Origin: Elusimicrobiota bacterium
GTDB taxonomy: Bacteria; Elusimicrobiota; Elusimicrobia; UBA1565
Assembly (NCBI GenBank): GCA_043827405.1
Contig: JBDRPD010000039.1
Coordinates: 32,001 to 96,000 of the forward strand
Length of the DNA: 64,000 bases
Direction of reading: 5' to 3'
Shown here: piece by piece, positions 1 through 64,000 of the stretch
How positions within the stretch are numbered: position 1 is the stretch's first letter
Layout of the letters: each line of letters begins with the position of its first letter
The notes under the pieces: generated by a model
Seen by the model: the letters and a program-made list of their open reading frames with translations, nothing else
Database searches by the model: none
Told to the model about the DNA's origin: nothing
Position numbers and translations under genes: made by a program

Positions 1-2
1 CG

Positions 3-1289
3 ATGATCCTGAAGCTCGCCACCAGCAAGGACGAGCCGGAAGAGTCGCGGGTGCGTGCGATTCGGGCGCTGGACGCCTTCCCCTCCGTGCAGACCGTGCA
101 TGCGGTGACTTTGCTCGCGGCCGATGAGGACGCCGCCGCGATCCGGCTTTCTTCTGAAATCGTCTTGCGGTCATTTCCGGAAAAGGTTCTGCGTAAAGGC
201 CTGCTGCCGTTTCTTGAAGACAAGGATCCCGTGCGCCGCAAGCAGGCGGCCTTCTTTCTCGCGGAGTTCCTCGGGCAGGATCCGCAGGTGCGGCAGGTGA
301 TTCTTGATCTATGGCGCGGCAGCGACGAGCTGGAGGCGCTCGATATGGTCGACGCCCTGCGTACGCTGGGCGGTACGGAGACGATCGCGCTGCTGCGGGA
401 GACGATCGGGAAGAGTCCCGTTCTCGCCTACGCCGCCGCCAATGCCCTGGCGTATATGCGTGGAGCGGAAGCCGGCCGGACAGCTTTCGAGATGTGCCGG
501 GACCCCGCGCTCAATCCCGTCATGCGTCAGGTTCTGATGAGCCGCTGGGTTAAACGCGGGCCGGATGAGGCTATTCGGGACGCGCTGCTGCCGATGATGC
601 TGGAAAGTCTCACAAATCCGGTCATGAATATCCGCTATGTCGCCGCTCAGTCCCTGGTATGGTATCCGCTCACGGACACCCTGCCGGGCCTCCTCGAGCT
701 GTTGGTTGTCGAGCGAAACTCGGATGTCGCGCGAACGGCGACCAGCCAGATATCGCGCGGTCTGGGGCGCAACCCGCTGCCCCTGATCGAGGCGCTGCGC
801 ACACATGCCGAGCATTCCCGGCTCACCAGCCATGCGGTGCATATTCTGCTTAGTAGAAGCTGGGACATCTTGCATGCCGGGAAGCTGATGGACGCCTTAT
901 GCGGCCCGCCGTTCCGGCTGCCGGATGAGCACCCCAAGCGCTTTATCGCGGTATGCCTGCATCTGTATGAGCATAACTCTGTGACCCTGCAGGATATATG
1001 GTTTCGCCTCGGCAGCCGGGAGCTCGTGCGGCTGCTGCTGCGGATGCTGGTGAGCGCCGCGAGAAATCCGTACCGGCGCTTTCCGCTGCTGCCGCTTGCC
1101 TTCCTTGAACTGCAGATCACGCTGGCGGACCCGGAGACCCGCCGGCTGTTTTATGATGCGCTCGCGGTGGAGGGCCGTGACGAGGCCGCCGAGTACCTGG
1201 CCGCGGCGATCGTGCGCGAACAGGACGCGGAAGGCGTGCGTCACGGGGTCGCCCACTTGCAGCGGCTGCTGCGGGAGGAGGCACGATGA
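3..1289 (+). CDS. HEAT/ARM-repeat protein in pel operon (probably 5'-truncated by window edge)
   Basis: Repeated HEAT-like helical pairs (ESRVRAIRAL, DPVRRKQAAFFL, NIRYVAAQSL); ATGA overlap with pelF start. Confidence 0.7.
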   Translation: MILKLATSKDEPEESRVRAIRALDAFPSVQTVHAVTLLAADEDAAAIRLSSEIVLRSFPEKVLRKGLLPFLEDKDPVRRKQAAFFLAEFLGQDPQVRQVILDLWRGSDELEALDMVDALRTLGGTETIALLRETIGKSPVLAYAAANALAYMRGAEAGRTAFEMCRDPALNPVMRQVLMSRWVKRGPDEAIRDALLPMMLESLTNPVMNIRYVAAQSLVWYPLTDTLPGLLELLVVERNSDVARTATSQISRGLGRNPLPLIEALRTHAEHSRLTSHAVHILLSRSWDILHAGKLMDALCGPPFRLPDEHPKRFIAVCLHLYEHNSVTLQDIWFRLGSRELVRLLLRMLVSAARNPYRRFPLLPLAFLELQITLADPETRRLFYDALAVEGRDEAAEYLAAAIVREQDAEGVRHGVAHLQRLLREEAR

Positions 1290-2758
1290 CCGACGTCTGC
1301 CTCATCCTCGAGGGGACCTATCCGTTCGTGTCGGGCGGCGTCGCTACCTGGATTCATCAGTTGATCACCGCGATGCCCGATATCCGGTTTTCGATTTTGA
1401 GCATCTCGCCTTTTCCCAATCCGCATCGCGAGTACAAGTACAAGCTGCCGGCCAACGTCACCGACATCCAGGATGTCTTCCTGCACGACATTAAAAACCG
1501 CGGCCGCTACTCATCCCGCGGGGATCGCCGCCGTACCGTTGAGCGTCTGCGAGAGGTCCAGGACAAGCTGCTGGCCGGGGATCTCGACGTCTTTCCCGAG
1601 CTGCTGCCGCTGTTTCGTGATAAGGGGAAAGGGCTGTCCTTCGTCGATACTTTCGAGGCGGAAGAGACCTGGGAGCACCTGACGCAAGTCTACGAGCGCT
1701 ATGCCGAGGATGTGTCGTTTCTTGATTATTTTTGGACCACCCGCTCCATTATTTTGCCGCTGTTGAATACGATGCAGTGCTCCCTGCCCCCGGCGCGCCT
1801 ATATCACGTCGTATCCACCGGTTATGCCGGGCTCCTGGCATGCATCGCCAAGCATACCCAGGACGCGGGGGTGCTGCTGACCGAGCACGGCGTCTACACC
1901 CATGAGCGGCTGTTGGAGATCTCGCAGGCGACCTGGATCTATACGCCGCATCGCGAGCGTTTCCGGGTGCAGCAGGAGCTGTCCTACTTCAAACGGGTAT
2001 GGCTCGGCTTCTTTGAGCTGCTGGGCAAGCTGACCTACCGCAATGCCGACGAGATTATCACCTTGTTTGAAGGCAATAAGCTCAAGCAGATCGCCGCCGG
2101 CGCGCCGCCGGAGAAGATCAGCATCATCCATAACGGGATCGACCTCGCCTACTATGCCAATATCCCGCTCAAGTCGCAGGCTTCGCGGAAGAAGACCGTG
2201 GCGTTTATCGGCCGTGTTGTGAACATTAAGGATGTAAAGACCTTCCTGCATATGGCCAAGATCGTGCACCATGCGCGGCCCGCGACGAAGTTCCTGGTGA
2301 TCGGGCCGACCGACGAGGAGCCGGACTATACCCAGGAGTGCCGCGATCTGGTGCGCACGCTCGGGGTCGAGGGGTTCGTCAGCTTTCTCGGCAAGGTCGA
2401 TATGAAGGACTGGTACTCGCAGATCGACTTGGTTGTCCTGACCAGCCTGTCGGAGGCTCAGCCTTATGTGATCCTGGAAGCCAGCGCGGTCGGCATCCCC
2501 GTCGTCGCCACCGATGTCGGCGCCTGCCGCGAGATGCTCGAGGGCCGCGAGGGAGATGATCGTCTGCTCGGGCCGAGCGGCCTATTGACCGGCGTGGCCC
2601 ATCCGGAGGAGACCGCCGACGCGGTGGTGAAGCTGCTTGACGATCCTGAGCTGTGGAGCGCCATGTCGGAAGCGGGGCGCAGCCGGGTGGCGCATTTCTA
2701 CGATCAGGATGACCTGATCAGCAAGTATCTCAACATCTACGAAAGGATGATGCGCTGA
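1286..2758 (+). CDS. pelF: GT4 glycosyltransferase, Pel polysaccharide synthase subunit
   Basis: N-terminal DVCLILEGTYPFVSGGVATWIHQLI, LLTEHGVYTHER, FIGRVVNIKD, SEAQPYVILEA motifs typical of PelF; GGAGG SD; directly followed by pelG. Confidence 0.93.
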   Translation: MTDVCLILEGTYPFVSGGVATWIHQLITAMPDIRFSILSISPFPNPHREYKYKLPANVTDIQDVFLHDIKNRGRYSSRGDRRRTVERLREVQDKLLAGDLDVFPELLPLFRDKGKGLSFVDTFEAEETWEHLTQVYERYAEDVSFLDYFWTTRSIILPLLNTMQCSLPPARLYHVVSTGYAGLLACIAKHTQDAGVLLTEHGVYTHERLLEISQATWIYTPHRERFRVQQELSYFKRVWLGFFELLGKLTYRNADEIITLFEGNKLKQIAAGAPPEKISIIHNGIDLAYYANIPLKSQASRKKTVAFIGRVVNIKDVKTFLHMAKIVHHARPATKFLVIGPTDEEPDYTQECRDLVRTLGVEGFVSFLGKVDMKDWYSQIDLVVLTSLSEAQPYVILEASAVGIPVVATDVGACREMLEGREGDDRLLGPSGLLTGVAHPEETADAVVKLLDDPELWSAMSEAGRSRVAHFYDQDDLISKYLNIYERMMR

Positions 2759-4176
2759 TGGCGGGCATAGGTTTCCGGCTCAAGAAGCTGCTCAGCGGTG
2801 AAGACTATACCAGCTCGGTGAAAGCCTTCGGCTTCTCGGCGCTGATCACCGCCGGCCCCTTCCTGATTACGGTCGCTTTGGTGGTTTTCGTGCAGTATCT
2901 GTCTTTCGGCAACCTGACCGATCGCGGCATCGCCTATCTGCAGAGCCTGATCACCTACTCCTACGCCTTCTCGCTGATCACGGTGGGGCCGTCCTACCTG
3001 GTGCTTACGCGCTACGTCGCCGACGAGTACTACCGGGGGCATGTCACGAGCTTCGCCGCCTCATTCTTCTCGGCGTATGCGACCAATATCGCCATCTGGG
3101 GTCCGCTCATCCTCTGGTATTATTCGGGTCTGGCCGTGGGCTGGGGGATGAAGCTATGCGCCGTGTCGCTCTATATGACGGCGGTCGGGATGTGGCTGGC
3201 CATGATCTTCCTGTCCGCGGCGCAGAACTATTGGCTGGTGAGCCGGTCCTTTCTGCTGGGGCTGGCGGTGAGCCTGCCGGCCGCCTACGTGCTCGGCTAT
3301 GAGCATGGCCTGCCGGGCTACTTCGCGGGCTTTGTGGCCGGGCAGGCGGTCATCCTGCTGAGCCTGATCGGCTCGATCCTGCGGGAGTTCGGCTACTGGG
3401 AGCCGCGCGATCACAACTGGCGCAGCTACTTCGGCATCCATCCCCGGCTGGCGGGCATCGGCTTCTTTTTCAACGTCGGCATCTGGATCGACAAGTTCCT
3501 GTTCTGGGCGTCGCCGCAGGGAGAGTGGCTGGACCCCCGCCTGCGCTACTCGCCGATCTACGATACGCCGATGTTCATATCCTATATGACGATTCTGCCG
3601 GCGCTGGTATACTTCTTCCTGCTGGTGGAAACGGATTTCTTCTTCAAGTACCAGGCCTACTACCGGGCGCTCTCCGAGCAGGAAGGGCTGTCGGTGCTTG
3701 AGCGCCGGCGCCAGGCGATCGTGAACTCCCTGCGCTTCAACCTCAAGCGGGTGCTGACCGTGCAGGGCATATTCACCGTTTTCGCGATCCTTATCTCGCC
3801 GTGGCTGCTCACTTTTTTCCGGCTCGATCCGCTGCACTTGAGCGTGCTGCGCCTGGGCATCTACTCTTCGTTCGCCCTGGCGGGCTGTCTGTTCTGCATG
3901 AACATCCTGCTGTACTTCGATCACCAGAAAGAGGCGCTGCGCGTGGTGGCGACCTTCTGTTTTCTTAACGGCATCTTCACCGAGGCGAGCCTGCGCATGG
4001 GACTCTTCGCCTACGGCTACGGCTTCGGGCTGGCCAGCCTGGCGGCTCTGGCCTTGGCGGTTTACTACCTCAATTCGCGGCTGAGCCTGCTGCATTTCTG
4101 GACCTTTACGCGTCAGCCGTTCCCGGAGCCCGTTGTCGTTACCGAGGAGCAGATAAGGGAGGAGGAGCTCGCGTGA
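2758..4176 (+). CDS. pelG: Pel exopolysaccharide transporter
   Basis: MAGIGFRLKKL N-terminus, GIWIDKFLFW, YDTPMF, VETDFF motifs; polytopic membrane protein; TGATG overlap with pelF. Confidence 0.93.
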   Translation: MAGIGFRLKKLLSGEDYTSSVKAFGFSALITAGPFLITVALVVFVQYLSFGNLTDRGIAYLQSLITYSYAFSLITVGPSYLVLTRYVADEYYRGHVTSFAASFFSAYATNIAIWGPLILWYYSGLAVGWGMKLCAVSLYMTAVGMWLAMIFLSAAQNYWLVSRSFLLGLAVSLPAAYVLGYEHGLPGYFAGFVAGQAVILLSLIGSILREFGYWEPRDHNWRSYFGIHPRLAGIGFFFNVGIWIDKFLFWASPQGEWLDPRLRYSPIYDTPMFISYMTILPALVYFFLLVETDFFFKYQAYYRALSEQEGLSVLERRRQAIVNSLRFNLKRVLTVQGIFTVFAILISPWLLTFFRLDPLHLSVLRLGIYSSFALAGCLFCMNILLYFDHQKEALRVVATFCFLNGIFTEASLRMGLFAYGYGFGLASLAALALAVYYLNSRLSLLHFWTFTRQPFPEPVVVTEEQIREEELA

Positions 4177-5453
4177 CGGCGCGGACGCGGCGCCGGAAGA
4201 GACTTCCAGCCGCCGTCTCCAGGGAAGTGCGGCTGCTATGCGTCTGCCAGGCGGTGCTCTCCTTCGGCCTGGGTCTGGCCTTTCCCTTTTTCGCCATCTA
4301 CCTGCATCGCGAGCGCGGCCTGCCTATGACCTGGGTGGGCGTCTGGCTGTCGGCGGGAGTGCTGGCGACGGCGCTCAGCCAGGGCTGGGGCGGAACGCTT
4401 TCCGACCGCTGGGGCCGGCGCCGGGTTATGGTGCTGTCCTTGTGGGCGCGCGCGGCTACGGTTCTCGTTCTCGCGGCGGCGATTCACGGCGGCTGGCCCC
4501 TGCAGGCCATCGTCGGCGTGCATCTGCTGTCGAGTTTCGTGTCCCACTTCTTTGAGCCCTCGGCCCGGGGCTGGGTGGCGGATCATTCCAAGCCCACGGA
4601 GCGCCACCGTGCCTACGGCCTCCTGCGCACGGCTACCTGCGCCGGCTTCGCGGTGGGTCCGGCCCTCGGCGGACTTATAGCCGACCGCTCCTACTATCTG
4701 CTGTTCGCGGCAAGCGCCGTTGTCTGCGCCGTCAGCGCGGCGGTCGCCAGCCTGGTGCTCAAAGACAGTCCCTCCGGGCGTCCGCAGGGACAATCGGATA
4801 AGCCTGGGGAAGCGGAGGAAGGAGCGGACCCAAGCTTTCTCAAGCTATGCTTCTTCTACGCGCTGCTGTCGATCGCCATGGCGCAGCTGGTGGTGCCGCT
4901 GTCTCTCTACGCGACGAAGTTCATGGGGCTGCGCGATTCGCAGATGGGCCTGCTGCTGTCGCTTAACGGCGTCTTGATCGTGCTGTTCCAGATCCCGGCG
5001 GTGAACCTGTTCGCCGGCATCCGGCTTACGGTCGCTATCGCCTTCGGTTCCTTCCTGTACGCCGCGGGCTATGCCGGGGTCGGCTGGGCGGGCGGCCTGA
5101 CGGGCCTGATCTTCGCGGTGGCGGTCGTCACCGGCGGGGAGATTCTCGTTCCCTCCGCGGTGCAGGCGCTGGCGGCCAATATGTCGCCGCCGCGGCTGCG
5201 CGGCAAGTACCTCGGCCTGCTCGGCCTGTCGCGGCAGATCGGCTCGGCCATCGGACCTCTCGCCGGCTGTGCCGGCCTGGAGTTCGCCGCCTCTCGCGGT
5301 CTGGCCGGACACTGGCTGGCGATCTCGGCGGTGGCCGCCATCGCGGGAGTGGGCTTTATGCTGCTGGGCGGGCGGCTGCTTCCCGACGAAGAAGGTTTGG
5401 TTGAGGAAGGGCTCGAGAGCGAAGCCGCCGACAACCTGCGCCTCGGCGCCTGA
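4173..5453 (+). CDS. MFS transporter
   Basis: GTLSDRWGRRRVM (MFS motif A), about 12 TM segments; GTG start overlapping pelG stop, GGAGGAG SD. Confidence 0.88.
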   Translation: MTARTRRRKRLPAAVSREVRLLCVCQAVLSFGLGLAFPFFAIYLHRERGLPMTWVGVWLSAGVLATALSQGWGGTLSDRWGRRRVMVLSLWARAATVLVLAAAIHGGWPLQAIVGVHLLSSFVSHFFEPSARGWVADHSKPTERHRAYGLLRTATCAGFAVGPALGGLIADRSYYLLFAASAVVCAVSAAVASLVLKDSPSGRPQGQSDKPGEAEEGADPSFLKLCFFYALLSIAMAQLVVPLSLYATKFMGLRDSQMGLLLSLNGVLIVLFQIPAVNLFAGIRLTVAIAFGSFLYAAGYAGVGWAGGLTGLIFAVAVVTGGEILVPSAVQALAANMSPPRLRGKYLGLLGLSRQIGSAIGPLAGCAGLEFAASRGLAGHWLAISAVAAIAGVGFMLLGGRLLPDEEGLVEEGLESEAADNLRLGA

Positions 5454-5461
5454 CACGGGAA

Positions 5462-6235
5462 CTAGCCGTCGGAGGGGGGGTCGATGATGCCGGCATGGGC
5501 GTCGTCGATCAGTACGGATTTCTCCTCGATCGACCAGGCGGCCAGGTGCACCTGGCTCAGCGAGATACGGTACTCGCTGGCGGAGCGTCCGAGCGTGAAG
5601 CTTCCCTGTATGGTCAGCTCTTCGCCGGGCTCAAGGCGCAGGGCGTCCAATCCGTCGAAGCTTACCCGCGTTTGCAGGGCGCCGGCGCCTTGCGGATTAA
5701 AGTCCTCATGCTGGGCGAGTACCTTGAGGTCGTTGATGGCGCGGCCGCTGCCGTTTACGAGCTCGATCTCGAAGCGTACGGTATCGCCGGGGATGAACAG
5801 GGCATAGGTTCCCCAGAACTCCCGCGGGGCCTGGAAGCGCGGCTCTTCGTATTTCTTCTGCAGCTGATAGCCTTTGAGGCCGTCGGGTCCCATGCGGCTG
5901 AGTCCCCGGGCGTCGAGAAAATTGACGCGGTAGCTCAGCCCCTTCTTCCCTTCAAGCCAAGCCCCCAGGATTCGGGGCAGGCGTTGATCCGCCCAGGTTC
6001 GCCGGATCTCCGGCTGGGCGAGCGGCCGGGGACTCGACGGCGGTTTCTGCAGCTCAGGCGACCATGCCGGAAGCCGCGGGGCGCGGGACGGCAAAGGCGG
6101 CAGCGGACAGAGAGCGGGCGGCCTGAGTTGAGTCACGGGAAGGGGGCGGGGGAGGATAAAAGCGGACGCTTCGTATACCGTCCACGCTCCGGTGAGCAGC
6201 AGGAAGGAGACGATCTTGGGTAACCCGAATCCCAT
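5462..6235 (-). CDS. Hypothetical exported or membrane-anchored protein with Pro-rich linker and beta-rich C-terminal domain
   Basis: Probable start MGFGLPK at 6235 (GAGG SD, TACACT upstream); hydrophobic N-terminus, Pro-rich stretch. Confidence 0.6.
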   Translation of the reverse strand: MGFGLPKIVSFLLLTGAWTVYEASAFILPRPLPVTQLRPPALCPLPPLPSRAPRLPAWSPELQKPPSSPRPLAQPEIRRTWADQRLPRILGAWLEGKKGLSYRVNFLDARGLSRMGPDGLKGYQLQKKYEEPRFQAPREFWGTYALFIPGDTVRFEIELVNGSGRAINDLKVLAQHEDFNPQGAGALQTRVSFDGLDALRLEPGEELTIQGSFTLGRSASEYRISLSQVHLAAWSIEEKSVLIDDAHAGIIDPPSDG

Positions 6236-6294
6236 AGTATCCTCGGCGACGTCCTTAGGAGTGTAGACAATGGATGTTTCGCCCATATTGCCCC

Positions 6295-6323
6295 TTGACG
6301 ACCTTCCCCGGGAAGACTAAAAC
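6295..6323 (+). promoter_or_regulatory. Sigma70-like promoter, leaderless, for the lytic transglycosylase
   Basis: TTGACG-17 bp-TAAAAC, 7 nt before ATG 6331; no SD. Confidence 0.5.
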
Positions 6324-6330
6324 ATGACGT

Positions 6331-7929
6331 ATGGCCGACCCAGACCGCAAGTCCAAGAAGACCTCCGCCGGCGAGGTGCTGGGCTATCTGTTCGTGGCCG
6401 TTTCCGCCGGCCTGTTTCTGCTCATCGTTCCGCGGCTGGTCATGCAGGATTCCGGAAAGAAGCGGTCGGCGCCGCGGCCGGCGGCCGCCCGCCGGGAAGC
6501 GTCGGCACGAGAGACCGCGGCGCCGCGGCGCCTGCAGGCCAAGGGCGCCATGGACGTGCCGTCTCCCGTCGCGTCCGCGCCGGCGGCAGCGAAGGCTTCT
6601 CCTCCGGTGAGGGAGGCGGAGCCGGAAGCCGCGCCGGAACCGGCGCCGCCGGCGGAGGCGAATGCGGCTTATGCCATGACGCAGTCCGGCTTCGGCAGCT
6701 ACGGCTCGGCGGGCGGCTCGACCTCTTTGGATACCGGGGCGGCGGATTCGTCGCGGCCGTCGGCGCGCGGCGGCGGCAAGGCCGCCGTCGAGGCAAAGCC
6801 GAAAATGGCGCGGGGCGGGACCTCGTCCTATGCCGGACCGGGCGGCGCCGGCGGCCGCTACGCCGCCGCCAAGGCGCCTCCCGCGCGCAAAAATGGCGAG
6901 ACGCCGAAGAAGAAACCGCCCGCGAAAGCCGCGATCGGCGAAGGCGCGGCCTTTTATGACGGCGGCGGCGAAGCCGAACGCGGCGGCGTGCTCAAGGCGG
7001 TGCGCAGCGTCCAGGTCGGCGGGTTGGCCGGCAGCGCGGCGGGCGGCGAAATTTCCGATCCGGTGTTTCAGCGAGTGTTTACGCAAATGGACAAGGAGCG
7101 CAAGATCGTCGACCACTTGCGGGACAAAATCGAGGAGCAGGAGTCCGCCGGGCAGCCGGTGGAGCGCGCGGAGGTAATGGCGGCGGCGCAGGCCTATATC
7201 GCCGATAATGACGTCGACGCCGAGTCGGTGGACCCGGAAGCGCTGGTCGAAAGGGCCATGAGCCCGGTGCCGCCCGCGGATCCGGTGCAGCTGGGCGAGC
7301 ATGCGCGCCTGATCATCAAGCGCTTCAAGCCGCCGACGCCGGAGGAAAAGAAGGAAATTCTGCAGCAGGTGGAGAAGCCGCCGCCCAAGTACGATCCGCC
7401 GCCGAAAAGCGCCATCCAGACCTATGAGCGCTACCCGGACGCTTTCCGCTGGGCCAAGGAGAATCTCGGGGTAGAGCCGCATCATATTCTCGGCATCCTC
7501 GGGGTGGAGACGCGCTACGGCAACTATACCGGCAAGCATGGGGTGCTGAAGGTTCTGCATACCGTGTCCGAGAAGGGGGGGCGGCAGGGCAAGCAGGCCG
7601 ATAAGGATATCCCGGCGCTCCTGCGGATGAGCAATAACGGCGAACTGGGCGGGTTCGAGGCGGATACGGTGCGCGGCTCTTATGCCGGTGCGCTGGGCAT
7701 CGGCCAGTTCCTGCCTTCAAGCTGGGAAGCCTATGCGCTGGACCGCGACGGCGGCAAGCGCAATCCCTTCAGCCACGAGGATGCCATCATATCGGTCGCC
7801 AACTACCTGAAGAAGCATGGCTACAGCAAGGACGTGAAGAAGTCCTTCTGGGGTTATAACCACTCCACCGAGTACGTCAACAAGGTCAACGACCTCGCGG
7901 AACAGATCAAGCCGGGGTTGAAGAAATAG
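6331..7929 (+). CDS. Membrane-anchored lytic murein transglycosylase (MltB/SLT_2-like) with long Ala/Gly/Pro linker
   Basis: ILGILGVETRYG (catalytic Glu), GSYAGALGIGQFLPSS, DAIISVANYL, YNHSTEY; N-terminal TM helix. Confidence 0.88.
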   Translation: MADPDRKSKKTSAGEVLGYLFVAVSAGLFLLIVPRLVMQDSGKKRSAPRPAAARREASARETAAPRRLQAKGAMDVPSPVASAPAAAKASPPVREAEPEAAPEPAPPAEANAAYAMTQSGFGSYGSAGGSTSLDTGAADSSRPSARGGGKAAVEAKPKMARGGTSSYAGPGGAGGRYAAAKAPPARKNGETPKKKPPAKAAIGEGAAFYDGGGEAERGGVLKAVRSVQVGGLAGSAAGGEISDPVFQRVFTQMDKERKIVDHLRDKIEEQESAGQPVERAEVMAAAQAYIADNDVDAESVDPEALVERAMSPVPPADPVQLGEHARLIIKRFKPPTPEEKKEILQQVEKPPPKYDPPPKSAIQTYERYPDAFRWAKENLGVEPHHILGILGVETRYGNYTGKHGVLKVLHTVSEKGGRQGKQADKDIPALLRMSNNGELGGFEADTVRGSYAGALGIGQFLPSSWEAYALDRDGGKRNPFSHEDAIISVANYLKKHGYSKDVKKSFWGYNHSTEYVNKVNDLAEQIKPGLKK

Positions 7930-7949
7930 GCCGGATTTCGTTATTTTTT

Positions 7950-8016
7950 AGGGACAAATGGCGTCTCTCCGTTAGGCCTTTAGACCGTTCCCGATACCCT
8001 CCCGCTCTGTTATCCT
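7950..8016 (+). promoter_or_regulatory. Tandem GGNC-N4-GNCC boxes plus -10 (shared promoter, copy 1)
   Basis: GGAC-AAAT-GGCG at 7952, GGCC-TTTA-GACC at 7975, TG-T-TATCCT with hexamer at 8011, ATG at 8024. Confidence 0.7.
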
Positions 8017-8023
8017 GAGCTGG

Positions 8024-9286
8024 ATGCGAAAGCTCATCGCGCCTCTGTGTTCGGCGCTCATTGTTCTGTGTTCTCCCGGTTCCGCCGCCTGGTCGGCGGT
8101 CGCCGTCAAAACCGTCCCTGTCGGTCCCGTCGCCGCCGGTATCGGCGCCGCCGGCGCGGCCGTCCGCGCCGGTCTGCGGATGCCGGTCAGCGGCAGCTTG
8201 AATCTCGGCAGTACGCTGCCGGCCTTCCGTGCCGCTGCGCTTTTCAAGCCGCATCAAAGCCCGCAGGTCGGCGTCCTTCCTTCCGTCACCGTCCATAGCG
8301 TCAAGGATATCAAGACGCACGGGATTAAGGTTAAGACGGAAAAACGACGCAAGATCAAGAGTGTTATCTCCGGTTTAAAAGAAACCGCCCGCGTCCTGCG
8401 GGCCAAGGGCGGCAAGTCCAAGGCCGCCGGCGTTCTCAGCGCTTCGTTTGACGGCGAGTCCTACCTCGTCCCCTACGACGATAAGGGATTCGTCGATCTC
8501 GAACAGGAAAATCCCGAAGCCACGCCGGGCTTCAAGCCGACCGGCAGGCACGGCAACAACGGCAGCAGGAAGGCCGTCAAGAAATTAGCCAAGGACGTCG
8601 AGAAGCTGAAAGAATACCAGCAGCGCCTGTACGCGAGCGGTGAGCGGTCCGTGCTCCTGGTCTTCCAGGCCATGGACACCGGCGGCAAGGACGGCGCCAT
8701 CCGCTACGTGCTCGGCCCGCTCAACCCGCAGGGCGTGAAGGTCGCCAGCTTCAAGCAGCCGACCGCCGGGGAGAAGCGGCACAACTATCTGTGGCGCATC
8801 AGAAAAGCCCTGCCCGCGAAGGGCATGCTCGGCGTCTTCAACCGCTCGCATTACGAGGACATCCTGGTGCCGACCGTGGATGAGACCATGCCGGCGGCGG
8901 AAGTCGAGAAGCGCTACGCCGAGATACGCGATTTTGAAAAAGCCCTGGCCGACAGCGGGGTCGTCATCCTGAAGTTCTTCCTGAACATCTCCAAGGACGA
9001 GCAGAAGCGGCGCCTGCAGGCGCGGCTCGACGATCCGGACAAGCGCTGGAAGTTCAGCCCGAGCGATCTGACCAGCCGGGCGAAGTGGGGCCGCTACCTC
9101 GCAACCTACGGAAAAATTCTCGCCCGCACCAGTACGCCGTGGGCGCCCTGGTACGTCATCCCCGCCAACAATAAGTGGTTTCGCAACTTTCTGATCGGAC
9201 GCATCATCCGCCGGGCGCTCGACGCCATGGGCCTGCGCTATCCGGCGCCGCCGGCGGGGCTCGACCAGGTCGTTATCCCCGACTGA
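8024..9286 (+). CDS. ppk2: Polyphosphate kinase 2 family (class III-like) fused to a signal peptide and about 150-aa leader
   Basis: LLVFQAMDTGGKDG (Walker A), FNRSHYED, KFFLNISKDEQ, KRWKFS, APWYVIPANNKW. Confidence 0.92.
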   Translation: MRKLIAPLCSALIVLCSPGSAAWSAVAVKTVPVGPVAAGIGAAGAAVRAGLRMPVSGSLNLGSTLPAFRAAALFKPHQSPQVGVLPSVTVHSVKDIKTHGIKVKTEKRRKIKSVISGLKETARVLRAKGGKSKAAGVLSASFDGESYLVPYDDKGFVDLEQENPEATPGFKPTGRHGNNGSRKAVKKLAKDVEKLKEYQQRLYASGERSVLLVFQAMDTGGKDGAIRYVLGPLNPQGVKVASFKQPTAGEKRHNYLWRIRKALPAKGMLGVFNRSHYEDILVPTVDETMPAAEVEKRYAEIRDFEKALADSGVVILKFFLNISKDEQKRRLQARLDDPDKRWKFSPSDLTSRAKWGRYLATYGKILARTSTPWAPWYVIPANNKWFRNFLIGRIIRRALDAMGLRYPAPPAGLDQVVIPD

Positions 9287-10643
9287 CGCCGATGGCCGGC
9301 GGATGCTCCAGCAGCGCCGCCACGCGGCTGCGCCACATGAAGAACAGCGTTACCGCCACCACCCCGAGGCCGGTGAGCAGCCCGATCCAGAGCCCCGGCG
9401 GGCCCATCTCGGCGTGGAAGGCCAGCCAGTAGCCCAGCGGCAGGCCGAGGAGCAGGTGGCTGCAGACGGTGGCGTAGAGCGGCAGCCGCGTCTCGCCCAG
9501 GCCGCGCAGCGAGCCGGTCATGATCACCTGCGTCCCGTCGAAGATCTGGAAGACCGCCGCGATGCGCAGCAGCGGCGCGCCGACGGCGATGACCTCCGGG
9601 TCGGCGGTGAACAGGCGGATCAGCTGCTCCGGGATCAGCATATAGATCACGCCGGCGCCGGCCATGAAGGTGACGCCCAGCATGAGCGCGGTGTCTCCGG
9701 CCTGGACCGCGGCATGCGGGTCCTGGCGGCCCAGCCCTTGCCCCACCTGGACGGCGGCGGCGAGCGAGATGCCCAGCGGGATCATGAAGGTCAGGGCGGC
9801 GAAGTTCATGGTAATCTGATGGCCGGCGGTCGGCACCGGGCCGAAGCGCGCCATCAGCATGGTGACCATGGCGAAAAAGCTGACTTCGGCCATGAGGTGC
9901 AGACCGGCCGGCAGGCCGAGCTGGATGAGCTCGAGGAAGGTCCCGAGACTCCAGCTGCGAAACATATAGTCCGCGCGCAGCGCTTGGCGCAGCACCGCGG
10001 CCAGTCCGACGAGGAGCATGACGCATGCTGAGATGACGCTGGCGATCGCGCAGCCGCGCACGCCCATGGCGGGAAATCCCAGATGCCCGAAGACCAGGCA
10101 GTAATTGATGAAGACGTTGACCGTATTGCCGACGGCGATGGCGAACAGCAGCGGGCGGGTGATATTCATCGACTGCAGATAATGCCGGCAGCAGACGAAC
10201 AGCAGCGCCGGCAGGGCCAGCCAGCGGAAAATGGCGAGGTACTCCAGCGCGACGTCGGCGACGGTTTTATCGATGCCGACGAGCCAGTACAGGGGCTCCA
10301 CCGCGCCGAGCGCGGCGATGATGGGCGCTGAGATCAGCGCCGCCAGGACCATGGCATGGATGATGATCTCCGCGCACAGCCCGGTCTTGCCGGCGCCGAA
10401 AGCGCGCGACGCCAGAGTGTCGATCCCGAGCAGGAAGCCCAGGCCGAACAGGAAGACCATATGGAACGTCGCGCTCGCCACCCCGGCGCCGGCCAGGGCC
10501 GCGGCGCTCACGCGGCCGAGAAACAGCGTATCGACCAGGCCGTAGAGCATCATGCCGGCCTGGATGACCGCGATGGGTGCCGCCAACGACAGGACGGATT
10601 TGGTGACCGCCCGCGTCGGCAGCCTGAAGGTGCCGAGAATCAC
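9273..10643 (-). CDS. MATE family efflux transporter
   Basis: VDTLFLGRV, FGHLGFPAMGVRGCAIA, FQIFDGTQV..GSLRGLG; 12 TM; GTG start 8 nt after TAGAAT. Confidence 0.92.
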   Translation of the reverse strand: MILGTFRLPTRAVTKSVLSLAAPIAVIQAGMMLYGLVDTLFLGRVSAAALAGAGVASATFHMVFLFGLGFLLGIDTLASRAFGAGKTGLCAEIIIHAMVLAALISAPIIAALGAVEPLYWLVGIDKTVADVALEYLAIFRWLALPALLFVCCRHYLQSMNITRPLLFAIAVGNTVNVFINYCLVFGHLGFPAMGVRGCAIASVISACVMLLVGLAAVLRQALRADYMFRSWSLGTFLELIQLGLPAGLHLMAEVSFFAMVTMLMARFGPVPTAGHQITMNFAALTFMIPLGISLAAAVQVGQGLGRQDPHAAVQAGDTALMLGVTFMAGAGVIYMLIPEQLIRLFTADPEVIAVGAPLLRIAAVFQIFDGTQVIMTGSLRGLGETRLPLYATVCSHLLLGLPLGYWLAFHAEMGPPGLWIGLLTGLGVVAVTLFFMWRSRVAALLEHPPAIGVSRG

Positions 10644-10682
10644 GAGCAGTCATTCTAGCACATGCGCCGGGACGGGCCGCGG

Positions 10683-10898
10683 CTAGGGGTGGATGCCGTT
10701 GCGCTCCTTGTACCGGCGGATGCCTTCGCGGATACGGCTCTTGAGGGCATGCGGGGCGAGGCGTCCGCAGTCGCCGAGTCCCTCTACCGGCGCGCATAGG
10801 GAATAGCACCAAGGCGACAGGTTTTTGGTCAGCGGGCAGCCGAGATAGGTGTATTTCGGCAGGGGTTTCTTGCGGCGTTTCTTCACTATATTTGTCAT
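10683..10898 (-). CDS. Small basic Cys-containing hypothetical protein (71 aa)
   Basis: AGGAG SD before MTNIVKKRRKK; GCP..WC..LC..CGR..PH pattern. Confidence 0.65.
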   Translation of the reverse strand: MTNIVKKRRKKPLPKYTYLGCPLTKNLSPWCYSLCAPVEGLGDCGRLAPHALKSRIREGIRRYKERNGIHP

Positions 10899-10972
10899 GG
10901 CTCCTCTCCTGGGATTAGGATAGCCAAGCGAAATCAACGGATTCTCAACGGCGGATAAAATCCGGCTAAACT

Positions 10973-12145
10973 TCAGCGGTACTGCAGAGCTGTTTGGACG
11001 ATGAGCTCGGCCCCGACAGGAAGCACCCTCTCGTCGACCTTGAAGCCGCCGGAGTGATGCGGCACATCGGTCTTTTGGCGTGCATCGCGGATGCCGAGCC
11101 GCGCGTAGCAGCCGGGGACTTCGCGCAGCACAAAGGCCATGTCTTCGGCGCCGAGCGAGGAGGGGTCTTCGATCACCTGGCGGCGGCCGACGACGCCGAG
11201 TGCGGCGTCGGCGACCAGCGCGGAGAACACCGGATCGTTGATGACGGCGGGATAGAACTCGCTGAATTCGATCGTATGCCGGGTGCCGTGCAGGCGGTCG
11301 ATGCCGGCGAGAACGCGGGCGATCTCCCGGCGCAGCTGTCCCAGCGTCGTGTCGTCCAAGGCGCGGATCGTGCCCCGCAGGTCGGCGCGTCCGGGGATGA
11401 TATTGCTGCGGCTGCCGGCGTGCAGGGACCCGACCGTGACGACGGCGGGCTTGAGCGGGTTAACGCGGCGCGACACCACGCTCTGCACCGAGGTCACGAA
11501 CTCGGCGGCGGCCAGTATGGAGTCCGCGCACAGGTGCGGCGCGGCGCCATGGCCGCCGGGCCCCGTGATGGTCAAATCGAAGCGCTGCGCGGCGGCGAAA
11601 GACGCGTCCCGGCGGCGGATGCCGATCACGCCCGACGGCAGATCGGACCAGACGTGCAGTGCCAGAGCGGCGTCGACTTTCGGGTTCTTGAGTATGCCCG
11701 CCCGGATCATCGGCTGGGCGCCGCCCGGTCCCTCCTCCGCCGGCTGGAACATGAACTTCACATTGCAGGCGAGGCGGTCCTTAAGCCGGGTGAGCGCCTT
11801 GGCCGCGCCGAGCGCCATCGCCATATGCGCGTCGTGGCCGCAGGCATGCATGAAGCCCCGGTGCTGGGAGCGGAAGGCGACGCGCGCGGTCTCCTGGACC
11901 GGGAGGGCGTCCATGTCGGCGCGCACCAGCAGGGTTTTCTTGGCGCCTTTGACCTTGAGCAGCGCCGCTATGCCCGGAGCGGCGACCGTACGGCAGGGGA
12001 TGCCGATGCGCTTTAGCTCCTGGCGTATGAACGCGGCGGTTTTGAACTCCTTAAAGCCCGGTTCGGGGTGGCGGTGGAAAAATCTTCGGCAGCGGATGAT
12101 GTCGGGGATAAGGGCCCGGACTACGGATGAAATCTTCGGCTGCAT
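10973..12145 (-). CDS. M20D family amidohydrolase
   Basis: HRHPE, RADMDALP, MHACGHDAH, FQPAEEG, GGHGAAPH, AEDMAF; AGGAG SD before MQPKIS. Confidence 0.93.
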   Translation of the reverse strand: MQPKISSVVRALIPDIIRCRRFFHRHPEPGFKEFKTAAFIRQELKRIGIPCRTVAAPGIAALLKVKGAKKTLLVRADMDALPVQETARVAFRSQHRGFMHACGHDAHMAMALGAAKALTRLKDRLACNVKFMFQPAEEGPGGAQPMIRAGILKNPKVDAALALHVWSDLPSGVIGIRRRDASFAAAQRFDLTITGPGGHGAAPHLCADSILAAAEFVTSVQSVVSRRVNPLKPAVVTVGSLHAGSRSNIIPGRADLRGTIRALDDTTLGQLRREIARVLAGIDRLHGTRHTIEFSEFYPAVINDPVFSALVADAALGVVGRRQVIEDPSSLGAEDMAFVLREVPGCYARLGIRDARQKTDVPHHSGGFKVDERVLPVGAELIVQTALQYR

Positions 12146-12230
12146 GGCGTTTCTCCTGCAGCGAGGATAGCACATTGCTCCCGATCATAATATAATGGGG
12201 CAACTGCAGCATCTTTGGAGAGGAGGAAGC

Positions 12231-12686
12231 ATGGACAAGTGGAACAGCGTTGATGAGGTCCTGGATTTTGCGATCAAGGGCGAAGAAGAGGCGATGGAGC
12301 TTTATACAGCTCTCGCCGGCAAGGTGGAAAAGCCTTGGATGAAGCAGATTTTTGCGAGCTTCGCGAAGGAAGAGGAAGGGCATAAGGCGAAGCTGCTGCG
12401 GGTTAAGGATGGACAGGCGCTAAAGCCTGTTGAGAAGAAGGTGCTCGACTTGAAGATCGGCGATTACCTCGTCGAAATCAAGCCCGCCCCCGACATTACC
12501 TATCAGGATGCTCTTATCCTGGCGATGAAGCGGGAGAAGGCGGCCTACATGCTCTACACCAATCTGGGCAACGCCGTCGAGGACCAGGGATTGAAGGATA
12601 CCTTCAAGGCGCTGGCGGTGGAAGAGGCCAACCATAAGCTGCGCTTCGAGACGGAGTACGACGAGAAGATCCAGGTTTGGAACTGA
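12231..12686 (+). CDS. Rubrerythrin/ferritin-like protein
   Basis: DFAIKGEEEA..Y, EEEGH, AMKREK, EEANHK di-iron motifs; GGAGG SD, TATAAT at 12191. Confidence 0.9.
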   Translation: MDKWNSVDEVLDFAIKGEEEAMELYTALAGKVEKPWMKQIFASFAKEEEGHKAKLLRVKDGQALKPVEKKVLDLKIGDYLVEIKPAPDITYQDALILAMKREKAAYMLYTNLGNAVEDQGLKDTFKALAVEEANHKLRFETEYDEKIQVWN

Positions 12687-12714
12687 GCGGCTGAGCGGAT
12701 AAAACGTTCTGTCG

Positions 12715-12752
12715 GGCGGCGTCCCGTCGGGCGGGGGCGCCGCCGCTATTTT
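12715..12752. terminator. Probable intrinsic terminator between convergent genes
   Basis: GC-rich imperfect hairpin GGCGGCGTCCC...GGGGCGCCGCC followed by a short T run. Confidence 0.45.
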
Positions 12753-14443
12753 CGGCGGGCGAGAAAGCGGGCCGTCTCATGCAGCGCGATGACGGCGGCC
12801 AGCAGCGTTAGGTAGATGGCGTGAAACATCACGCCCGTGAGCCGGCGCTGCATCGAGGGCCGCCGCGCCCGGTCTTCCTCGGATGAGCGCTGCAGGGACG
12901 CGGCGACTTCCGGGTAGGGCGAGAAAATCATGTAGGGCTCGCGGTGCATGCTGTTGATGATGCCGATGGATATCGGCAGCGCGTACTGAAACAGGCCGAT
13001 GGGGTGCTGCGCCATGCCGGCCGCCTTCCAGCGCGCGTTGAGGCGCCGGGTGAAGTCTCCCAGGTGGAGCACGCTGCCGTTTTCGGAAATCGCCTGCAGG
13101 TCGAGGTCGCTGTCGGGTCCGGCGGCGCCGTTGACGAAGCTGCCCATGAGCAAGGCGCCGACGATGCGTTGGCCGCGCGGCAGCTCGCGGTTCATCTCCA
13201 GAATGGTGTCGCGTACGGCGGCGTCGAAGATGCCGAGGACCCGCTCCTGGTCATGCTTCTGGTAGTCCAGCAGCCGCTGGCGGGCGTCGTCGCCGGCCAG
13301 GCTGTCGAAGTAGGCGGGAAGCTCCTCGACGCTTAACGATGAGGCATGGAGCAGTCCCTTTTCCAGCAGCTTGCGAAACTGCGTGGCGCGGCGGTTGGGG
13401 TTGTAGGCCTGCGCCCGGGCGACCAGCCGCGCGAAGGCTTCGGTGCTCTCCCGGTCCTCCTGGAAATTGTTGTTGAAAAGCGCCCAGGCGTCGCCGACCA
13501 CGATACGGTTGGAGGTTACGCGCAGGCCGAAGGGGCCGAAGCGGCCGGTCGAACCCATGGTCAAATGCTGCAGGAAGAAGCGCAGGCGGAGATGGGGCTT
13601 GACCGCGAAATTCTTGCCCGGGTTCGCGTCGAACGGCTTCTTGTACTTGCGCCAGACGCTCACCGTGCGCGAAGTCACCCGCCAGTGAAAGGAGTTCAGG
13701 TATAGTCCCAGGTAGCCGAGCTTGTCCTTGATCCAGCGCCGCCCGGTGCGCTGCGGTATGTCGACTTCGCCGCGGTGCCGGGGATCGGGCTGCGGCTTCC
13801 AGTCGAAGCGCTCGACCTCCGGCTTGTCATCGGATTTCCTGCCGCCGATCAGCTCCTTGCCGAAGGAAAGCGCCGAGGACTTCCAGCCTTCCGGGGTGCC
13901 GAACCATTTATGGCCGCTGCGCCCGGCATGGACCGGGGAGGACGGCCGTTCGGCCCGCGCATTATCCCAGAGGTGCGCGGTCGTCTTGGTCAGCGACAGC
14001 TTGCGGAGAAAGCGCAGCGCGCCGGTTTTTTTCGCCGGCTCTTCCTGGGCCTCCCGGGCCTGCAGCTGCGAGCCGGGGAGCGCGGTCTTGACCGCAACGG
14101 CCTTGCCGCCGGTCTGGAGTTCCTGCTTTTGCCCCGTAATGTTCACGGTTTGAGGAGAGGTCTTCGCCTTATGAGAGATTTGTTCCGTCTGGGTGTTGAA
14201 GACGGGAAGGCTCGGCAGGACCGAGCCGAGAGACTGGGAATTTACGGTGCGGACCGAATTCGTCTTTAGCGCCGCTCCGCCACCTATGCCGCCGACAGCC
14301 GCGGCGCCGCCGACGGAAGCGGATACCTTTACCGGAGCGATGCGGACGGCGGCGTGAGCGGCCGGGGTTAATACGGGAATACAGGCAAGCAGGAAGGAGA
14401 GGGTGGAGCACGAGGTCCGTCTTAACAGACCACCTAGCTTCAT
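12746..14443 (-). CDS. Signal peptide and leader fused to an unknown central domain and a C-terminal Pol-beta-type nucleotidyltransferase domain
   Basis: LLMGSFVNGAAGPDSDLDLQA fits the hGS-x(n)-DhD NTase motif; C-terminal hydrophobic helix. Confidence 0.75.
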   Translation of the reverse strand: MKLGGLLRRTSCSTLSFLLACIPVLTPAAHAAVRIAPVKVSASVGGAAAVGGIGGGAALKTNSVRTVNSQSLGSVLPSLPVFNTQTEQISHKAKTSPQTVNITGQKQELQTGGKAVAVKTALPGSQLQAREAQEEPAKKTGALRFLRKLSLTKTTAHLWDNARAERPSSPVHAGRSGHKWFGTPEGWKSSALSFGKELIGGRKSDDKPEVERFDWKPQPDPRHRGEVDIPQRTGRRWIKDKLGYLGLYLNSFHWRVTSRTVSVWRKYKKPFDANPGKNFAVKPHLRLRFFLQHLTMGSTGRFGPFGLRVTSNRIVVGDAWALFNNNFQEDRESTEAFARLVARAQAYNPNRRATQFRKLLEKGLLHASSLSVEELPAYFDSLAGDDARQRLLDYQKHDQERVLGIFDAAVRDTILEMNRELPRGQRIVGALLMGSFVNGAAGPDSDLDLQAISENGSVLHLGDFTRRLNARWKAAGMAQHPIGLFQYALPISIGIINSMHREPYMIFSPYPEVAASLQRSSEEDRARRPSMQRRLTGVMFHAIYLTLLAAVIALHETARFLARRK

Positions 14444-14449
14444 ATCCTG

Positions 14450-14516
14450 AGTATATGAGAAAAATCAAAAAATCTGTTGGGTCGTACGTCCTATTTATGC
14501 GCCGTCATTCGGCCCA
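14450..14516 (-). promoter_or_regulatory. Tandem GGNC-N4-GNCC boxes plus -10 (shared promoter, copy 2)
   Basis: Minus strand GGCC-GAAT-GACG from 14514, GGAC-GTAC-GACC from 14491, TATACT from 14455, ATG at 14443. Confidence 0.7.
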
Positions 14517-14581
14517 TCCGAAACCCTGTTAAATTGCGCCGTAATATCCAATAATGGATAGGCGGCAATGGAGGAGGATAA

Positions 14582-15841
14582 GTGGCGGACGACAAGATCG
14601 ACCGAATAGAAGCGGAGCTGAGCGCCATGAAGGTGCTGGCCGAGCTGACCGCGCGCATTAACGCCGGCCACACCCTCGATGAGGTCCTGGATCACGTCTA
14701 CGATTCCTTCCGGCGCCTCATCCCGTACGACCGGATCGGCGTCGCGCTGCTGATCGACGACGGCACCGTGCTGCGCGCCCGCTGGGCGCGCGCGGAAACG
14801 CAGGCCATCCGGCTCAAGCAGGGCTTTTCCGCGCCGATGCTGGGCAGCAGCCTGCAGCATATCATCGACACGGGCATGCCGCGCATCCTCAACGATTTGG
14901 AGGCCTACCTGCGGGAGCACCCCGAGTCGTCATCCACCCGGCTGATCGTTGCGGAGGGCATCCGCTCCAGCCTGACCTGCCCGTTGGTCGTCGCCGGCGC
15001 GCCTATCGGCTTCATCTTCTTCAGCAGCACGGAGCGTGATACGTACCGGAACGCCCATGTGGTGTTCTTTCAGCAGCTGGCGGGCCAGCTCGCGATGGCG
15101 GTCGAGCGGGGGCAGCTCTTTCAGGAGCTCGTCGAGCTCGGCCGGCTCAAGGACAAATTCCTCGGCATCGCGGCGCATGACCTGCGTCATCCCCTGACCG
15201 TGATTATGGGCTATGCCGAAATGATCCAGCAGGACGTTCTGGGCGATGACCGGGCCGCCCGCGACGACGCGCTGGGAAAGATCACCGACGCCGCCAAGAT
15301 GATGAACCGCGTCCTCGAAGAGCTGCTCGATGTCAGCACCATCCAGTCGGGACATCTTTCCCTCGATCCGCGGCCTATCGACAGCGGCGAGTTCCTGCGC
15401 CGGACCGTCGCCAAGTACGCCATGCTGGGGAAAAAGAAGTCGATCGCCGTCTCCTGCGCCGCGGCCGACGACCTGCCGGGTATCTGCGCCGACCCGGAGC
15501 GCATCGACCAGGTGCTCAGCAACCTGATATCGAACGCGGTGAAGTTCTCTCATCCCAATACCCAGGTGAAGGTGACCGGTGAGCGCAAGAGCGGCGAAGT
15601 CCGGATATCGGTGCGGGACCAAGGCCAGGGAATTCCCGCGGACGCGCTGCCGCAGCTTTTCGAGGAGTTCGGCGCCGTCGGGGTCAAGCCCACCGCCGGG
15701 GAAAAGAGCACCGGTTTGGGGCTGGCCATTGTCAAAAAGATCGTCCGCGCGCACGGCGGGCGCATCTGGGCGGAAAGCACGCCGGGCAAAGGCTCGGCCT
15801 TTACCTTTGTTCTCCCGCTCGACGCGTCGCTTAGCTCTTGA
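14582..15841 (+). CDS. GAF-domain sensor histidine kinase (soluble, orphan)
   Basis: GAF region; AAHDLRHPLT H-box, NLISNAVKF N-box, DQGQGI, GTG start with GGAGGAGG SD, TGLGLAIVK. Confidence 0.93.
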   Translation: MADDKIDRIEAELSAMKVLAELTARINAGHTLDEVLDHVYDSFRRLIPYDRIGVALLIDDGTVLRARWARAETQAIRLKQGFSAPMLGSSLQHIIDTGMPRILNDLEAYLREHPESSSTRLIVAEGIRSSLTCPLVVAGAPIGFIFFSSTERDTYRNAHVVFFQQLAGQLAMAVERGQLFQELVELGRLKDKFLGIAAHDLRHPLTVIMGYAEMIQQDVLGDDRAARDDALGKITDAAKMMNRVLEELLDVSTIQSGHLSLDPRPIDSGEFLRRTVAKYAMLGKKKSIAVSCAAADDLPGICADPERIDQVLSNLISNAVKFSHPNTQVKVTGERKSGEVRISVRDQGQGIPADALPQLFEEFGAVGVKPTAGEKSTGLGLAIVKKIVRAHGGRIWAESTPGKGSAFTFVLPLDASLSS

Positions 15842-17753
15842 GGTAGCGCTTGTAGCCGGAGCCGGCGGCGAAGAGGTCGAACCAAACCAGGAAGTTGAGT
15901 ATGCACCACAGCGGCCGGCCGTTGTCCTTGCGGTGCGCCAGATGGTCGTCCCACATGGAGCGCACCGCCCGATAATCGAGCAGGCCGCTGGCCTCGACCT
16001 TCTTTTTGCTGAAGCAGCTCTCCGCGAAGTCACGGAACTCGTTCATGAACCACAGCGAGTGCGGCATCTCCAGCCCCATATTGCTGCGCCGGTAAATCTC
16101 AGGGGGGAGGGAGTGGCGCATGGCGCGCTTTTGGATGTAGCGGCCCTGCAGCCCCTTGATTTTAAGCCGCGTCGGGAGCTTGGCCGCGAACTCCACCAGC
16201 TTGCGGTCCATGTAGGGATAGCGTCCCTCGATGGAGTGCGCCATCAGCATGCGGTCGTTTTTGACCATCAGGTCGCCGATGAAGTAGTACTTCAAGTCGA
16301 TCAGCGAAAGCTTGTTGAGGTCGTCGGCGCAGTCCAGGCGTTCGAACATGTCCGAAAACAGCGTCCGCGTGGGGCGCAGGCCGGCGCCGGCGGTCATAAT
16401 CCGCGCTTTCTCCTGATCGGACAGCGCATGGCGCCAATAGAAGTGCGCGTCGGGCACGCTGAGCTCGGCGCCCTCGGTGAAGCGCTTGGAGAGGAAGTCG
16501 AAGCTCAGCTTCTTGTAGGAGGTCGGCAGCATGCCGGCCAACGAGCGTGCGGCGGCGCGCATGGGTGAGGGCATCAGCCGGCGGTAGAGACGGCGCGCCT
16601 TGTAGGCGCGGTGGGTCTCGTAGGCGTTAAAGATCTCGTCGCCGCCCTCGCCGGAGAGCAGGATGGAGACATGCGGCTTGGCCGCCCGCGCCAGCAGGTA
16701 CATCGGCACCGCGGCGCCGTCCCCGCTGGGCTCGTCGAGAAAAGCCATGTGTTCGTGCAGGTGCTCCAGCACGTCGGCGGGGCGGACGCTGACCTCGTGG
16801 TGGATGGGGCGGGCGAAGTCGACGAGGGTTTTCTGATAGGCGCTCTCGTCGTAGCTCGGCTCGTCCATGCGGATGGAGAAGGTGTGCAGCTCGCGGCTGA
16901 CGCCGAGCTCCTTGAACAGGGTCAGCAGACAGCCGGTGTCCACACCGCCCGAGAGCGTCAGCCCGGCGGGCACGTCGGCCGCCAGGTTGCGCCGCGCCGC
17001 GTCCATCATGATGGAGTGCAGCTCCTTGGCCGCGGCGTCTTCGGTCATGCTGTCGTCGGGGGCGTAGCGCAGGGTGTAGTACTCGCGCTGGTATGACGTT
17101 CCCCGGTCGAGGTTGAGCTCGATAAGATGTCCGCCGTCCAGCTCGCGTACGGCGGCGAAGGGGGTGTGCGCGCCGGGATAGTAGGCGAGCGAGAAGAAGT
17201 GGTGCAGGCCTTCCTCGTCGAGCTTCTTGTCGAAGTTCGCCAGCTCGAGGAATGATTTGATCTCCGAGGCGAAGTAGAGCTTGCCGTCTCTTTCCATGTA
17301 GAACAGCGGGCGCTGGCCGTAGAAATCGCGGACCAGGTAGGCCCGGCGTTTGCCGCTGTCGAGCAGGCAGAAAGCGAACATGCCGGAGAGGTGGTTGACG
17401 AAGTCTATTCCCAGCTCCTCGTAGAGGTGCAGCAGGACCTCGGCGTCGGAGCCGGAGCGGAAGCGGTGTCCGCGGTCGAGGCCGAAGCGCTTCTTGAGCT
17501 CGCCGAAGTTGGTGACCGCGCCGTTGTAGGTGATCCAGATGTCGCCCTTTTCGTTGGCCAGCGGCAGCTTGGCCTCATCGCTGAGGTCGGTGATCTTGAG
17601 GCGCGTGCTGCCGAGGATGCAGCGGGGATCGCGGTAGAGGCCCCAGCCGTCGGGGCCGCGGTGCTCGAGCGCGCGCGTCATGCGTTCGGCTTCCGCCGTG
17701 TCCTCCGGCCCCAGCTCCTTGCCTTGATAGATGATCCCGGCGATGCCGCACAT
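15831..17753 (-). CDS. asnB: Asparagine synthase (glutamine-hydrolysing) family amidotransferase
   Basis: MCGIAG N-terminal Cys, HRGPD, LSGGVD, LSGEGGDE, MAHSIEGRYP. Confidence 0.92.
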   Translation of the reverse strand: MCGIAGIIYQGKELGPEDTAEAERMTRALEHRGPDGWGLYRDPRCILGSTRLKITDLSDEAKLPLANEKGDIWITYNGAVTNFGELKKRFGLDRGHRFRSGSDAEVLLHLYEELGIDFVNHLSGMFAFCLLDSGKRRAYLVRDFYGQRPLFYMERDGKLYFASEIKSFLELANFDKKLDEEGLHHFFSLAYYPGAHTPFAAVRELDGGHLIELNLDRGTSYQREYYTLRYAPDDSMTEDAAAKELHSIMMDAARRNLAADVPAGLTLSGGVDTGCLLTLFKELGVSRELHTFSIRMDEPSYDESAYQKTLVDFARPIHHEVSVRPADVLEHLHEHMAFLDEPSGDGAAVPMYLLARAAKPHVSILLSGEGGDEIFNAYETHRAYKARRLYRRLMPSPMRAAARSLAGMLPTSYKKLSFDFLSKRFTEGAELSVPDAHFYWRHALSDQEKARIMTAGAGLRPTRTLFSDMFERLDCADDLNKLSLIDLKYYFIGDLMVKNDRMLMAHSIEGRYPYMDRKLVEFAAKLPTRLKIKGLQGRYIQKRAMRHSLPPEIYRRSNMGLEMPHSLWFMNEFRDFAESCFSKKKVEASGLLDYRAVRSMWDDHLAHRKDNGRPLWCILNFLVWFDLFAAGSGYKRYLKS

Positions 17754-17771
17754 GGTACTAGGATGCCGGAT

Positions 17772-19196
17772 TTACCGCCGATAGTAAAGGCTTGTCAGGG
17801 CCTCCGCCGCGGCGAGGCCAAGCCGGTAGAGGGCGCGTTCGAAGTACAGGCCGAAGAACCGGGTGCGGATGCGCCAGCGGCTGAGGAGATGCAGAGGATA
17901 GGCCGCCAGGCAGACGGGGAAATGCGACAGATGCCGGCGGTAGCGGAAGGCCAGAAATGTCGAGAGGTAGAGCTTGGCCGCGAGCCCCGTGTTTTCCTGC
18001 CACGGGCTGGAGACGCCGAAATGGTCGTGGCGCACCCAGCCATCCATGTCCGCCGGCGGACAAAAGCCCAGACGCACCGCCGCGCCGTAGAGCGCGGTCC
18101 CGGGCAGCGGGACATAGGATTGGACCTGAATCTCGGCGCCGGGATGCCGGGCATGTATTTTCTCGGCGAAGTCGAGGCATTGTCGGGCCTTATCCTTTTC
18201 GCCTTCCAGGGGCAGGCCGTGGATGATGGAGTAGACCGTCGGCAGGGTCGAGCGGCTCATCAGGCCGATGCCCTCGTCGATCTCGCGCGCGGTAATGCCC
18301 TTGCGTATGGACGCCAGCGTCTCGTCGTCGTCGGATTCGATGCCGAAGTAGACCCACTTGCAGCCGGAATCCTCCAGCCGGGCGAGCAGCTCGCGGTCGA
18401 GCATATTGATGCGGAAGTTGCCGATCCAGGAGAAGCCGCCGCCTTTAAGGAGCTTGAGATAATCCGCGAATTTATCCGAGCGGCCGCCGAAAAGGGTGTC
18501 GTCGTAGATGTCGAGCTCATCGACGCCGAGCTCTTTTAGCGCCGCGAGCTCGGCGGCGACCTTGGCCGTCGATTTGACCCGGGCCGCGCCGTGGAAGTTC
18601 GGGCTGTAGCAGAACTCGCAGCGGAAAGGACAGCCGCGGGAGGCCTCATAGCCGACGGCTTCGCGGATCGAGCGGCGTTTTAGATGGCGCTTAAGCTCCA
18701 GCGCGGCCTTGCCTTGGTATACGAAGGGCAGGGAATCGATGTCGAGCGGCAGGCGCTCGGCGCCGCCTCCGAGGCCGGCGAGGCCGGCGCAGTCCTGGCC
18801 GGCGCTCAGGCGGCGGAACAGCTCAAGCAAGGTCGCCTCGCCTTCGCCGCGCACGGCGTAGTCGACGTAGTCCTCCTTAAGAACCGTATCGGTTAAGGTC
18901 GTCGGGCAGATGCCGCCCCAGACGATTCGCGTGCCGCCGGACAGCTCGCGCAGGCGCCTGGACAGCCGCCGCGCCGAGGCGATCTGGTAGCCGCCGATGA
19001 CGGAAAAGCCCGCGAGCAGGGGGCGCCGCGCCGCCAGCTCGTCAAAGCGGTCCTGGCCGTCCAGACGTTCGTCGAAGTACTCGACCTCCACGCCGTTTCG
19101 CTCCAAGTACGTGCCCAGGGCGAAAATTGAGACCGGGGTATGGGCGTCGTAGCTGTAGGGCGTGTTGCGCGAGTAGCAGAGAAGGACGAAGCTCAT
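17772..19196 (-). CDS. B12-binding radical SAM protein
   Basis: IVWGGI, VRGEGE, SRGCPFRCEFC, YFGIES; start MSFVLL in ATGA overlap with the GT2 stop. Confidence 0.9.
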   Translation of the reverse strand: MSFVLLCYSRNTPYSYDAHTPVSIFALGTYLERNGVEVEYFDERLDGQDRFDELAARRPLLAGFSVIGGYQIASARRLSRRLRELSGGTRIVWGGICPTTLTDTVLKEDYVDYAVRGEGEATLLELFRRLSAGQDCAGLAGLGGGAERLPLDIDSLPFVYQGKAALELKRHLKRRSIREAVGYEASRGCPFRCEFCYSPNFHGAARVKSTAKVAAELAALKELGVDELDIYDDTLFGGRSDKFADYLKLLKGGGFSWIGNFRINMLDRELLARLEDSGCKWVYFGIESDDDETLASIRKGITAREIDEGIGLMSRSTLPTVYSIIHGLPLEGEKDKARQCLDFAEKIHARHPGAEIQVQSYVPLPGTALYGAAVRLGFCPPADMDGWVRHDHFGVSSPWQENTGLAAKLYLSTFLAFRYRRHLSHFPVCLAAYPLHLLSRWRIRTRFFGLYFERALYRLGLAAAEALTSLYYRR

Positions 19197-20212
19197 TTGA
19201 ATATCGCCGGGTCCAAAGTGTAGGCGCCGGTGAAGACCCTCTTGAGGAGTTCCTCGGCCGCCGAGTAAGCGGCGCTCACGGCCGCGCAGAGCGCGAAGCA
19301 GGCGCTGAGGATGACGGCGGGCAGGAGGTAGGCCGCTCCCCGGCGCTTGCAGGCGAAGGCATAGAACGGCGCGTAGCCGGCGAGAAAACCGGCGGCGAAC
19401 AGGGCGGCGGCAAAGCGCAGGCGCGGGAATGGAAACAAGAGCGCTCCCGGCAGGCATAGGGTCGCCAAACCGTAGGACGGCGTCGTCAGCGAGGTTTCGA
19501 ACTTCCAGCCGGCGGCAAAAAATATCTTTACCCACCAGTAGATTCTATGGGTGAAGATGAAAAGCAGTTTGCGGCGGCCGCCCCAGTGATGGTCGACCGC
19601 GACCGCGGGATCAAGCAGGAGCTTGAAGCCATTGGCGACAATGCGGCGTCCCATGGCTTCGTTTTCTATTTCCACGCCCTTCTCGATAACGTTATGGCCG
19701 CCGGTCCGCTGCCAAACCTGGCGGCGGCACAGCGCGCACCAGGCATTGAAGACATTGTATTCCACCGGGCGGTCGCTGATGAGAAATGAGTGATGTACGA
19801 ACAGCGCATAGTAGCGCGAGAAAAAGTTGTCGTCCAGCGCCGTCGGGCTGTAGATGCCCTCGACGACATCGGCGCCGCTGCTCTCGAGGCGGGTCAGAAG
19901 CTTGGCGATGGTGTCGGGGGGGACTCGGATGTCGGCGTCCATGAACAGCAGGAGCGGGGCGCGGGCGAGTTCGGCCGCTTTATTGCGCGCCTGGGTGACC
20001 CCGCGGTTGGCGTCGTTTCGCGTCAGCCGGAGGTCGAGGCGGTTCTGGAAGGATTTGAGGACCGCGGCGCTGCCGTCGGTCGAGGCGTCGTCGCAGACGC
20101 AGACCTCGAAGTCCTGGTATGCGGAGGCGCATAGCGACTCCAGAAACACTTTCAGCTCGTGCTCGGCGTTATGGGCCGCGACGGCGATCGACACCGCGGG
20201 GGAGTCGGTCAT
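19193..20212 (-). CDS. GT2 glycosyltransferase with C-terminal TM helices
   Basis: VSIAVAAHN, VCDDASTDGS, ARN, LFMDAD. Confidence 0.9.
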   Translation of the reverse strand: MTDSPAVSIAVAAHNAEHELKVFLESLCASAYQDFEVCVCDDASTDGSAAVLKSFQNRLDLRLTRNDANRGVTQARNKAAELARAPLLLFMDADIRVPPDTIAKLLTRLESSGADVVEGIYSPTALDDNFFSRYYALFVHHSFLISDRPVEYNVFNAWCALCRRQVWQRTGGHNVIEKGVEIENEAMGRRIVANGFKLLLDPAVAVDHHWGGRRKLLFIFTHRIYWWVKIFFAAGWKFETSLTTPSYGLATLCLPGALLFPFPRLRFAAALFAAGFLAGYAPFYAFACKRRGAAYLLPAVILSACFALCAAVSAAYSAAEELLKRVFTGAYTLDPAIFK

Positions 20213-20298
20213 GGCTCACGCATCTTTACGTTTGCGCGGGGGTGAAAAGCCCCCAGTATCTCATGGGGCAGATGTTGGAATATCAGCTGGCGCTTCAC
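20209..20298 (-). pseudogene. 29-codon ORF resembling the N-terminus of a class I glutamine amidotransferase (probable remnant), coupled to GT2
   Basis: GTG-KRQLIFQHLPHEILGAFHPRANVKMREP-stop; TAAAAT 9 nt upstream; TGA overlaps the GT2 ATG; not in the ORF track. Confidence 0.55.
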
Positions 20299-20307
20299 GG
20301 CGAGCTC

Positions 20308-20340
20308 ATTTTATCAGAATGCCGGCATATCAGGTAAAAT
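20308..20340. promoter_or_regulatory. Back-to-back -10 boxes (bidirectional promoter) with central palindrome
   Basis: TAAAAT minus 20313-20308 and plus 20335-20340, ATGCCGGCAT at 20319-20328. Confidence 0.55.
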
Positions 20341-20346
20341 AGACGC

Positions 20347-21495
20347 ATGCCGTTTGATATGCAGGGCCGCAAGTGCCTCGTTGTCGGCGCCGGCTTTTTC
20401 GGCGCGACGATAGCCGAAAGGATCGCGCAGGATGCGGATGCGCCGGTGCTGGTCATCGACCAGCGCGATCATATCGGGGGGAACTGCTACTCCGAGCGGG
20501 ATCAGCAGACCGGTATAGAGTTCCATAAGTATGGGACCCATATCTTCCACACTGAGGACCGGACGGTGTGGGACTATATTTCGCGCTTCACCGCCTTTAA
20601 CGGCTACCGGCATCAGGTGCTGACGACGCACAAGAATAAGGTCTACCAGATGCCGATCAACCTGGAGACCATCAACAGCTTTTACGGCAAGACCCTCAAG
20701 CCCTTTGAGGTGAAGGCCTTTCTCGCCGATGAGATCGCCCGCGAAGGCATCGCCGAGCCGCGCAATCTCGAGGAGATGGCGATCTCCTTGGTCGGGCGTC
20801 CGCTCTATGAGGCCTTCATCAAGGGCTATACCGAAAAGCAGTGGGAGAAGGACCCGGTGGACCTGCCCGCCGCGATTATCGAGCGGCTGCCGTTTCGCCA
20901 CGACTATGCCGAGAACTACTACTTCGACCGCTGGCAGGGAATTCCGCTCGACGGCTATACCCGTATCTTCGAGCGCCTGCTGGAGCATAAGAACATCGAG
21001 GTCCGCCTGGGGGTGGATTTCTTCGCTGTGCGCAAGGACCTGAGCGATGATTGTCTGGTCGTTTATACCGGACCGCTTGATCGCTATTTCGACTACCAGT
21101 TCGGGCGGCTCGAGAGCCGCACTTTGCGCTTTGAGAAAGAGGTCGTTGCCGTGGGCGACTTCCAGGGGACCTCGGTGATGAACTATGCCGATCGCGATAT
21201 CCCCTACACCCGCATTCACGAGCCGCGCCACCTGCATCTGGAGCGCGACTATCCGCGCGGCAAGTCGCTGATCTTTCGCGAGTTTCCGCAGCTCGGTACG
21301 GCGGAAAGCCCGTTTTACCCGATCAATACCCCGAAAAACAACGAATGCGCCGCGCGCTACAAGAAGGAGCGGGAGAAGCATCCCAACGTCGTCTTCGGCG
21401 GGCGTCTTGCCGACTACGAGTACTGCGACATGGACCGCACCATCGCCAAGGCGTTGGAGACCTACCGGACGCAGATCAAGCCGCGGCTTAAATGA
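20347..21495 (+). CDS. glf: UDP-galactopyranose mutase
   Basis: VVGAGFFG, HIGGNCY, HKYGTHIFHT, QGIPLDGY, YTRIHE, GRLADYEY. Confidence 0.96.
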   Translation: MPFDMQGRKCLVVGAGFFGATIAERIAQDADAPVLVIDQRDHIGGNCYSERDQQTGIEFHKYGTHIFHTEDRTVWDYISRFTAFNGYRHQVLTTHKNKVYQMPINLETINSFYGKTLKPFEVKAFLADEIAREGIAEPRNLEEMAISLVGRPLYEAFIKGYTEKQWEKDPVDLPAAIIERLPFRHDYAENYYFDRWQGIPLDGYTRIFERLLEHKNIEVRLGVDFFAVRKDLSDDCLVVYTGPLDRYFDYQFGRLESRTLRFEKEVVAVGDFQGTSVMNYADRDIPYTRIHEPRHLHLERDYPRGKSLIFREFPQLGTAESPFYPINTPKNNECAARYKKEREKHPNVVFGGRLADYEYCDMDRTIAKALETYRTQIKPRLK

Positions 21496-22967
21496 CCCGG
21501 CCCGTCTTCCTGATCTGGCCGGCGGATATCTCCCGGCAGAGCGCCCTCTATCCGCCCCTGGGTTTGGCCTATCTCTACAGCGCGCTGCAGCGCCGCGGCA
21601 TCACGGCGACCATGGTCGATCTGGCTTTTGATCCTGCACTGCGGGCTATGGCGGAAGTGCGGGCGCAGGGCGGAATCTACGGCCTGTCCTTTACCACCTC
21701 CATGATCAAGGACGTCCGGCGCTGCGTTGAAATGATACGCCGGTCGGACCCCGAGGGCGTCATCGTCATGGGCGGTCCGCATGCGACGGTATTCCCGGAA
21801 GCCTGCGTCGCCGAGCTCGACGCCGACTTCGTGCTGACGGCCGAGGGGGAAAACAGCTTTCCCGAGCTGGTGGCGGCGCTGTCTTCCGGCGAGGAATGCG
21901 GGGACCTCCCCGGCCTGGTGCGGCGCACTGCCGGCGCGATACTGCGCAATCCGGCGGCGGAGCCGATACCGGATTTGGACGCGCTGCCGGTGCCTGATCA
22001 GAGCGTATTCCCGGTGGAGCGCTACTTCGCGCTTAAGGGCTTTCGTGAGCTCTCCATGTATACCAGCCGCGGCTGTCCGGGGCGCTGTACCTTCTGCCAG
22101 CCGACCCTGGACGCCTTGTTCGGCAAAAAGATCCGCTACCATTCGGCGTCGCGCATCGTCTCCGAGATGGAAGAGCTGGCGGCGCGTTTCAAGCTCGATC
22201 TGATCGTCATGTCGGACGATACCTTCGCGGTGCGCAAGGACCGCGTGCAGGAGCTGTGCCGCGAGTTGATCCGCCGCAACGTCCCGGTGTTCTGGCGGGT
22301 GCAGACGCGGGTCAAAGGCCTGGACCGGGAGACGGTGCGGCTGATGAAGCGCGCCGGCTGCGTGGCCATGGCCTTCGGCGTGGAATCGGGCAGCCAGAAA
22401 ATCCTCGACGGCATTCGCAAGAACGTCAAGATCGCTGATATCAAAGAGATCTTCCGCGTCTGCCGGGAGGAGGGAATGCCGACGCATGCTTTTCTCATGG
22501 TCGGCAATTTCGGTGAGAGCGAGGAGACGATCCGCGAGACCGAGGCGCTCCTGCGGGAGATCAAACCCTTCAGCTCCAACGTTTCGGTCACTACGCCGTA
22601 TCCAGGGACCTATTTGTTCGATCAGGCGGCGGAGCGCGGGCTGCTCAAGCACCGGGACTGGGAGAAGTTCGATCATATCCTCAGCGACAGCCTGCACCTT
22701 GAGCTGGACGGGCTGACGGTGGATGATCTCAACGCTTTCAAGAAGCGGCTGCTGGACGTTCAGGACCATACGTGGCAGCGGATCGCGACTTTATTTAAGC
22801 TCGCATTTGATTATTGGTTCATCAGGCGGGCGCTCAAGCTTGTTCTGGCCAACCCGGGGTTTGTGCTCCGGGCGCTGCGGGCCGCGGTGCGGGGGGTGGC
22901 GCGCGCGGGCTTCGAGCTGACCAATCCGCGGACCAAGGCGACAAGGATTTATGGGTCAGCGGAGTAA
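21492..22967 (+). CDS. B12-binding radical SAM protein
   Basis: YPPLGLAYL, GGPHAT, SRGCPGRCTFC, FGVESGS, PYPGT; ATGA overlap with glf. Confidence 0.92.
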   Translation: MTRPVFLIWPADISRQSALYPPLGLAYLYSALQRRGITATMVDLAFDPALRAMAEVRAQGGIYGLSFTTSMIKDVRRCVEMIRRSDPEGVIVMGGPHATVFPEACVAELDADFVLTAEGENSFPELVAALSSGEECGDLPGLVRRTAGAILRNPAAEPIPDLDALPVPDQSVFPVERYFALKGFRELSMYTSRGCPGRCTFCQPTLDALFGKKIRYHSASRIVSEMEELAARFKLDLIVMSDDTFAVRKDRVQELCRELIRRNVPVFWRVQTRVKGLDRETVRLMKRAGCVAMAFGVESGSQKILDGIRKNVKIADIKEIFRVCREEGMPTHAFLMVGNFGESEETIRETEALLREIKPFSSNVSVTTPYPGTYLFDQAAERGLLKHRDWEKFDHILSDSLHLELDGLTVDDLNAFKKRLLDVQDHTWQRIATLFKLAFDYWFIRRALKLVLANPGFVLRALRAAVRGVARAGFELTNPRTKATRIYGSAE

Positions 22968-23250
22968 GGTCACTCTCCTAATCTTCTCCGTTCTCCTGGC
23001 GGCCGGCTGCGCGAGGAGGGAGCATGTGCCCGAGCCCGCTGAGCGGCCGGCAAAAGCCGCTCCGTCTCCAACCTATACCGCATGCGGCTGCGGCTGCTGC
23101 CCCGGATTAAAACCGAAGCGGCGATGCCTTTACCGTGCAAAAGGCGACGATATGCGTGTGGTCGAGGAAAAGGATAAAAAAGTCGCGACCAGCCCGGACT
23201 GCGCCCTGATGGGCTGCAGTATGCCGGTCCGGTACGTCTACTGCGATTAG
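22951..23250 (+). CDS. Small Cys-rich lipoprotein
   Basis: Lipobox LAAGC; CGCGCC and further Cys residues. Confidence 0.65.
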   Translation: MGQRSKVTLLIFSVLLAAGCARREHVPEPAERPAKAAPSPTYTACGCGCCPGLKPKRRCLYRAKGDDMRVVEEKDKKVATSPDCALMGCSMPVRYVYCD

Positions 23251-23342
23251 GCGATCTCTCGTGCGGGAAGTGCATGACCCGACGACCCCGAGTGAGCAGT
23301 GTTAACGATGGCTTCAGCTGGCCGCATCCTTAAGAAGGGCCG

Positions 23343-24647
23343 CTAGCGTAAGCGGATAACGACGTCGGAGGACGTCCGGAGCATCGGCGTTTGATCGCGG
23401 TTTTGGCGACGGGCCGCATTCTGGACCTCGGGCTTGAGATAATCGTAAAGACTCTTCGCGGTAACTTGGCCGCCCTTGATCTGCGCCGCGCCATTGAGCC
23501 CTTTGAGAAGGTAGTACGTGAATAGACCGTGCCCCTGCTCTTCGATCGTGCCTGAGACCTGCTCGGCCTCAGATGCGCTGAAAGAGACTATCTTCTCTGA
23601 GGGGACCTTTCCGATGTCTACTTTCGTAACCAGAGGTCGCGTCCCCTTGGCGAGTATGGATCGCCCGCCCGCGCCTGAAAAACATGAATCCACCGCGACG
23701 AACACCCGCTTGGCTTTGAGCGCGGAAAGCTTTGCGTAAAGACGCTGTATCGGGTAGCCGGTGACCTCCAGGTAGGCGGGATCCCCGTCGACCGGAAGCA
23801 GATAGGCTTTGCCTGAGCCGATGTCGGGTGCTCCATGGCCGGAGTAGTAGAAGAAAACGGTCGAGAGTTCGGTGACATTTTTGGGAAGCCATACTTCGAT
23901 ATTTTTCTGGAGACCGCTCTTTGTGGCCTGCGAGTCCGTCAGGCTGACAATGTTGCGCTCGGGGTAGCCGAGCGACATGAGATGCCGCTTAACGGCGGTC
24001 GCGTCACGAGCCGCGTACTGGGCGCTGGGCAGGTCGGCGTAGTTCTCAATGCCGATGACCAATGCGAAGTTCTCGGCCTGCTCAGCGCTTCGATAGACCG
24101 GTGTGTCGACGTCAGAGGACAGCTTCGGTTCGGCCGGCGCAGTCGGTTTGGCGGTCTGCGCCGTGATGGCCTTCGCCAGGTTGGCCAGGTCCTCTGGGGA
24201 GAGGCCTGCCGCCGTTACGGCCGCCTTCGGTTCGCCGGCTTTCTTGAGCTGCACATACTCGATCTGCACCGGCAGTTGATCAAGTACCATGGCTTCCAAT
24301 TTCCTCCCACCAGAGGAACTGCCAATCGGCTCCCGGTACAAAGCTACAACCTCGGTCTGCGCTTCAGTCGGACCAGAAAGGATGTAGGCCTTCATTGAAA
24401 AGTGGGATAACGTGCTGTCACGCAGCGCTTCAATTCCTTCCGTGTCTTCCAGCACCGTCCACTCAGGGCTGGGGAATACTTTCATTACCTGTCTGAGCGC
24501 CGCACGGACATCCTCCTTTGGAGCATCATAGATGCGGCGGCGGCCTTCACTTGCGCGTAGTTGGGAGGCGTTCTTGACTGTCATTGAACAGGCCGTCAAA
24601 AGGATCGCCAAAGGTGCGGCAAGAAAAAAACCTATGGAACGCTTCAT
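23343..24647 (-). CDS. Caspase-family (peptidase C14) lipoprotein
   Basis: Lipobox LTAC; FALVIGIENY, FYYSGHG, VDSCFSG His-Cys dyad, HGLFTYYLLKGL, QTP. Confidence 0.9.
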   Translation of the reverse strand: MKRSIGFFLAAPLAILLTACSMTVKNASQLRASEGRRRIYDAPKEDVRAALRQVMKVFPSPEWTVLEDTEGIEALRDSTLSHFSMKAYILSGPTEAQTEVVALYREPIGSSSGGRKLEAMVLDQLPVQIEYVQLKKAGEPKAAVTAAGLSPEDLANLAKAITAQTAKPTAPAEPKLSSDVDTPVYRSAEQAENFALVIGIENYADLPSAQYAARDATAVKRHLMSLGYPERNIVSLTDSQATKSGLQKNIEVWLPKNVTELSTVFFYYSGHGAPDIGSGKAYLLPVDGDPAYLEVTGYPIQRLYAKLSALKAKRVFVAVDSCFSGAGGRSILAKGTRPLVTKVDIGKVPSEKIVSFSASEAEQVSGTIEEQGHGLFTYYLLKGLNGAAQIKGGQVTAKSLYDYLKPEVQNAARRQNRDQTPMLRTSSDVVIRLR

Positions 24648-24718
24648 TTTTCAGTCCCCCAAAGAATGGACAAAAGCATGTATCTCTCAGAGTACTTTAA
24701 TCCTTATCTGTGCACAAG

Positions 24719-24749
24719 GTGCAGGAAATTTGGTGTGCAGGAAATTTGG
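24719..24749. repeat. Perfect 15-bp direct repeat, period 16
   Basis: GTGCAGGAAATTTGG at 24719-24733 and 24735-24749. Confidence 0.9.
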
Positions 24750-24891
24750 ATTTAAGCTATCAGGTCCTCCCAAAATATCTATTAAACCCCTGGCGGCCGC
24801 CCCGCTCACTTCGCTCGGGGGCGACGTGTTCACTGATGCTGGCGCCGGCGTCTGTTCTTTGGTGTGAGTATTTGATATTAAGAGTAATCAC

Positions 24892-25398
24892 ATGCTGATA
24901 CGAGAGGAAGAAAAAAAGGATTGGACCCGCATCCATGCCCTTAATGCCGCGGCATTCGAAACGCCGGCCGAGGCCGATCTGGTAGACGCCTTGCGCAAAA
25001 GCGTGCAGCCGTACGTTTCGCTGGTCGCCGAGGAAGAGAAAAAAATCCTGGGGCATATCATGTTCACTCCGGTCTCTCTGTCCGGCCATCCCGACCTTAA
25101 GGTCATGGGCCTCGCGCCGATGGCCGTCGCGCCGGAACGCCAACGCCGGGGCATCGGCGCCAAGCTTGTGCGCGCCGGGCTCGAAAGGTGCGGGCAGCTG
25201 GGCTTCGGCGCCGTTGTCGTCTTGGGACATCCGGAGTATTATCCGCGCTTCGGCTTCACCGCGTCCGCGCGCTTCGGCATCGGCTGCGAGTTCGACGTGC
25301 CGGCGGACGTGTTTATGGTTATGGAGCTGCAGTCCGGCTACCTGCGCGAAAGATCCGGCACCATCAAGTACCACGCGGAATTCGGCAGGCTTTCCTAG
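24892..25398 (+). CDS. GNAT N-acetyltransferase (YhbS-like)
   Basis: GHIMF, LAPMAVAPERQRRGIG, VLGHPEYYPRFGF. Confidence 0.92.
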   Translation: MLIREEEKKDWTRIHALNAAAFETPAEADLVDALRKSVQPYVSLVAEEEKKILGHIMFTPVSLSGHPDLKVMGLAPMAVAPERQRRGIGAKLVRAGLERCGQLGFGAVVVLGHPEYYPRFGFTASARFGIGCEFDVPADVFMVMELQSGYLRERSGTIKYHAEFGRLS

Positions 25399-28277
25399 GC
25401 TTTCGGTGCGGCCTTTTTCGAATCCTTCTCGCGCTCGCCGTTCTCCCATCCCTCGGGGTTGATCTTCTTGAGCCAGCGGGGGGCCAGCCATTCGAGGAGC
25501 GAGGTCAGGCTGATCCCGGTTGCGATGATGGCGATCGCCGCCTGGATCGGGACGATGTCGATGAGGATACCGATGAGCAGCGCGCCCAGCGCCATCAGGC
25601 CGACGTCGACCATGGTGAAAGCGGCGCTTACCTTGCCCACCATGTGGTTGGGAATCTGCTTGCGCCGTACCGGCGCCATGGCGATGCCCAGCGGGGTGGC
25701 GAGCATCGAGAGCATGAACTCAAAGAGCAGCAGCACCGCCATGGAGCCCGCAAACAGCGGGATCGACATGCCGGCGGCCGGGGCCGCGAAGAAAGTCGGG
25801 ATGAGCATGGCCCAGAAGGTCAGGCCGCTGATCGCGGCGGCGCGATAGAGCGCCCCGTGGCCCCACTTCTTGATGCGCTGGGCGCCCTTGGGACCGCTCG
25901 CCCAGCGTGAGCCGAGGTAGCGGCCGACCGCGCCCGCCGTGAGCATGAGCCCCATAATGCCTACCGGCGTGGTGAGCATGGAGCCGATGACCGGGACCGC
26001 GGCCAGCGCCGCCGTCGGCTTGATCACGTCGATGATGTAGTTGGGGATCACGACGAACATCAAGGCGTCCGCGATGAAGAGCTCGATGGCGGTGATCGCC
26101 ACCAGCAGCGAGAGCGTGTCCGAGCGCAGGATTACCGAGACGCCCTGGGTCGCTTCGATCTTGTCGAAGAAGCGCGCCATCTTCTCGCGCAGGTTCCAGC
26201 CCTTCTCCTTGAAAGGCACCTCACGCTCCTGCGCTTCTTTCAGGACCTCGGCATGCTCGGGGCTTACTTCATGCTGGCGTGACTTGAGCTTGGAGATCAG
26301 CCAGCGAACGCCGATATAGGGCAGCTTGAGGACGGTCCACAGCGGCATAAGGATATTGAGCGGGTTCTTCGACGGCTTCTGTTTGACGCTGGGATCGAAG
26401 TAGCGCGGGTCGCGCACCATCAGGATGAAGATCGGGATCGAGAGCAGCAGCATCAGGGCGTAGCCGGCATAAGCCGCGGCGTAGCCGCCCGGGCTGCCGA
26501 AGGCCACGACCAGCTGGCTGACGACCCAGGCCGCGGCGGCCGGGATCACCAGGCCGCTGACGGCCGAGACCTTGGTCCCGAAGGCGGTGCCCTCGCGGAC
26601 CACGTTCTCGTCGCGGCCGAGGAAGCTGTCGCGGGAGGCGGTGTCGGAGTTCGTCATGAGGCTCTGGAACATCGGGTTGAGGGCGACGATGCCGATCAGC
26701 ACCGCGAAAGTCATATAGCCGCTGAAGAAGAGCACCGGAATCAGTCCCATCAGGAGCGCCCGTGCGACCGAGGTCCAGATGAACATGGTCTTGAAATCCG
26801 TCTTGTCGATGGCCGGTCCGATGGGGAGGAAGCTCGAGGCGCTGTAGGCGCCGAAATGGACATTGCGGATCACGCCCATCATGGTCTTGCTGCCGGTGAG
26901 GCCGTAGACCAGGTAGGGCTGGGCCGAGATGTGCATGTAGATGCCGAACATGATGAAGACCGTATGGCCGAGGACGAGCCCCTTGAGCGAGCGGGGGATC
27001 TCGATCTTCCCGGGCAGGAAGGGCATGCCCTCTTCGATGCTCTTGTCGTAGAGGGGTTCCATGACTTCGCTGATCACGTAGCCGAGCCGGGTTCCGAAAT
27101 CGCGGTTGCCAACGCTGGGGCCGTCGGCGAGCAGTTCCTTCATCTTCGCCGCGGGTTCGCCGTCGCGGCCTTCCAGGGAGGCGTAAAGTCCTGCCATGAA
27201 GCGCTGATCACGGGCCCGCATCTTCTTGCGCAGGCCGAACTTGAAGCGGTCGCCCAAAGACGGCGCCGGCATGATGAGCTGCTTGCCCGGCCGCCAGGCC
27301 GCTCCGGTCAGGTAGCCCTGGACATAGTCCGCATCCTGCAGGTTCTCGCGCAGGGCGGGATGGTTCGTATCCATCCCGGCGAGCGATTCGGCGAGCGCGG
27401 TGTTGATCTGTTCGTCGGAGGCCTGTTCGGTCCGGGCGAGGAACTGCTGGCCGGTCGCTTCGTCCCGGTGCAGCTCGGCGATGCGGTAGGCCAGGCCCTT
27501 GATGAACTTCGCCCGCTCTCTGCCCGCGGGCAGCTCGAGCGCGGTTCCCTGCTGATAGACGCTCGCCGCTACATAGCCCGCTTTGAAATAGCCTTCATGA
27601 AGGTCGAAAAGGAGGTGTTCCTGCTCTTTGGCCGCTTTGGGGGTCTGGGGTCTTGCCGGCTCGGTCTTGGCGCGGCCCTGGACCGCTGAACTGCGGCGGA
27701 GCAGGCGGTTTTTTAGTGAGGCGAAAACGCCGCTTTTGACGGAGACGGGCGCTGCGTCCTCCGACTTCGCCGCTTCAACCGTGAAGTCGGCGTCCTTTTT
27801 GATCTCGCTGCTGGAGAGGTTCGCGATGCCGGCGGTGAGCTTGCCTGACGTTTTTGCGATCGCGGAAAGCCGCGCTTTGAGCGCAGGGGCGGCGCTCTTC
27901 TTCGCCTCTGCAGTAGCGGCGGCGGCCCCGCTGCCGGTGTCGGTCTTGATCGACTGGACGGTGCCGGCGGCGCCGACCTGCAGCTGCTTGGTTCCGACTC
28001 CCTGGGAAATCGGGAGCGCAACGGACGGCAGGACGGAGATGAGCGGCGCCTTGCCGACGCTGTTTAGGGAAATGCCGGAGAAGTCTCCGCCCGGTATGCG
28101 GGAGACGCCGCCCGCGGTGCCGGCGGCATTGGATCCGGGGGCGACGGCCTTGACCGGCGCCTTGAAGACCATGGCGGCGGCTTCATAGGCTCCCGTGCCG
28201 GGAGCGGCGATAACAAGGGATGTCGCGAGAATGGCGGCGATTGCTTGGCGGCGCGGGGAAGTCGTTCTCTTATTCAT
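25395..28277 (-). CDS. Signal peptide, leader and soluble domain fused to an MFS-like transporter
   Basis: About 430 aa soluble N-terminal part, then two bundles of TM helices; IPNHMVGKVSA resembles DHA3/MFS_3 C-terminal loops. Confidence 0.72.
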   Translation of the reverse strand: MNKRTTSPRRQAIAAILATSLVIAAPGTGAYEAAAMVFKAPVKAVAPGSNAAGTAGGVSRIPGGDFSGISLNSVGKAPLISVLPSVALPISQGVGTKQLQVGAAGTVQSIKTDTGSGAAAATAEAKKSAAPALKARLSAIAKTSGKLTAGIANLSSSEIKKDADFTVEAAKSEDAAPVSVKSGVFASLKNRLLRRSSAVQGRAKTEPARPQTPKAAKEQEHLLFDLHEGYFKAGYVAASVYQQGTALELPAGRERAKFIKGLAYRIAELHRDEATGQQFLARTEQASDEQINTALAESLAGMDTNHPALRENLQDADYVQGYLTGAAWRPGKQLIMPAPSLGDRFKFGLRKKMRARDQRFMAGLYASLEGRDGEPAAKMKELLADGPSVGNRDFGTRLGYVISEVMEPLYDKSIEEGMPFLPGKIEIPRSLKGLVLGHTVFIMFGIYMHISAQPYLVYGLTGSKTMMGVIRNVHFGAYSASSFLPIGPAIDKTDFKTMFIWTSVARALLMGLIPVLFFSGYMTFAVLIGIVALNPMFQSLMTNSDTASRDSFLGRDENVVREGTAFGTKVSAVSGLVIPAAAAWVVSQLVVAFGSPGGYAAAYAGYALMLLLSIPIFILMVRDPRYFDPSVKQKPSKNPLNILMPLWTVLKLPYIGVRWLISKLKSRQHEVSPEHAEVLKEAQEREVPFKEKGWNLREKMARFFDKIEATQGVSVILRSDTLSLLVAITAIELFIADALMFVVIPNYIIDVIKPTAALAAVPVIGSMLTTPVGIMGLMLTAGAVGRYLGSRWASGPKGAQRIKKWGHGALYRAAAISGLTFWAMLIPTFFAAPAAGMSIPLFAGSMAVLLLFEFMLSMLATPLGIAMAPVRRKQIPNHMVGKVSAAFTMVDVGLMALGALLIGILIDIVPIQAAIAIIATGISLTSLLEWLAPRWLKKINPEGWENGEREKDSKKAAPKA

Positions 28278-28285
28278 CTTGTTAT

Positions 28286-28351
28286 AGTCTAAAGGAACAG
28301 GACATTAGGCGGCAGGGTCTCCCGGGGAAGTAATAAACGGAAGAGGACCTA
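28286..28351 (-). promoter_or_regulatory. Degenerate copy of the shared promoter (copy 3)
   Basis: Minus strand TAGGTC (GGTC from 28349), cccc-GGGA-GACC from 28327, TAGACT from 28291, ATG at 28277; only half-sites match. Confidence 0.45.
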
Positions 28352-28377
28352 GGCCTTTTTGGGCCCTCGAGGGGGGG

Positions 28378-29106
28378 CTATGCCGAGAGCCGGTAGCGCA
28401 GCGTCTGGATGAAAGCCTTGGCCGCGACGCCGATCACCGCCGCGGGGTTGGCGCCGAAGGAGGAGACGGACTTGACCCGGGCTTCGTGACGCACGGGGTG
28501 CTGGAATATGCGCAGGGCGTTCCTGATCGCGAAGCCGCTGATAAGGACATTGGGCGCGAAGGTGTCGTCCGGGATGGCGGCGAAGGCGCTCTGGAAGCGC
28601 GCCGTCCGCATCAGCCGGTAGGGGCAGTTTACGTCGTCTACCCCGGAGCCGAAGAGCAGCCGGGAGGCGAGGATGCAGAACGCGGTCAGCCATTTGCGCA
28701 GCAGCGGCTGGCGGCGCTGGACGCGGCGGGCGATCAGGAAGTCATGATCCTTCCGTTCGCTCCAGAGGGCGGCGAAGTCCTCCGGGCGCATCTCGCCGTC
28801 GGAGTCGATCTGCATGATCCAGGTGAAGTCCGAGGCTTCGCGGTAGCCGCGCAGGATGGTGGGGCCGTGGCCGGAATTGGGCTTGTCGATGACCTTTACG
28901 GTCTTCACCTCACGTTCCAGGGTCCGCAGTTCCTTCAGGGTATCGTCCCGGGAGCCGTCATTGTAGGCGAAGATCGTGTGGCGGATCGACAGGGCGTCCA
29001 AGGCTCGAGCCCAGTCCGCGAGGGCTTGCGCGGCGACGCCGGCTTCATTGTAGACGGGAGCGACCAGCGCGAGGCTGTCGGCATCCTTAATATCTATACT
29101 TACCAT
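28378..29106 (-). CDS. GT2 glycosyltransferase (polyprenol-phosphate sugar synthase-like)
   Basis: LVAPVYNE, NDGSRD, NSGHG, QIDSDG, DVNCPYRL. Confidence 0.9.
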   Translation of the reverse strand: MVSIDIKDADSLALVAPVYNEAGVAAQALADWARALDALSIRHTIFAYNDGSRDDTLKELRTLEREVKTVKVIDKPNSGHGPTILRGYREASDFTWIMQIDSDGEMRPEDFAALWSERKDHDFLIARRVQRRQPLLRKWLTAFCILASRLLFGSGVDDVNCPYRLMRTARFQSAFAAIPDDTFAPNVLISGFAIRNALRIFQHPVRHEARVKSVSSFGANPAAVIGVAAKAFIQTLRYRLSA

Positions 29107-30567
29107 GTGAAAACACGCGGCCGGACGGCGGCACTTCTGCTTTTGATCTTACTATTAAAGGTGCTGCTGTTTGCTCCCTTCCTGCAGGAGCCGCTGGAGC
29201 GCGACGAGGGAGCCTACGGCTACGCCGCTCAGGTGCTGCTCGACGGCGGGGTGCCCTATCGGGATTCGTTTGACCATAAGCCGCCGCTGGTCTACTTCAT
29301 CTACGCGGTGATCGTAAAAATCGCCGGACCAACACTGACGGGCGTCCGCTTGTTCACGCTCGGCTGGGGGCTGCTGGCTGTGTTGGCCGTCGGCGGTGCC
29401 GGCTGGCTGCTGTGGGGGAGGGGGGCCGGTCTGGCGGCCGCCTTTTTGTACGCGCTGTTTTCCGGCGGGCCGCTGATCTACGGGACCTCGGCCAATACCG
29501 AGACCTTCATGGTACTGCCGCTGCTCCTGGCCCTGCTGTGCTTTATCTGCCAGCAGCGGGACCTGCGGCCCAACGGCGCCGCGGTGCCCTGGCTGTTTCT
29601 CGCCGGATTGTTCTCGGGGCTGGCGGTAATGCTCAAGCAGACCGCGGTCTTCAATATGCTGGTCTTCCTGCCCTTTCTTCTGCGCGGGCGGCGTGGTCTG
29701 GCGCGGCGCCTGCTGCAGCTGGCGGCCGGCGCCGCGGTCGTACCGCTGCTGCTGGCCGCCTACTTCGCGGTCCGGGGCGCCTGGTCCGATTTCTTCTACT
29801 GCACCGTCCTCGTCAATAAGAAATATCTCGCGACCGTTCCCGGTGGTTTTTGGACGCGCTTATCCGAGGGGCTGGCGATCACGTTCAATATCGCCCTGCT
29901 GGAGAATGCCTGGCTGTGGATATTCAGCCTGCTGGCGCTCGGCTTGATTATGCGGCGCGACCGCCGCCGGGAGAATATCCTAGTCGTGCTCTGGGGCTTC
30001 GCCTCGCTGCTCGCGGTGACGCTTTCAGGACTATTTTTGGGACACTACTATATCCAGGTCATCCCGGCGCTTTGCCTGCTGTCGGCCTACGGCATCGTGG
30101 AGTTCAAACAGCGTGCCGATCTCTACAAAAAGGCGGCGCTCATCTTTCTGTGCCATATCCCGCTGATTTACGTGCTGCCCTTCCAGACGCCGTTCTATCT
30201 TAAGTACTCGCCGGAGCGCATCTCCGAGCTCAAGTACAAGAGCCGGCGCTTCGCCGTATCTCGGCGTTTGGCGCAGGAGCTGCAAGGCATCCTCAAGCCG
30301 GAGGATACGATCTTCGTCTGGGCGGCGAACCCCGAACTCTATTTTTATTTGGCCAAGAGAGCGCCGACGCGCTACTTTACCTATCTCCCCTGGATGCATG
30401 AGCCGGCGATCCTCGACGGCATCATTTCCGACGTGACCGCCGCCCGCCCTGACTACTTCATCTGGACCGACTACGGGCTCAAGAGCGAGCGGCTGAGCGC
30501 GCTCATCGAGAAGGAATACCGTTTCTTCCTAGCCATCGACAGCTGGAAAGTTTTCAAGCGGCGGTAG
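29107..30567 (+). CDS. ArnT/PMT-like GT-C membrane glycosyltransferase
   Basis: RDEGAY, PYRDSFDHKPP, ANTE, LKQ, HYYIQ; polytopic; GTG start 6 nt after TATACT. Confidence 0.88.
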   Translation: MKTRGRTAALLLLILLLKVLLFAPFLQEPLERDEGAYGYAAQVLLDGGVPYRDSFDHKPPLVYFIYAVIVKIAGPTLTGVRLFTLGWGLLAVLAVGGAGWLLWGRGAGLAAAFLYALFSGGPLIYGTSANTETFMVLPLLLALLCFICQQRDLRPNGAAVPWLFLAGLFSGLAVMLKQTAVFNMLVFLPFLLRGRRGLARRLLQLAAGAAVVPLLLAAYFAVRGAWSDFFYCTVLVNKKYLATVPGGFWTRLSEGLAITFNIALLENAWLWIFSLLALGLIMRRDRRRENILVVLWGFASLLAVTLSGLFLGHYYIQVIPALCLLSAYGIVEFKQRADLYKKAALIFLCHIPLIYVLPFQTPFYLKYSPERISELKYKSRRFAVSRRLAQELQGILKPEDTIFVWAANPELYFYLAKRAPTRYFTYLPWMHEPAILDGIISDVTAARPDYFIWTDYGLKSERLSALIEKEYRFFLAIDSWKVFKRR

Positions 30568-32899
30568 GCGGGGCGGGCTGCCGCTCCCGCAGGACGGTGA
30601 GTTCCCTAAGCAGTGCGGCCTTCTCTTCTTTCCAGGTTTTTTCCTTGGCCTGCAGGGTTTGTTCAAGGCGCTGCCGCAGCTCCGCGGCCTGAGTTTTCAG
30701 CTCGCGTTCCTTTTTCTCCTGGGCTTCGCGCAGGCCGCTCAGGTCCTGCAGCAGTTCGGCTCGGCGCCGTTCCCAAGCCGCCTCATTGTCGCGCAGAGCG
30801 TTCTCTGCTGCGGACCGCTTCGCCTGCAGTTGTCCTTTAAACAGCAGCTCCTTGCGCTGCGCTTCGCGTTTCTCGCCCTGCAGCGCTTCGTCCGCCCGGA
30901 CCAGGCGCGCTTCGAGTTCGCGCGCCTTCCGCGCCCAGTGCGCCGGCGTGAGGTCGGTTCGTTCTCTGTCCCAGCGGCGCTGGCGCAGCTCGGCGGCTTC
31001 ATGCAGGTCCTTTATTTCTTTGCGCAGGCCCGTCAGTTCCTGTTCTCCGGCCTGGCGCATGTTCTCCAACGCGCGCGCCAGGCTTTGCCGCAGTTCTTCG
31101 GCCTCCTCGGCCCAGGCGGCCTGCCGGATTTTAAAATCGTCCGCCTGTATCCGCAGCCGGTTGGAAGCTCGCTGCTCGGCGGTCTGTGCCGCCTCCAGCC
31201 GCTGCAGGTGCTCTTGTGTTTTTTGTTCCTGCTGAGCGGCATTTTCGCGCAGCTCTGCGATTTGCTCGCGCAGGCCGGCCTTCTCCTGCTCCCAGATTTC
31301 CGCCGCCCGCGCATGTTCATTCACGCGCTCTTCCAGCGCCGCGCGTTCCGCCTCAATAAGCCGCTGCTGGGTCTGCTGCGCCTGTTCGTCTCTCTCGTCC
31401 GCGGCGTCGCGCAGCGTGTCGATCTGCCGCAGCAGGCTGGATTTCTCCCGCTCCCAAAGTTCCCGTGCGCGCTCAAGAGCGTCGTCGATCCCCTGCTTCG
31501 CGTCCTGTTCCGTCTGCTGCGCCTGCTTGTCTCTCTCAGCGGCGGTGTCGCGCAGCTCGTTGATCCGTTTCTCGAGCTGCGCCTTATCCTGCGCCCACTG
31601 CTCCGCCGCTCGCGCCTGCGCTGCGACGCGCTCCTCCAGCGCGGCGCTTTGGGCGTTCTGCGCCTGCTTGCCGCGCTCGATTAGTTCCGTGCGCTGAGCT
31701 TCGAGTTCCTGTTGGGCGGACTGCTCGGCGTCGCGGAGGCTTTGCCGCAGGTCCTCGACTTCCGCGGCAAGGAGCGCCCGCCGCTCCTGAAAATCGTCTT
31801 CCAGCAGCCGAATCTTATGCCGCGCGCGCTGCTCGGATGCCTGCGCTTCCTCCAGGTTTTGCTCGAGTTCGCGGATGGCCCGGCCCCGTTCGGCCGCCTT
31901 TCCGCGCAGTTCATCGAGCTCTTCTCGCAGGCCGGCCTGCTCCTCCGTCCGCCTGGCGGTGAGCTGTTTCTGCGCGGCGGCCTCGGAACGCTCCGCTTCA
32001 GCCAGGCGCCGCTGCAGGTCCTGGACGTCCCGGGTCCAGGCGGCCTGCCGTTCCGTGAAATCGTCCTGCTGCCGTTGGGATATGCTGTGCATCTGCCGCT
32101 CAGCGGCCTGCACGCCTTCCAGCCTCTCTTCGAGGTCCCGTACGGCCTTGCCTCGCTCCGCGGCTTCGGCGCGCAATTCGTCGAACTGCCGCTGCAGCGT
32201 TTCCTTCTCCTGCCGCCAGCGGGCCTCCTCCTCCTCATGCGCGGCGGCGCGATCGCGCAGCGCGCCCTTCGCCTTTTCATCGCGCTGTGCGGCCTGCTCT
32301 GTCAGCGTCGCGATTTCCTCCTGCAGGCGCGCTTCTTCCTTCTCTGCGCGGGCAAGCGCCCGCTCATGCGCGGCGGCGCGCTTGTCTAGTGCGGCCCGCT
32401 CCGCCGCCAATAGCTGCTGCTGCGCCGCAAGCGCATCCGCATTCGCCGTCGTTTCCTGCTGGTGCGTCTCGGCGATTCGGCGCAGGGCCTCGTCTTTTTC
32501 CCGTACTACCGCTTCCGTTTGCTCGCGCAGCTCTTTGAGATCGCGCTCCCAGCGCATCTCCAGCTCCGCGCGGAATTTCTCGTACTGCGCCTTCTGCTCG
32601 TCCAAGCCGCGCTCTTTGAGCGCCAGGCGCTCATCCGCCTGCGCGCAGGCTTCAGCCGCCCGCTGTTCCAGTTCGGCAACCTGCTGCGCGCTCTCTTTGC
32701 TCAGCGCTTCGTATTTTTCGACGGCGTCCTGGCCGTGCCGCATCTCCTTCTTCAGCAGAGCCTGGATGTCTTCGTTGGCTTTCTCCAGAGCCTGCTGACG
32801 CTGCAGCGTCCAGCGCAGCGCGATGCGCGCCGTATCGAGATCGGGGATGATGTCGATATCGGAGAACTCGATCTTGCGCCCCTTGGGGGTATCTTCCAT
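30554..32899 (-). CDS. Long coiled-coil protein with internal repeats
   Basis: About 780 aa, rich in E/Q/R/A/L, no TM or signal peptide; probable start MEDTPK. Confidence 0.8.
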   Translation of the reverse strand: MEDTPKGRKIEFSDIDIIPDLDTARIALRWTLQRQQALEKANEDIQALLKKEMRHGQDAVEKYEALSKESAQQVAELEQRAAEACAQADERLALKERGLDEQKAQYEKFRAELEMRWERDLKELREQTEAVVREKDEALRRIAETHQQETTANADALAAQQQLLAAERAALDKRAAAHERALARAEKEEARLQEEIATLTEQAAQRDEKAKGALRDRAAAHEEEEARWRQEKETLQRQFDELRAEAAERGKAVRDLEERLEGVQAAERQMHSISQRQQDDFTERQAAWTRDVQDLQRRLAEAERSEAAAQKQLTARRTEEQAGLREELDELRGKAAERGRAIRELEQNLEEAQASEQRARHKIRLLEDDFQERRALLAAEVEDLRQSLRDAEQSAQQELEAQRTELIERGKQAQNAQSAALEERVAAQARAAEQWAQDKAQLEKRINELRDTAAERDKQAQQTEQDAKQGIDDALERARELWEREKSSLLRQIDTLRDAADERDEQAQQTQQRLIEAERAALEERVNEHARAAEIWEQEKAGLREQIAELRENAAQQEQKTQEHLQRLEAAQTAEQRASNRLRIQADDFKIRQAAWAEEAEELRQSLARALENMRQAGEQELTGLRKEIKDLHEAAELRQRRWDRERTDLTPAHWARKARELEARLVRADEALQGEKREAQRKELLFKGQLQAKRSAAENALRDNEAAWERRRAELLQDLSGLREAQEKKERELKTQAAELRQRLEQTLQAKEKTWKEEKAALLRELTVLRERQPAPPTAA

Positions 32900-32955
32900 A
32901 TGCGAATTACATAGCAACTGTATGTTAAATTTTCGCGTCAGGGCGCGCAGGAGGG

Positions 32956-33624
32956 TTAGTTCCCCAGCGGAAGGCCGGGGGCGTCCGGCGTATGGATGCC
33001 GAGCCCGTCGAGCGTCCTCATCGCGTCGTCGGTGACCGCTCTTTTCTGTCCGTACGAGGCTTGTTGGTAGGCGGGCATAGCGGCGTCAAAGCCTTCGATG
33101 AGTATCTGCCGTTGGAGGGAGCGGCCCAGGTCCCGCCGTATATCTTCGATGACCGGGGTCAGCGACAGCCGGATTCTGCGGGTGCTCTCCGGGGGATTGG
33201 CGGCTCTTTGCGCATCGGCTTCGCCGCTGCCGGAAGGCCTGCTCGTGCGCCGTTGCGCGGTGGATTCAAAACGGACCATACGGGAGGGCCGGATGCTTAA
33301 ACCGTAGATGCCGATATTGGCGCCGAGAGTCAGGTCGCGTCCGGTCTGGTACAGCGTATCCATCGGATTTAGCAGCATCTTCGTCGTTCGCCACGGAAGC
33401 TTGCGGATGTCGTGCATGTCCCATGCCATGCGATAGAACAGCTGAACGTGCGAGCCGCGGCGGTCCTGCAGGAACTCGAGGCTGAATGGAGAGCCGTAGC
33501 TTAGGGCGATCGCGGGCAGGACCTTGTGCGCGGGAGCCGACGACACAACGGCGTCACCTTCTTCGGCCGCGGTCGCGGAGAAGGGGACGGCCGCAAGCAG
33601 CAACAAGACGAGCGGCAGGCGCAT
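32956..33624 (-). CDS. Hypothetical secreted protein
   Basis: Signal peptide MRLPLVLLLLAAVPFSATA; TACACT 6 nt before the second Met. Confidence 0.7.
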   Translation of the reverse strand: MRLPLVLLLLAAVPFSATAAEEGDAVVSSAPAHKVLPAIALSYGSPFSLEFLQDRRGSHVQLFYRMAWDMHDIRKLPWRTTKMLLNPMDTLYQTGRDLTLGANIGIYGLSIRPSRMVRFESTAQRRTSRPSGSGEADAQRAANPPESTRRIRLSLTPVIEDIRRDLGRSLQRQILIEGFDAAMPAYQQASYGQKRAVTDDAMRTLDGLGIHTPDAPGLPLGN

Positions 33625-33683
33625 AGGCATAGTGTAGCGCCCTGCGTGCCGCTTGGCCAGTTAATTGCCCGTACCTGAGCGCT

Positions 33684-35453
33684 TTAGGTGAGACGCCGGA
33701 GCTCGGTTTCCTTGGACCGCAGTTCTTCCTGCAGGGCCTGGATGTCCTCGCCGATCTTCTGGGCCTTGGCGTAGTCCTCGTAGATCTCGGGATTGCCGAG
33801 TTCGCCCGCCAATTTTTCCATGCGCGCATGGCCGGCTTCAATGGCCGTCTCCAGCTGCCTGATCGCGCGTTCTTTATCGCGGTCCTGCGCGCGCTGGCGT
33901 CGGCGCTCGGCCTTGGCCGAGGCGGGCTTCTGCCTTTCCGCGTCGGCCGGCGCGGACGCCGCCGGGGATTCCGCATCCTGCTGCCGCCGCCGCTCGAAGT
34001 ACTCGTAGTTCCCCGGGTAGACGGTGATCCTGCCGCCGTCGATATGGACGATATGGGTGGCCAGCTGGTTGATGAAGTAGACGTCGTGGCTGATGAAGCA
34101 CATCGTTCCTTCGAACTCGCGCAGCGCGCCGAGCAGGGCATCCACGCTGGCCATGTCCAAGTGAGTGGTCGGCTCATCCATAAGCAGGACATTGGGCGGA
34201 TCCAGCAGCAGCTTGACCAAGGCCAAGCGGCTTTTTTCTCCGCCGCTGAGCACCGAGACTTTCTTGAATACGGTGTCTCCGGGGAACAGGAAGGTCCCGA
34301 GAACGGTCCGCACCATCAGCTCGGGATTCATGCGGCCGTTGTCGAGCGCTTCCGTTAGGACGGTGCGGTTGGACTCAAACTGCCCCGCGCGGTGCTGGGA
34401 GAAGTAGCCCACCTTCACACCCATCCCCAGGGCGCGTTCGCCCGCATCGAAAGGAATCTCGCCGGCGAGAATCTTGAGCAGCGTGGATTTTCCCGCTCCG
34501 TTGCGGCCGACGAAAGCCATGCGCCAGCCGCGTTCCAGCTCAAAGTCCAGGCCGTTGTAAACCTTGACGTCGCCGTAGGATTTGTGGAGATTCTTCAGCT
34601 GCAGCGAGCGCACGCCCGTGCGTGCCGGCTGGGGGAAGCGCATCTTGACGGTCTTCTCTTCGGCGGGCACCGCCAATCGTTCCAGGCGATCCAGGCGCTT
34701 GATCATGCTCTGCGCCCGCCGCGCGGTAGAATGGCGGACGCGGTTGCGCGCGATGAAGTCCTTCATGTCGGCGATCTCGTCCTGCTGCTCCTTGTAGGCT
34801 TTGATCATCTGCGTCTTCTCGGCTTCGCGCTGCTGCACGAACTCTTCGTAGTTGCCGTGATAGATCTTCAGCGTGTGTTCCTGTACGCTGACGATGGAGG
34901 CGCAGACGTTGTTGATGAAGTCCCGATCGTGCGAGATCATGAAGATCGCGCCGGGATAGCTTTGCAGGTACTCCTGCAGCCACAGCAGCGACTCCAGGTC
35001 GAGGTGGTTGGTCGGTTCGTCGAGCAGGAGCATGTCCGGTTCCTGCATGAGGAGGCGGGCGATGGCCACGCGCATCGACCAGCCGCCGGAGAGCTCGTTG
35101 ATGGGCTTGGCGAACTCGCCTTCCTTGAAGCCCAGGCCCATTAGAATGGACTTGGCTTTGGCCGTGGTGCGGCCGTCGGGCGCCGGGTGCAGCTCCAGCG
35201 CGCCGTCCAGGACGCAGGTGGACGCGAGGGGGGCGTTCTCCTGCGGCAGGTAGCCGCAGACGACATTCTTCTTGACGAGGATATCGCCGCCGTCAGGCTC
35301 CATCTCGCCCAGGAGCATTTTGAACAGGGTGGACTTGCCCGAGCCGTTCGGCCCTACCAGCGCGTAGCGGTCGCCGGCGTTGATCTGCAGCGTCACGCTG
35401 TCGAAGAGCTCCTGCTTGTAGAAGGATTTATGCACATCGCGCAAAGTAATCAT
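33684..35453 (-). CDS. ABC-F family ATPase
   Basis: Two ABC domains (GPNGSGKST, LSGGW, DEPTNHLD; GRNGAGKST, LSGGEK, DEPTTHLD), no TM, C-terminal coiled coil. Confidence 0.95.
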   Translation of the reverse strand: MITLRDVHKSFYKQELFDSVTLQINAGDRYALVGPNGSGKSTLFKMLLGEMEPDGGDILVKKNVVCGYLPQENAPLASTCVLDGALELHPAPDGRTTAKAKSILMGLGFKEGEFAKPINELSGGWSMRVAIARLLMQEPDMLLLDEPTNHLDLESLLWLQEYLQSYPGAIFMISHDRDFINNVCASIVSVQEHTLKIYHGNYEEFVQQREAEKTQMIKAYKEQQDEIADMKDFIARNRVRHSTARRAQSMIKRLDRLERLAVPAEEKTVKMRFPQPARTGVRSLQLKNLHKSYGDVKVYNGLDFELERGWRMAFVGRNGAGKSTLLKILAGEIPFDAGERALGMGVKVGYFSQHRAGQFESNRTVLTEALDNGRMNPELMVRTVLGTFLFPGDTVFKKVSVLSGGEKSRLALVKLLLDPPNVLLMDEPTTHLDMASVDALLGALREFEGTMCFISHDVYFINQLATHIVHIDGGRITVYPGNYEYFERRRQQDAESPAASAPADAERQKPASAKAERRRQRAQDRDKERAIRQLETAIEAGHARMEKLAGELGNPEIYEDYAKAQKIGEDIQALQEELRSKETELRRLT

Positions 35454-35462
35454 CGAGCGGAT

Positions 35463-35515
35463 ATTATAGCTTTCGGCGCCGGATGCCGAAAGCGGCGGGC
35501 GCTAATTGATAGAAT
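35463..35515. promoter_or_regulatory. Divergent -10 boxes with a 9-bp inverted repeat between them
   Basis: TATAAT minus from 35468, TAGAAT plus from 35510; GCTTTCGGC-7-GCCGAAAGC at 35469-35493. Confidence 0.55.
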
Positions 35516-35524
35516 AAGTCCCGC

Positions 35525-36697
35525 ATGAGGCTATTGCTGCCGCTTCTCGCGCTGTCGGCCGTGCTCTCGCTTCCGGCCGCCGCCGCGCCTCCCGAAGTGG
35601 ATACCCACATTCTCAACGCGATCCAGGCGATCTGGGCGATGGATTTTTCCGCCTCGGAGGCCAGCCTCGAGAAAGCGAAAGCGGCGCTGCCGGAGTACCC
35701 CTATCCCTATTTCGGCCAGGCCAACGTTACCTGGCTGCGCTATGTCTATGGTTCCCAGCGTACCGATACGGCGCTGCAGAAGAAATTCGAGGGAGAAGTC
35801 GAGCAGGCGGTCGCCGCGGCGGAAACCTGGCTCAGGGCTCATCCGCGCGACGCCGAGGGCTATCTCGCCCTGAGCGGGAGCTACGGCCTGCGCGCGCGCC
35901 TGGCGACGATCCAGAAGCGCTGGCTGCGGGCGCTGCTTGACGGCCGGAAGGCGGTCAAGTTTACGCGCCAGGCGCACCGCCTCGACCCGGAGCTCCATGA
36001 CGCGCTGCTGGGAGCGGGGATGTATGACTACTACGCGGATTCCCTGCCGCGTACGGTCAAGTTCTTCAGCAAGCTGATTCTCGGCGGCGACCGCGAGCGG
36101 GGAATCCGGTCGCTCAAGACCGTCGCAGAAAAGGGGCGCTACGCGAAGATCGCCGCGCAGCTGCTGCTTATCGAGGTGTATACCGAGGACAGGTGGGGCG
36201 CCCGGGACCCCGCGGAAGCGGTGCGGATCATCCAGGCGCTCCGCACGAGGTTTCCCAAGAGCCCGGTATTCCACAAGATCGAACAGGTATGCTTGTACGA
36301 GGCGGAGCGCTACGATGAAGTGTCGGCGAGCGCCCGCGAGTATACGCGGCGCATCGATGACGGCTGGGCATACTACCTGCCGCAGGACCGCGCCCGCATG
36401 TGCGTCACCGAAGGAACGGCGCGCTTCGCGCAGAACCGGCTCGAGCCGGCGCACGACGCCTATCAGCGCGCTGGCGCGCTGGCGGGAACGGCGGAGAAGC
36501 CGGAACGCTGGGGAGTTTGGGGACTGGTTCGCCTGGGGCAGGTGCGGGACCTGCTCAACCGCCGGCCGGAGGCGTTGCAGGCTTATGGCGCCGCGGGGGG
36601 GTTCGCGGATATTTGGGGCTTTCGCGCCGCGGCAAAGCGCGGGCTGCGCGCACCGCATCTTTCGAGCTCGGAGGTCGGCCAGCTGCCGCCCCCATGA
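35525..36697 (+). CDS. Secreted TPR-like helical repeat protein
   Basis: Signal peptide; LDPELHDALLGAGMYDYY and GDRERGIRSL helical repeats. Confidence 0.75.
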   Translation: MRLLLPLLALSAVLSLPAAAAPPEVDTHILNAIQAIWAMDFSASEASLEKAKAALPEYPYPYFGQANVTWLRYVYGSQRTDTALQKKFEGEVEQAVAAAETWLRAHPRDAEGYLALSGSYGLRARLATIQKRWLRALLDGRKAVKFTRQAHRLDPELHDALLGAGMYDYYADSLPRTVKFFSKLILGGDRERGIRSLKTVAEKGRYAKIAAQLLLIEVYTEDRWGARDPAEAVRIIQALRTRFPKSPVFHKIEQVCLYEAERYDEVSASAREYTRRIDDGWAYYLPQDRARMCVTEGTARFAQNRLEPAHDAYQRAGALAGTAEKPERWGVWGLVRLGQVRDLLNRRPEALQAYGAAGGFADIWGFRAAAKRGLRAPHLSSSEVGQLPPP

Positions 36698-37530
36698 GCT
36701 TGCAGGAGCTGCGCGGAAAAACGGTATTGGTGACCGGCGCGTCGAGCGGCATCGGCCGCGCGGCCGCCCAGGCATTCGCCGCGCACGGCTGCCGCTTGGC
36801 GCTCGCCGCCCGGCGGGCGGATAAGCTGGCGTCGCTGGCCGAGAGCCTGGAAGCGAAGGGCGTCGAGACCCTCGTCCTGACCTGCGACGTGCGCGAGCGG
36901 GACCGGGCGCGGGAGGCGGTGGACGCGGTCATTCGCCGCTGGGGGCGCCTCGATATTCTGCTCAACAACGCGGGCGTGCATGACCTCGATATTTTTGAGC
37001 GGCAGGACCTGGACCTCATCGAAGACATGGTGCGAACCAATCTCTTCGGGACTATGTACACGACGCACGCGGCGCTCCCCGGCATGCGCCGGCAGGGAAG
37101 CGGTCATATCGTTAATGTGGCATCCATCGCGGGGCTTACCGGCCTGCCTTGGATGAGCGTTTACAGCGCCTCCAAATTCGCCGTCGTGGGTTTTACCGAG
37201 TCCCTGCGCCGGGAGCTGCGCGGCAGCGGCGTACGCCTGACCGCTTTTTGCCCGGGTACGGTAGATACGGCGATGGCCGCCGAACCGCTCAAGGACGCGG
37301 AGCTGAGAAAGACCGTTCAGCCTAAAACGCCCGAAGAGACTGCGGAGAGAATCGTCAGGGCCGTGCGCAGCGGTGCGCCGGAAGTGGTATTCGGAGAGGC
37401 TTCCGCTTTTGTTCTCCGTTTGGCCCGTTTCTTCCCGCGTTTTACCGACTGGTTCATGCATCGTTCACTCACGCGTCTTCACCCCGAGGTCCGCCGCCTG
37501 CTGCGGGCCGAGAGCGAGCGGCCGGGATGA
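36694..37530 (+). CDS. Short-chain dehydrogenase/reductase
   Basis: TGASSGIG, NNAG, YSASK; start MSLQEL in ATGA overlap. Confidence 0.93.
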   Translation: MSLQELRGKTVLVTGASSGIGRAAAQAFAAHGCRLALAARRADKLASLAESLEAKGVETLVLTCDVRERDRAREAVDAVIRRWGRLDILLNNAGVHDLDIFERQDLDLIEDMVRTNLFGTMYTTHAALPGMRRQGSGHIVNVASIAGLTGLPWMSVYSASKFAVVGFTESLRRELRGSGVRLTAFCPGTVDTAMAAEPLKDAELRKTVQPKTPEETAERIVRAVRSGAPEVVFGEASAFVLRLARFFPRFTDWFMHRSLTRLHPEVRRLLRAESERPG

Positions 37531-38822
37531 GGGGGCTGCGCTTCGCACCGCTGCTGCTGGTTCTCTCCGTCTCGCTGGCGCAGGCGGCGGCGATGAAGGT
37601 TCCCAAGCGGCCCAGGGAATTTCCGCCCACCGGGCCAGCGCCGCAGGAGACCAAGCGCAACCCGCTCGACTTCATTATCCGCAACCTCCGAATGACGACG
37701 CCGGTCGGGCCGCTGTTGTTCATCCCTCTCGTCGACACCAACAAGGACATCGGCTTTCGTTCCGGAATCATGCCGATATGGGCGTTTCGCGACCGGCGCG
37801 GTGACGGCATCGCGGCCGTTCTCGCGCCGTCGGTGCGCTACAACCGCTTTTTGAAGACGGAGTATACCGGGCGGGCGTATTTTTTCCCGAACGAACGGGA
37901 CCTGGTCGTTGTTCGCGGCTCCTACTCCTCGGTCGTCAACCGGGAGATCTTCCTGCGCTATTTTACGCGGGAGTTTCTCGGCACCAATTTCCGGCTGAAC
38001 ACGGAGCTCCACCTCTTTCGCGACGGTAAGTTCTCCTTCTACGGTTTCGGTCCGGATTCGGTCGATGGGGATCAGGCCAACTTCTCCAAGTATAAAATCG
38101 GCGAGGAGGTGACGGTGGGCATCCCGACCGCCAAGCACTGGTTCCTCGAGCTCAGCCATTCCAACTTCCAGTACCAGCTCGGCGCCGGACCGATCACCAA
38201 CCTGCGGCCGCTCAGCGAGGTTTTTCCGAATCAGGCGATTTTGGGTTGGAAGCGCCTGGTCAGCCACGGGGCCGCGATCACCTACGATTCCACGGATCAT
38301 CCGTCCTTGCCGACGCGCGGCGGGCTGATTACTTTGTCGGCGCGTACCGCCCAGACCGCGCTGGGCAGCGACTATACCTGCCAGACATACGCCTCCCAGT
38401 TAAAGTACTACCAGAATATGGTGGATGGGAAGTATGTTACGGTTGCGAATCTGTACTTCGAGCAGCAGCGGGGGGATATCCTGCCGTTCTATGCCCAGAC
38501 CGTCGTCGGTGAGTCCACCGGGCTGCGGCTGGAAGGGGACGGCCGCTTCGTGGACCGGGGCCGCATGGTGTTCAATATCGAGGAGCGCATCCGCGTCGCG
38601 CGCTCGCCGCTGCTCAAGTTCTTCAGCGAGGTGGAGATCAGCCCCTTCCTCGACGTGGGGACCGTTTTCCCGCAGCCCGGCAAGCTGCGCTTTGATAACC
38701 TGCAGCCCGGCCCGGGCATCGCGGCGCGGGTTCTGCTGCGGCCTCAGGTGGTGATCACGGCCGACGTCGCCTGGCGGGGAAGCAAGAAGAACTTCATCCT
38801 GAAGGTGGACTATCCGTTTTAA
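37527..38822 (+). CDS. Omp85/BamA-TamA family outer-membrane protein without obvious POTRA domains
   Basis: Signal peptide, YDSTDHPSLPTRG, GLRLEGDGRF, PFLDVG, C-terminal YPF. Confidence 0.8.
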   Translation: MRGLRFAPLLLVLSVSLAQAAAMKVPKRPREFPPTGPAPQETKRNPLDFIIRNLRMTTPVGPLLFIPLVDTNKDIGFRSGIMPIWAFRDRRGDGIAAVLAPSVRYNRFLKTEYTGRAYFFPNERDLVVVRGSYSSVVNREIFLRYFTREFLGTNFRLNTELHLFRDGKFSFYGFGPDSVDGDQANFSKYKIGEEVTVGIPTAKHWFLELSHSNFQYQLGAGPITNLRPLSEVFPNQAILGWKRLVSHGAAITYDSTDHPSLPTRGGLITLSARTAQTALGSDYTCQTYASQLKYYQNMVDGKYVTVANLYFEQQRGDILPFYAQTVVGESTGLRLEGDGRFVDRGRMVFNIEERIRVARSPLLKFFSEVEISPFLDVGTVFPQPGKLRFDNLQPGPGIAARVLLRPQVVITADVAWRGSKKNFILKVDYPF

Positions 38823-39711
38823 AGCCGTGCCGCAGCTCGTCGTCGGCCCGTTCCTGGCGGTCGCGGGCGGCGAGCGTCCAGACGTTGTAAAACGATACCT
38901 CCGCCCAGAAGTACAGTTCGGGACGGCGGGCCGCCAGGGCGGCCGCGATAACGAGCAGCCGGCTGTTGGCGCCCAGCAGATTCCACCAGCGGATTACCGG
39001 CAGATTTAAGCCGCGGTACGCCGCCGCCGTCTTCTCATCGAGCGTGCCGTCGGGGCGGCGTGCCAGCAGTTCCTCACCGAGGCGCACATGGGAAGCGGCG
39101 AGCCGGCGCTGGCGCAGGGTATAGTCCCGGTGGCTCCAGGCCAGGAAGCGCGCCGCCCGGCCGCCCTCTTCGCTTGCGCCGGACTCCAGGTCGGATTTCG
39201 GGATGCGCCGCTGGTCCACGTATTCGGTGTACTCCGTCCGGTAGTAGTCAAAAAGACTCGCCTGTATGGAATGAGAGATGCCCGCCAGGGCGGCCAGCGT
39301 GAAGATGAGAACGGCCGAAGCATCCGGGTTGAGGCTCAGGTACTTGGCGGCGAGAGCGAGGTAGGTGGCGATAAATACGCAGTAGTCGGCGACGCCGTCG
39401 AGGATGCGGCCATGCAGGCTCGCGCTCTGCGTCATGCGCGCCAGCTGGCCGTCGGAGGCGTCGAAGACGCCGCTGAGCACCAGCAGGCCGAGGCCGGTCC
39501 ACATCCAGCTGTCCCAGTACAGCAGTCCGGCGCCGGCCACCCCCGTCGCCAGGCTGGCCGTCGTCAGCTGGTTGGGCGTCAGGCCCAGGCGCTTGCCGGC
39601 CAGCGCGAACAGCGCTCCCGCCGGCCGGTAGAAATAGATGTCCAGCACGCCTTCGCTCTCATAGGACTTGTAGGCGTTGTGCGCCTCGAGGGCGTCGCGC
39701 AGGGCTGTCAT
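38794..39711 (-). CDS. CDP-alcohol phosphatidyltransferase family protein
   Basis: TPNQLT and D-ASDGQLAR..S..GRILDGVAD signature. Confidence 0.92.
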   Translation of the reverse strand: MTALRDALEAHNAYKSYESEGVLDIYFYRPAGALFALAGKRLGLTPNQLTTASLATGVAGAGLLYWDSWMWTGLGLLVLSGVFDASDGQLARMTQSASLHGRILDGVADYCVFIATYLALAAKYLSLNPDASAVLIFTLAALAGISHSIQASLFDYYRTEYTEYVDQRRIPKSDLESGASEEGGRAARFLAWSHRDYTLRQRRLAASHVRLGEELLARRPDGTLDEKTAAAYRGLNLPVIRWWNLLGANSRLLVIAAALAARRPELYFWAEVSFYNVWTLAARDRQERADDELRHGFKTDSPPSG

Positions 39712-40676
39712 GGCCGGGGCGTTATGCTCCGGCGTTCATCGTAGTAGAGGGCCGTGCCGATGAGCGCCCATAGGATTTCCCGGGCATGGCGAATCAGGCC
39801 GAAGGCGAAGCCGGCGGTTTTCGGCAGCCCCAGCGCCGTGAAGATCGCGGTCTTGCTTATCTCCTGGGTCCCGGCTTTGGCCGGGACCATGAAGAATACT
39901 CCATCGACGGATGCCGAGAGCAGTTCGATGATCAGGGCCGTCTCCACTGAAACGGGCAGCCCCAGAAAACGCATGATCAAATAGGCTTCGAAGGCCCCCC
40001 ATAGGTAGGCCAGCGTGAAGCACAGGACGGAAAGAAGAAACAAGCCGGGGTGGCGCCGCAGGAAGACGCGCGCGTCCTGGTCCACCATCTTGACAACCGA
40101 CCGCCAGCCTTGGGGTTCCGGCTTCTTATGGCCGGTGTCCTTGCCCGAACGCCAGGCCCGGAGCTCGAGCGCGATGAGTAGTATGATCAGGACTCCCAGC
40201 AGCACCATTCCGGCATTGCGGCCGCCGCCGAATGCTTGCAGGGACAAGCGGCCGCTGGCGATAAGCCAGAGGCTGCCCGCGGAGACCAGCGCGAAGGCGA
40301 GGACCTGGGTAAACTTTGAGACCACCAAAGAAGAAAGCCGGGAGGCGATAGGATGATCCCGGCCGATCATGGAGGCTTTGGCCATCTCGCCCGCCACCAG
40401 GGCGGAGGGAATGAGGTAGTGGACTCCGTCGCCGGCGATGCGCAGCTTGAGCAGGCGCCAAAAAGAGGGCACCATGCTCCGGTGCTCCGGCAAAAAGGCC
40501 GCCGCCCAGCCCGCCGCGTTGAGAATATGGGCGACGATCTCCTGGGCGAAGATGAGAATGAAGCCGATGCCGACGCTGCGCAGGGCCCAGGCGACCGACG
40601 GCCACGGCATCTTCCAGGCCAATAGGCCGAATGCCAAGACGCCGACGGCGAGCAGAATCTTTTCTACGCGCTTCAT
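39708..40676 (-). CDS. Lysylphosphatidylglycerol synthase TM / flippase-like membrane protein
   Basis: IPSALVAGEMAK, VPAKAGTQE motifs; polytopic. Confidence 0.8.
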   Translation of the reverse strand: MKRVEKILLAVGVLAFGLLAWKMPWPSVAWALRSVGIGFILIFAQEIVAHILNAAGWAAAFLPEHRSMVPSFWRLLKLRIAGDGVHYLIPSALVAGEMAKASMIGRDHPIASRLSSLVVSKFTQVLAFALVSAGSLWLIASGRLSLQAFGGGRNAGMVLLGVLIILLIALELRAWRSGKDTGHKKPEPQGWRSVVKMVDQDARVFLRRHPGLFLLSVLCFTLAYLWGAFEAYLIMRFLGLPVSVETALIIELLSASVDGVFFMVPAKAGTQEISKTAIFTALGLPKTAGFAFGLIRHAREILWALIGTALYYDERRSITPRP

Positions 40677-40677
40677 G

Positions 40678-41811
40678 TCAGGCGATGGCGCGCTCGTAGA
40701 TCCGGTACTTCTTGTACAGCTTGCCTTCCATGGCCTGCATGCCGCGATTCATTTTCTCGTTGTCTTCCAGAATCCAGCCGAGCTCTCCGTCCCAGCCCTT
40801 GCGCCGGGCCGTCAGCCAGGCTTCCCGGTAGAGCAGGACTTCCAGCCCCCGATTGCGGAAGGCTTTCCTGACGCCTAAAGTGATCAGGCGGACGCGGTCG
40901 ATCTTGCGGTAGTAGTACAGAAATTTCAGCGTCCCCCAAAGGCCCAGCTTGCCGTTGAGGCGGCGCAGGGCTTGGTTGACGTCCGGCAGCAGGATGCTGA
41001 AAGCGACGGTTTCTCCGTCGACATCGGCGAAGTGAATCGCTTCAGGGTCGACGATTGGCTTGAGTTTTTCCGCCATCAGATCCAGCTCCGCCGGCGTCAT
41101 CGGCGTAAAGCCCCAGTTTTTTTCCCAGGCCTCGTTGTAGATGTCGCGGACTATCTGCAGCTCTTCCTCCCAGCGCGCCATGCGCATCGAGCGGATGCGG
41201 ACGCCTTCCTTTTTCGCCACCCGCTCCGCGAGATAGCGAATGCGCTTGGGGATGGGATCCGTGGAAATGAGGAGATAGGAATAGAGATCCTTGATCTTGG
41301 TTAGGCCGGCGGACTCCAGGAGCGCGGAGTAATAAGGAGGGTTGTAGGGCATCATGATAGCGGGGGGATCGTCGAAGCCTTCGATCAGCAGCCCGCACTC
41401 CTCGTTAAACGAGGGGCTGGCGGGGCCGCGCATGACGCTCATGCCCTTGTCTTTGAGCCAGGTGCGGGCGGCGTCGAGCAGCGCTTGCGCGGTTTTCTCA
41501 TCGTCGACGCATTCGAAGAAGCCGAAGTAGCCGCACTTCTCATGGTGGAAATCGTTATAGGCGCGGTCGACCACGGCCGCGCAGCGTCCGACGATTCGGC
41601 CGTCCGCCACCGCCAGGAACAGCTCGCGTTCCGCGTGCTGCCAAAACGGATTGGCCTCCGTCAGCAGGTCGCGGACTTCGGTTTTAAGGGGGGGCACCCA
41701 TGGCGGGCTGTCGCGGTAGATTTCCCAAGGCAGGTCGATAAAGCCGGTGAGCTGCTGCGCATTCCGTACGGCCTCAACGGATGCTTCCGCCGTCCGGCGC
41801 TCAGGCGGCAA
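40678..41811 (-). CDS. GNAT-fold acyltransferase, putative bacterial ceramide synthase (bCerS-like)
   Basis: FIDLPWEIY..WVPPL, GYFGFFEC, MRGP, GLLIEGF, MPYNPPYY, NWGFTP, WILEDN; directly downstream of Spt. Confidence 0.75.
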   Translation of the reverse strand: MPPERRTAEASVEAVRNAQQLTGFIDLPWEIYRDSPPWVPPLKTEVRDLLTEANPFWQHAERELFLAVADGRIVGRCAAVVDRAYNDFHHEKCGYFGFFECVDDEKTAQALLDAARTWLKDKGMSVMRGPASPSFNEECGLLIEGFDDPPAIMMPYNPPYYSALLESAGLTKIKDLYSYLLISTDPIPKRIRYLAERVAKKEGVRIRSMRMARWEEELQIVRDIYNEAWEKNWGFTPMTPAELDLMAEKLKPIVDPEAIHFADVDGETVAFSILLPDVNQALRRLNGKLGLWGTLKFLYYYRKIDRVRLITLGVRKAFRNRGLEVLLYREAWLTARRKGWDGELGWILEDNEKMNRGMQAMEGKLYKKYRIYERAIA

Positions 41812-43021
41812 TCGAGACGCCGTCGCGTTCGGGGCGGGGAAGGAGCCCGGCTTTCTTGCCGCAGTGCTCGAAGAGCTCGAGCGCGCGATCGATATGCTCG
41901 GCGGTATGGGTGGCCATCAGCGTGTTCCGGATGAGGGAATGCCCGGGAAGCACGGCCGGGGTGATGATGGGATTGTTGAATATCCCGGCGTCGAACGCCA
42001 GCCGCCAGAAGCGGAATACCTCTTCATCGTCCCCGATTTCGATGGGGACGATAGGGGTCTCGGTGACGCCGGTGGAGAGGCCCAAAGACTGCAGGCCGGT
42101 ACGCAGGCGCTGCGCATTATCCCACAGCCGCGCTCTCCGTTCCGGCTCGTCCTGGATGAAATCGATGGCCCGGGAGATCGCCGCCACGCAGGCGGGCGGG
42201 AGGGCGGCCGAGAACATCATGGATCGGGCGTTGAGCTGGATGTAGTGGATGACGTCCTTGTCGCCGGCCACGAAACCGCCGACGGAGCCGAGCGCTTTGG
42301 AGCAGGTGCCCACGATCAGGTCGACCTCGTTGTTCTCCAGGCCGAAATGCTCGCAGGTTCCCCGGCCGTTAAGGCCCAGGACGCCGGTGGAGTGGGCGTC
42401 GTCGAGCACGATGCGAGCGCCGTGCCTGCGGGCTGCCGCGACGATTCCCGGGAGATCGGCGATGTCGCCTTCCATGCTGAAGACCCCGTCCACGGCGATG
42501 AGCTTGCCCCGGTCCGCGGGGATGCCGCGCAAAATCTGCTCCAGGTGGTCCATGTCGTTGTGCCGGTAGCGCAGGGTCTCGCCCCAGGAAAGCCGGCCGC
42601 CGTCGATGATGGAAGCGTGATCCCCTTTGTCTACGATGACCACGTCCTTGCGTCCGGCCAGACAAGAGAGGACTCCGAGGTTCGTCTGGTAGCCGGTGGA
42701 AAAGATCAGGGCCGCCTCGCGGCGCTTGAATTTGGCGAGCTTCAGCTCCGTCTCATGATGGAGCTCCATCGTGCCGTTGAGGAAGCGCGAGCCGCCGCAG
42801 CCGGTACCCCAGTGCGCGACGGCGTCCTGGGCCGCCCGTTTCATCTCGGGATCACCGGCCAGGCCCAGGTAGTTGTTGGAGCCCAGCATGATGAGCTCGC
42901 GGTCGCCGACTTTAATCTGCGGTCCTTGGGCGGAGGCGAGAGGGATGAAGTAGGGAAAGATGTCGCGCTCCATAAGGCGCTTCGCGGTGTTAAAGCTGTA
43001 GCACTTGTCGAATATATCCAT
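41801..43021 (-). CDS. spt: Alpha-oxoamine synthase, putative serine palmitoyltransferase
   Basis: FPYF, GSNNYLGL, GSRFLNGT, HASIIDG, DGVFSMEGD, DDAH, GTCSK (PLP Lys); gene context. Confidence 0.75.
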   Translation of the reverse strand: MDIFDKCYSFNTAKRLMERDIFPYFIPLASAQGPQIKVGDRELIMLGSNNYLGLAGDPEMKRAAQDAVAHWGTGCGGSRFLNGTMELHHETELKLAKFKRREAALIFSTGYQTNLGVLSCLAGRKDVVIVDKGDHASIIDGGRLSWGETLRYRHNDMDHLEQILRGIPADRGKLIAVDGVFSMEGDIADLPGIVAAARRHGARIVLDDAHSTGVLGLNGRGTCEHFGLENNEVDLIVGTCSKALGSVGGFVAGDKDVIHYIQLNARSMMFSAALPPACVAAISRAIDFIQDEPERRARLWDNAQRLRTGLQSLGLSTGVTETPIVPIEIGDDEEVFRFWRLAFDAGIFNNPIITPAVLPGHSLIRNTLMATHTAEHIDRALELFEHCGKKAGLLPRPERDGVSIAA

Positions 43022-43036
43022 GGGTCGTCGGCCGCC

Positions 43037-43591
43037 TTAGCGGCGCCTATTTTTCTTTTTGGCTTTCTTCTTGAGGACCTTGATCGCCCGGCGGTACTTC
43101 TTGCGGATATGCTTCATCATCTGTTCCGGAATTTCGGGGGGCTCTAAGTAAGCGCTGTTGCGGTAGGTGGAGCTCATGACGAGGTCCCCCGTCTTGACAT
43201 CCACCATGCGCAAGGATACCGAGTGGATTTCGCCGCTTTCGCTGCCCAGTACGCTGTTGATGGTCCCGAAGATCACGGCGTCCACCTTGGCGCTCTGTCC
43301 CAGGAGCTGGAGATCCTCGGGCTTGAGGGCGTCGGTGTTGAAGTCGATTTTCTGCGTTTTCAGGATTCCCTCGAGCAGCCCGCGCTCAACGACCATAAAG
43401 CCGCTGGACATGAAGCCGGTCGCGAAGGCGTCGGCCATGGCGGGGCCGCCGTTGTTCTGGGACTGAAAGGGCATGACGGCGATGCGCTTATAGTCGCCGA
43501 TCGGCACGCTCTCGGGGATGGTGGTTCGCGTGGGACTGGAAAAACAGCCCGCAAGCAGGACGGGAAATATCAATAAAGGCGCGCGTCTCAT
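43037..43591 (-). CDS. Lipoprotein with CsgG/TolB-N-like fold
   Basis: Lipobox LAGC; RIAVMPF, VVER, VDAVIFG, LRMVDVKTG. Confidence 0.75.
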   Translation of the reverse strand: MRRAPLLIFPVLLAGCFSSPTRTTIPESVPIGDYKRIAVMPFQSQNNGGPAMADAFATGFMSSGFMVVERGLLEGILKTQKIDFNTDALKPEDLQLLGQSAKVDAVIFGTINSVLGSESGEIHSVSLRMVDVKTGDLVMSSTYRNSAYLEPPEIPEQMMKHIRKKYRRAIKVLKKKAKKKNRRR

Positions 43592-43829
43592 AATATCGGC
43601 CCGCTATTGTAGCAGTTTCGTCGGGAGAATAGGACTTTCCATATTTTTCCGTTTTCGAGGAAGCGGCGCTGCGAAGCCGCGGGTTCCCTGCCGCCCGTGT
43701 GCTCCCGGCTTTTGCCGAGTTGACCGCACCCCCTAGTCAATCCGGGTCGAGTTTTGTAGTATAAGCGCGTTCGCCCCCCCTGTTTTCCAGTCGGGGAAAC
43801 ACATCCAACCAGATAGGCAGGTAGCTTTT

Positions 43830-46559
<2,730 letters not shown>

Positions 46560-46574
46560 GCGGACGTCCGAGTT

Positions 46575-48335
46575 CTAGGAAGAGCCGGTCGGGGCTTTCG
46601 CCTCGGCCGGCTCTGCTTTGCCGCTGTCTTTGTAGCGCTTGACCGCGCGCAGGGTCAGAAAGTACAGCGGGACCGCCAAGGCCGCGCCGAGGATCAGGCC
46701 GCCGAGCATGGCCGTGCCGAAAACCTGCAGCCCCACGTCCAGAAGCGCATTGATCCCCGCGATCAGCCCTTCATTCGCCGCGCCGAGCAGGCCGGCCAGG
46801 GCTTCGGAGGCCGCCGGGGCCGCGGGGTTGAACCAGCTGCCGATGGTGTATTCCAGCCAGTAGAAGGGCGCCAGCGTCAGCGGGTTGGTGATCCAGATCA
46901 TGCTCATCGCGGCCGCGGTGCTCGCGCGCAGCGGCTTGCTGAGCGCCAGGATCATCAGCCACTGCAGGCCCACGGTCGGCGTCATGGCGATGAGGATTCC
47001 CAGCGCCACCCCGCGCGCGATGGTCCGCGCGGAAGTTTCATGCAGCAGCGCGTTCTTGAGCGCGTTGCGCCAGGTGTCGCGGACGCGCGTCCAGCTCCAG
47101 ATGCGGGCGCGCTTGGGGGTCTTGAGAGTCTTCTTGCCGGCCTCGAAGCCGACTTCAGCCAGGATTTCCAGCAGGGCTTTGCGGACCCGGCGGTCGAATC
47201 CGGCGGCCTCCTGCGACATGATCGACAGGGCTTTCTCGATCGACATCCCCTCGCGGTAGGGGCGGTTCTCCATCAAGGCGTCGAAGACGTCGGCGACGGC
47301 TACGATGCGCCCCCATTTGCTTATCTGCCGTCCGCGCTTGCCGAACGGATAGCCTGAGCCGTCCAGGCGCTCGTGATGCTCGAGCGCGACTCTCGCCGCC
47401 AGCTTGCGCAAATCCTTCGGCAGGTGGGAGAGCTCGGACAGCATCTGGGAACCGATCAGCGAATGACGCTTGATGGTCGCGAACTCCTCGTCGTTGAGCT
47501 TGCCGGGCTTGTTGATCGTCTCCGTGATCACCGGTTCCGTCTTGCCGAAATCGTGGTAGGTCGCGGCCCAGGCCAGGCGCTCGGCGAACAGCGGCGTGAC
47601 GCCCATCTTGAGCGCTATCAGCCCGCTCAGCAGGCCGACGCGCAGGGAGTGCCGGCCGGTGCCGGCGTCCCGGGTTTCAATGCGCTTGATCATCGCGTTC
47701 TTGAGCTGGATGCGGCGCCGGTCATGGTCATCGCGAGCATCCAGGCCGCGGTTTGCCAGGAGATTCCAGGAGCGCGATAGCACGCTCTCATAGCGCTCGT
47801 CCTTGATATTGTCGCGGCCGTAGATCGAGGGCTCGTACCAGGAATGGGCCAAGGCGGCTAAAGGGCTCGCGGCGTTTTGTGCGCCGTCAAAAAAGGCGTT
47901 GAGCTCCGCGGATTCCGGCAGCGCGCCGTTCTTCTTGCTAAGGCGAGTCTCGGCGGTCTGGCGGACTGAGCGTCCCTGTCCCGCCGCCCCGGGTACAGGG
48001 GATGCGGTGACGGGCTTGACCTTCGCCGCGCTGTTTCGGGCATGAGCGGGAAGTACCTGCGGCGTTTCGATAACTTGGGTAGGGGCAAAGCGCGGTTTAA
48101 GATCGGGGCTCTGGTTGGGAAGCGGCAGGTTCTCGAGGACGGGGAGAAGCAAGGTGCTGCCGAAGGTCAGCGCCTTCAGCGTGCTGTGCTTGTGCGCGCC
48201 GGAGGCCGCGCCGGCCGCCGCCGCGGCGCCGCCGCTTACGGGCGCCTGCACAACCGGCAATTTCCCGATATTCGCGAAGGCCGGGACGTTGAGCGCGAAG
48301 ATCAGCGTCAGCGCTACGATCCGCGATTTCATCAT
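46575..48335 (-). CDS. Signal peptide and leader fused to an HD-GYP phosphodiesterase domain and a C-terminal DUF2062-like membrane domain
   Basis: HSLRV, HDFGK, HHERLDGSGYP, VADVFDAL..RPY; IARGVALG, WITNPLT. Confidence 0.88.
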   Translation of the reverse strand: MMKSRIVALTLIFALNVPAFANIGKLPVVQAPVSGGAAAAAGAASGAHKHSTLKALTFGSTLLLPVLENLPLPNQSPDLKPRFAPTQVIETPQVLPAHARNSAAKVKPVTASPVPGAAGQGRSVRQTAETRLSKKNGALPESAELNAFFDGAQNAASPLAALAHSWYEPSIYGRDNIKDERYESVLSRSWNLLANRGLDARDDHDRRRIQLKNAMIKRIETRDAGTGRHSLRVGLLSGLIALKMGVTPLFAERLAWAATYHDFGKTEPVITETINKPGKLNDEEFATIKRHSLIGSQMLSELSHLPKDLRKLAARVALEHHERLDGSGYPFGKRGRQISKWGRIVAVADVFDALMENRPYREGMSIEKALSIMSQEAAGFDRRVRKALLEILAEVGFEAGKKTLKTPKRARIWSWTRVRDTWRNALKNALLHETSARTIARGVALGILIAMTPTVGLQWLMILALSKPLRASTAAAMSMIWITNPLTLAPFYWLEYTIGSWFNPAAPAASEALAGLLGAANEGLIAGINALLDVGLQVFGTAMLGGLILGAALAVPLYFLTLRAVKRYKDSGKAEPAEAKAPTGSS

Positions 48336-48341
48336 GCTATT

Positions 48342-48407
48342 AAGATAGATGGATTGGGGGGATAATGGTTGGGGTATATGTCCCAGACGGCGGGGCCGAT
48401 GGGCCTG
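48342..48407 (-). promoter_or_regulatory. Tandem GGNC-N4-GNCC boxes plus -10 (shared promoter, copy 4)
   Basis: Minus strand GGCC-CATC-GGCC from 48405, GGAC-ATAT-ACCC from 48383, TATCTT from 48347, ATG at 48335. Confidence 0.68.
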
Positions 48408-48482
48408 GGCCTATCCTCCCAGAAGAAATGGGGCGATTCTATTAAGTTGTATCCTGTATTGTTTGTTGGTAACATATATTGT

Positions 48483-49307
48483 TTGAACATCGATCTGCAT
48501 ACGCATATTCTGCCCAGGACGTGGCCTGATCTGGCCGCGCAGCGCGCCGGCGGTGAGCAGCCCTACCGCGAGGTGCCGGATATCTGTTGGAACATCAAGC
48601 GGCGTCTCGAGGAGATGGACAAAGACGACGTCGGCCTGCATGTTCTCTCGACCGTACCGTCGACTTTTCACTACGGGGCCAAATCCGAGGAAGTTCTTAA
48701 TCTGACGCGCATATTGAACAGCCATCTCGCCGCCTCGGTGGGGATGAATCCCAAGCGCTTTGCGGCGCTGGGGACCTTGCCGCTGCAGGATCCGGCGATG
48801 GCGGTAGGCGAGCTTAAGCGCTGCATGACGCTGCTGGGCCTGCGCGGAGTGGAGATCGGAACTTCGGTCAACGGCCGGGAGCTCGGCGCTCCGGAGCTGT
48901 TCCCGGTGTTTGCGGCTGCCGCCGAGCTGGGCGCCGCCATCCTCGTGCACGGCTCGAAGGACGACTCCGGCCCTGCCGTTAACTCCGTCGCCGCGGCCGG
49001 TATTTTTACCCGCCTGCCGGGGCTCCGCATCGCCTTCTCGCACGGGGGGGGGAATTTCGCCAAGGAGCACGCCGGCAAGTTCTATGCCGACACGCTCGGC
49101 TTGAACGCCGAAGAGGTGAAGGCGCTCGTCGACCTTATCGGAGTCGAGAAGGTCGCCTTCGGTTCGGGCTTCCTGTTCCCGGAAGGGGAAGTGCATTCGG
49201 GCAAGCTCCTCGCCGCGCTGCCGGATCTCGGCGCCGAGGCCAATGAGCGCCTGCTCTCCGGCACCGCCTTCGAATTGTTGGCCCTCACTCCCGACGTTTA
49301 CGTCTGA
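48483..49307 (+). CDS. Amidohydrolase_2 (ACMSD-like) protein, degenerate
   Basis: IDLHTHILP, LGTLPLQDP, GVEIG, FSHGGG; probable TTG start after TTGTAT-17-TAACAT. Confidence 0.75.
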   Translation: MNIDLHTHILPRTWPDLAAQRAGGEQPYREVPDICWNIKRRLEEMDKDDVGLHVLSTVPSTFHYGAKSEEVLNLTRILNSHLAASVGMNPKRFAALGTLPLQDPAMAVGELKRCMTLLGLRGVEIGTSVNGRELGAPELFPVFAAAAELGAAILVHGSKDDSGPAVNSVAAAGIFTRLPGLRIAFSHGGGNFAKEHAGKFYADTLGLNAEEVKALVDLIGVEKVAFGSGFLFPEGEVHSGKLLAALPDLGAEANERLLSGTAFELLALTPDVYV

Positions 49308-49308
49308 T

Positions 49309-50067
49309 TCACTCCACCCGGATGAGATCGTCGGACGCGCCGTCCTGATCGAGCAGGAACCGGACGTAGATATCCATCCGGCTGTCCATGGAGCTCCAGC
49401 GCTTGTAGATGCGGCCGCGCCGGTCGAGGATGATGGTCGTCGGGATTTCGTTGACCCCGTAGAGTTTCGATATCGCCGAATGCTTACCCGAGCGGTCCCA
49501 TATCTGCGGCCAGGCGATGCCGTACTTCGCGAGCGCCGCTGCAAGATCGGCGCGCGTCTTGTCGGTGTTGATGCCGAGAATGACGAGCCCGCGGTCCGCG
49601 TGCTCGGCATGGAGCTTTTTTAGGTCGGGGATGAGCTTGACGCAGGGAGCGCACCAGCTGGCCCAGAAGTCCAGGATCACGACCTTGCCGTGCAGCGAGG
49701 CGAGCGATACTTCTGCGCCGCGCAGGTCGCGGGCGCGGAAATCCGGCGCCGCCGGCAGCTCCGAGTTGTAGCGCCGGCGCATCAGGAAGCCGTCGACGGC
49801 GTCGCAGCTCTTGTACAGCAGCAGCGCCGCGGCCAGAAGGACGAAGGGAATAAGCAGGGCTTTTAGCCAGCCTCCGAGCGAGCGCCGCTTGCGCTCTCTC
49901 TCCGCTTCCTGATCCAGCCGCGCCTCACGTTTCGCAAGGCATTGCGGGCAGTAGATGCTTCCCTGCCAGGCGGCGGCCCCGCATTCGGTGCAGAGCCGCC
50001 GCCCGCAGGCGGCGCAATCCCACTTGACGGGCTGGCCGGGATGACTGTTGCATTCGCCGCCGCTCAT
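49309..50067 (-). CDS. TlpA/ResA-like thiol-disulfide oxidoreductase with N-terminal B-box-like Zn finger and TM helix
   Basis: LDFWASWCAPC; N-terminal C..H-C..C-C..C-C..C; start MSGGEC 6 nt after TACAAC. Confidence 0.85.
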   Translation of the reverse strand: MSGGECNSHPGQPVKWDCAACGRRLCTECGAAAWQGSIYCPQCLAKREARLDQEAERERKRRSLGGWLKALLIPFVLLAAALLLYKSCDAVDGFLMRRRYNSELPAAPDFRARDLRGAEVSLASLHGKVVILDFWASWCAPCVKLIPDLKKLHAEHADRGLVILGINTDKTRADLAAALAKYGIAWPQIWDRSGKHSAISKLYGVNEIPTTIILDRRGRIYKRWSSMDSRMDIYVRFLLDQDGASDDLIRVE

Positions 50068-50149
50068 GGTTCCGTTGTAGCAAATCCTCGGCCCGGCGCC
50101 GCTTATTATTGGGTACAATAACCTTCTAATTCCATCCAGGAGCCTGTTT

Positions 50150-51433
50150 ATGAGCGAAAAACACCCGTACTCAGCAGATTTCGAGAAAGCGCTGGAAGTC
50201 GGGCGCCCGCCGAACGTCAAGAAGCTGTTCCCCAATTCCAAGGCGCTGATCGTCAGCGGCAAAGTCATCGATCGCGCCCTGCTCAAGAAGGGCAAGGCGA
50301 TGACCATCGCCGCCAACGGGCGCAACAACCTCGTCATCCGCGGCGCCCTGAAGGCCGCCCAGCGGGCGAACGCGGCGCTGCTCATCGAGATCGCCAAATC
50401 GGAGGGCGGCACCGCCGCCTACTGCGCGCCGGGCCTGTGGGTCCTGGCGCGTCAGGTCGACGCCGCCTGCAACGAGCTCGGCATCACGGTTCCGGTCGCG
50501 GTCCACGCCGACCACTACGGCGTCAAGAAGGAGGCGGATATCGAGCAGGCCAAGACCGAGATTCCGACCTTGTTTGAGGCGGGGATTACCTCGATCGCCA
50601 TCGACGCCTCGCATATGCCCGATGACCAGAACCTGCTGGCCAGCCTCGAGCTCGCCAAGTTCGTGCCTTCGTGGGCGGGCTACGAAACCGAGGTCGGCGA
50701 GATCAAGGGCGACGAAGGGCTGTCCACCAAGGAGGAGGCGCTGTTTTTGATCCGGGGGCTCAACGCCCACGGCATACATCCGGACTGGATCGCCCTCAAC
50801 AACGGCTCCAGCCACGGCATTGAGGCCAGCGCCTCCGGCATCGACGTGCGGCTGACCAAAGAGATCCACGACGCCGTCGCCCCCTACCAGCTCTCCGGCG
50901 CCCAGCACGGCACCTCGGGCAACAGCTCCGAGCGCCTGCTGGAGATCGCGGGACAAACCAATACCACCAAAGCCAACGTCGCGACCGCGCTGCAGATGCT
51001 GTCCTGGGGTGTGGAGGTCAACGACTACGGCAACGCCGAGCTCGACGCCGACGGCAACTTCAAAAAGGACAAGGCCGCCGGCGTGACCGAAGCGCTGTGG
51101 AGCGAGATGGTCGCCTACGCGGCGAAGCAGGGCTGGAAAGGCGGCAACTACAAGAAGCTGAACCTGCCGTTCGAGAACAAGCTGCTGTCCCAGCCCCAGG
51201 AAATCCGCGAGCGCTGCGAGAAGGGCGTCGAGGACTTCGTCTATCACCTGTTGGTCGATGTCTTCAACGCCAAGGACACCGCGCCGCTCGGCATTCAGGC
51301 GATCCTCGAAGCCGGCTCGTATGACCTCGGACCCAAAGGGAAGAAGATCGAGGATCCGACGAACTGGACCAAGGATAAGATCGAAGCCAACGCCCCCAAT
51401 AAGGCGGTCAGCGCCGGCAACTACGACGACTGA
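50150..51433 (+). CDS. Class II fructose-bisphosphate aldolase
   Basis: EIAKSEG, VHADH, IDASH, ETEVGEI, NNGSSHG, AQHGTSG, KANVAT; AGGAG SD. Confidence 0.9.
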   Translation: MSEKHPYSADFEKALEVGRPPNVKKLFPNSKALIVSGKVIDRALLKKGKAMTIAANGRNNLVIRGALKAAQRANAALLIEIAKSEGGTAAYCAPGLWVLARQVDAACNELGITVPVAVHADHYGVKKEADIEQAKTEIPTLFEAGITSIAIDASHMPDDQNLLASLELAKFVPSWAGYETEVGEIKGDEGLSTKEEALFLIRGLNAHGIHPDWIALNNGSSHGIEASASGIDVRLTKEIHDAVAPYQLSGAQHGTSGNSSERLLEIAGQTNTTKANVATALQMLSWGVEVNDYGNAELDADGNFKKDKAAGVTEALWSEMVAYAAKQGWKGGNYKKLNLPFENKLLSQPQEIRERCEKGVEDFVYHLLVDVFNAKDTAPLGIQAILEAGSYDLGPKGKKIEDPTNWTKDKIEANAPNKAVSAGNYDD

Positions 51434-51437
51434 GCGC

Positions 51438-52682
51438 TCAGCGGCTCTTTAGCGCGCCTTTGACCACGCGTACGGTGTCGCGGGCGATGATCAGCTCTTC
51501 GTTGGTAGGCAGGACGTAGAGCTTGATCTTGGAGCCGGCGGCCGAGAACAGCCCCGACGCGCCCGGCTTGAGCCGGCTGTTCCGCTGCCGGTCCAGCTTG
51601 ATGCCGAGATGCTCGAGGTCGGCGCAGACCCGCTCCCGGATCGGCGGCGAGTTCTCGCCCACGCCGCCGGTGAAGCAGATCGCGCGGCACTCCTTGAGCT
51701 CGGCCAGGTAGGCGCCGATATAGCGCCGCACCCGCCGGCAGAATATGCTGACCGCCAGATGCGCGCGCCGGTCCTTCTTCTCGCTCTCCTCTTCCAGGAG
51801 CTCGCGCATGTCGCTGGTCATCCCGGAAAGGCCGAGCAGCCCTGACTGCTTGTTGAGCAGGTTGTCGATCTGCTGCAGGCTCATGCCTTCTTTATGCGCG
51901 AGAAAGTCGATAATGGATGGGTCCATGTCGCCCGCGCGCGTGCCCATGACCAGGCCCTCGAGCGGGGTGAAGCCCATGGAGGTGTCGTAGGATTTGCCGC
52001 TCTTGATGGCGCAGGCGGAGGCGCCGTTGCCGAGATGCAAAGTGATGATGTTCACCTGCTCGGGCTTGAGCTTGTTCAGCTTACGGTAGCGGTAGGCCAC
52101 GTAGCGGTGCGAGGTCCCGTGGAAGCCGTAGCGCCGTATCTTATACCGGCGGTAGAGCTGGTAGGGAATGCCGTAAAGAAAGGAGTCCGGAGGCATGGTC
52201 TGGTGAAATGCGGTGTCGAAGACCGCTACCTGGGCTACCCCTTCGCCGAAGATCTGCTGGGCGGCCTGGATGCCCTTGATATTGGCCGGATTATGCAGCG
52301 GCGCCAGCTCGATGCAGTCCTCAAGGCCCTCCACGACTTCCGGCGTGATGCGGACCGAGCCGCTGAAGCGTTCGGCGCCGTGCACCACCCGGTGGCCGAC
52401 CGCGTGGATGTCCGCCACCGAGCGGATGCTCTCGATTCGCGACTCCTCGGAGATAATCCAGCGCAGGACGAAGTCGATGGCCTCGCGGTGATCGCGCAGC
52501 GGCATCGCCTTCTTCTCCCTGCCGCCGTTCACTTCGAGGGTGATCAGGCAGCGGCCTCCGATGCGCTCAATCACGCCGCGGGCGATGCGGCGGTCCCGGT
52601 CCTGCTCTATGAGCTTGAGGTCGGTGTCGATGATCTGGAACTTGAGGGTCGAGGATCCGCAGTTGAGTACGAGGATGTTCAT
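51438..52682 (-). CDS. ackA: Acetate kinase
   Basis: MNILVLNCGSST, GHRVVHG, APLHN, FDTAFH, YGFHGTSH, HLGNG, TNEE; TAATG overlap with glgP. Confidence 0.96.
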   Translation of the reverse strand: MNILVLNCGSSTLKFQIIDTDLKLIEQDRDRRIARGVIERIGGRCLITLEVNGGREKKAMPLRDHREAIDFVLRWIISEESRIESIRSVADIHAVGHRVVHGAERFSGSVRITPEVVEGLEDCIELAPLHNPANIKGIQAAQQIFGEGVAQVAVFDTAFHQTMPPDSFLYGIPYQLYRRYKIRRYGFHGTSHRYVAYRYRKLNKLKPEQVNIITLHLGNGASACAIKSGKSYDTSMGFTPLEGLVMGTRAGDMDPSIIDFLAHKEGMSLQQIDNLLNKQSGLLGLSGMTSDMRELLEEESEKKDRRAHLAVSIFCRRVRRYIGAYLAELKECRAICFTGGVGENSPPIRERVCADLEHLGIKLDRQRNSRLKPGASGLFSAAGSKIKLYVLPTNEELIIARDTVRVVKGALKSR

Positions 52683-55171
52683 TAGGTTCCTCGGCAGGGG
52701 ACGTCCCATATTTCACGCGCGTAGTCCCGGATCGTCCGGTCGCTGGAGAAGCGCGCGGAGCGCGCGACGTTGAGGATGGAGGATTTTGTCCAAGCCGTCT
52801 GGTCCCGGTAGCGGTTCTCCGCGTCCTCCTGGGCGGTTAGGTAGTCGTCGAAGTCGGCGAACACCATATAGGTGTCGTAGCGCATCAGCGAGTCCATCAG
52901 CGGCATGAACAAGCCGGTCTCCTTGTTCGAGAAGAAGTCCGAGATGACGAGCTTGAGCACCCGCTGCAGCTCCGCCGACCTCTCCAGCCGGCTCCCGGGG
53001 CTGTAGCCCTCGGCTTTAAGCCGCCGTACTTCGTCGGCCTTCAGCCCGAAGAGGAACATGTTCTTGTCGCCGACTTCTTCGTGGATCTCGACGTTGGCTC
53101 CGTCGAGCGTCCCGATCGTCAGGGTGCCGTTCATCATGAACTTCATATTGCCCGTGCCGGAAGCCTCGTAGCCGGCGGTGGATATCTGCTCGGAGAGGTC
53201 GGCCGCCGGGATGACCCGCTGGGCCAGGCTCACGCGGTAGTCTTCCAGGAAGATGACCTTGAGCCGGTCGCTCACCGTCGGGTCGCCGTTGATGACTTCG
53301 GCGATGGAGTTGATGAACTTGATGATCAGCTTGGCGGCGCCGTAGCCCGGCGCGGCTTTGCCGCCGAAGATCGCCGTGCGCGGCGTGTAGTCGCCGCCGG
53401 GATCGGTCTTTATGCGCAGGTAGTGGTGGATGAGGTAGAGCGCGAACATCACCTGCCGCTTGTATTCGTGGATGCGCTTGATCTGCACGTCGAAGATCGA
53501 CTGCGGGTCCACCGCCAGCCCGGACTTTTGCGCGATGTAGGTTGCGAAGTCGCACTTGTTGGCGCGCTTTACCTCGCGCCAGGCGTCGCGGAAGGCCGCG
53601 TCCTCCTTGAGCGGCAGGATGCGCTTGATGTCGGAGAGGTCGTTGATCCAGTGCTCGCCGATCGACTCGGTGAGCAAAGACGAGAGGCGCGGGTTGGCTT
53701 CCAGAATCCAGCGCCGCGGGGTGACGCCGTTGGTCTTGTTGTTGAAGCGTTCCGGGTACATCTGGTGAAAGTCCTTGAACAGCGTCTTGGTCAGCAGGTC
53801 CGAGTGGAGGGCCGAGACGCCGTTAACCGAGAGGCTGCCCACGATGCTCAGGTGCGACATGCGCACCCGCTGCGGTTCGCCCTCATCGATCAGCGACATC
53901 CGCCGCATGCGGTCTATGTCGCCGACAAAGCGATCGGCGACGTCGCGCAGGAAGCGGCCGTTGATCTCATAGATGATCTCCAGGTGGCGGGGGAGCAGCT
54001 TGCCGAGAATCGGGATGCGCCAGGTCTCCAGCGCTTCCGGCAGCAAGGTGTGGTTGGTGTAGGCGAAGCAGCCGCGGGTGATCTCCCAGGCTTCATCCCA
54101 CTCCAGGCCTTCCTCGTCGAGCAGGATGCGCATCAGCTCCGGCACCGCCAGCGAGGGATGGGTGTCGTTGAGCTGAATGACGACCTTCTTCGGCAGCTCG
54201 TGGAGGTCGGCGTTGTGCGCCTTGAAGCGGCGGAGGATGTCGGCCAAAGACGCGGCGCAAAAGAAGTACTCCTGCTTGAGGCGGAGCTCGCGGCCGGCGA
54301 TCATGCTGTCTTCCGGGTAGAGGACCTTGGTGATGTTCTCCGACAGGATCTTGCGGTCGTAGGCCTGCATATAATTGCCCTTGTTGAAGTCCTTCAGATC
54401 CAGTTCTTCCGTTCCCTTGGCCGACCACAGGCGCAGCGTGTTGACTACGCCGTTGCGGTAGCCGGCGACCGGGAAGTCGAAGGGCATGGCAAGCACGGCG
54501 TCGGTGCCTGTCCATTTTACGCGCAGGCGGCCTTGGTCGTCGGTGCGGTGCTCGGTGCGGCCGTAGAAGCGCACCCGGATGGTGTATTCGGGGCGGCCGA
54601 TCGCCCAGGGGGTGCCCAGGCTCAGCCATTTGTCGGGCACCTCCATCTGATGGCCGTTGACGATTTTTTGCTGAAAGATGCCGTAGTTGTAGAAGATGCC
54701 GTAACCGATCGCCGGCAGGCCCAAAGTGGCCATGGAGTCCATAAAGCAGGCCGCCAGGCGGCCGAGGCCTCCGTTGCCGAGGGCGGCGTCGTGTTCCTGC
54801 TCGCACAGGTCCTCGTATTTCAGGCCGTAAGCGGAAAGCGCCTTGCGCAGGGGCTCCTCGATGCTGAGGTTGGAGACGCAGTGGTTGAGCAGGCGGCCGA
54901 TCAGAAACTCCATCGACAGGTAGTAGACGCGCTTGCGGTTGCTTTTGTGATAGCCCTGCTGGGTCTTGATCCAGCGTTTGAACAGGCGGTCGCGCACGGT
55001 CAGCGCGGCGCTCATGAAATTGTCATGGTCGGTCGCGGTGTATCTGTCTTTGGCCAGCGACAGCCGGCGGCGTTCCCGGAACGAGAGCTCAAGGCTGTGG
55101 GCGGTCAAGTCCTCCTCGACATCCTGCTCGCTGTGCATATTGTGTTTGCGGGTTGCTTTGGTTTTTGCCAT
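52682..55171 (-). CDS. glgP: Glycogen/alpha-glucan phosphorylase
   Basis: LGNGGLGRLAACF, LRLKQEYF, QLNDTHP, KRIHEYKRQ, EASGTGNMKF. Confidence 0.97.
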   Translation of the reverse strand: MAKTKATRKHNMHSEQDVEEDLTAHSLELSFRERRRLSLAKDRYTATDHDNFMSAALTVRDRLFKRWIKTQQGYHKSNRKRVYYLSMEFLIGRLLNHCVSNLSIEEPLRKALSAYGLKYEDLCEQEHDAALGNGGLGRLAACFMDSMATLGLPAIGYGIFYNYGIFQQKIVNGHQMEVPDKWLSLGTPWAIGRPEYTIRVRFYGRTEHRTDDQGRLRVKWTGTDAVLAMPFDFPVAGYRNGVVNTLRLWSAKGTEELDLKDFNKGNYMQAYDRKILSENITKVLYPEDSMIAGRELRLKQEYFFCAASLADILRRFKAHNADLHELPKKVVIQLNDTHPSLAVPELMRILLDEEGLEWDEAWEITRGCFAYTNHTLLPEALETWRIPILGKLLPRHLEIIYEINGRFLRDVADRFVGDIDRMRRMSLIDEGEPQRVRMSHLSIVGSLSVNGVSALHSDLLTKTLFKDFHQMYPERFNNKTNGVTPRRWILEANPRLSSLLTESIGEHWINDLSDIKRILPLKEDAAFRDAWREVKRANKCDFATYIAQKSGLAVDPQSIFDVQIKRIHEYKRQVMFALYLIHHYLRIKTDPGGDYTPRTAIFGGKAAPGYGAAKLIIKFINSIAEVINGDPTVSDRLKVIFLEDYRVSLAQRVIPAADLSEQISTAGYEASGTGNMKFMMNGTLTIGTLDGANVEIHEEVGDKNMFLFGLKADEVRRLKAEGYSPGSRLERSAELQRVLKLVISDFFSNKETGLFMPLMDSLMRYDTYMVFADFDDYLTAQEDAENRYRDQTAWTKSSILNVARSARFSSDRTIRDYAREIWDVPCRGT

Positions 55172-55229
55172 GGCCTGCTCCGTCGGAGTGATTTATACGT
55201 ACAGCATATAGAGTTTCGCGCGGGGGTGT

Positions 55230-56096
55230 CTAGAAGCGGTACTGGAGCCCGGCGGAAACGTGGCCGATGGCGGATTCGATGATCGGCGTGGAACGAGAGG
55301 TAAATCCGGCGCTGCCCTCGACGTAGCCGGTAAGGGGATGCTTCCAATGGGTCTCGAAGCCGACGCCGGCCTGCAAAGCGCCGAAGATGCGGGTGCCGGT
55401 GACGCCGGAATAGGTGTAGGCGGGAGCGTTGGTTTCGACGTGGGTGTCGAGCTTCCATAAGTAGCCGGAGGCGTTGAGCTTGATGTAGAACCAGCGCCCG
55501 GCTTTGATATCGAAGCCGAGCCAGTAGATGTCGGTGGCGACGATCTCGCGGACGTAGACGCCGCCCGCGACGATTTCGTTGGTCTTGTAGGTGTCCCAGA
55601 CGCGGCCGAAGACCATGTCAACGCCGCCCAGGTTGTAGTCGAGGCTGTGGATCGCGACCTGAAAACCGGTGCCGGCGGTCTTGGGCCGGGCCTGCCAGGA
55701 GATGCGGCTGAAGGAGGGGGACTGAAAGTCGGTCTTAAGCTGGGTCCAGACGCGGATTCGGGTATAGCCGGCGGAGATGGCCGCCTTGTTTAGGGAGCTG
55801 GGAGCCTTGAGGCGCATGTTCTCGCTGTCGAAAAAGGCGTCGTCGATCGACTGCGGGGCGCCGTCGCTGTCGAGGTCGTCGGGGCTGGAAAGCAGGGTCC
55901 CGATGACGGTCTCGAGGATCTGGGTTCCGAGGTTGGCGGCGCTGTCGGCGCTGCTCAGGGTTCCGTGGGTTTTGAGGTCGGACTTGGCGCGCGCGACCTT
56001 GCCGCTTTTGCTGCGTGTCGTGGCTGTGCGCTTGAAGGCGGCCTGGGCGGGGAGGGACATGACGAGAATAAGCGCCGCGAAGACTGCCCGGTTCAT
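55230..56096 (-). CDS. Secreted, probable outer-membrane beta-barrel protein
   Basis: Signal peptide MNRAVFAAL..AQA; alternating beta strands; C-terminal GLQYRF; CATACT 6 nt before ATG. Confidence 0.72.
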   Translation of the reverse strand: MNRAVFAALILVMSLPAQAAFKRTATTRSKSGKVARAKSDLKTHGTLSSADSAANLGTQILETVIGTLLSSPDDLDSDGAPQSIDDAFFDSENMRLKAPSSLNKAAISAGYTRIRVWTQLKTDFQSPSFSRISWQARPKTAGTGFQVAIHSLDYNLGGVDMVFGRVWDTYKTNEIVAGGVYVREIVATDIYWLGFDIKAGRWFYIKLNASGYLWKLDTHVETNAPAYTYSGVTGTRIFGALQAGVGFETHWKHPLTGYVEGSAGFTSRSTPIIESAIGHVSAGLQYRF

Positions 56097-56175
56097 GACG
56101 GGAGTATGGTACCTATTCTTCGGCGGCGTTTCTCCATGCTCGCCAGGAGGTGCCAGGTATGATAATCGCGGCCGA

Positions 56176-57663
56176 TCACAGATAGGGAGAGAGCAAACGG
56201 GCAGCGGAGTCCCTGAGCCGCACAAGCAGGTTGCGCCCCAGTAAATCTTCACGGCGCAGCTCCTTGGCCGAACTGCGTTTATCCTCGATGAGCTTCTCCA
56301 ATTCCCCGGCGAGATCGCGTCCGTAGCATTCCAGGTCGAACTCGAAGTTGAGCGTCAGGCTCCTTGAGTCCCAATTTCCCGAACCCAGAAGGACCCACGA
56401 GGAATCCACAATCATGAGCTTGGAGTGGTCGAACGGGGCCGGTGTCAGCCAAATCCTGCAACGGTGGCTCAGCAGTTCCGGCAGCAGGGGGGTGGACGCC
56501 CATTGAACGAGTCTCAGGTTGGAGCGTTCCGGCAGTATGATGTCTACCCGGATGCCGGTCATGGCCGCCACCGACAGCGCTGTAGCCAAGGCCTCGTCCG
56601 GAAGAAAATAGGGCGTCACCACCGCCACCGAACGCTCGGCGCACTCCAGGGCTCCCAACAGCGTCCAGCGCAGCTTGTCAAAGTCCTCGTCGGGGCCGTC
56701 CGCGATGGCGCGCACTACGGTATTGCCGGCCGGGCGCAGTTGCGGAAACCAGGATTCTCCGGACAACTGCTCGCCCGTTGCGCACAGCCAGTCCTCGGCG
56801 AAAACCTCCTGCATCTCCGCGACAACCGGCCCTTCGACCTTGAAGTGCAGGTCGCGCACTTTCGGGCGGTCGTCGCCATCCGACAGGCAGTTCTGGTCGA
56901 TGTTCATCCCGCCGGTGAAGCCCGTCCTGCCGTCGACCACCATGATCTTTCTGTGGTTGCGCAGGTTCATGTACGGCATGCGCCACGGAGCATACGTGGG
57001 CATGAAGCGCGCGACACGCACGCCCGCGCGCTGAAGAGAGGAGGTGATGGGAGGCATGGAGTAGCGCGCGCCGACCGCGTCAAGCAGGACGCGGATCCGG
57101 ATGCCGCGCCGCACGGCGCTCGCCAGAGCGCTTTTGAACTCGGAGCCCGCCCGGTCGTTGGCGAAGATGTAGGATGCCAGAGTTATCGAGCGTTCTGCCT
57201 TGTTGATGGCTTGTATCATGGCGGGATAAGCTTGGTCCCCGCCCAAGAGGGGGACGATGCGGTTTTTGGACAGCAGCGGCCGGCGCGTCAGCCGATCCGT
57301 CATTTTCGCCAGCGAGAACATTCGCCCGTGATTCGCTCCGACCGCGTCGAGGATCTCCCGCTCCCCCGCAGGTTCGCAGCAGTCGGCGAAGCGGAGCATG
57401 CTCGCGTTTTTGCGCAGCCGGGCCGCTTTGCGCCGAATCCGATTTATTCCGAACAGCAGATAAAGCACCGCGCCCAATACCGGCGCAAGCCAAATGAGGC
57501 CGATCCAGCCGGTCGCGGCCCGGGTGTCGCGCTTGTTCAGCAGCACATGCATCGAGGCGGCCAGGGCCATGACGAGGGTGAGAAAGCCGATGAAATGAGG
57601 AGAGAAGTCGTGGAGAAGACCGGCCGTCGTTGTGAGTAGGTCGCTGAGCATCGGGACTTGCAT
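56176..57663 (-). CDS. cls: Cardiolipin synthase (phospholipase D family)
   Basis: Two N-terminal TM helices, RNHRKIMVVDG and HSKLMIVD HKD motifs, TPYFLP; start uncertain (57663 or 57651). Confidence 0.92.
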   Translation of the reverse strand: MQVPMLSDLLTTTAGLLHDFSPHFIGFLTLVMALAASMHVLLNKRDTRAATGWIGLIWLAPVLGAVLYLLFGINRIRRKAARLRKNASMLRFADCCEPAGEREILDAVGANHGRMFSLAKMTDRLTRRPLLSKNRIVPLLGGDQAYPAMIQAINKAERSITLASYIFANDRAGSEFKSALASAVRRGIRIRVLLDAVGARYSMPPITSSLQRAGVRVARFMPTYAPWRMPYMNLRNHRKIMVVDGRTGFTGGMNIDQNCLSDGDDRPKVRDLHFKVEGPVVAEMQEVFAEDWLCATGEQLSGESWFPQLRPAGNTVVRAIADGPDEDFDKLRWTLLGALECAERSVAVVTPYFLPDEALATALSVAAMTGIRVDIILPERSNLRLVQWASTPLLPELLSHRCRIWLTPAPFDHSKLMIVDSSWVLLGSGNWDSRSLTLNFEFDLECYGRDLAGELEKLIEDKRSSAKELRREDLLGRNLLVRLRDSAARLLSPYL

Positions 57664-57757
57664 TACTGCACCTAAAGTCAGTGTAGCTATTTGGTAGGGT
57701 GGTTGTTGTATTGTGAGCAGATGAGAGCGCGTGACCAACGGCAGCCAAAAGTGTTGA

Positions 57758-58624
57758 ATGTCATCTGAACAGCAGTTGGAGAGTTTGCGCAGCTTTGCTG
57801 CGCCATTCTCAGTCCGGCGCCAATTGCGCCGGCTGGCTGAGCGCCCGCTTGACGCGGGCGGGACTTTGCGCTTCGCGGTGATAGGCGACTGCGAGCCTGG
57901 ACGATTTTGGCTCAGTCGAGCGATGTTCGGCGCGCCGGGGGTCTTCCCTCGGCTCATGGATCTTATTGCGGATGACGGCGTGGAATTCGTCGTTCAGCTT
58001 GGAGATATGGTCAGCCGCGGCACTTTGCCCAACTACGCGCGGCTCTTCGCAACCCTCGCGGAGTTCAACCAGCGAATCCCGTTTCTTCCAGTGCCCGGCA
58101 ATCATGAGCGCAGGTCGCCGCATTTTCGGTCGGATTCGAGCCTTTTTCGCGCTTTCTTCGGGAAGAGCAATTATGCGTTCGACTGCGGCCCGGCGAGGTT
58201 TATCGTCCTGGACACCAGCGACCGGCGGCTGACCCAGCTTCAGCTTTCATGGTTGGATAGGGCGCTGCGTACCCCGCTGAAGAAGCTGGTTTTTTCGCAT
58301 TTTCCGCCCACCTGTATTCGGGAATGGACGTCCATGTTTCGGATCCCGACTTCGGCGTGCTTCCGCAAGGGAGCCGAGGCTTTCGCAAGGCTCGTATCCG
58401 AACGGAGCGTCGACCGAGTGTATGTGGGGCATATCCACGCCCTGGCATGTACGAGGCACCGGGGTGTGCAGTACGTCCTTTCCGGAGGAGGCGGTTCCCC
58501 GCTCTATCCTTGGCCAGCGGGTGAAAGGAGCCATCACTATCTGCTGGTCAGCGTTAATGAGCTGGGCATTAGCGAGGAAGTCCGATACCTCGGTGGAAGG
58601 TCTAGATCGCTGGATGTCTCATAG
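57758..58624 (+). CDS. Calcineurin-like metallophosphoesterase
   Basis: VIGD, LGDMV, PGNHE, FSH, GHIH, SGGGG. Confidence 0.88.
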   Translation: MSSEQQLESLRSFAAPFSVRRQLRRLAERPLDAGGTLRFAVIGDCEPGRFWLSRAMFGAPGVFPRLMDLIADDGVEFVVQLGDMVSRGTLPNYARLFATLAEFNQRIPFLPVPGNHERRSPHFRSDSSLFRAFFGKSNYAFDCGPARFIVLDTSDRRLTQLQLSWLDRALRTPLKKLVFSHFPPTCIREWTSMFRIPTSACFRKGAEAFARLVSERSVDRVYVGHIHALACTRHRGVQYVLSGGGGSPLYPWPAGERSHHYLLVSVNELGISEEVRYLGGRSRSLDVS

Positions 58625-58684
58625 CTCGCTGGGGCGCCATCCTTGGGACGCAGCATGCGGATCGCCCTCTCCAGTTTGCCCGCA

Positions 58685-58752
58685 TAGGTCTTTAGTCCCA
58701 GAAAACGGTGGGACTTTTTCACCTTTCGCTTTCCCCCAATAGCCCACATACT
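58685..58752 (+). promoter_or_regulatory. Tandem GGNC-N4-GNCC boxes plus -10 (shared promoter, copy 5)
   Basis: GGTC-TTTA-GTCC at 58687, GGAC-TTTT-TCAC at 58711, CATACT at 58747, ATG at 58759. Confidence 0.68.
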
Positions 58753-58758
58753 GGGAGC

Positions 58759-59613
58759 ATGAGCAAGCGGGGCTTCATCCTGACCTTCTGCCTAACCCTC
58801 AGCCTGGTCGGCTGCCGGGAAAAGGGGGACAAAGCCGAGAGCTGCGGCGACTCGTCCCCGCGCGCCTATGCCGCCAATAGCAAGGAGGCATCCGCCTCCG
58901 ACACCTCCCAAGCGCAGAGCCGGTTGGGAAGCGCCGGGCAATCCGCCGTCCAGGCCCGCTCTCTCGGTAGCGGCGCCGCGGCGGACGCGGAGTCGCTCCG
59001 CCACAATGCTTCCAGGACCTTTGACGGTGCCGGCAGCCTGTCCGGCCTAACGCGCAACTCGGCCGTCTACGCCGGAGGGACCTCCAGCTATCCGCCGCGG
59101 CCGGAGCTGAAGATGCAGCAGCCCCGCAAGTTCCGGAGCTCGGCCCAGGAGCCGCCGTCCCCGCAGCTCGGCGCCGCCGGCGCCGGGAGCCTCTCGATCC
59201 GCAACGATCTGGGAGAGAAAATTACCGTCGCCTACAAGAACGCCGCCGGCCGCATCAACGCGGGCGCGCTGCAGCAGATCAGCCGCATCTTCCGCGATGA
59301 AAGGAACGGGAAGTACCGCGCCGTCCCGGTCGGCCTGGTGGACACCCTGGCCAAGATCCAGCAGCGGTTCGGAAACAAGACCATCCATCTCGTCAGCGGC
59401 TACCGCAGCCCGGAGACCAACAGCAAGCTGCGCCAGAGCAGCAAGAAGGTCGCCAAGAACAGCCTGCACATGCAGGGTATCGCCGCCGACATCCAGATCC
59501 CCGGGGTCTCGAGCTACGCCGTCGCCAAGTACGCCAAATCCCTCAAGGCCGGCGGGGTGGGGACGTACTCGACCTTCGTGCACGTCGACATCGGCGGCGT
59601 ACGCTACTGGTAG
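58759..59613 (+). CDS. Lipoprotein with YcbK/DUF882 peptidase M15 domain
   Basis: Lipobox LVGC; SGYRSPETN, VAKNSLHMQGIAAD, GGVGTY, FVHVDIG.VRYW. Confidence 0.9.
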   Translation: MSKRGFILTFCLTLSLVGCREKGDKAESCGDSSPRAYAANSKEASASDTSQAQSRLGSAGQSAVQARSLGSGAAADAESLRHNASRTFDGAGSLSGLTRNSAVYAGGTSSYPPRPELKMQQPRKFRSSAQEPPSPQLGAAGAGSLSIRNDLGEKITVAYKNAAGRINAGALQQISRIFRDERNGKYRAVPVGLVDTLAKIQQRFGNKTIHLVSGYRSPETNSKLRQSSKKVAKNSLHMQGIAADIQIPGVSSYAVAKYAKSLKAGGVGTYSTFVHVDIGGVRYW

Positions 59614-59674
59614 CGCCTTCCCGCCGATTCAGCCCTGTTAAATTTGCCCGCAGGGCAAGGCGCTGGTCGGACGT

Positions 59675-60286
59675 CTAGGGCTTGGGAAGAGATGGCGCCC
59701 CGGAGGCCCTCAGCCATTCCCAGAAATCAGGATTGAGCTGGTAGTAATAGGGCCGCATGGGGGGTTCCGAAAATTCCAAAAACAACTCACCGTATTCGCG
59801 CATCACCTTCTTTTGCCTGTAGGAAGGCGGCTCTTTGGCGGCGTAGATTACGGACACTTTTTCGCTGTAGAGGTAGAGTCGGTCCAAAAGTGCGTGAAAT
59901 TTCTTCGTCGAATGCCGCTTGGCCTTATCCTCAATCGATGTGCCGGGCAGCTCATGCAATTCTCCAGGAATCCGCCGACAATACGATATCGAGCCGCCCG
60001 CGGTTTCAAACATCGCCTCTCCGAGCGGTTTATGAAGCTGAATACTTTTTTTGACGCGTCTAATCGGATAGTAAAAGAGTTTAAACTGCGCACCGCCCGC
60101 CTCCCCCGTTGGCACCGGCCAGGAAGGTGACCATTCCATCGGGATGACGGCACTGCACGGAGGCTCGCCATAAAGACCGTTCACGATGCGTTTTAGATTA
60201 TTCGACACAATAGAGTCTGACCCTCTCCAGCCAGAGCAGGACATAAGAAATACCAGTACAGCCAGAATAAATAGACTTTTTCTCAT
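59675..60286 (-). CDS. Hypothetical lipoprotein, candidate partner or immunity protein
   Basis: Lipobox LMSC; ATGA overlap with the upstream peptidase; AT-richer than its surroundings. Confidence 0.7.
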   Translation of the reverse strand: MRKSLFILAVLVFLMSCSGWRGSDSIVSNNLKRIVNGLYGEPPCSAVIPMEWSPSWPVPTGEAGGAQFKLFYYPIRRVKKSIQLHKPLGEAMFETAGGSISYCRRIPGELHELPGTSIEDKAKRHSTKKFHALLDRLYLYSEKVSVIYAAKEPPSYRQKKVMREYGELFLEFSEPPMRPYYYQLNPDFWEWLRASGAPSLPKP

Positions 60287-61986
60287 TGGACTTCCGTGAA
60301 CCGTCCTCCTCTTATCTTGTAAGCTTTTCGGAATTTCCCCACGGGGACGAATCCCGCTCCCTTTGGAGGATCATCGCCGCTATCATTATAGTAGTAGCCC
60401 AGCACCTTCCCCGTCTTTTTTGAAACTTCGACTCCAGTCACTAGGATCGAATGACCCATCGCTCGCTGTGAGCTCTCCATTCCCCACAGCCACCGGGCAT
60501 CCACGCTAGCGATGGCCATTTTCCCATTAAGAACTGCTTTATCAAACTCCTCGAGACCCACTTTGTCATGCTTAGTGACTATAAGGCCGTGATCGACGAG
60601 CATGCTTCCAGCGTACTGAAACGCAGTCCCGCCTCTAAAATACGCCTTCCTTATCGCTTCCTCGCGCAAGCGCAATTCATTCGCCTTAGGATCGCCCTTC
60701 TTAATAAACCCATGAGCTTCGAGGACTTGCTGCTGAGTCACCAGAGCGCAAGTGTCATTTTCTTGCTCGTGCACTAAACCGGCATACCGCGCCGGATCAC
60801 CCACCGTCTGGGTCAGCCCCTTGCGGCGCATCGCGTCGATCTTCTTGCGCTCACCCTTAAAGCCGGAGAGGCGAAGAAACGCGTCAAAAGCGCCATCCGG
60901 CCCCTTTTCTTCGATCGAGGGCGGCGATATCGTATCGCCCTTTTTCCCAAACAGCGGCGGTACGGAGCCGGGAATATCCAACAGCGTCTTCTTCGGTTCC
61001 GCGTTAATTAGTGGATGATTAATGCGCGTATGCTCTCGCGCTGCGGCATTAATAATGCCGGTTGCGGACATCGAATCCGTGCGTTTCGCGAACGGATTAT
61101 TGAACCTGGCCAGATTGATCTTCCCGATCGTTCTCCCGGGAGCTTCCACTTCCTTCCCCGCATCATCCTCAACGGAAGGATTATATACCCGGCTCAAGTC
61201 CAGCCTTGGGGACGGCTCCTTTCGGGTACGCCGCTGCAGCAGGATCAGTCGGTCGCGCAGCTTCCCCAACTCGATCGCGATCTTATTGGCCGCAATCCTC
61301 TTTTCCCTCAGCGGCCCCGCCTTCTTCTTGTCATCCCCCAGGGTGAAAGAATGATCAATCAGTCCCGACAGAGGCTGGAAGTCCGTAAAAACCGCATGCC
61401 CTTCCGTGCCCAAAGAGTCGACGCTTTCAGCCGCCTTTGCCTCTTGCATCACGCCGCCTTTCGCGACCGCATCCTCCAAAGCCTGAGTTTGATTCTGCAA
61501 TCCTTCTATCCTCGCGGCAAGTCCCCGCAGCTTCGCATCAACGGAAGCATCGACCTGTTCAACCAGCGGCGGCTCGCTGTCATTGATCAGCGAAAACAGC
61601 CATATCGGCCGCGTATCCGCCTTAGGCAGGTCAAAGAAACGGCGGACGATGACCGTATAATCTGCGGACAGGTCCTTGAGCTTCTCGGTTTCGCACGGGG
61701 TGGTTGCGCACTCCCTTATGCGCTGGGAGATCGTCAACGCTTTTGAGAAAACGCCGCGGGTGGACTCGCAGGCCGGCGTCCATTTCGCGCACGCTTCTCG
61801 CAAATCGTGCAGGGTAAGGCGCGCATATTCGCAGGGCTTCGCCGGCCAGACGGCGCATAAGGCCTCCGTCTCTTTTGTTTCACCGGCTAAGGGGTCCGCC
61901 GCGGCGGCAGAGTTGAGGAGGGGATCCGCCCATAGCGGATCGCTTACGAGGAGAACGCAAAGTAGCAGGCGGAGGAGGGGCCGCAT
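60283..61986 (-). CDS. Secreted protein with Cys-rich helical N-terminus and C-terminal papain-like (C39-like) peptidase domain
   Basis: Signal peptide MRPLLRLLL..WA; QENDTCAL, GHSILVTG, YYNDSG (Cys-His-Asp order); TTGAAT-17-TATCCT promoter upstream. Confidence 0.75.
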   Translation of the reverse strand: MRPLLRLLLCVLLVSDPLWADPLLNSAAAADPLAGETKETEALCAVWPAKPCEYARLTLHDLREACAKWTPACESTRGVFSKALTISQRIRECATTPCETEKLKDLSADYTVIVRRFFDLPKADTRPIWLFSLINDSEPPLVEQVDASVDAKLRGLAARIEGLQNQTQALEDAVAKGGVMQEAKAAESVDSLGTEGHAVFTDFQPLSGLIDHSFTLGDDKKKAGPLREKRIAANKIAIELGKLRDRLILLQRRTRKEPSPRLDLSRVYNPSVEDDAGKEVEAPGRTIGKINLARFNNPFAKRTDSMSATGIINAAAREHTRINHPLINAEPKKTLLDIPGSVPPLFGKKGDTISPPSIEEKGPDGAFDAFLRLSGFKGERKKIDAMRRKGLTQTVGDPARYAGLVHEQENDTCALVTQQQVLEAHGFIKKGDPKANELRLREEAIRKAYFRGGTAFQYAGSMLVDHGLIVTKHDKVGLEEFDKAVLNGKMAIASVDARWLWGMESSQRAMGHSILVTGVEVSKKTGKVLGYYYNDSGDDPPKGAGFVPVGKFRKAYKIRGGRFTEVQ

Positions 61987-62104
61987 TGCTCGGGAACCTT
62001 TCCTTGGGAGGATAACCCCAGCAGGGCCGACATTCAAGGGGAAATTTACGGCGCGGCGAATTTTCTGCAACGAATTGTGAAATCAGCTCCGCGCAAGCAG
62101 CTGC

Positions 62105-62392
62105 CTATTCTCGGCAGCGTTTCTCCATCTCGGCGTAGATCGTCCGGCGGTGCAGGACGGCCCAGACGAGGACCTTCCGTTTCTGTACCTGATAGGCGAT
62201 GCGGTAGTGTCCGGTGCGGATGCGGCGCAGCCCGCGCAAACTGCCGCCGAGGGGTTTGCCATACTTTTCGGGGCTTTGCGTCAGCCGCTGTTTTATTGCC
62301 CTAAGAATCTTCTGCTGGGCGCCGCGCCCAAGGCCGCGGATATCTCCTTCGACTTCGGGACGGAAGAAGATGACGTAGGCGTCAGCGACCAA
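62105..62392 (-). CDS. RelE/ParE family toxin
   Basis: GKPLGGSLRGLRRIRTGHYRIAY, VLHRR.IY; overlaps the antitoxin end. Confidence 0.92.
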   Translation of the reverse strand: MVADAYVIFFRPEVEGDIRGLGRGAQQKILRAIKQRLTQSPEKYGKPLGGSLRGLRRIRTGHYRIAYQVQKRKVLVWAVLHRRTIYAEMEKRCRE

Positions 62393-62615
62393 GACGCTTT
62401 TCCATACCCTTGAGGGTGAGGGGTTTCGCGGACCTGGCCGCGCGTTCCTCGACGATCTTTTCCAAGGTCACGTCCTCGAGGCGTTCGAGGGCCTCGCGTA
62501 TGAGATCGCGGGCCTTGGTGGACATGGAGACTCCGTCCTCTCCGGCCAGCGCAGCGACGGCCTCATAGAGGGGGCCTTCAAGCATAACCTGGAGGCGCGG
62601 ATTCTTGGTCGGCAT
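62382..62615 (-). CDS. Ribbon-helix-helix antitoxin
   Basis: MPTKNPRLQVML beta strand, GVSMSTKARDLIREALE; upstream of RelE. Confidence 0.88.
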   Translation of the reverse strand: MPTKNPRLQVMLEGPLYEAVAALAGEDGVSMSTKARDLIREALERLEDVTLEKIVEERAARSAKPLTLKGMEKRLGR

Positions 62616-62626
62616 GGGACTAATAT

Positions 62627-62655
62627 AGTGTACCATAAGTGGTGAACCACGTCAA
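62627..62655 (-). promoter_or_regulatory. Sigma70 promoter of the TA operon with palindromic operator
   Basis: TTGACG-17-TACACT; GTGGT-N2-ACCAC at 62639-62650 between the boxes. Confidence 0.8.
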
Positions 62656-62752
62656 GGGTCGTCTGCGCGCAGGGGCCTTCCCATAGATACGCTTCAGGCG
62701 AGTATTAGTTCCATACAGCGTTCCTGTTTCTTAATTGATACCATCTCACCCC

Positions 62753-63637
62753 ATGAAGAAGCTCGTCTGCGGCGCCCTTATCATCTCCTTCGCTCCGATC
62801 CTCGTCAAAGCCGCGAGCCTCGGCCCCACCGCCATCGCATTCTATCGCTGCGCCGCCGCCACCATGGTCATGCTCGTCCTGCTGGCCGTCATCCCCAAAA
62901 TGCGTCCGGACAGAGCGCGGATGCCGGACCCGAAGGTTCTTGTCTTCTGTCTCGGTTCCGGCTTGTTCTTCGCCCTCGATCTCTTCGTCTGGCATCGCTC
63001 TCTGGTCTGGACCGGCGCCGGCATGGGGACCATTCTCGCCAATACCCAGGTCTTCTACGTCGCGGCCATCGGCATCCTTTTTTATAAAGAAGCGGTCACT
63101 GTGCGCTTTATGATCGCCGTTCCCGCCGCCTTTATCGGCGTCTATCTCCTCGCCGCCTATCAGGCTCCGGCGCTGCGGGGGGAGAACTACCTTCTCGGCG
63201 TCGTCTGCGGCCTGACCACCGGCTTTATGTATACCGGATTTCTCGTCCTGCTCAGAAAGGCCGAGCTCCTCCTGGGAGAGAAAGGGACGCTGTGGAACCT
63301 CACCTGGATGTCGGGAAGCGCCGGCGTCTTCCTGCTGCTGTTTGCCTTGGGCGAAGGGACCCTCACCGTGCCGCGCGGCCAGGACCTTCTGTGGCTTATG
63401 CTTCTCGGCGTCGGCCCCCAGACCTGCGGCTGGCTGCTGATCACCGCCGGGCTGGCCGAGGTCCCCATTTCCAAGGCCGGGCTGGTGCTGCTGCTGCAGC
63501 CGACTTTGGCGACCGTCATGGGGGCGCTGATCTATGGAGAGCGCTTCGCGGCGGTGCAGGTTATCGGCGCGCTGCTGACTATCGGAGCGATCTACCTGGG
63601 GATAACGAGGGATATCGGCCGCGCAAGCAATCCCTGA
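62753..63637 (+). CDS. DMT/EamA family transporter
   Basis: About 10 TM, two EamA halves (AFYR, ANTQV, LLLQP..A); TACCAT 8 nt before ATG. Confidence 0.9.
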   Translation: MKKLVCGALIISFAPILVKAASLGPTAIAFYRCAAATMVMLVLLAVIPKMRPDRARMPDPKVLVFCLGSGLFFALDLFVWHRSLVWTGAGMGTILANTQVFYVAAIGILFYKEAVTVRFMIAVPAAFIGVYLLAAYQAPALRGENYLLGVVCGLTTGFMYTGFLVLLRKAELLLGEKGTLWNLTWMSGSAGVFLLLFALGEGTLTVPRGQDLLWLMLLGVGPQTCGWLLITAGLAEVPISKAGLVLLLQPTLATVMGALIYGERFAAVQVIGALLTIGAIYLGITRDIGRASNP

Positions 63638-63706
63638 ACCGGCTGTGATTGTGCGGCCGTTTTAGAATGGTGTAGCATACAGTCACTCTCCCAGGGAGAT
63701 GCCCCC

Positions 63707-64000
63707 ATGAAACCAAGAACAACTTTACCGATCTGCATGGTCTTTTTCGCGCAGGTATTTGCGGGCTGTTTTGCGCCTAAGCAGAACACCGGACAGCTGA
63801 TCAAGCAGATCCAGGCTGCGGCGGTCACTACAAATGCCGATTCGCCGTACAAGGACCTCACCGTCGGGGTGGTCCAGTCCAAAAATACGATAAAGAATAT
63901 GGCGCGCAGCAGGGCGAAATGGAACGCGTCGCATTTTACGGTGATCCTTAAGACCGAGATGGAGGGGTACTGGACAATTCTTAAGCGCAATTTTAAGTCG
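63707..64000 (+). CDS. Hypothetical lipoprotein (3'-truncated by window edge)
   Basis: MKPRTTLPICMVFFAQVFAGC lipobox, GGAG SD, frame open to the window end. Confidence 0.65.
   Translation, partial: MKPRTTLPICMVFFAQVFAGCFAPKQNTGQLIKQIQAAAVTTNADSPYKDLTVGVVQSKNTIKNMARSRAKWNASHFTVILKTEMEGYWTILKRNFKS

Follow-up and report, generated by a model that had tools for sequence, protein, structure and literature searches.

DosR (DevR) of Mycobacterium tuberculosis is a regulator of the NarL family. Positions G3, G4, G5, C7 and W9 of its Dev box have been named as critical, and its tandem sites have been placed at -42.5/-63.5 (PMC3177182). PprB, of the PprA-PprB system of Pseudomonas aeruginosa, is a NarL/LuxR-family activator encoded inside the Tad (Flp) locus; it controls surface and secreted proteins and activates the tad locus itself (13/35 regulon genes; PMC3510237). 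Phosphorylated DegU of Bacillus subtilis controls about 170 genes, including those for degradative enzymes (PMC9263151). A Tad-like apparatus, Kil, is found in Myxococcus, Bdellovibrio and Bradymonadales; neither "Elusimicrobi" nor "two-component" occurs in the article on it (PMC8460266).

Elusimicrobia are widespread and mostly uncultured, and our literature searches found no regulon described for them. In this study, a promoter element was analysed in a 64,000-nt stretch of an Elusimicrobiota genome (the window), throughout that genome and across the class. It is likely that a conserved NarL-family response regulator binds the tandem boxes of this element, acting as class II activator of more than 100 promoters, mostly those of predicted exported proteins.

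The promoter element in the window and in the genome

The element consists of two or three 16-bp palindromes (TRGGHC-N4-GDCCYA) repeated with a period of 22-24 bp. The box nearest the gene (box B) adjoins the -35 slot of a sigma70-type -10, and no TTG is found in that slot in any of 51 motif promoters, compared with 86/488 others. The offset from box B to the -10 is 36 nt in 78 of 107 promoters, which puts the box centre near -42.5 relative to the inferred start. Among the strongest half-sites, G3 is present in 69%, G4 in 77%, G5 in 88%, C7 in 91% and A/T9 in 90%; a fourth upstream box position had no information content. The promoters of the window are as follows.

7927..8016, forward: promoter of the 8024 gene; half box C 7927-7942, box A 7950-7965, box B 7973-7988, -10 TATCCT 8011-8016, 7 nt to ATG; score 28.1
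14450..14516, reverse: promoter of the 14443 gene; box A 14501-14516, box B 14478-14493, -10 TATACT 14450-14455, 6 nt to ATG; score 30.8
14478..14545, forward: weak candidate for a divergent promoter of the kinase gene, using the same two boxes as the 14443 promoter; poor -10 CGTAAT 14540-14545; score 19.0, under the cut-off
28286..28375, reverse: promoter of the 28277 gene, half-sites; box C 28360-28375, box A 28336-28351, box B 28314-28329, -10 TAGACT 28286-28291, 8 nt to ATG; score 19.4
48342..48407, reverse: promoter of the 48335 gene; box A 48392-48407, box B 48370-48385, -10 TATCTT 48342-48347, 6 nt to ATG; score 23.8
58685..58752, forward: promoter of the 58759 gene; box A 58685-58700, box B 58709-58724, -10 CATACT 58747-58752, 6 nt to ATG; score 22.1

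The genes behind these sites are:

8024..9286, forward: predicted signal peptide, leader and PPK2 domain, 420 aa
12746..14443, reverse: predicted signal peptide, leader and a domain without Pfam match, 565 aa; resembles (27%) another protein of the regulon, one with a nucleotidyltransferase match
14582..15841, forward: GAF-HisKA-HATPase histidine kinase, divergent from 14443; possible regulon member
25395..28277, reverse: predicted signal peptide, leader and MFS-like transporter, 960 aa
46575..48335, reverse: predicted signal peptide, leader, HD domain and DUF2062, 586 aa
58759..59613, forward: predicted lipoprotein with DUF882/peptidase M15 domain, 284 aa; outside the leader set, FDG motif present

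The sequence-only reading had proposed five of these promoters, and all five were recovered with the claimed geometry: box B lies 36 nt before the -10 in each, the A-B spacings are 23, 23, 22, 24 and 22 bp, the third TAGGCC is present at 7927, and no TTG is found where a canonical -35 had been reported missing. With a model trained without the window's contig, the five sites rank highest within the window (19-31); the seven genes said to be motif-free score from -0.8 to -20.5. Only the boxes are common between the sites, and the spacers are not shared. The box is better taken as 16 bp, and a third box is frequent. The 28277 site falls just below the cut-off of 20. The predicted lipoprotein at 58759 was missed by the leader HMM. 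A separate two-domain PPK2 on contig C87 is without the motif.

The model used for the genome-wide scan was fitted on the genome under study, so that the real count is favoured; the window's contig C39 was held out, and the cut-off was 20. The scan gave 126 matches and 107 promoters, compared with 0 matches in the reversed genome, 0, 0 and 3 after local shuffling, 1-6 when five other periods were used, 1 at periods of 19-21, and 10-24 when the -10 was shifted by at least 4 nt. In an untrained count over 539 genes with TANNNT 5-8 nt before the ATG, GGHC peaked at -59, -82 and -36 (27, 25 and 23, against a mean of 10.8). In the scan with the trained model the motif lies far above the reversed, shuffled, other-period and shifted controls. 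The observation is confirmed, and the set of sites is much larger than the five first noted.

Targets and distribution of the element

Genes for predicted signal-peptide proteins follow 85 of the 107 promoters. The leader HMM was built independently of the DNA motif, and 32 of 46 leader-bearing genes have a site (odds ratio about 100). The proposal that DNA motif and protein leader select the same genes thus holds as far as this overlap goes; the regulon reaches beyond leader-bearing proteins, since 75/107 promoters precede genes outside the leader set, mostly for other signal-peptide proteins. Among the targets are 17 peptidases, along with nucleases, amylases, peptidoglycan hydrolases and additional copies of cytoplasmic enzymes. 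A Pfam-type scan covered 80 of the 103 non-window targets, and 37 of these 80 had no Pfam match.

The same regulator might give a LiaR/VraR-like envelope-stress or DosR-like dormancy output rather than an outward digestion or contact programme. We consider this unlikely. HtrA-, Lon-, ClpB- and MscS-type domains do occur among the targets, and the best full-length PDB matches of the regulator are VraR, then DosR. However, the protease and chaperone domains stand behind predicted signal peptides and leaders, and motif-free separate copies are present for adenylate kinase, Clp ATPase, RNase R, glycogen synthase, oligopeptidase, HtrA and PPK2. Among the 80 scanned targets we found no Psp, Bam, Lpt, Tol or universal-stress families and no dormancy-type targets such as hspX.

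The motif is found again in most of the class, before genes for predicted exported proteins in many related Elusimicrobia, and it is also kept in AT-rich small genomes. It is kept before 18 of 24 PPK2 orthologues at 34-62% identity and is absent before 5/5 other PPK2 paralogues. A strict two-half-site pattern missed family f5 and genus g25; a box-B pattern recovered both. Box B with a -10 gave 245 matches versus 36 in controls in 49 genomes carrying the candidate regulator, and 10 versus 32 in 28 genomes that lack a close orthologue of it. No motif excess was seen in nine of the 49 regulator-bearing genomes, and the motif was not enriched in f7 (3 versus 3 controls).

The candidate regulator and its possible mode of action

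The candidate, G000:C83:142341-143042, belongs to the NarL family of response regulators and has paralogues on C51 and C35. Its gene lies in a Tad (Flp) pilus operon with two kinases upstream, a dCache-HAMP-HisKA protein and a REC-HisKA hybrid, and the Tad-kinase-regulator gene order is kept in 5/7 fetched stretches. Partner kinases of NarL-type regulators usually carry HisKA_3; the adjacent kinases here are of the HisKA type. In alignment, the candidate keeps K179, T180, K182, N183, N167, K168, R197 and T198 of DosR (residues as given in PMC13486717), with His in place of Y184. K-T-x-K-N is kept in all 32 regulator copies examined. The regulator is 65-79% identical among the matches listed and is present in families f1-f5, f8 and f11 (88/88 f4, 22/22 f5) and in 0/89 f14. 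The Tad secretin is distributed in nearly the same way; a search for named relatives of it outside Elusimicrobia gave only close relatives among the matches listed. In G303, which has 26 motif matches, the candidate is the only GerE-type gene. In one genome, G261, Asn replaces the first Lys of the helix and there are 0 matches.

Several other ways of identifying the binder were set aside. Autoregulation gave no proof: no box precedes the three G000 regulator paralogues or the Tad operon, no box scoring at least 14 was found in five Tad stretches scanned, and a box stands in front of the regulator in 1 of 32 copies examined (G318). The OmpR-type regulator of the same operon is missing from the motif-bearing genomes G272 and G082, and Fis and Crp types are missing or below cut-off in both. 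LexA is missing from G082 (98% complete), and no box was seen by eye before two G000 lexA genes. A second group-1/2-like sigma is conserved; an alternative sigma as reader was set aside because recognition by a sigma factor is not consistent with three palindromes repeated every 23 bp.

The regulon could be real and be read by a different class-specific protein (the second NarL-type regulator of small genomes, an XRE-type or another family), the Tad-linked regulator merely sharing its ancestry. Such a reader would be in keeping with a helix match that is at family level only: K-T-x-K-N is also found in Listeria DegU and in regulators of f7 and of other classes, which show no enrichment of the motif. 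Kin also share gene sets, and the co-occurrence of regulator and motif is among kin and common to every gene of the Tad operon. The screen of DNA-binding families covered seven families in small genomes, and an XRE-type match of about 250 aa is present in G272 and G082. Yet the second NarL-type gene of f4 encodes a different helix, SLNTVHVH, and is not present in G303 or G153, the OmpR-type gene of the operon is missing from motif-bearing f4 genomes, and the half-site lines up with the Dev box. We regard a different reader as having a rather small chance of being correct and continue with the Tad-linked regulator.

Class II activation fits the promoters because box B lies near -42.5 and the -35 slot is without TTG. 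The dimeric class II activator proposed from the sequence alone therefore agrees with the tandem sites, the position of box B and the TTG counts; its restriction to leader-bearing proteins does not stand. We propose that phosphorylated dimers bind the upstream box and then cooperatively fill the box near -42.5, where they would take the place of the absent -35 and, like DosR, bring in the holoenzyme. Leaderless messages would account for about two thirds of the transcripts. As a weaker suggestion, the phosphate may be supplied by the two kinases whose genes lie immediately upstream in the Tad operon, the dCache-HAMP kinase and the receiver-kinase hybrid. In that case the regulon would be a response to contact with surfaces or cells, deploying hydrolases, transporters and extra copies of cytoplasmic enzymes.

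That the bound protein represses, with promoters firing when it leaves, is improbable. Box B adjoins the -35 slot, and tandem operators are also found in repressed promoters, but TTG in the -35 slot in 0/51 motif promoters versus 86/488 others and the 36-nt offset in 78/107 speak against it, no SOS gene was recognised among the genome-wide matches, and LexA is absent from G082. There is virtually no chance that the sites are a repeat, a mobile-element remnant or a GC-rich artefact, even with GGCC common at 63% GC and a model fitted on the same genome, since this is refuted by the untrained count, the nulls (0-6 matches) and the conservation of the motif before PPK2 orthologues and not before other PPK2 paralogues; the boxes shared without their spacers and the motif in AT-rich small genomes also speak against it.

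With this protein as activator, the class would have a candidate for a master switch, complete with named regulator, motif, sensor module and target list. The motif provides a genome-mining handle for exported proteins, many without Pfam match, and a hydrolase-rich secretome linked to a Tad pilus operon bears on how these bacteria live. Most Elusimicrobia may perhaps be contact feeders (predators or epibionts), a tentative idea in which the Tad pilus senses the partner, the kinases relay the signal and more than 100 operons, together a digestion kit, are switched on by one master regulator. On the same tentative footing, the kit would comprise ATP-dependent enzymes and transporters with signal peptides and the shared leader, delivered into or onto the partner.

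Comparison with known systems

The Kil apparatus resembles the Tad locus described here in its short secretin (KilC is called uniquely short in PMC8460266; 263 aa here) and in a genome rich in secreted hydrolases. In Kil, FHA domains are found on the ATPase and on accessory proteins, whereas none of the 25 proteins scanned from the Tad loci here gave an FHA match and the ATPase has a MinD/ParA-like domain. Among PDB entries, the DNA-binding domain closest to that of the candidate belongs to DegU (Bacillus and Listeria), whose KTVKNH helix is identical. DegU is part of a Gram-positive system and was compared by helix; to our knowledge it has no Tad link. PprB is similar in being a NarL/LuxR-family activator inside a Tad locus that controls surface and secreted proteins (PMC3510237). 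It differs in activating its own locus, whereas on sequence evidence the Tad stretches here lack such boxes and the promoter of the G000 operon is a canonical one, TTGACG-17-TAGACT. Its module also differs from the one here, which has two kinases and mostly hydrolases and unknown proteins as targets.

DosR is a regulator of the same family with the same base-reading residues (PMC13486717), and the half-site described here, with conserved G3, G4, G5, C7 and W9, is in register with the Dev box (PMC3177182). The likeness extends to two or more tandem boxes with the upstream one stronger, a proximal box near -42.5/-43.5 and divergent genes sharing boxes. The DosR period is 21 bp (PMC3177182) versus 22-24 bp here, position 6 is C/T and not A, and position 2 is T. 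DosR comes from a different phylum, and the resemblance of the candidate to it is one of sequence. The DosR kinases DosS and DosT are GAF-haem proteins, whereas the neighbours here are dCache-HAMP-HisKA and REC-HisKA. The targets of DosR are dormancy proteins; here, predicted exported proteins make up most of what lies behind more than 100 promoters.

Promoter architecture and occurrence of the motif

On re-reading the window, we found the five promoters with tandem 16-bp palindromes present as described from sequence alone. The boxes are named C, A and B, with C farthest from the -10 element and B nearest to it. The genome of origin (G000, 4.33 Mb) is 98% complete, and the nearest named relatives of its proteins mostly carry an Elusimicrobia label. 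The promoters precede the following genes:

8024, PPK2 protein with predicted signal peptide and Ala/Gly-rich leader
14443, protein without Pfam match, with predicted signal peptide and Ala/Gly-rich leader
28277, MFS-like transporter with predicted signal peptide and Ala/Gly-rich leader
48335, HD-DUF2062 protein with predicted signal peptide and Ala/Gly-rich leader
58759, predicted DUF882/M15 lipoprotein

Other genes in the window include part of a Pel exopolysaccharide cluster (1286-4176; pelF-like DUF3492 glycosyltransferase and pelG) and one for a 780-aa coiled-coil protein without Pfam match (30554-32917).

Gene calling in G000 with a custom dicodon model gave 3485 genes. In an untrained count over 539 genes with TANNNT 5-8 nt ahead of ATG, GGHC had maxima at 59, 82 and 36 nt ahead of the -10 element (27, 25 and 23 vs a mean of 10.8); TTG had a separate maximum, at the -35 slot. 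A scoring model of three boxes and the -10 element, trained without contig C39, which carries the window, gave the five sites 19.4-30.8, all within the window's top six scores having a usable -10. The sixth (19.0) belongs to a divergent kinase gene that has its boxes in common with 14443. The seven genes listed by the sequence-only reading as motif-free all score below 0, and the genome-wide scan it had proposed returned 126 raw matches in G000. The reversed genome gave none, local shuffles 0, 0 and 3, and five other box periods 1-6. With the -10 displaced by 4-12 nt, 10-24 matches were obtained; with 2 nt, 58 and 36. Because the model was fitted on G000, the comparison is tilted towards the real count; greater weight therefore falls on the held-out contig and on other genomes.

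Merging of overlaps and removal of sites without a start codon within 120 nt left 107 promoters. The box consensus is TRGGHC-N4-GDCCYA with an A/T centre, and conservation is strongest in the left half-site of box A (T 82%, G 95%, G 95%, C 98%). In 78 of the 107, box B begins 36 nt ahead of the -10; spacing is 22-24 bp, box C is weaker than the others, and a search of these promoters for a fourth upstream box found none. Taking the -10 as -12 to -7, the box centres fall at about -42.5, -65.5 and -89, the first agreeing with the position near -42 originally given for box B. TTG occupied the -35 slot in 0/51 motif promoters vs 86/488 others. The first start codon lies 3-9 nt past the -10 in 69/107 promoters, and a Shine-Dalgarno-like word was seen in one of these 69 short-gap genes vs 15/35 with longer gaps. 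The short gap and the rarity of such words suggest that many of the transcripts are leaderless.

Motif scores of at least 11 were found ahead of 18/24 orthologues of the 8024 gene (three families), on a scale where 62/3308 non-site genes reach 10 anywhere within 350 nt. Among the other six, one has no room, three are without a leader-length frame and two score 8 and -10. Other PPK2 paralogues scored -16 to +1 (5/5). Matches to a strict pattern outnumbered those to its reversed control in almost every genome of the order and in some others of the class, with no enrichment over that control in other classes. In a small-genome family (f4), 23/26 matches at 20 loci picked by eye face an exported-looking gene. 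A pattern scan of all GTDB species matched at least 122 stretches; 80 titles among those listed comprised 57 Elusimicrobi-, 15 labelled bacteria only and 8 other taxa. Of the 123 matches listed, 97 stand ahead of a predicted signal peptide and 17 lack one; the remaining 9 are without a frame. This call favoured a positive start codon where one was nearby. Three non-Elusimicrobia matches (L127, L152, L173; two titled Pedobacter and Spirochaetales) precede TetR-type-looking genes and represent chance or a convergent operator. Two short contigs filed under other phyla (L090, which resembles L102, and L143) have the full motif ahead of Elusimicrobia-like exported proteins and are possibly mis-binned. 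The feature is almost certainly a real regulon.

Target genes

A leader HMM seeded with only four window proteins found 46 genes, 32 of which carry a site (odds ratio about 100); four further leader genes score 17-19. The expected enrichment among leader-bearing genes was thus observed, but the regulon is not restricted to that family. Because 85/107 targets vs 1075/3378 other genes are signal-peptide positive by a rough rule, the regulon is, as judged from predicted export, an exported set more broadly. Among leaderless-type genes the counts were 40/51 with the motif vs 158/488 others.

A Pfam scan covered 80 of 103 non-window targets, a biased sample; the 23 unscanned are mostly short or low-ranked, with one above the size limit, and a large share of the non-exported targets is among them. 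No match was obtained for 37/80. The 43 with a match included 17 peptidases, 7 transporters or channels, three each of amylases, nucleases and nucleotide enzymes, two each of peptidoglycan hydrolases, lipid enzymes and TPR proteins, and one ClpB-type ATPase, glycogen synthase, metallo-hydrolase and PilZ protein. Separate motif-free copies of adenylate kinase, Clp ATPase, RNase R, glycogen synthase, oligopeptidase, uridine kinase, HtrA and PPK2 occur in G000; Lon, MscS and S41 queries found none at E 1e-8.

In regulon proteins (in the window, those of 8024, 14443, 48335 and 58759), a short motif (F/W/Y)D(G/N/Q), often FDGA, stands at the end of the low-complexity leader, at residues ~135-200; it occurs in 40/90 regulon signal-peptide proteins vs 153/982 others. 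Several shorter proteins have a separate motif, NFDQG, after the signal peptide. Giant regulon proteins are encoded at G000:C22:34435-50739 (5435 aa), C99:25743-37823 (4027 aa) and C22:51962-61015 (3018 aa); the latter two had no match in the Pfam scan. Two high-scoring promoters stand back to back at G000:C31:17787(-) and 17972(+), and the product of one of them, a PilZ-domain protein of 186 aa, points to a possible connection with c-di-GMP. A few signalling genes of single receiver, receiver-kinase and GAF kinase types carry or share boxes (G000:C3:36807, C94:13086; stretches L093 and L190; window 14582-15841) and may form feedback loops.

Candidate regulator and its Tad context

The bound protein is very probably an activator rather than a repressor. 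G000 has six GerE-type genes, three of them paralogous NarL-family regulators (G000:C83:142341-143042 and copies on C51 and C35). Alignment of the C51 copy with DosR showed a match at the base-reading residues K179, K182 and N183, and the other two have the same K-T-x-K-N helix. In a survey of 301 genomes of the phylum (E 1e-30), the regulator was present in families f1 (3/3), f2 (27/27), f3 (1/1), f4 (88/88), f5 (22/22), f7 (3/3, ~50% identity), f8 (4/4) and f11 (1/1), weak or missing in f6, f9, f10 and f12, and found in 0/89 of f14. The box B plus -10 pattern was counted in 80 chosen genomes, in which kin are not independent. The 49 with a close orthologue had 245 matches vs 36 controls (excess in 40/49), f7 had 3 vs 3, 11 class members without such an orthologue 2 vs 4, and 17 genomes of other classes 8 vs 28. 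In G303 and G153 the regulator is the only GerE-type gene.

Several points speak against this candidate: the regulator helix is common to DegU and to regulators in genomes without the motif, the box period is 23 bp, not 21, and the candidate is without an autoregulation box in G000. Furthermore, the seven DNA-binding families screened are not all those existing, and one XRE-type match was also present. In the motif-bearing genomes G272 and G082, genes of OmpR, Fis and Crp type are absent or fall below the cut-off, and LexA is absent from G082; all four were rejected as binders. We consider the Tad-linked NarL-family member the probable binder of the boxes.

One paralogue (L081, G318:C23) has a strong upstream box array (score 36), the single case of autoregulation in 32 copies examined. 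Another regulator (L306, G261:C15) has Asn for the first base-reading Lys in a genome with 0 pattern matches, a possible natural change of specificity. G000:C10:11840-12868 encodes another sigma factor of group-1/2-like type, the second in G000. It is 342 aa long, relatives with small genomes have counterparts of similar size, and it may serve the motif promoters.

The conserved regulator copy stands at the end of a Tad operon encoding two Flp-like pilins, TadE, CpaB, a 263-aa secretin, a MinD-like/CpaF fusion, TadB, TadC, a TPR protein, a dCache-HAMP kinase and a receiver-kinase hybrid. The Tad-kinase-regulator order is kept in 5/7 stretches; only the hybrid kinase remains beside the regulator in G153, and neither kinase in the G244 stretch. 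The secretin was found in 146/149 genomes of regulator-bearing families and 0/11 other class members; by eye, >50 genomes found in both surveys have it on the regulator's contig, ~12-17 kb away. An OmpR-type regulator in the operon (L216:11809-12582; G000:C83:137808) has a weak, partial receiver match only. With no box found ahead of the G000 Tad operon and a canonical promoter there, sensor and regulator would be produced constitutively, and the targets only when needed.

Role and comparison with known systems

Literature on regulators, NarL, Tad, predation, signal peptides and pili, covered at title/abstract level with few subscription journals, yielded no published account of the element in Elusimicrobia. 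The present analysis adds a list of targets across the whole genome, one particular candidate regulator whose distribution matches, and the connection of the regulon to the Tad module. A contact-feeding role is conceivable but rather doubtful. Obligate predation by the whole class is unlikely, since cultured Elusimicrobium species grow without prey.

Contact killing by Tad-like systems is described for Myxococcus (PMC8460266); the FHA signature of that system, Kil, was looked for in 25 proteins of the Elusimicrobia loci and not found. The P. aeruginosa PprB is a NarL-family activator inside the tad locus (PMC3510237); it switches on its own tad locus, whereas the Elusimicrobia operon is without a box in G000. 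The K-T-x-K-N helix is common to DegU and the candidate regulator. For DosR/DevR, PMC3177182 gives G3, G4, G5, C7 and A/T9 as the critical DevR box positions, with a primary site at -63.5 working in tandem with a secondary one at -42.5. According to PMC13486717, DosR reads its site by K179, K182 and N183 and, when bound at a box near -43.5, touches region 4 of sigma. The strongest Elusimicrobia half-sites, in 18-bp numbering, are conserved at these positions (G3 69%, G4 77%, G5 88%, C7 91%, A/T9 90%), and sites are tandem in both; however, the period is 23 bp rather than 21. The regulon would operate in the manner of a DosR-type class II regulon without belonging to it.

What the first reader, a model, noticed from the sequence alone, without database searches (positions are those of the whole stretch)
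8024..59613. Shared export-type leader on unrelated, mostly cytoplasm-acting cargo proteins: candidate effector-delivery system
Seen in sequence: four dispersed genes (8024+, 14443-, 28277-, 48335-) start with the same ordered architecture. It is a Sec-like signal peptide, then a (A/V)PV motif (KTVPV, RIAPV, FKAPV, VQAPV), a Gly/Ala run, an LGSTLP / LGSVLPS / ISVLPS / FGSTL element and a basic low-complexity stretch. Three of them then have an aromatic-Asp motif just before the cargo: SASFDGE (F142), HLWDNA (W159), AFFDGA (F149); the MFS has only DADF. The lipoprotein at 58759 also has RTFDGA (F88) after a low-complexity linker. Established knowledge: PPK2, Pol-beta nucleotidyltransferases and HD-GYP phosphodiesterases use nucleotide substrates found in cytoplasm and normally lack signal peptides, and MFS carriers do not need cleavable signals. 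Inference: the leader may be a portable targeting tag that routes enzymes and transporters through the periplasm into another cell (prey or host) or a special compartment. I know of no described system with this leader.
Basis: partly seen in the sequence, partly recalled or inferred. Interest (0 to 1): 0.9.

Follow-up and report, generated by a model that had tools for sequence, protein, structure and literature searches.

The report
Export tag on cysteine-free cytoplasmic enzymes
About 68 unrelated enzymes and transporters of this uncultured bacterium carry the same two-part export tag and have lost almost all cysteines, which suggests they are shipped unfolded out of the cell, most likely into another bacterium that it feeds on.

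Summary
The leader is real. A profile trained without the four window proteins scores them 31-62 bits, against at most 21 for 3,434 other proteins; the 58759 lipoprotein does not belong. About 68 proteins of this Elusimicrobiota genome carry it: Sec-type signal, acid-free Gly/Ala/Ser segment, LP(S/T) element, basic helix ending FDG. Cargo covers adenylate kinase, PPK2, glycogen synthase, Clp/Lon, RNase II, nucleases, proteases and MFS/ABC/MscS transporters; housekeeping types keep a leader-free copy. Cargo holds 14 cysteines in 61,931 residues, against 0.7-1.2% elsewhere. In transporters the leader lies on the cytoplasmic face and helices are less hydrophobic. A conserved cluster of Tad pilus, unknown membrane proteins and a signal-bearing SecA-like giant co-occurs with the leader. 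Best reading (0.5): Sec export, unfolded periplasmic transit, then delivery into another bacterium's cytoplasm and inner membrane. Destination and machinery are inferred; nothing was tested experimentally. This scan found the leader before, on another piece of this genome and in four other genomes; ten paper searches found no description.

The parts
8024..9286 (+). Leader-bearing PPK2 (420 aa); intact DTGGKDG and FNRSHYED motifs; no Cys after residue 45
8024..8518 (+). Leader of PPK2: Sec-type signal (about residues 1-22), acid-free Gly/Ala segment, LGSTLP, basic helix, FDG at 8447-8455
12746..14443 (-). Leader-bearing nucleotidyltransferase-like protein (565 aa); GS..DxD motif at residue 434; one leader-bearing paralogue in the genome
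13904..14443 (-). Leader: signal (1-31), APV, GGAAAVGG, LGSVLPS, basic helix, WDN at 13961-13969
25395..28277 (-). Leader-bearing MFS transporter (960 aa; MFS domain 439-890); no Cys in the cargo; one of 8 leader-MFS proteins in the genome
27708..28277 (-). Leader with the extended PG..Y.A.A signal subtype typical of membrane cargo; FDG degenerate (DADF)
46575..48335 (-). Leader-bearing HD-GYP phosphodiesterase (HDFGK, HHERLDGSGYP intact) with C-terminal DUF2062 membrane domain; no Cys
47826..48335 (-). Leader: signal (1-21), APV, GGAAAAAGAA, FGSTL, basic segment, FDG at 47883-47891
8011..8016 (+). TAnnnT (-10-like) hexamer ending 7 nt before the PPK2 start; like hexamers lie 6-8 nt before the other three starts, suggesting leaderless mRNAs (inference)
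58759..59613 (+). DUF882/peptidase M15 lipoprotein with RTFDGA at 59020-59028; NOT a member of the leader family

Best explanation
The leader is a bipartite address for a two-step delivery route. Step 1 (inferred from sequence features): the Sec-type signal takes the protein across the producer's inner membrane and signal peptidase I cuts it. Membrane cargo uses a longer signal subtype and has milder helices, so it is not stopped in that membrane. Step 2 (inferred from cysteine loss): the protein crosses the oxidising periplasm unfolded, and cysteines were purged so that no disulfide blocks it. Step 3 (inferred from gene clustering and co-occurrence): the exposed acid-free segment and the helix-FDG element are read by a contact machine built on a Tad pilus plus accessory membrane proteins and a signal-bearing SecA-like ATPase, which threads cargo into another bacterial cell. 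Step 4 (inferred from cargo chemistry): soluble cargo works in that cell's cytoplasm (nucleases, RNase II, Clp/Lon and peptidases, ATP regeneration by ADK and PPK2, c-di-GMP breakdown, glucan turnover). Transporters and channels insert from inside in normal orientation and release the products. Shown: the shared leader, cargo inventory, paralogues, cysteine loss, charge bias, the cluster and the SecA-like fold. Not shown: cleavage, export, the target cell, any binding between leader and machine.
For: Cysteine: 14 in 61,931 residues, 59 of 68 proteins with none, against 0.69% in 794 other signal-bearing and 1.18% in 1,321 other proteins. The set was chosen on N-termini, so this is independent of selection. 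PPK2 orthologues: 0 Cys in 18 of 18 Elusimicrobiota domains, against 148 Cys in 74 from other phyla, none of which carries the leader. DsbA-type proteins are present. Signal: small-x-small cleavage site in 62 of 67, no Tat motif; no second membrane helix in the leader, 0 of 67. Mature start acid-free in 45 of 67 against 11 of 562. Topology: K+R before the first cargo helix 73, after it 19, over 28 proteins; one 12-helix MFS has 39 on the leader side against 2. Helices less hydrophobic: 28 against 392 proteins, p 3e-5 to 1e-8. Extended PG..Y signal in 20 of 31 membrane cargo against 5 of 36 soluble cargo, shared with the SecA-like giant. Leader-free paralogues exist for ADK, PPK2, GlgA, Clp, RNase R, HD-GYP, ABC, SDF, MscS, M3, M50 and DegP; catalytic motifs are intact in ADK, PPK2, GlgA, HD-GYP, Clp, MoxR and EndA. 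Cluster: TadE-like pseudopilins, FtsH-like ATPase, unknown membrane proteins and the giant keep their order in G007, G013 and G017; the cluster adjoins the Tad locus in G017 and G336; in G007 it ends in a giant leader protein. The giant's C-terminal ATPase domain model matches SecA structures first (E 7e-6). Among 250 class genomes, the leader-MFS clade and the giant are both found in 44, MFS only in 6 (all at most 87% complete), giant only in 34, neither in 166.
Against: No experiment, expression or proteomic data. SignalP could not be run; my cleavage scorer favours Ala at -1, so that count is partly circular. Matched within MFS (8 leader against 16 other), the hydrophobicity gap is modest: p 0.04, 0.05 and 0.26 on three measures. 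Sending 12-helix transporters whole through SecY and the periplasm has no precedent that I know. Tad is no marker of the leader: RcpC occurs in 222 of 251 class genomes, including 89 of 89 of family f4. The TPYQ proteins occur in 19 of 23 f5 genomes, where no leader was found. G020 (88% complete) has leader hits but no giant match; f8 genomes G163 and G241 have giants but no full leader match. Kin are not independent, so co-occurrence may be shared ancestry. Leader genes are dispersed, not next to the machine. Two same-family PPK2 orthologues (L006, L010) lack the leader yet have no Cys. The leader Lon lacks a canonical Walker A match, and the Fic and RNB consensus motifs were not fully matched. 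Lineage IV is described as a versatile heterotroph and predation is not mentioned.
Confidence: 0.5

Rival explanations
1. The cargo is exported but stays with the producer, in a second cytoplasm-like space (enlarged periplasm, internal vesicle or compartment shared with a partner). Transporters insert from that side, so they are inverted relative to the producer's cytoplasm.
For: It explains the signal, the cysteine loss, the charge bias and the duplicate housekeeping set equally well. Two TLC-family nucleotide-transporter-like genes could supply nucleotides (partial matches). Atribacter has N-terminal extensions and an extra membrane.
Against: RNase II, endonuclease I, HD-GYP, nucleotidyltransferases and Fic need RNA, DNA, c-di-GMP or protein targets that a periplasm lacks (established knowledge). 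A resident periplasmic protein can keep paired cysteines, as the genome's other signal-bearing proteins do (0.69%). Atribacter's extensions sit on the sole essential copies (FtsZ, LpxC), not on extra copies.
Confidence: 0.2
2. The hydrophobic N-terminus is a tether, not an export signal. The cargo stays in the producer's cytoplasm or inner membrane in normal orientation, gathered at a membrane site.
For: It needs no new machine. Cargo needs ATP, ADP-glucose or polyphosphate, and the segment before the first helix follows the positive-inside rule.
Against: Cysteine loss of 30- to 50-fold has no cause in a reducing cytoplasm. The n-region is basic and the segment after the h-region is uncharged, which sets N-in/C-out, and no second helix returns the chain (0 of 67). 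Cleavage-type sites are conserved. The same leader sits on EndA, S8, S41, DegP and M28 hydrolases, which would be harmful or misplaced in the own cytoplasm.
Confidence: 0.15
3. These are ordinary Sec-secreted periplasmic or surface proteins. The leader is a shared pro-region or chaperone handle, and the enzymes scavenge nucleotides, polyphosphate and glucans from lysed cells.
For: Part of the cargo is normally extracytoplasmic. Leader amylases lie beside a sugar-binding ABC importer. Low cysteine content is common in secreted passengers (recalled).
Against: It does not explain ABC, MFS, SDF or MscS cargo whose leader side is the cytoplasmic face, nor ATP-driven Clp/Lon/MoxR, glycogen synthase or ATP-grasp cargo.
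Confidence: 0.1

Closest known systems
Omnitrophota giant proteins with divergent SecA domains (West-Roberts et al., bioRxiv 10.1101/2023.11.21.568195, passages; bioRxiv 10.64898/2026.06.07.730766, passages and section 21)
   Same: Signal-bearing large protein with a divergent SecA-like ATPase, encoded after a Tad/T2SS-like locus with rcpC; signal-bearing proteins carrying cytoplasmic-type enzyme domains such as starch synthase; a predatory reading was proposed.
   Different: There the cargo is fused into 10,000-147,000 aa polyproteins; here it is about 68 separate genes sharing a leader, and the SecA-like protein is 2,400-3,400 aa. The passages read describe no shared leader; the 2026 preprint has 0 occurrences of 'cysteine' or 'Elusimicrob'.
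Kil/Tad contact-dependent killing of Myxococcus xanthus and Bdellovibrio Tad (PMC8460266 and PMC12428579, passages)
   Same: Tad core with short secretin, CpaB, ATPase, TadB/C, TadE-like pseudopilins and many unknown accessory genes; effector delivery is hypothesised.
   Different: Kil works with a needle-less T3SS, which was not found here. No substrate signal is known for Kil. Neither text mentions Elusimicrobiota, and Tad here is nearly class-wide.
Bipartite topogenic signals of complex plastids and the Plasmodium PEXEL export signal (recalled; PMC4382842 seen only as a search listing)
   Same: Cleavable signal peptide followed by an acid-poor, small-residue-rich second address, used for both soluble and membrane cargo that must cross further membranes unfolded.
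   Different: Eukaryotic ER-based routes with unrelated machinery; analogy only, no sequence relationship tested.
Legionella T4bSS transmembrane effectors, two-step route (PMC11602083, search listing and abstract start only)
   Same: Bacterial membrane proteins made for insertion into another cell's membrane.
   Different: C-terminal signal (recalled), inner-membrane intermediate and eukaryotic host; here an N-terminal cleavable signal and bacterial-type cargo.
Accessory Sec (SecA2/SecY2) systems and extended autotransporter signal peptides (recalled)
   Same: Extended signal peptides that steer a substrate class, and a second SecA-like ATPase.
   Different: SecA2 is cytoplasmic; this SecA-like domain lies in a signal-bearing 3,018-aa protein. 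A second SecY is found in only 2 of 111 genomes.
Atribacter laminatus N-terminal extensions (PMC7736352, passages)
   Same: N-terminal extensions on normally cytoplasmic proteins; unusual signal peptides.
   Different: 10-73 aa extensions on essential sole copies, not described as one shared motif; here about 150-190 aa on extra copies.

Membership tests
Sec/SPase I signal peptide | Basic n-region, hydrophobic h-region, small-x-small c-region | tested here: met
   h-region in 67 of 67, net-positive n-region in 66 of 67, small-x-small site in 62 of 67 (44 strict A-x-A); own heuristic, partly circular at -1
Sec/SPase I signal peptide | Actual cleavage and export | not testable with these tools
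   No SignalP and no proteomics
Tat or lipoprotein signal | Twin-arginine consensus or lipobox | tested here: not met
   0 of 68 Tat-like, 1 of 68 lipobox-like pattern
Type III secretion substrate/system | SctV/FlhA export gate in the genome | tested here: not met
   no PF00771 match in G000 (98% complete)
Type VI secretion | Sheath protein VipB/TssC | tested here: not met
   no PF05943 match in G000
Type IX secretion substrate | C-terminal CTD signal on the cargo | not tested
   27 proteins with a PorV-like NPA pattern exist (label recalled); CTDs on leader proteins were not searched separately
Tad/Kil-type apparatus | Flp pilin, TadE, RcpC/CpaB, secretin, ATPase, TadB and TadC in one locus | tested here: met
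   G000 C83:127-136 kb (the Flp pilin was read from sequence, not from a Pfam hit)
Tad/Kil-type apparatus | Contact-dependent killing, or transport of leader proteins | not testable with these tools
   Only gene clustering; Tad is nearly class-wide
Omnitrophota giant-protein system | Divergent SecA-type ATPase domain in a signal-bearing large protein | tested here: met
   SecA structures fill the top ranks (E 7e-6, TM by query 0.35, model pLDDT 70; UvrB follows at 1e-4); collinear helicase motifs
Omnitrophota giant-protein system | Encoded downstream of a T2SS/Tad-like locus with rcpC | tested here: met
   Tad, pseudopilins, accessory genes and giant contiguous in G017; split over contigs in G000
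Omnitrophota giant-protein system | Length of 10,000 aa or more with fused adhesin/CAZyme domains | tested here: not met
   3,018 aa in G000; open frames up to about 3,400 aa in the order and 4,300-6,100 aa in f8; no such Pfam domains found
Accessory Sec (SecA2/SecY2) | Dedicated SecY2 conserved with the substrates | tested here: not met
   second SecY in 2 of 111 genomes
T3SS-type translocator (for the TPYQ family) | Translocator fold or family match | tested here: inconclusive
   No Pfam match over a cut-off; the model is a hydrophobic helical bundle that matched only generic bundles
Bipartite transit-type signal (works like) | Acid-depleted, small-residue-rich segment after the cleavage site | tested here: met
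   2.0% D+E in mature 1-60 against 11.8%; 45 of 67 against 11 of 562 with no D/E in the first 40

The most novel reading that the evidence does not exclude
An undescribed bacterial protein-delivery system: a bipartite N-terminal address sends a cysteine-free kit of about 70 metabolic enzymes, proteases, nucleases and whole polytopic transporters through the periplasm into another bacterium. A Tad-based contact machine and an exported SecA-like motor install it there, turning the target cell into a digesting and exporting organelle.
Probability: 0.4. Interest if true: 0.97.

Novelty: categorically new. Interest (0 to 1): 0.86.

Why it matters
Known bacterial delivery systems mostly inject toxins or host-manipulating effectors. 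Here the payload looks like a working second proteome: ATP regeneration, proteolysis, RNA and DNA turnover, glucan metabolism and membrane transporters in native orientation. If right, it gives a lifestyle to a widespread uncultured order, a sequence rule for predicting its substrates, and a candidate answer to two open questions: what Tad-type predation machines transport, and why Omnitrophota giant proteins carry cytoplasmic enzymes behind signal peptides with a divergent SecA. It would also be a bacterial parallel to signal-plus-transit-peptide targeting and a possible tool for placing membrane proteins into other cells. If a rival holds, it still points to an unusual compartment or topology.

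Tried and rejected
Mis-called starts: rejected. The starts have -10-like hexamers, public gene calls have the same lengths as several members, and orthologues keep the extension: all 28 untruncated of 29 MFS orthologue rows have 166 aa or more of open frame before the domain. Composition artefact: rejected by hold-out and shuffles. Lipoprotein 58759 as a member: rejected. FDG as a stand-alone genome-wide signal: weak. FD[GN] at residues 105-215 is in 12 of 40 non-seed members against 22 of 879 other signal-bearing proteins, but the short matrix does not separate TPYQ or cluster proteins from background (ranks 27-3,265 of 3,428), so that likeness is by eye only. Re-entrant second helix in the leader: none. 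T3SS, flagellar gate, T6SS: not found. DsbB: not found. Second SecY as a dedicated channel: rejected. Tad as marker: rejected. TPYQ as translocator: no family or fold support; the Atlas returned only unnamed Elusimicrobiota clusters. Leader in the Atlas: best hits under 0.9, leads only. PDB sequence searches of two giants and of the ATPase profile: nothing significant; the 5,435-aa leader protein was not searched against PDB sequences. SecA likeness by sequence alone was weak (hhalign E 0.004 and 0.007, probability under 10%; Pfam SecA_DEAD E 0.04 in 1 of 4) and rests on the fold search. RNA data: no RNA holder listed. The first family-matched MFS test found only 1 control and was redone. Phylum search with the leader profile scored at most 17 candidates per genome, so misses there are weak. 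No complex prediction was run. Paper searches found no description of this leader; subscription papers and bioRxiv supplements could not be seen and may bear on this.

Full report
Setting. The window is C39:32001-96000 of genome G000 (4.33 Mb, 108 contigs, 63% GC, 98% complete). The best named match to the window PPK2 is an Elusimicrobia record, which groups with the same-order orthologues in a 100/100 clade. All three named hits of the leader profile that carry a taxon are Elusimicrobiota. That the order is UBA1565/lineage IV is my recall, not a call result.

Observation. The four genes and their motifs are as described. My own gene calls gave 3,496 proteins. An iterated HMM of residues 1-100, seeded from 22 regex hits, gave 62 members (58 at 18 bits or more plus 4 added by eye). 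Six more were added by eye, giving 68; one is cut by a contig start and a few are borderline. In a hold-out test, a model of 50 members scored the four window proteins 30.7-61.5 bits and the 8 other held-out members 27.3-54.3. The best of 3,434 non-members scored 20.8, and 0 of 250 shuffles reached the real score. The lipoprotein at 58759 scored -1.5 and is not a member. A TAnnnT hexamer ends 4-9 nt before the start in 30 of 67 leader genes (8 in a control window; 553 of 3,496 for all genes), including all four window genes.

Anatomy. (a) A Sec-type signal: small-x-small site in 62 of 67, no Tat motif (own heuristic). Membrane cargo mostly uses a longer form with PG..Y.A.A: 20 of 31 against 5 of 36 soluble cargo, p 3e-5; only 6 of 1,092 non-member signal proteins match, one being the SecA-like giant below. 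(b) An acid-free mature start: 2.0% D+E against 11.8%, with GAAGAA in this genus and Pro/Ala/Leu-rich in others. (c) L-x3-LP(S/T). (d) A disordered linker, then a basic segment and a short helix ending hydrophobic-x2-hydrophobic-F-D-G; 42 members have the aromatic-Asp core, others have variants such as LTG or FSG. No segment between the signal and residue 190 could serve as a second membrane helix (0 of 67 under 2.5 kcal/mol on an approximate Hessa scale).

Cargo. Of the 62, 42 have a Pfam hit, some under the cut-off, and 20 have none; they fall into 49 clusters. They include ADK, PPK2, glycogen synthase, two amylases, two Clp-type and one Lon-type AAA proteins, RNB, endonuclease I, EEP, PLD, Fic, two nucleotidyltransferase-like proteins, HD-GYP, two other HD proteins and ATP-grasp. 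Proteases cover S8, S41, DegP, M3, M28, M48, M50 and CAAX; transporters cover MFS, an ABC exporter, SDF and MscS. Among the six additions are a uridine kinase-cytidine deaminase-PQ-loop fusion and MoxR. Leader-free paralogues exist for ADK (2), PPK2, GlgA, Clp, RNase R, HD-GYP (3), ABC, SDF, MscS, M3, M50 and DegP; none was found for Lon, Fic, EEP, S41, the NTases or the window MFS. Catalytic motifs (recalled patterns) are intact in ADK, PPK2, GlgA, HD-GYP, Clp, MoxR and EndA, and incomplete for Lon, Fic and RNB.

Three signatures independent of how the set was chosen. First, cysteine: 14 in 61,931 residues after position 45, 59 of 68 proteins with none, against 0.69% and 1.18% in the two control sets; paralogue pairs read ADK 0 against 6 and 4, GlgA 1 against 9, amylase 0 against 10, 3 and 1. 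The 8 leader MFS have none in the cargo; 16 other MFS-type proteins have 1-9. 57 database relatives have 6 Cys in 24,402 residues. Second, topology: K+R 73 before against 19 after the first predicted cargo helix in 28 proteins (one row, the HD-GYP, is probably a soluble helix), so the leader sits on the cytoplasmic face although a Sec signal precedes it. Third, milder helices: 28 against 392 proteins, p 3e-5 to 1e-8, but only p 0.04-0.26 when matched within MFS.

Range. The leader profile hit 8 of 11 same-order genomes and, marginally, 2 of 189 others in a 200-genome phylum sample, with at most 17 candidates scored per genome. A leader-MFS clade is found in f1 15/15, f2 31/67, f3 1/3, three other class genomes, and 0 of 89 f4 and 0 of 23 f5. 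Leaders were also found in G021, G232, G233, G281 and G020, but not in G018 or G038, and not convincingly in G282, G163 or G241. In f5 genome G318, 460 kb held none, against 6 HMM hits in 471 kb of G000, where the members were in the training set. PPK2 homologues from other phyla: 0 of 74 carry it. Of 18 Elusimicrobiota PPK2 rows, L006 and L010 lack it, and L004 has only its FDG end in frame.

Candidate machine. No SctV/FlhA and no VipB; 3 secretins and 17 strong PilB/PilT-type ATPase matches. Screening for other cysteine-free proteins led to a 14-member family (TPYQ): basic N-terminus, one anchor helix, disordered stalk, and a C-terminal hydrophobic bundle with no family or specific fold match. 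It lies in a conserved order: Tad locus, signalling genes, TadE-like pseudopilins, FtsH-like ATPase, gene X, TPYQ x2-5, Y, Z, W, a 2,500-3,100 aa signal-bearing giant, and in G000 and G007 a giant leader protein (part of that output was cut). The giant holds collinear helicase motifs, and the model of its C-terminal ATPase domain matches SecA structures first. It is single-copy in most genomes: f1 13/15, f2 59/67, f3 1/3, f8 3/5, f34, f35; 0 in f4, f5, f6, f7, f9, f10. It tracks the leader-MFS clade (44 both, 6 MFS only, 34 giant only, 166 neither). TPYQ extends to f5 (19/23) and Tad to almost the whole class (222/251). So a Tad-TPYQ core is older, and W, the giant and the leader look like an add-on; this order of events is inference, and kin are not independent.

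Mechanism. An ATPase behind a signal peptide, and cargo that needs ATP, RNA, c-di-GMP or ADP-glucose, must end in a cytoplasm-like space reached after export. Cysteine loss says the route crosses an oxidising space unfolded. Delivery into another cell's cytoplasm, with insertion of transporters from inside, resolves the topological conflict in one step. The cargo is bacterial in kind (HD-GYP, MscS, SDF, GlgA), and no ankyrin, LRR or F-box family was among the listed top hits, so the target is more likely bacterial. I give this 0.5, an own second compartment 0.2, a cytoplasmic tether 0.15, ordinary secretion 0.1, and 0.05 to others.

Literature. Omnitrophota giants carry divergent SecA domains beside T2SS/rcpC loci (passages) and cytoplasmic-type domains behind signal peptides (passages and one section); Tad, giant ORFs and ATP/ADP translocases are read there as host-dependence traits (PMC10066038, passages). 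The main Elusimicrobia genomics paper has 0 occurrences of 'signal peptide', 'secret', 'predat' or 'pili' (10.1101/765248, term search and passages). A complete UBA1565 genome note (PMC9476967, whole text) does not mention it. Kil/Tad papers do not mention the phylum; PMC13755416 (passages) was not relevant. Ten searches found no description.

Earlier notes of this scan. e1-7074052 (same genome, seen) reported the leader. e1-3185045, e1-5304168 and e1-5213044 (other genomes, seen, after my own tests) also reported cysteine-free cargo, and e1-5304168 reported normally oriented transporters. e1-4580140 favoured a tether. These are unchecked AI notes and not independent support. The short texts I saw do not mention the cluster or the SecA-like giant.

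Verdict. Real, lineage-wide and not found in print; mechanism inferred. Interest 0.86.

Noticed in passing
G000 C22:32945-73127, C1:70214-78205 (L208-L211); also G007, G013, G017, G281, G336 and f5 genomes: Conserved cluster downstream of the Tad locus: TadE-like pseudopilins, FtsH-like ATPase, 2-5 tandem TPYQ-family membrane proteins (14 copies in G000) and three further unknown genes; no Pfam family for the TPYQ proteins.
   Followed up: yes
G000 C22:51959-61015 (L208:963-10016, - strand): 3,018-aa signal-bearing protein with a split, divergent SecA-like ATPase holding a roughly 1,000-aa helical insertion; conserved across the order.
   Followed up: yes
G000 C22:34432-50739 and C99:25740-37823: Two paralogous cysteine-free leader giants (5,435 and 4,027 aa, 38% identical over 3,375 aa) with no Pfam domain.
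   Followed up: partly
G000 C66:14697-15962 (L349): Second, divergent SecY (33% identical to the housekeeping copy), found in only 2 of 111 class genomes.
   Followed up: yes
window 6331-7929 (+): Membrane-anchored SLT lytic transglycosylase just upstream of the PPK2 gene; no Cys after residue 45, with a low-complexity stalk ending in FYDG that ranks 9th on the FDG matrix.
   Followed up: no
window 58759-59613 and G000 C82:11268-12422: Two peptidoglycan-hydrolase-type lipoproteins (M15/DUF882 and amidase_2) have a Ser/Ala-rich stalk ending in FDGA; with secreted proteins such as C32:12925 and C32:14796 they may form a looser second class.
   Followed up: partly
G000 genome-wide: Expansions: 17 strong PilB/PilT-type ATPase matches, about 29 PorV-like barrel proteins, about 30 TPR-kinase receptor-like proteins.
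   Followed up: no
G000 C39:18535-19803 and C50:211902-213089: Two TLC/NTT-family nucleotide-transporter-like genes (partial Pfam matches over the cut-off).
   Followed up: partly
window 3-4176 (+): Pel-type exopolysaccharide genes (DUF3492 glycosyltransferase, PelG exporter).
   Followed up: no
window 38794-43021 (-): Cluster of an aminotransferase class I/II, a GNAT protein, an LPG-synthase-type membrane protein and a CDP-alcohol phosphotransferase; possibly serine-palmitoyltransferase-like lipid synthesis (recalled, untested).
   Followed up: no
L006 (G014) and L010 (G004): PPK2 orthologues without the leader but also without cysteines, inside the Elusimicrobiota clade; possible secondary loss of the leader.
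   Followed up: partly
Class Elusimicrobia sample: Tad component RcpC is present in 89 of 89 genomes of small-genome family f4 but 0 of 14 f6 and 0 of 9 f9.
   Followed up: no
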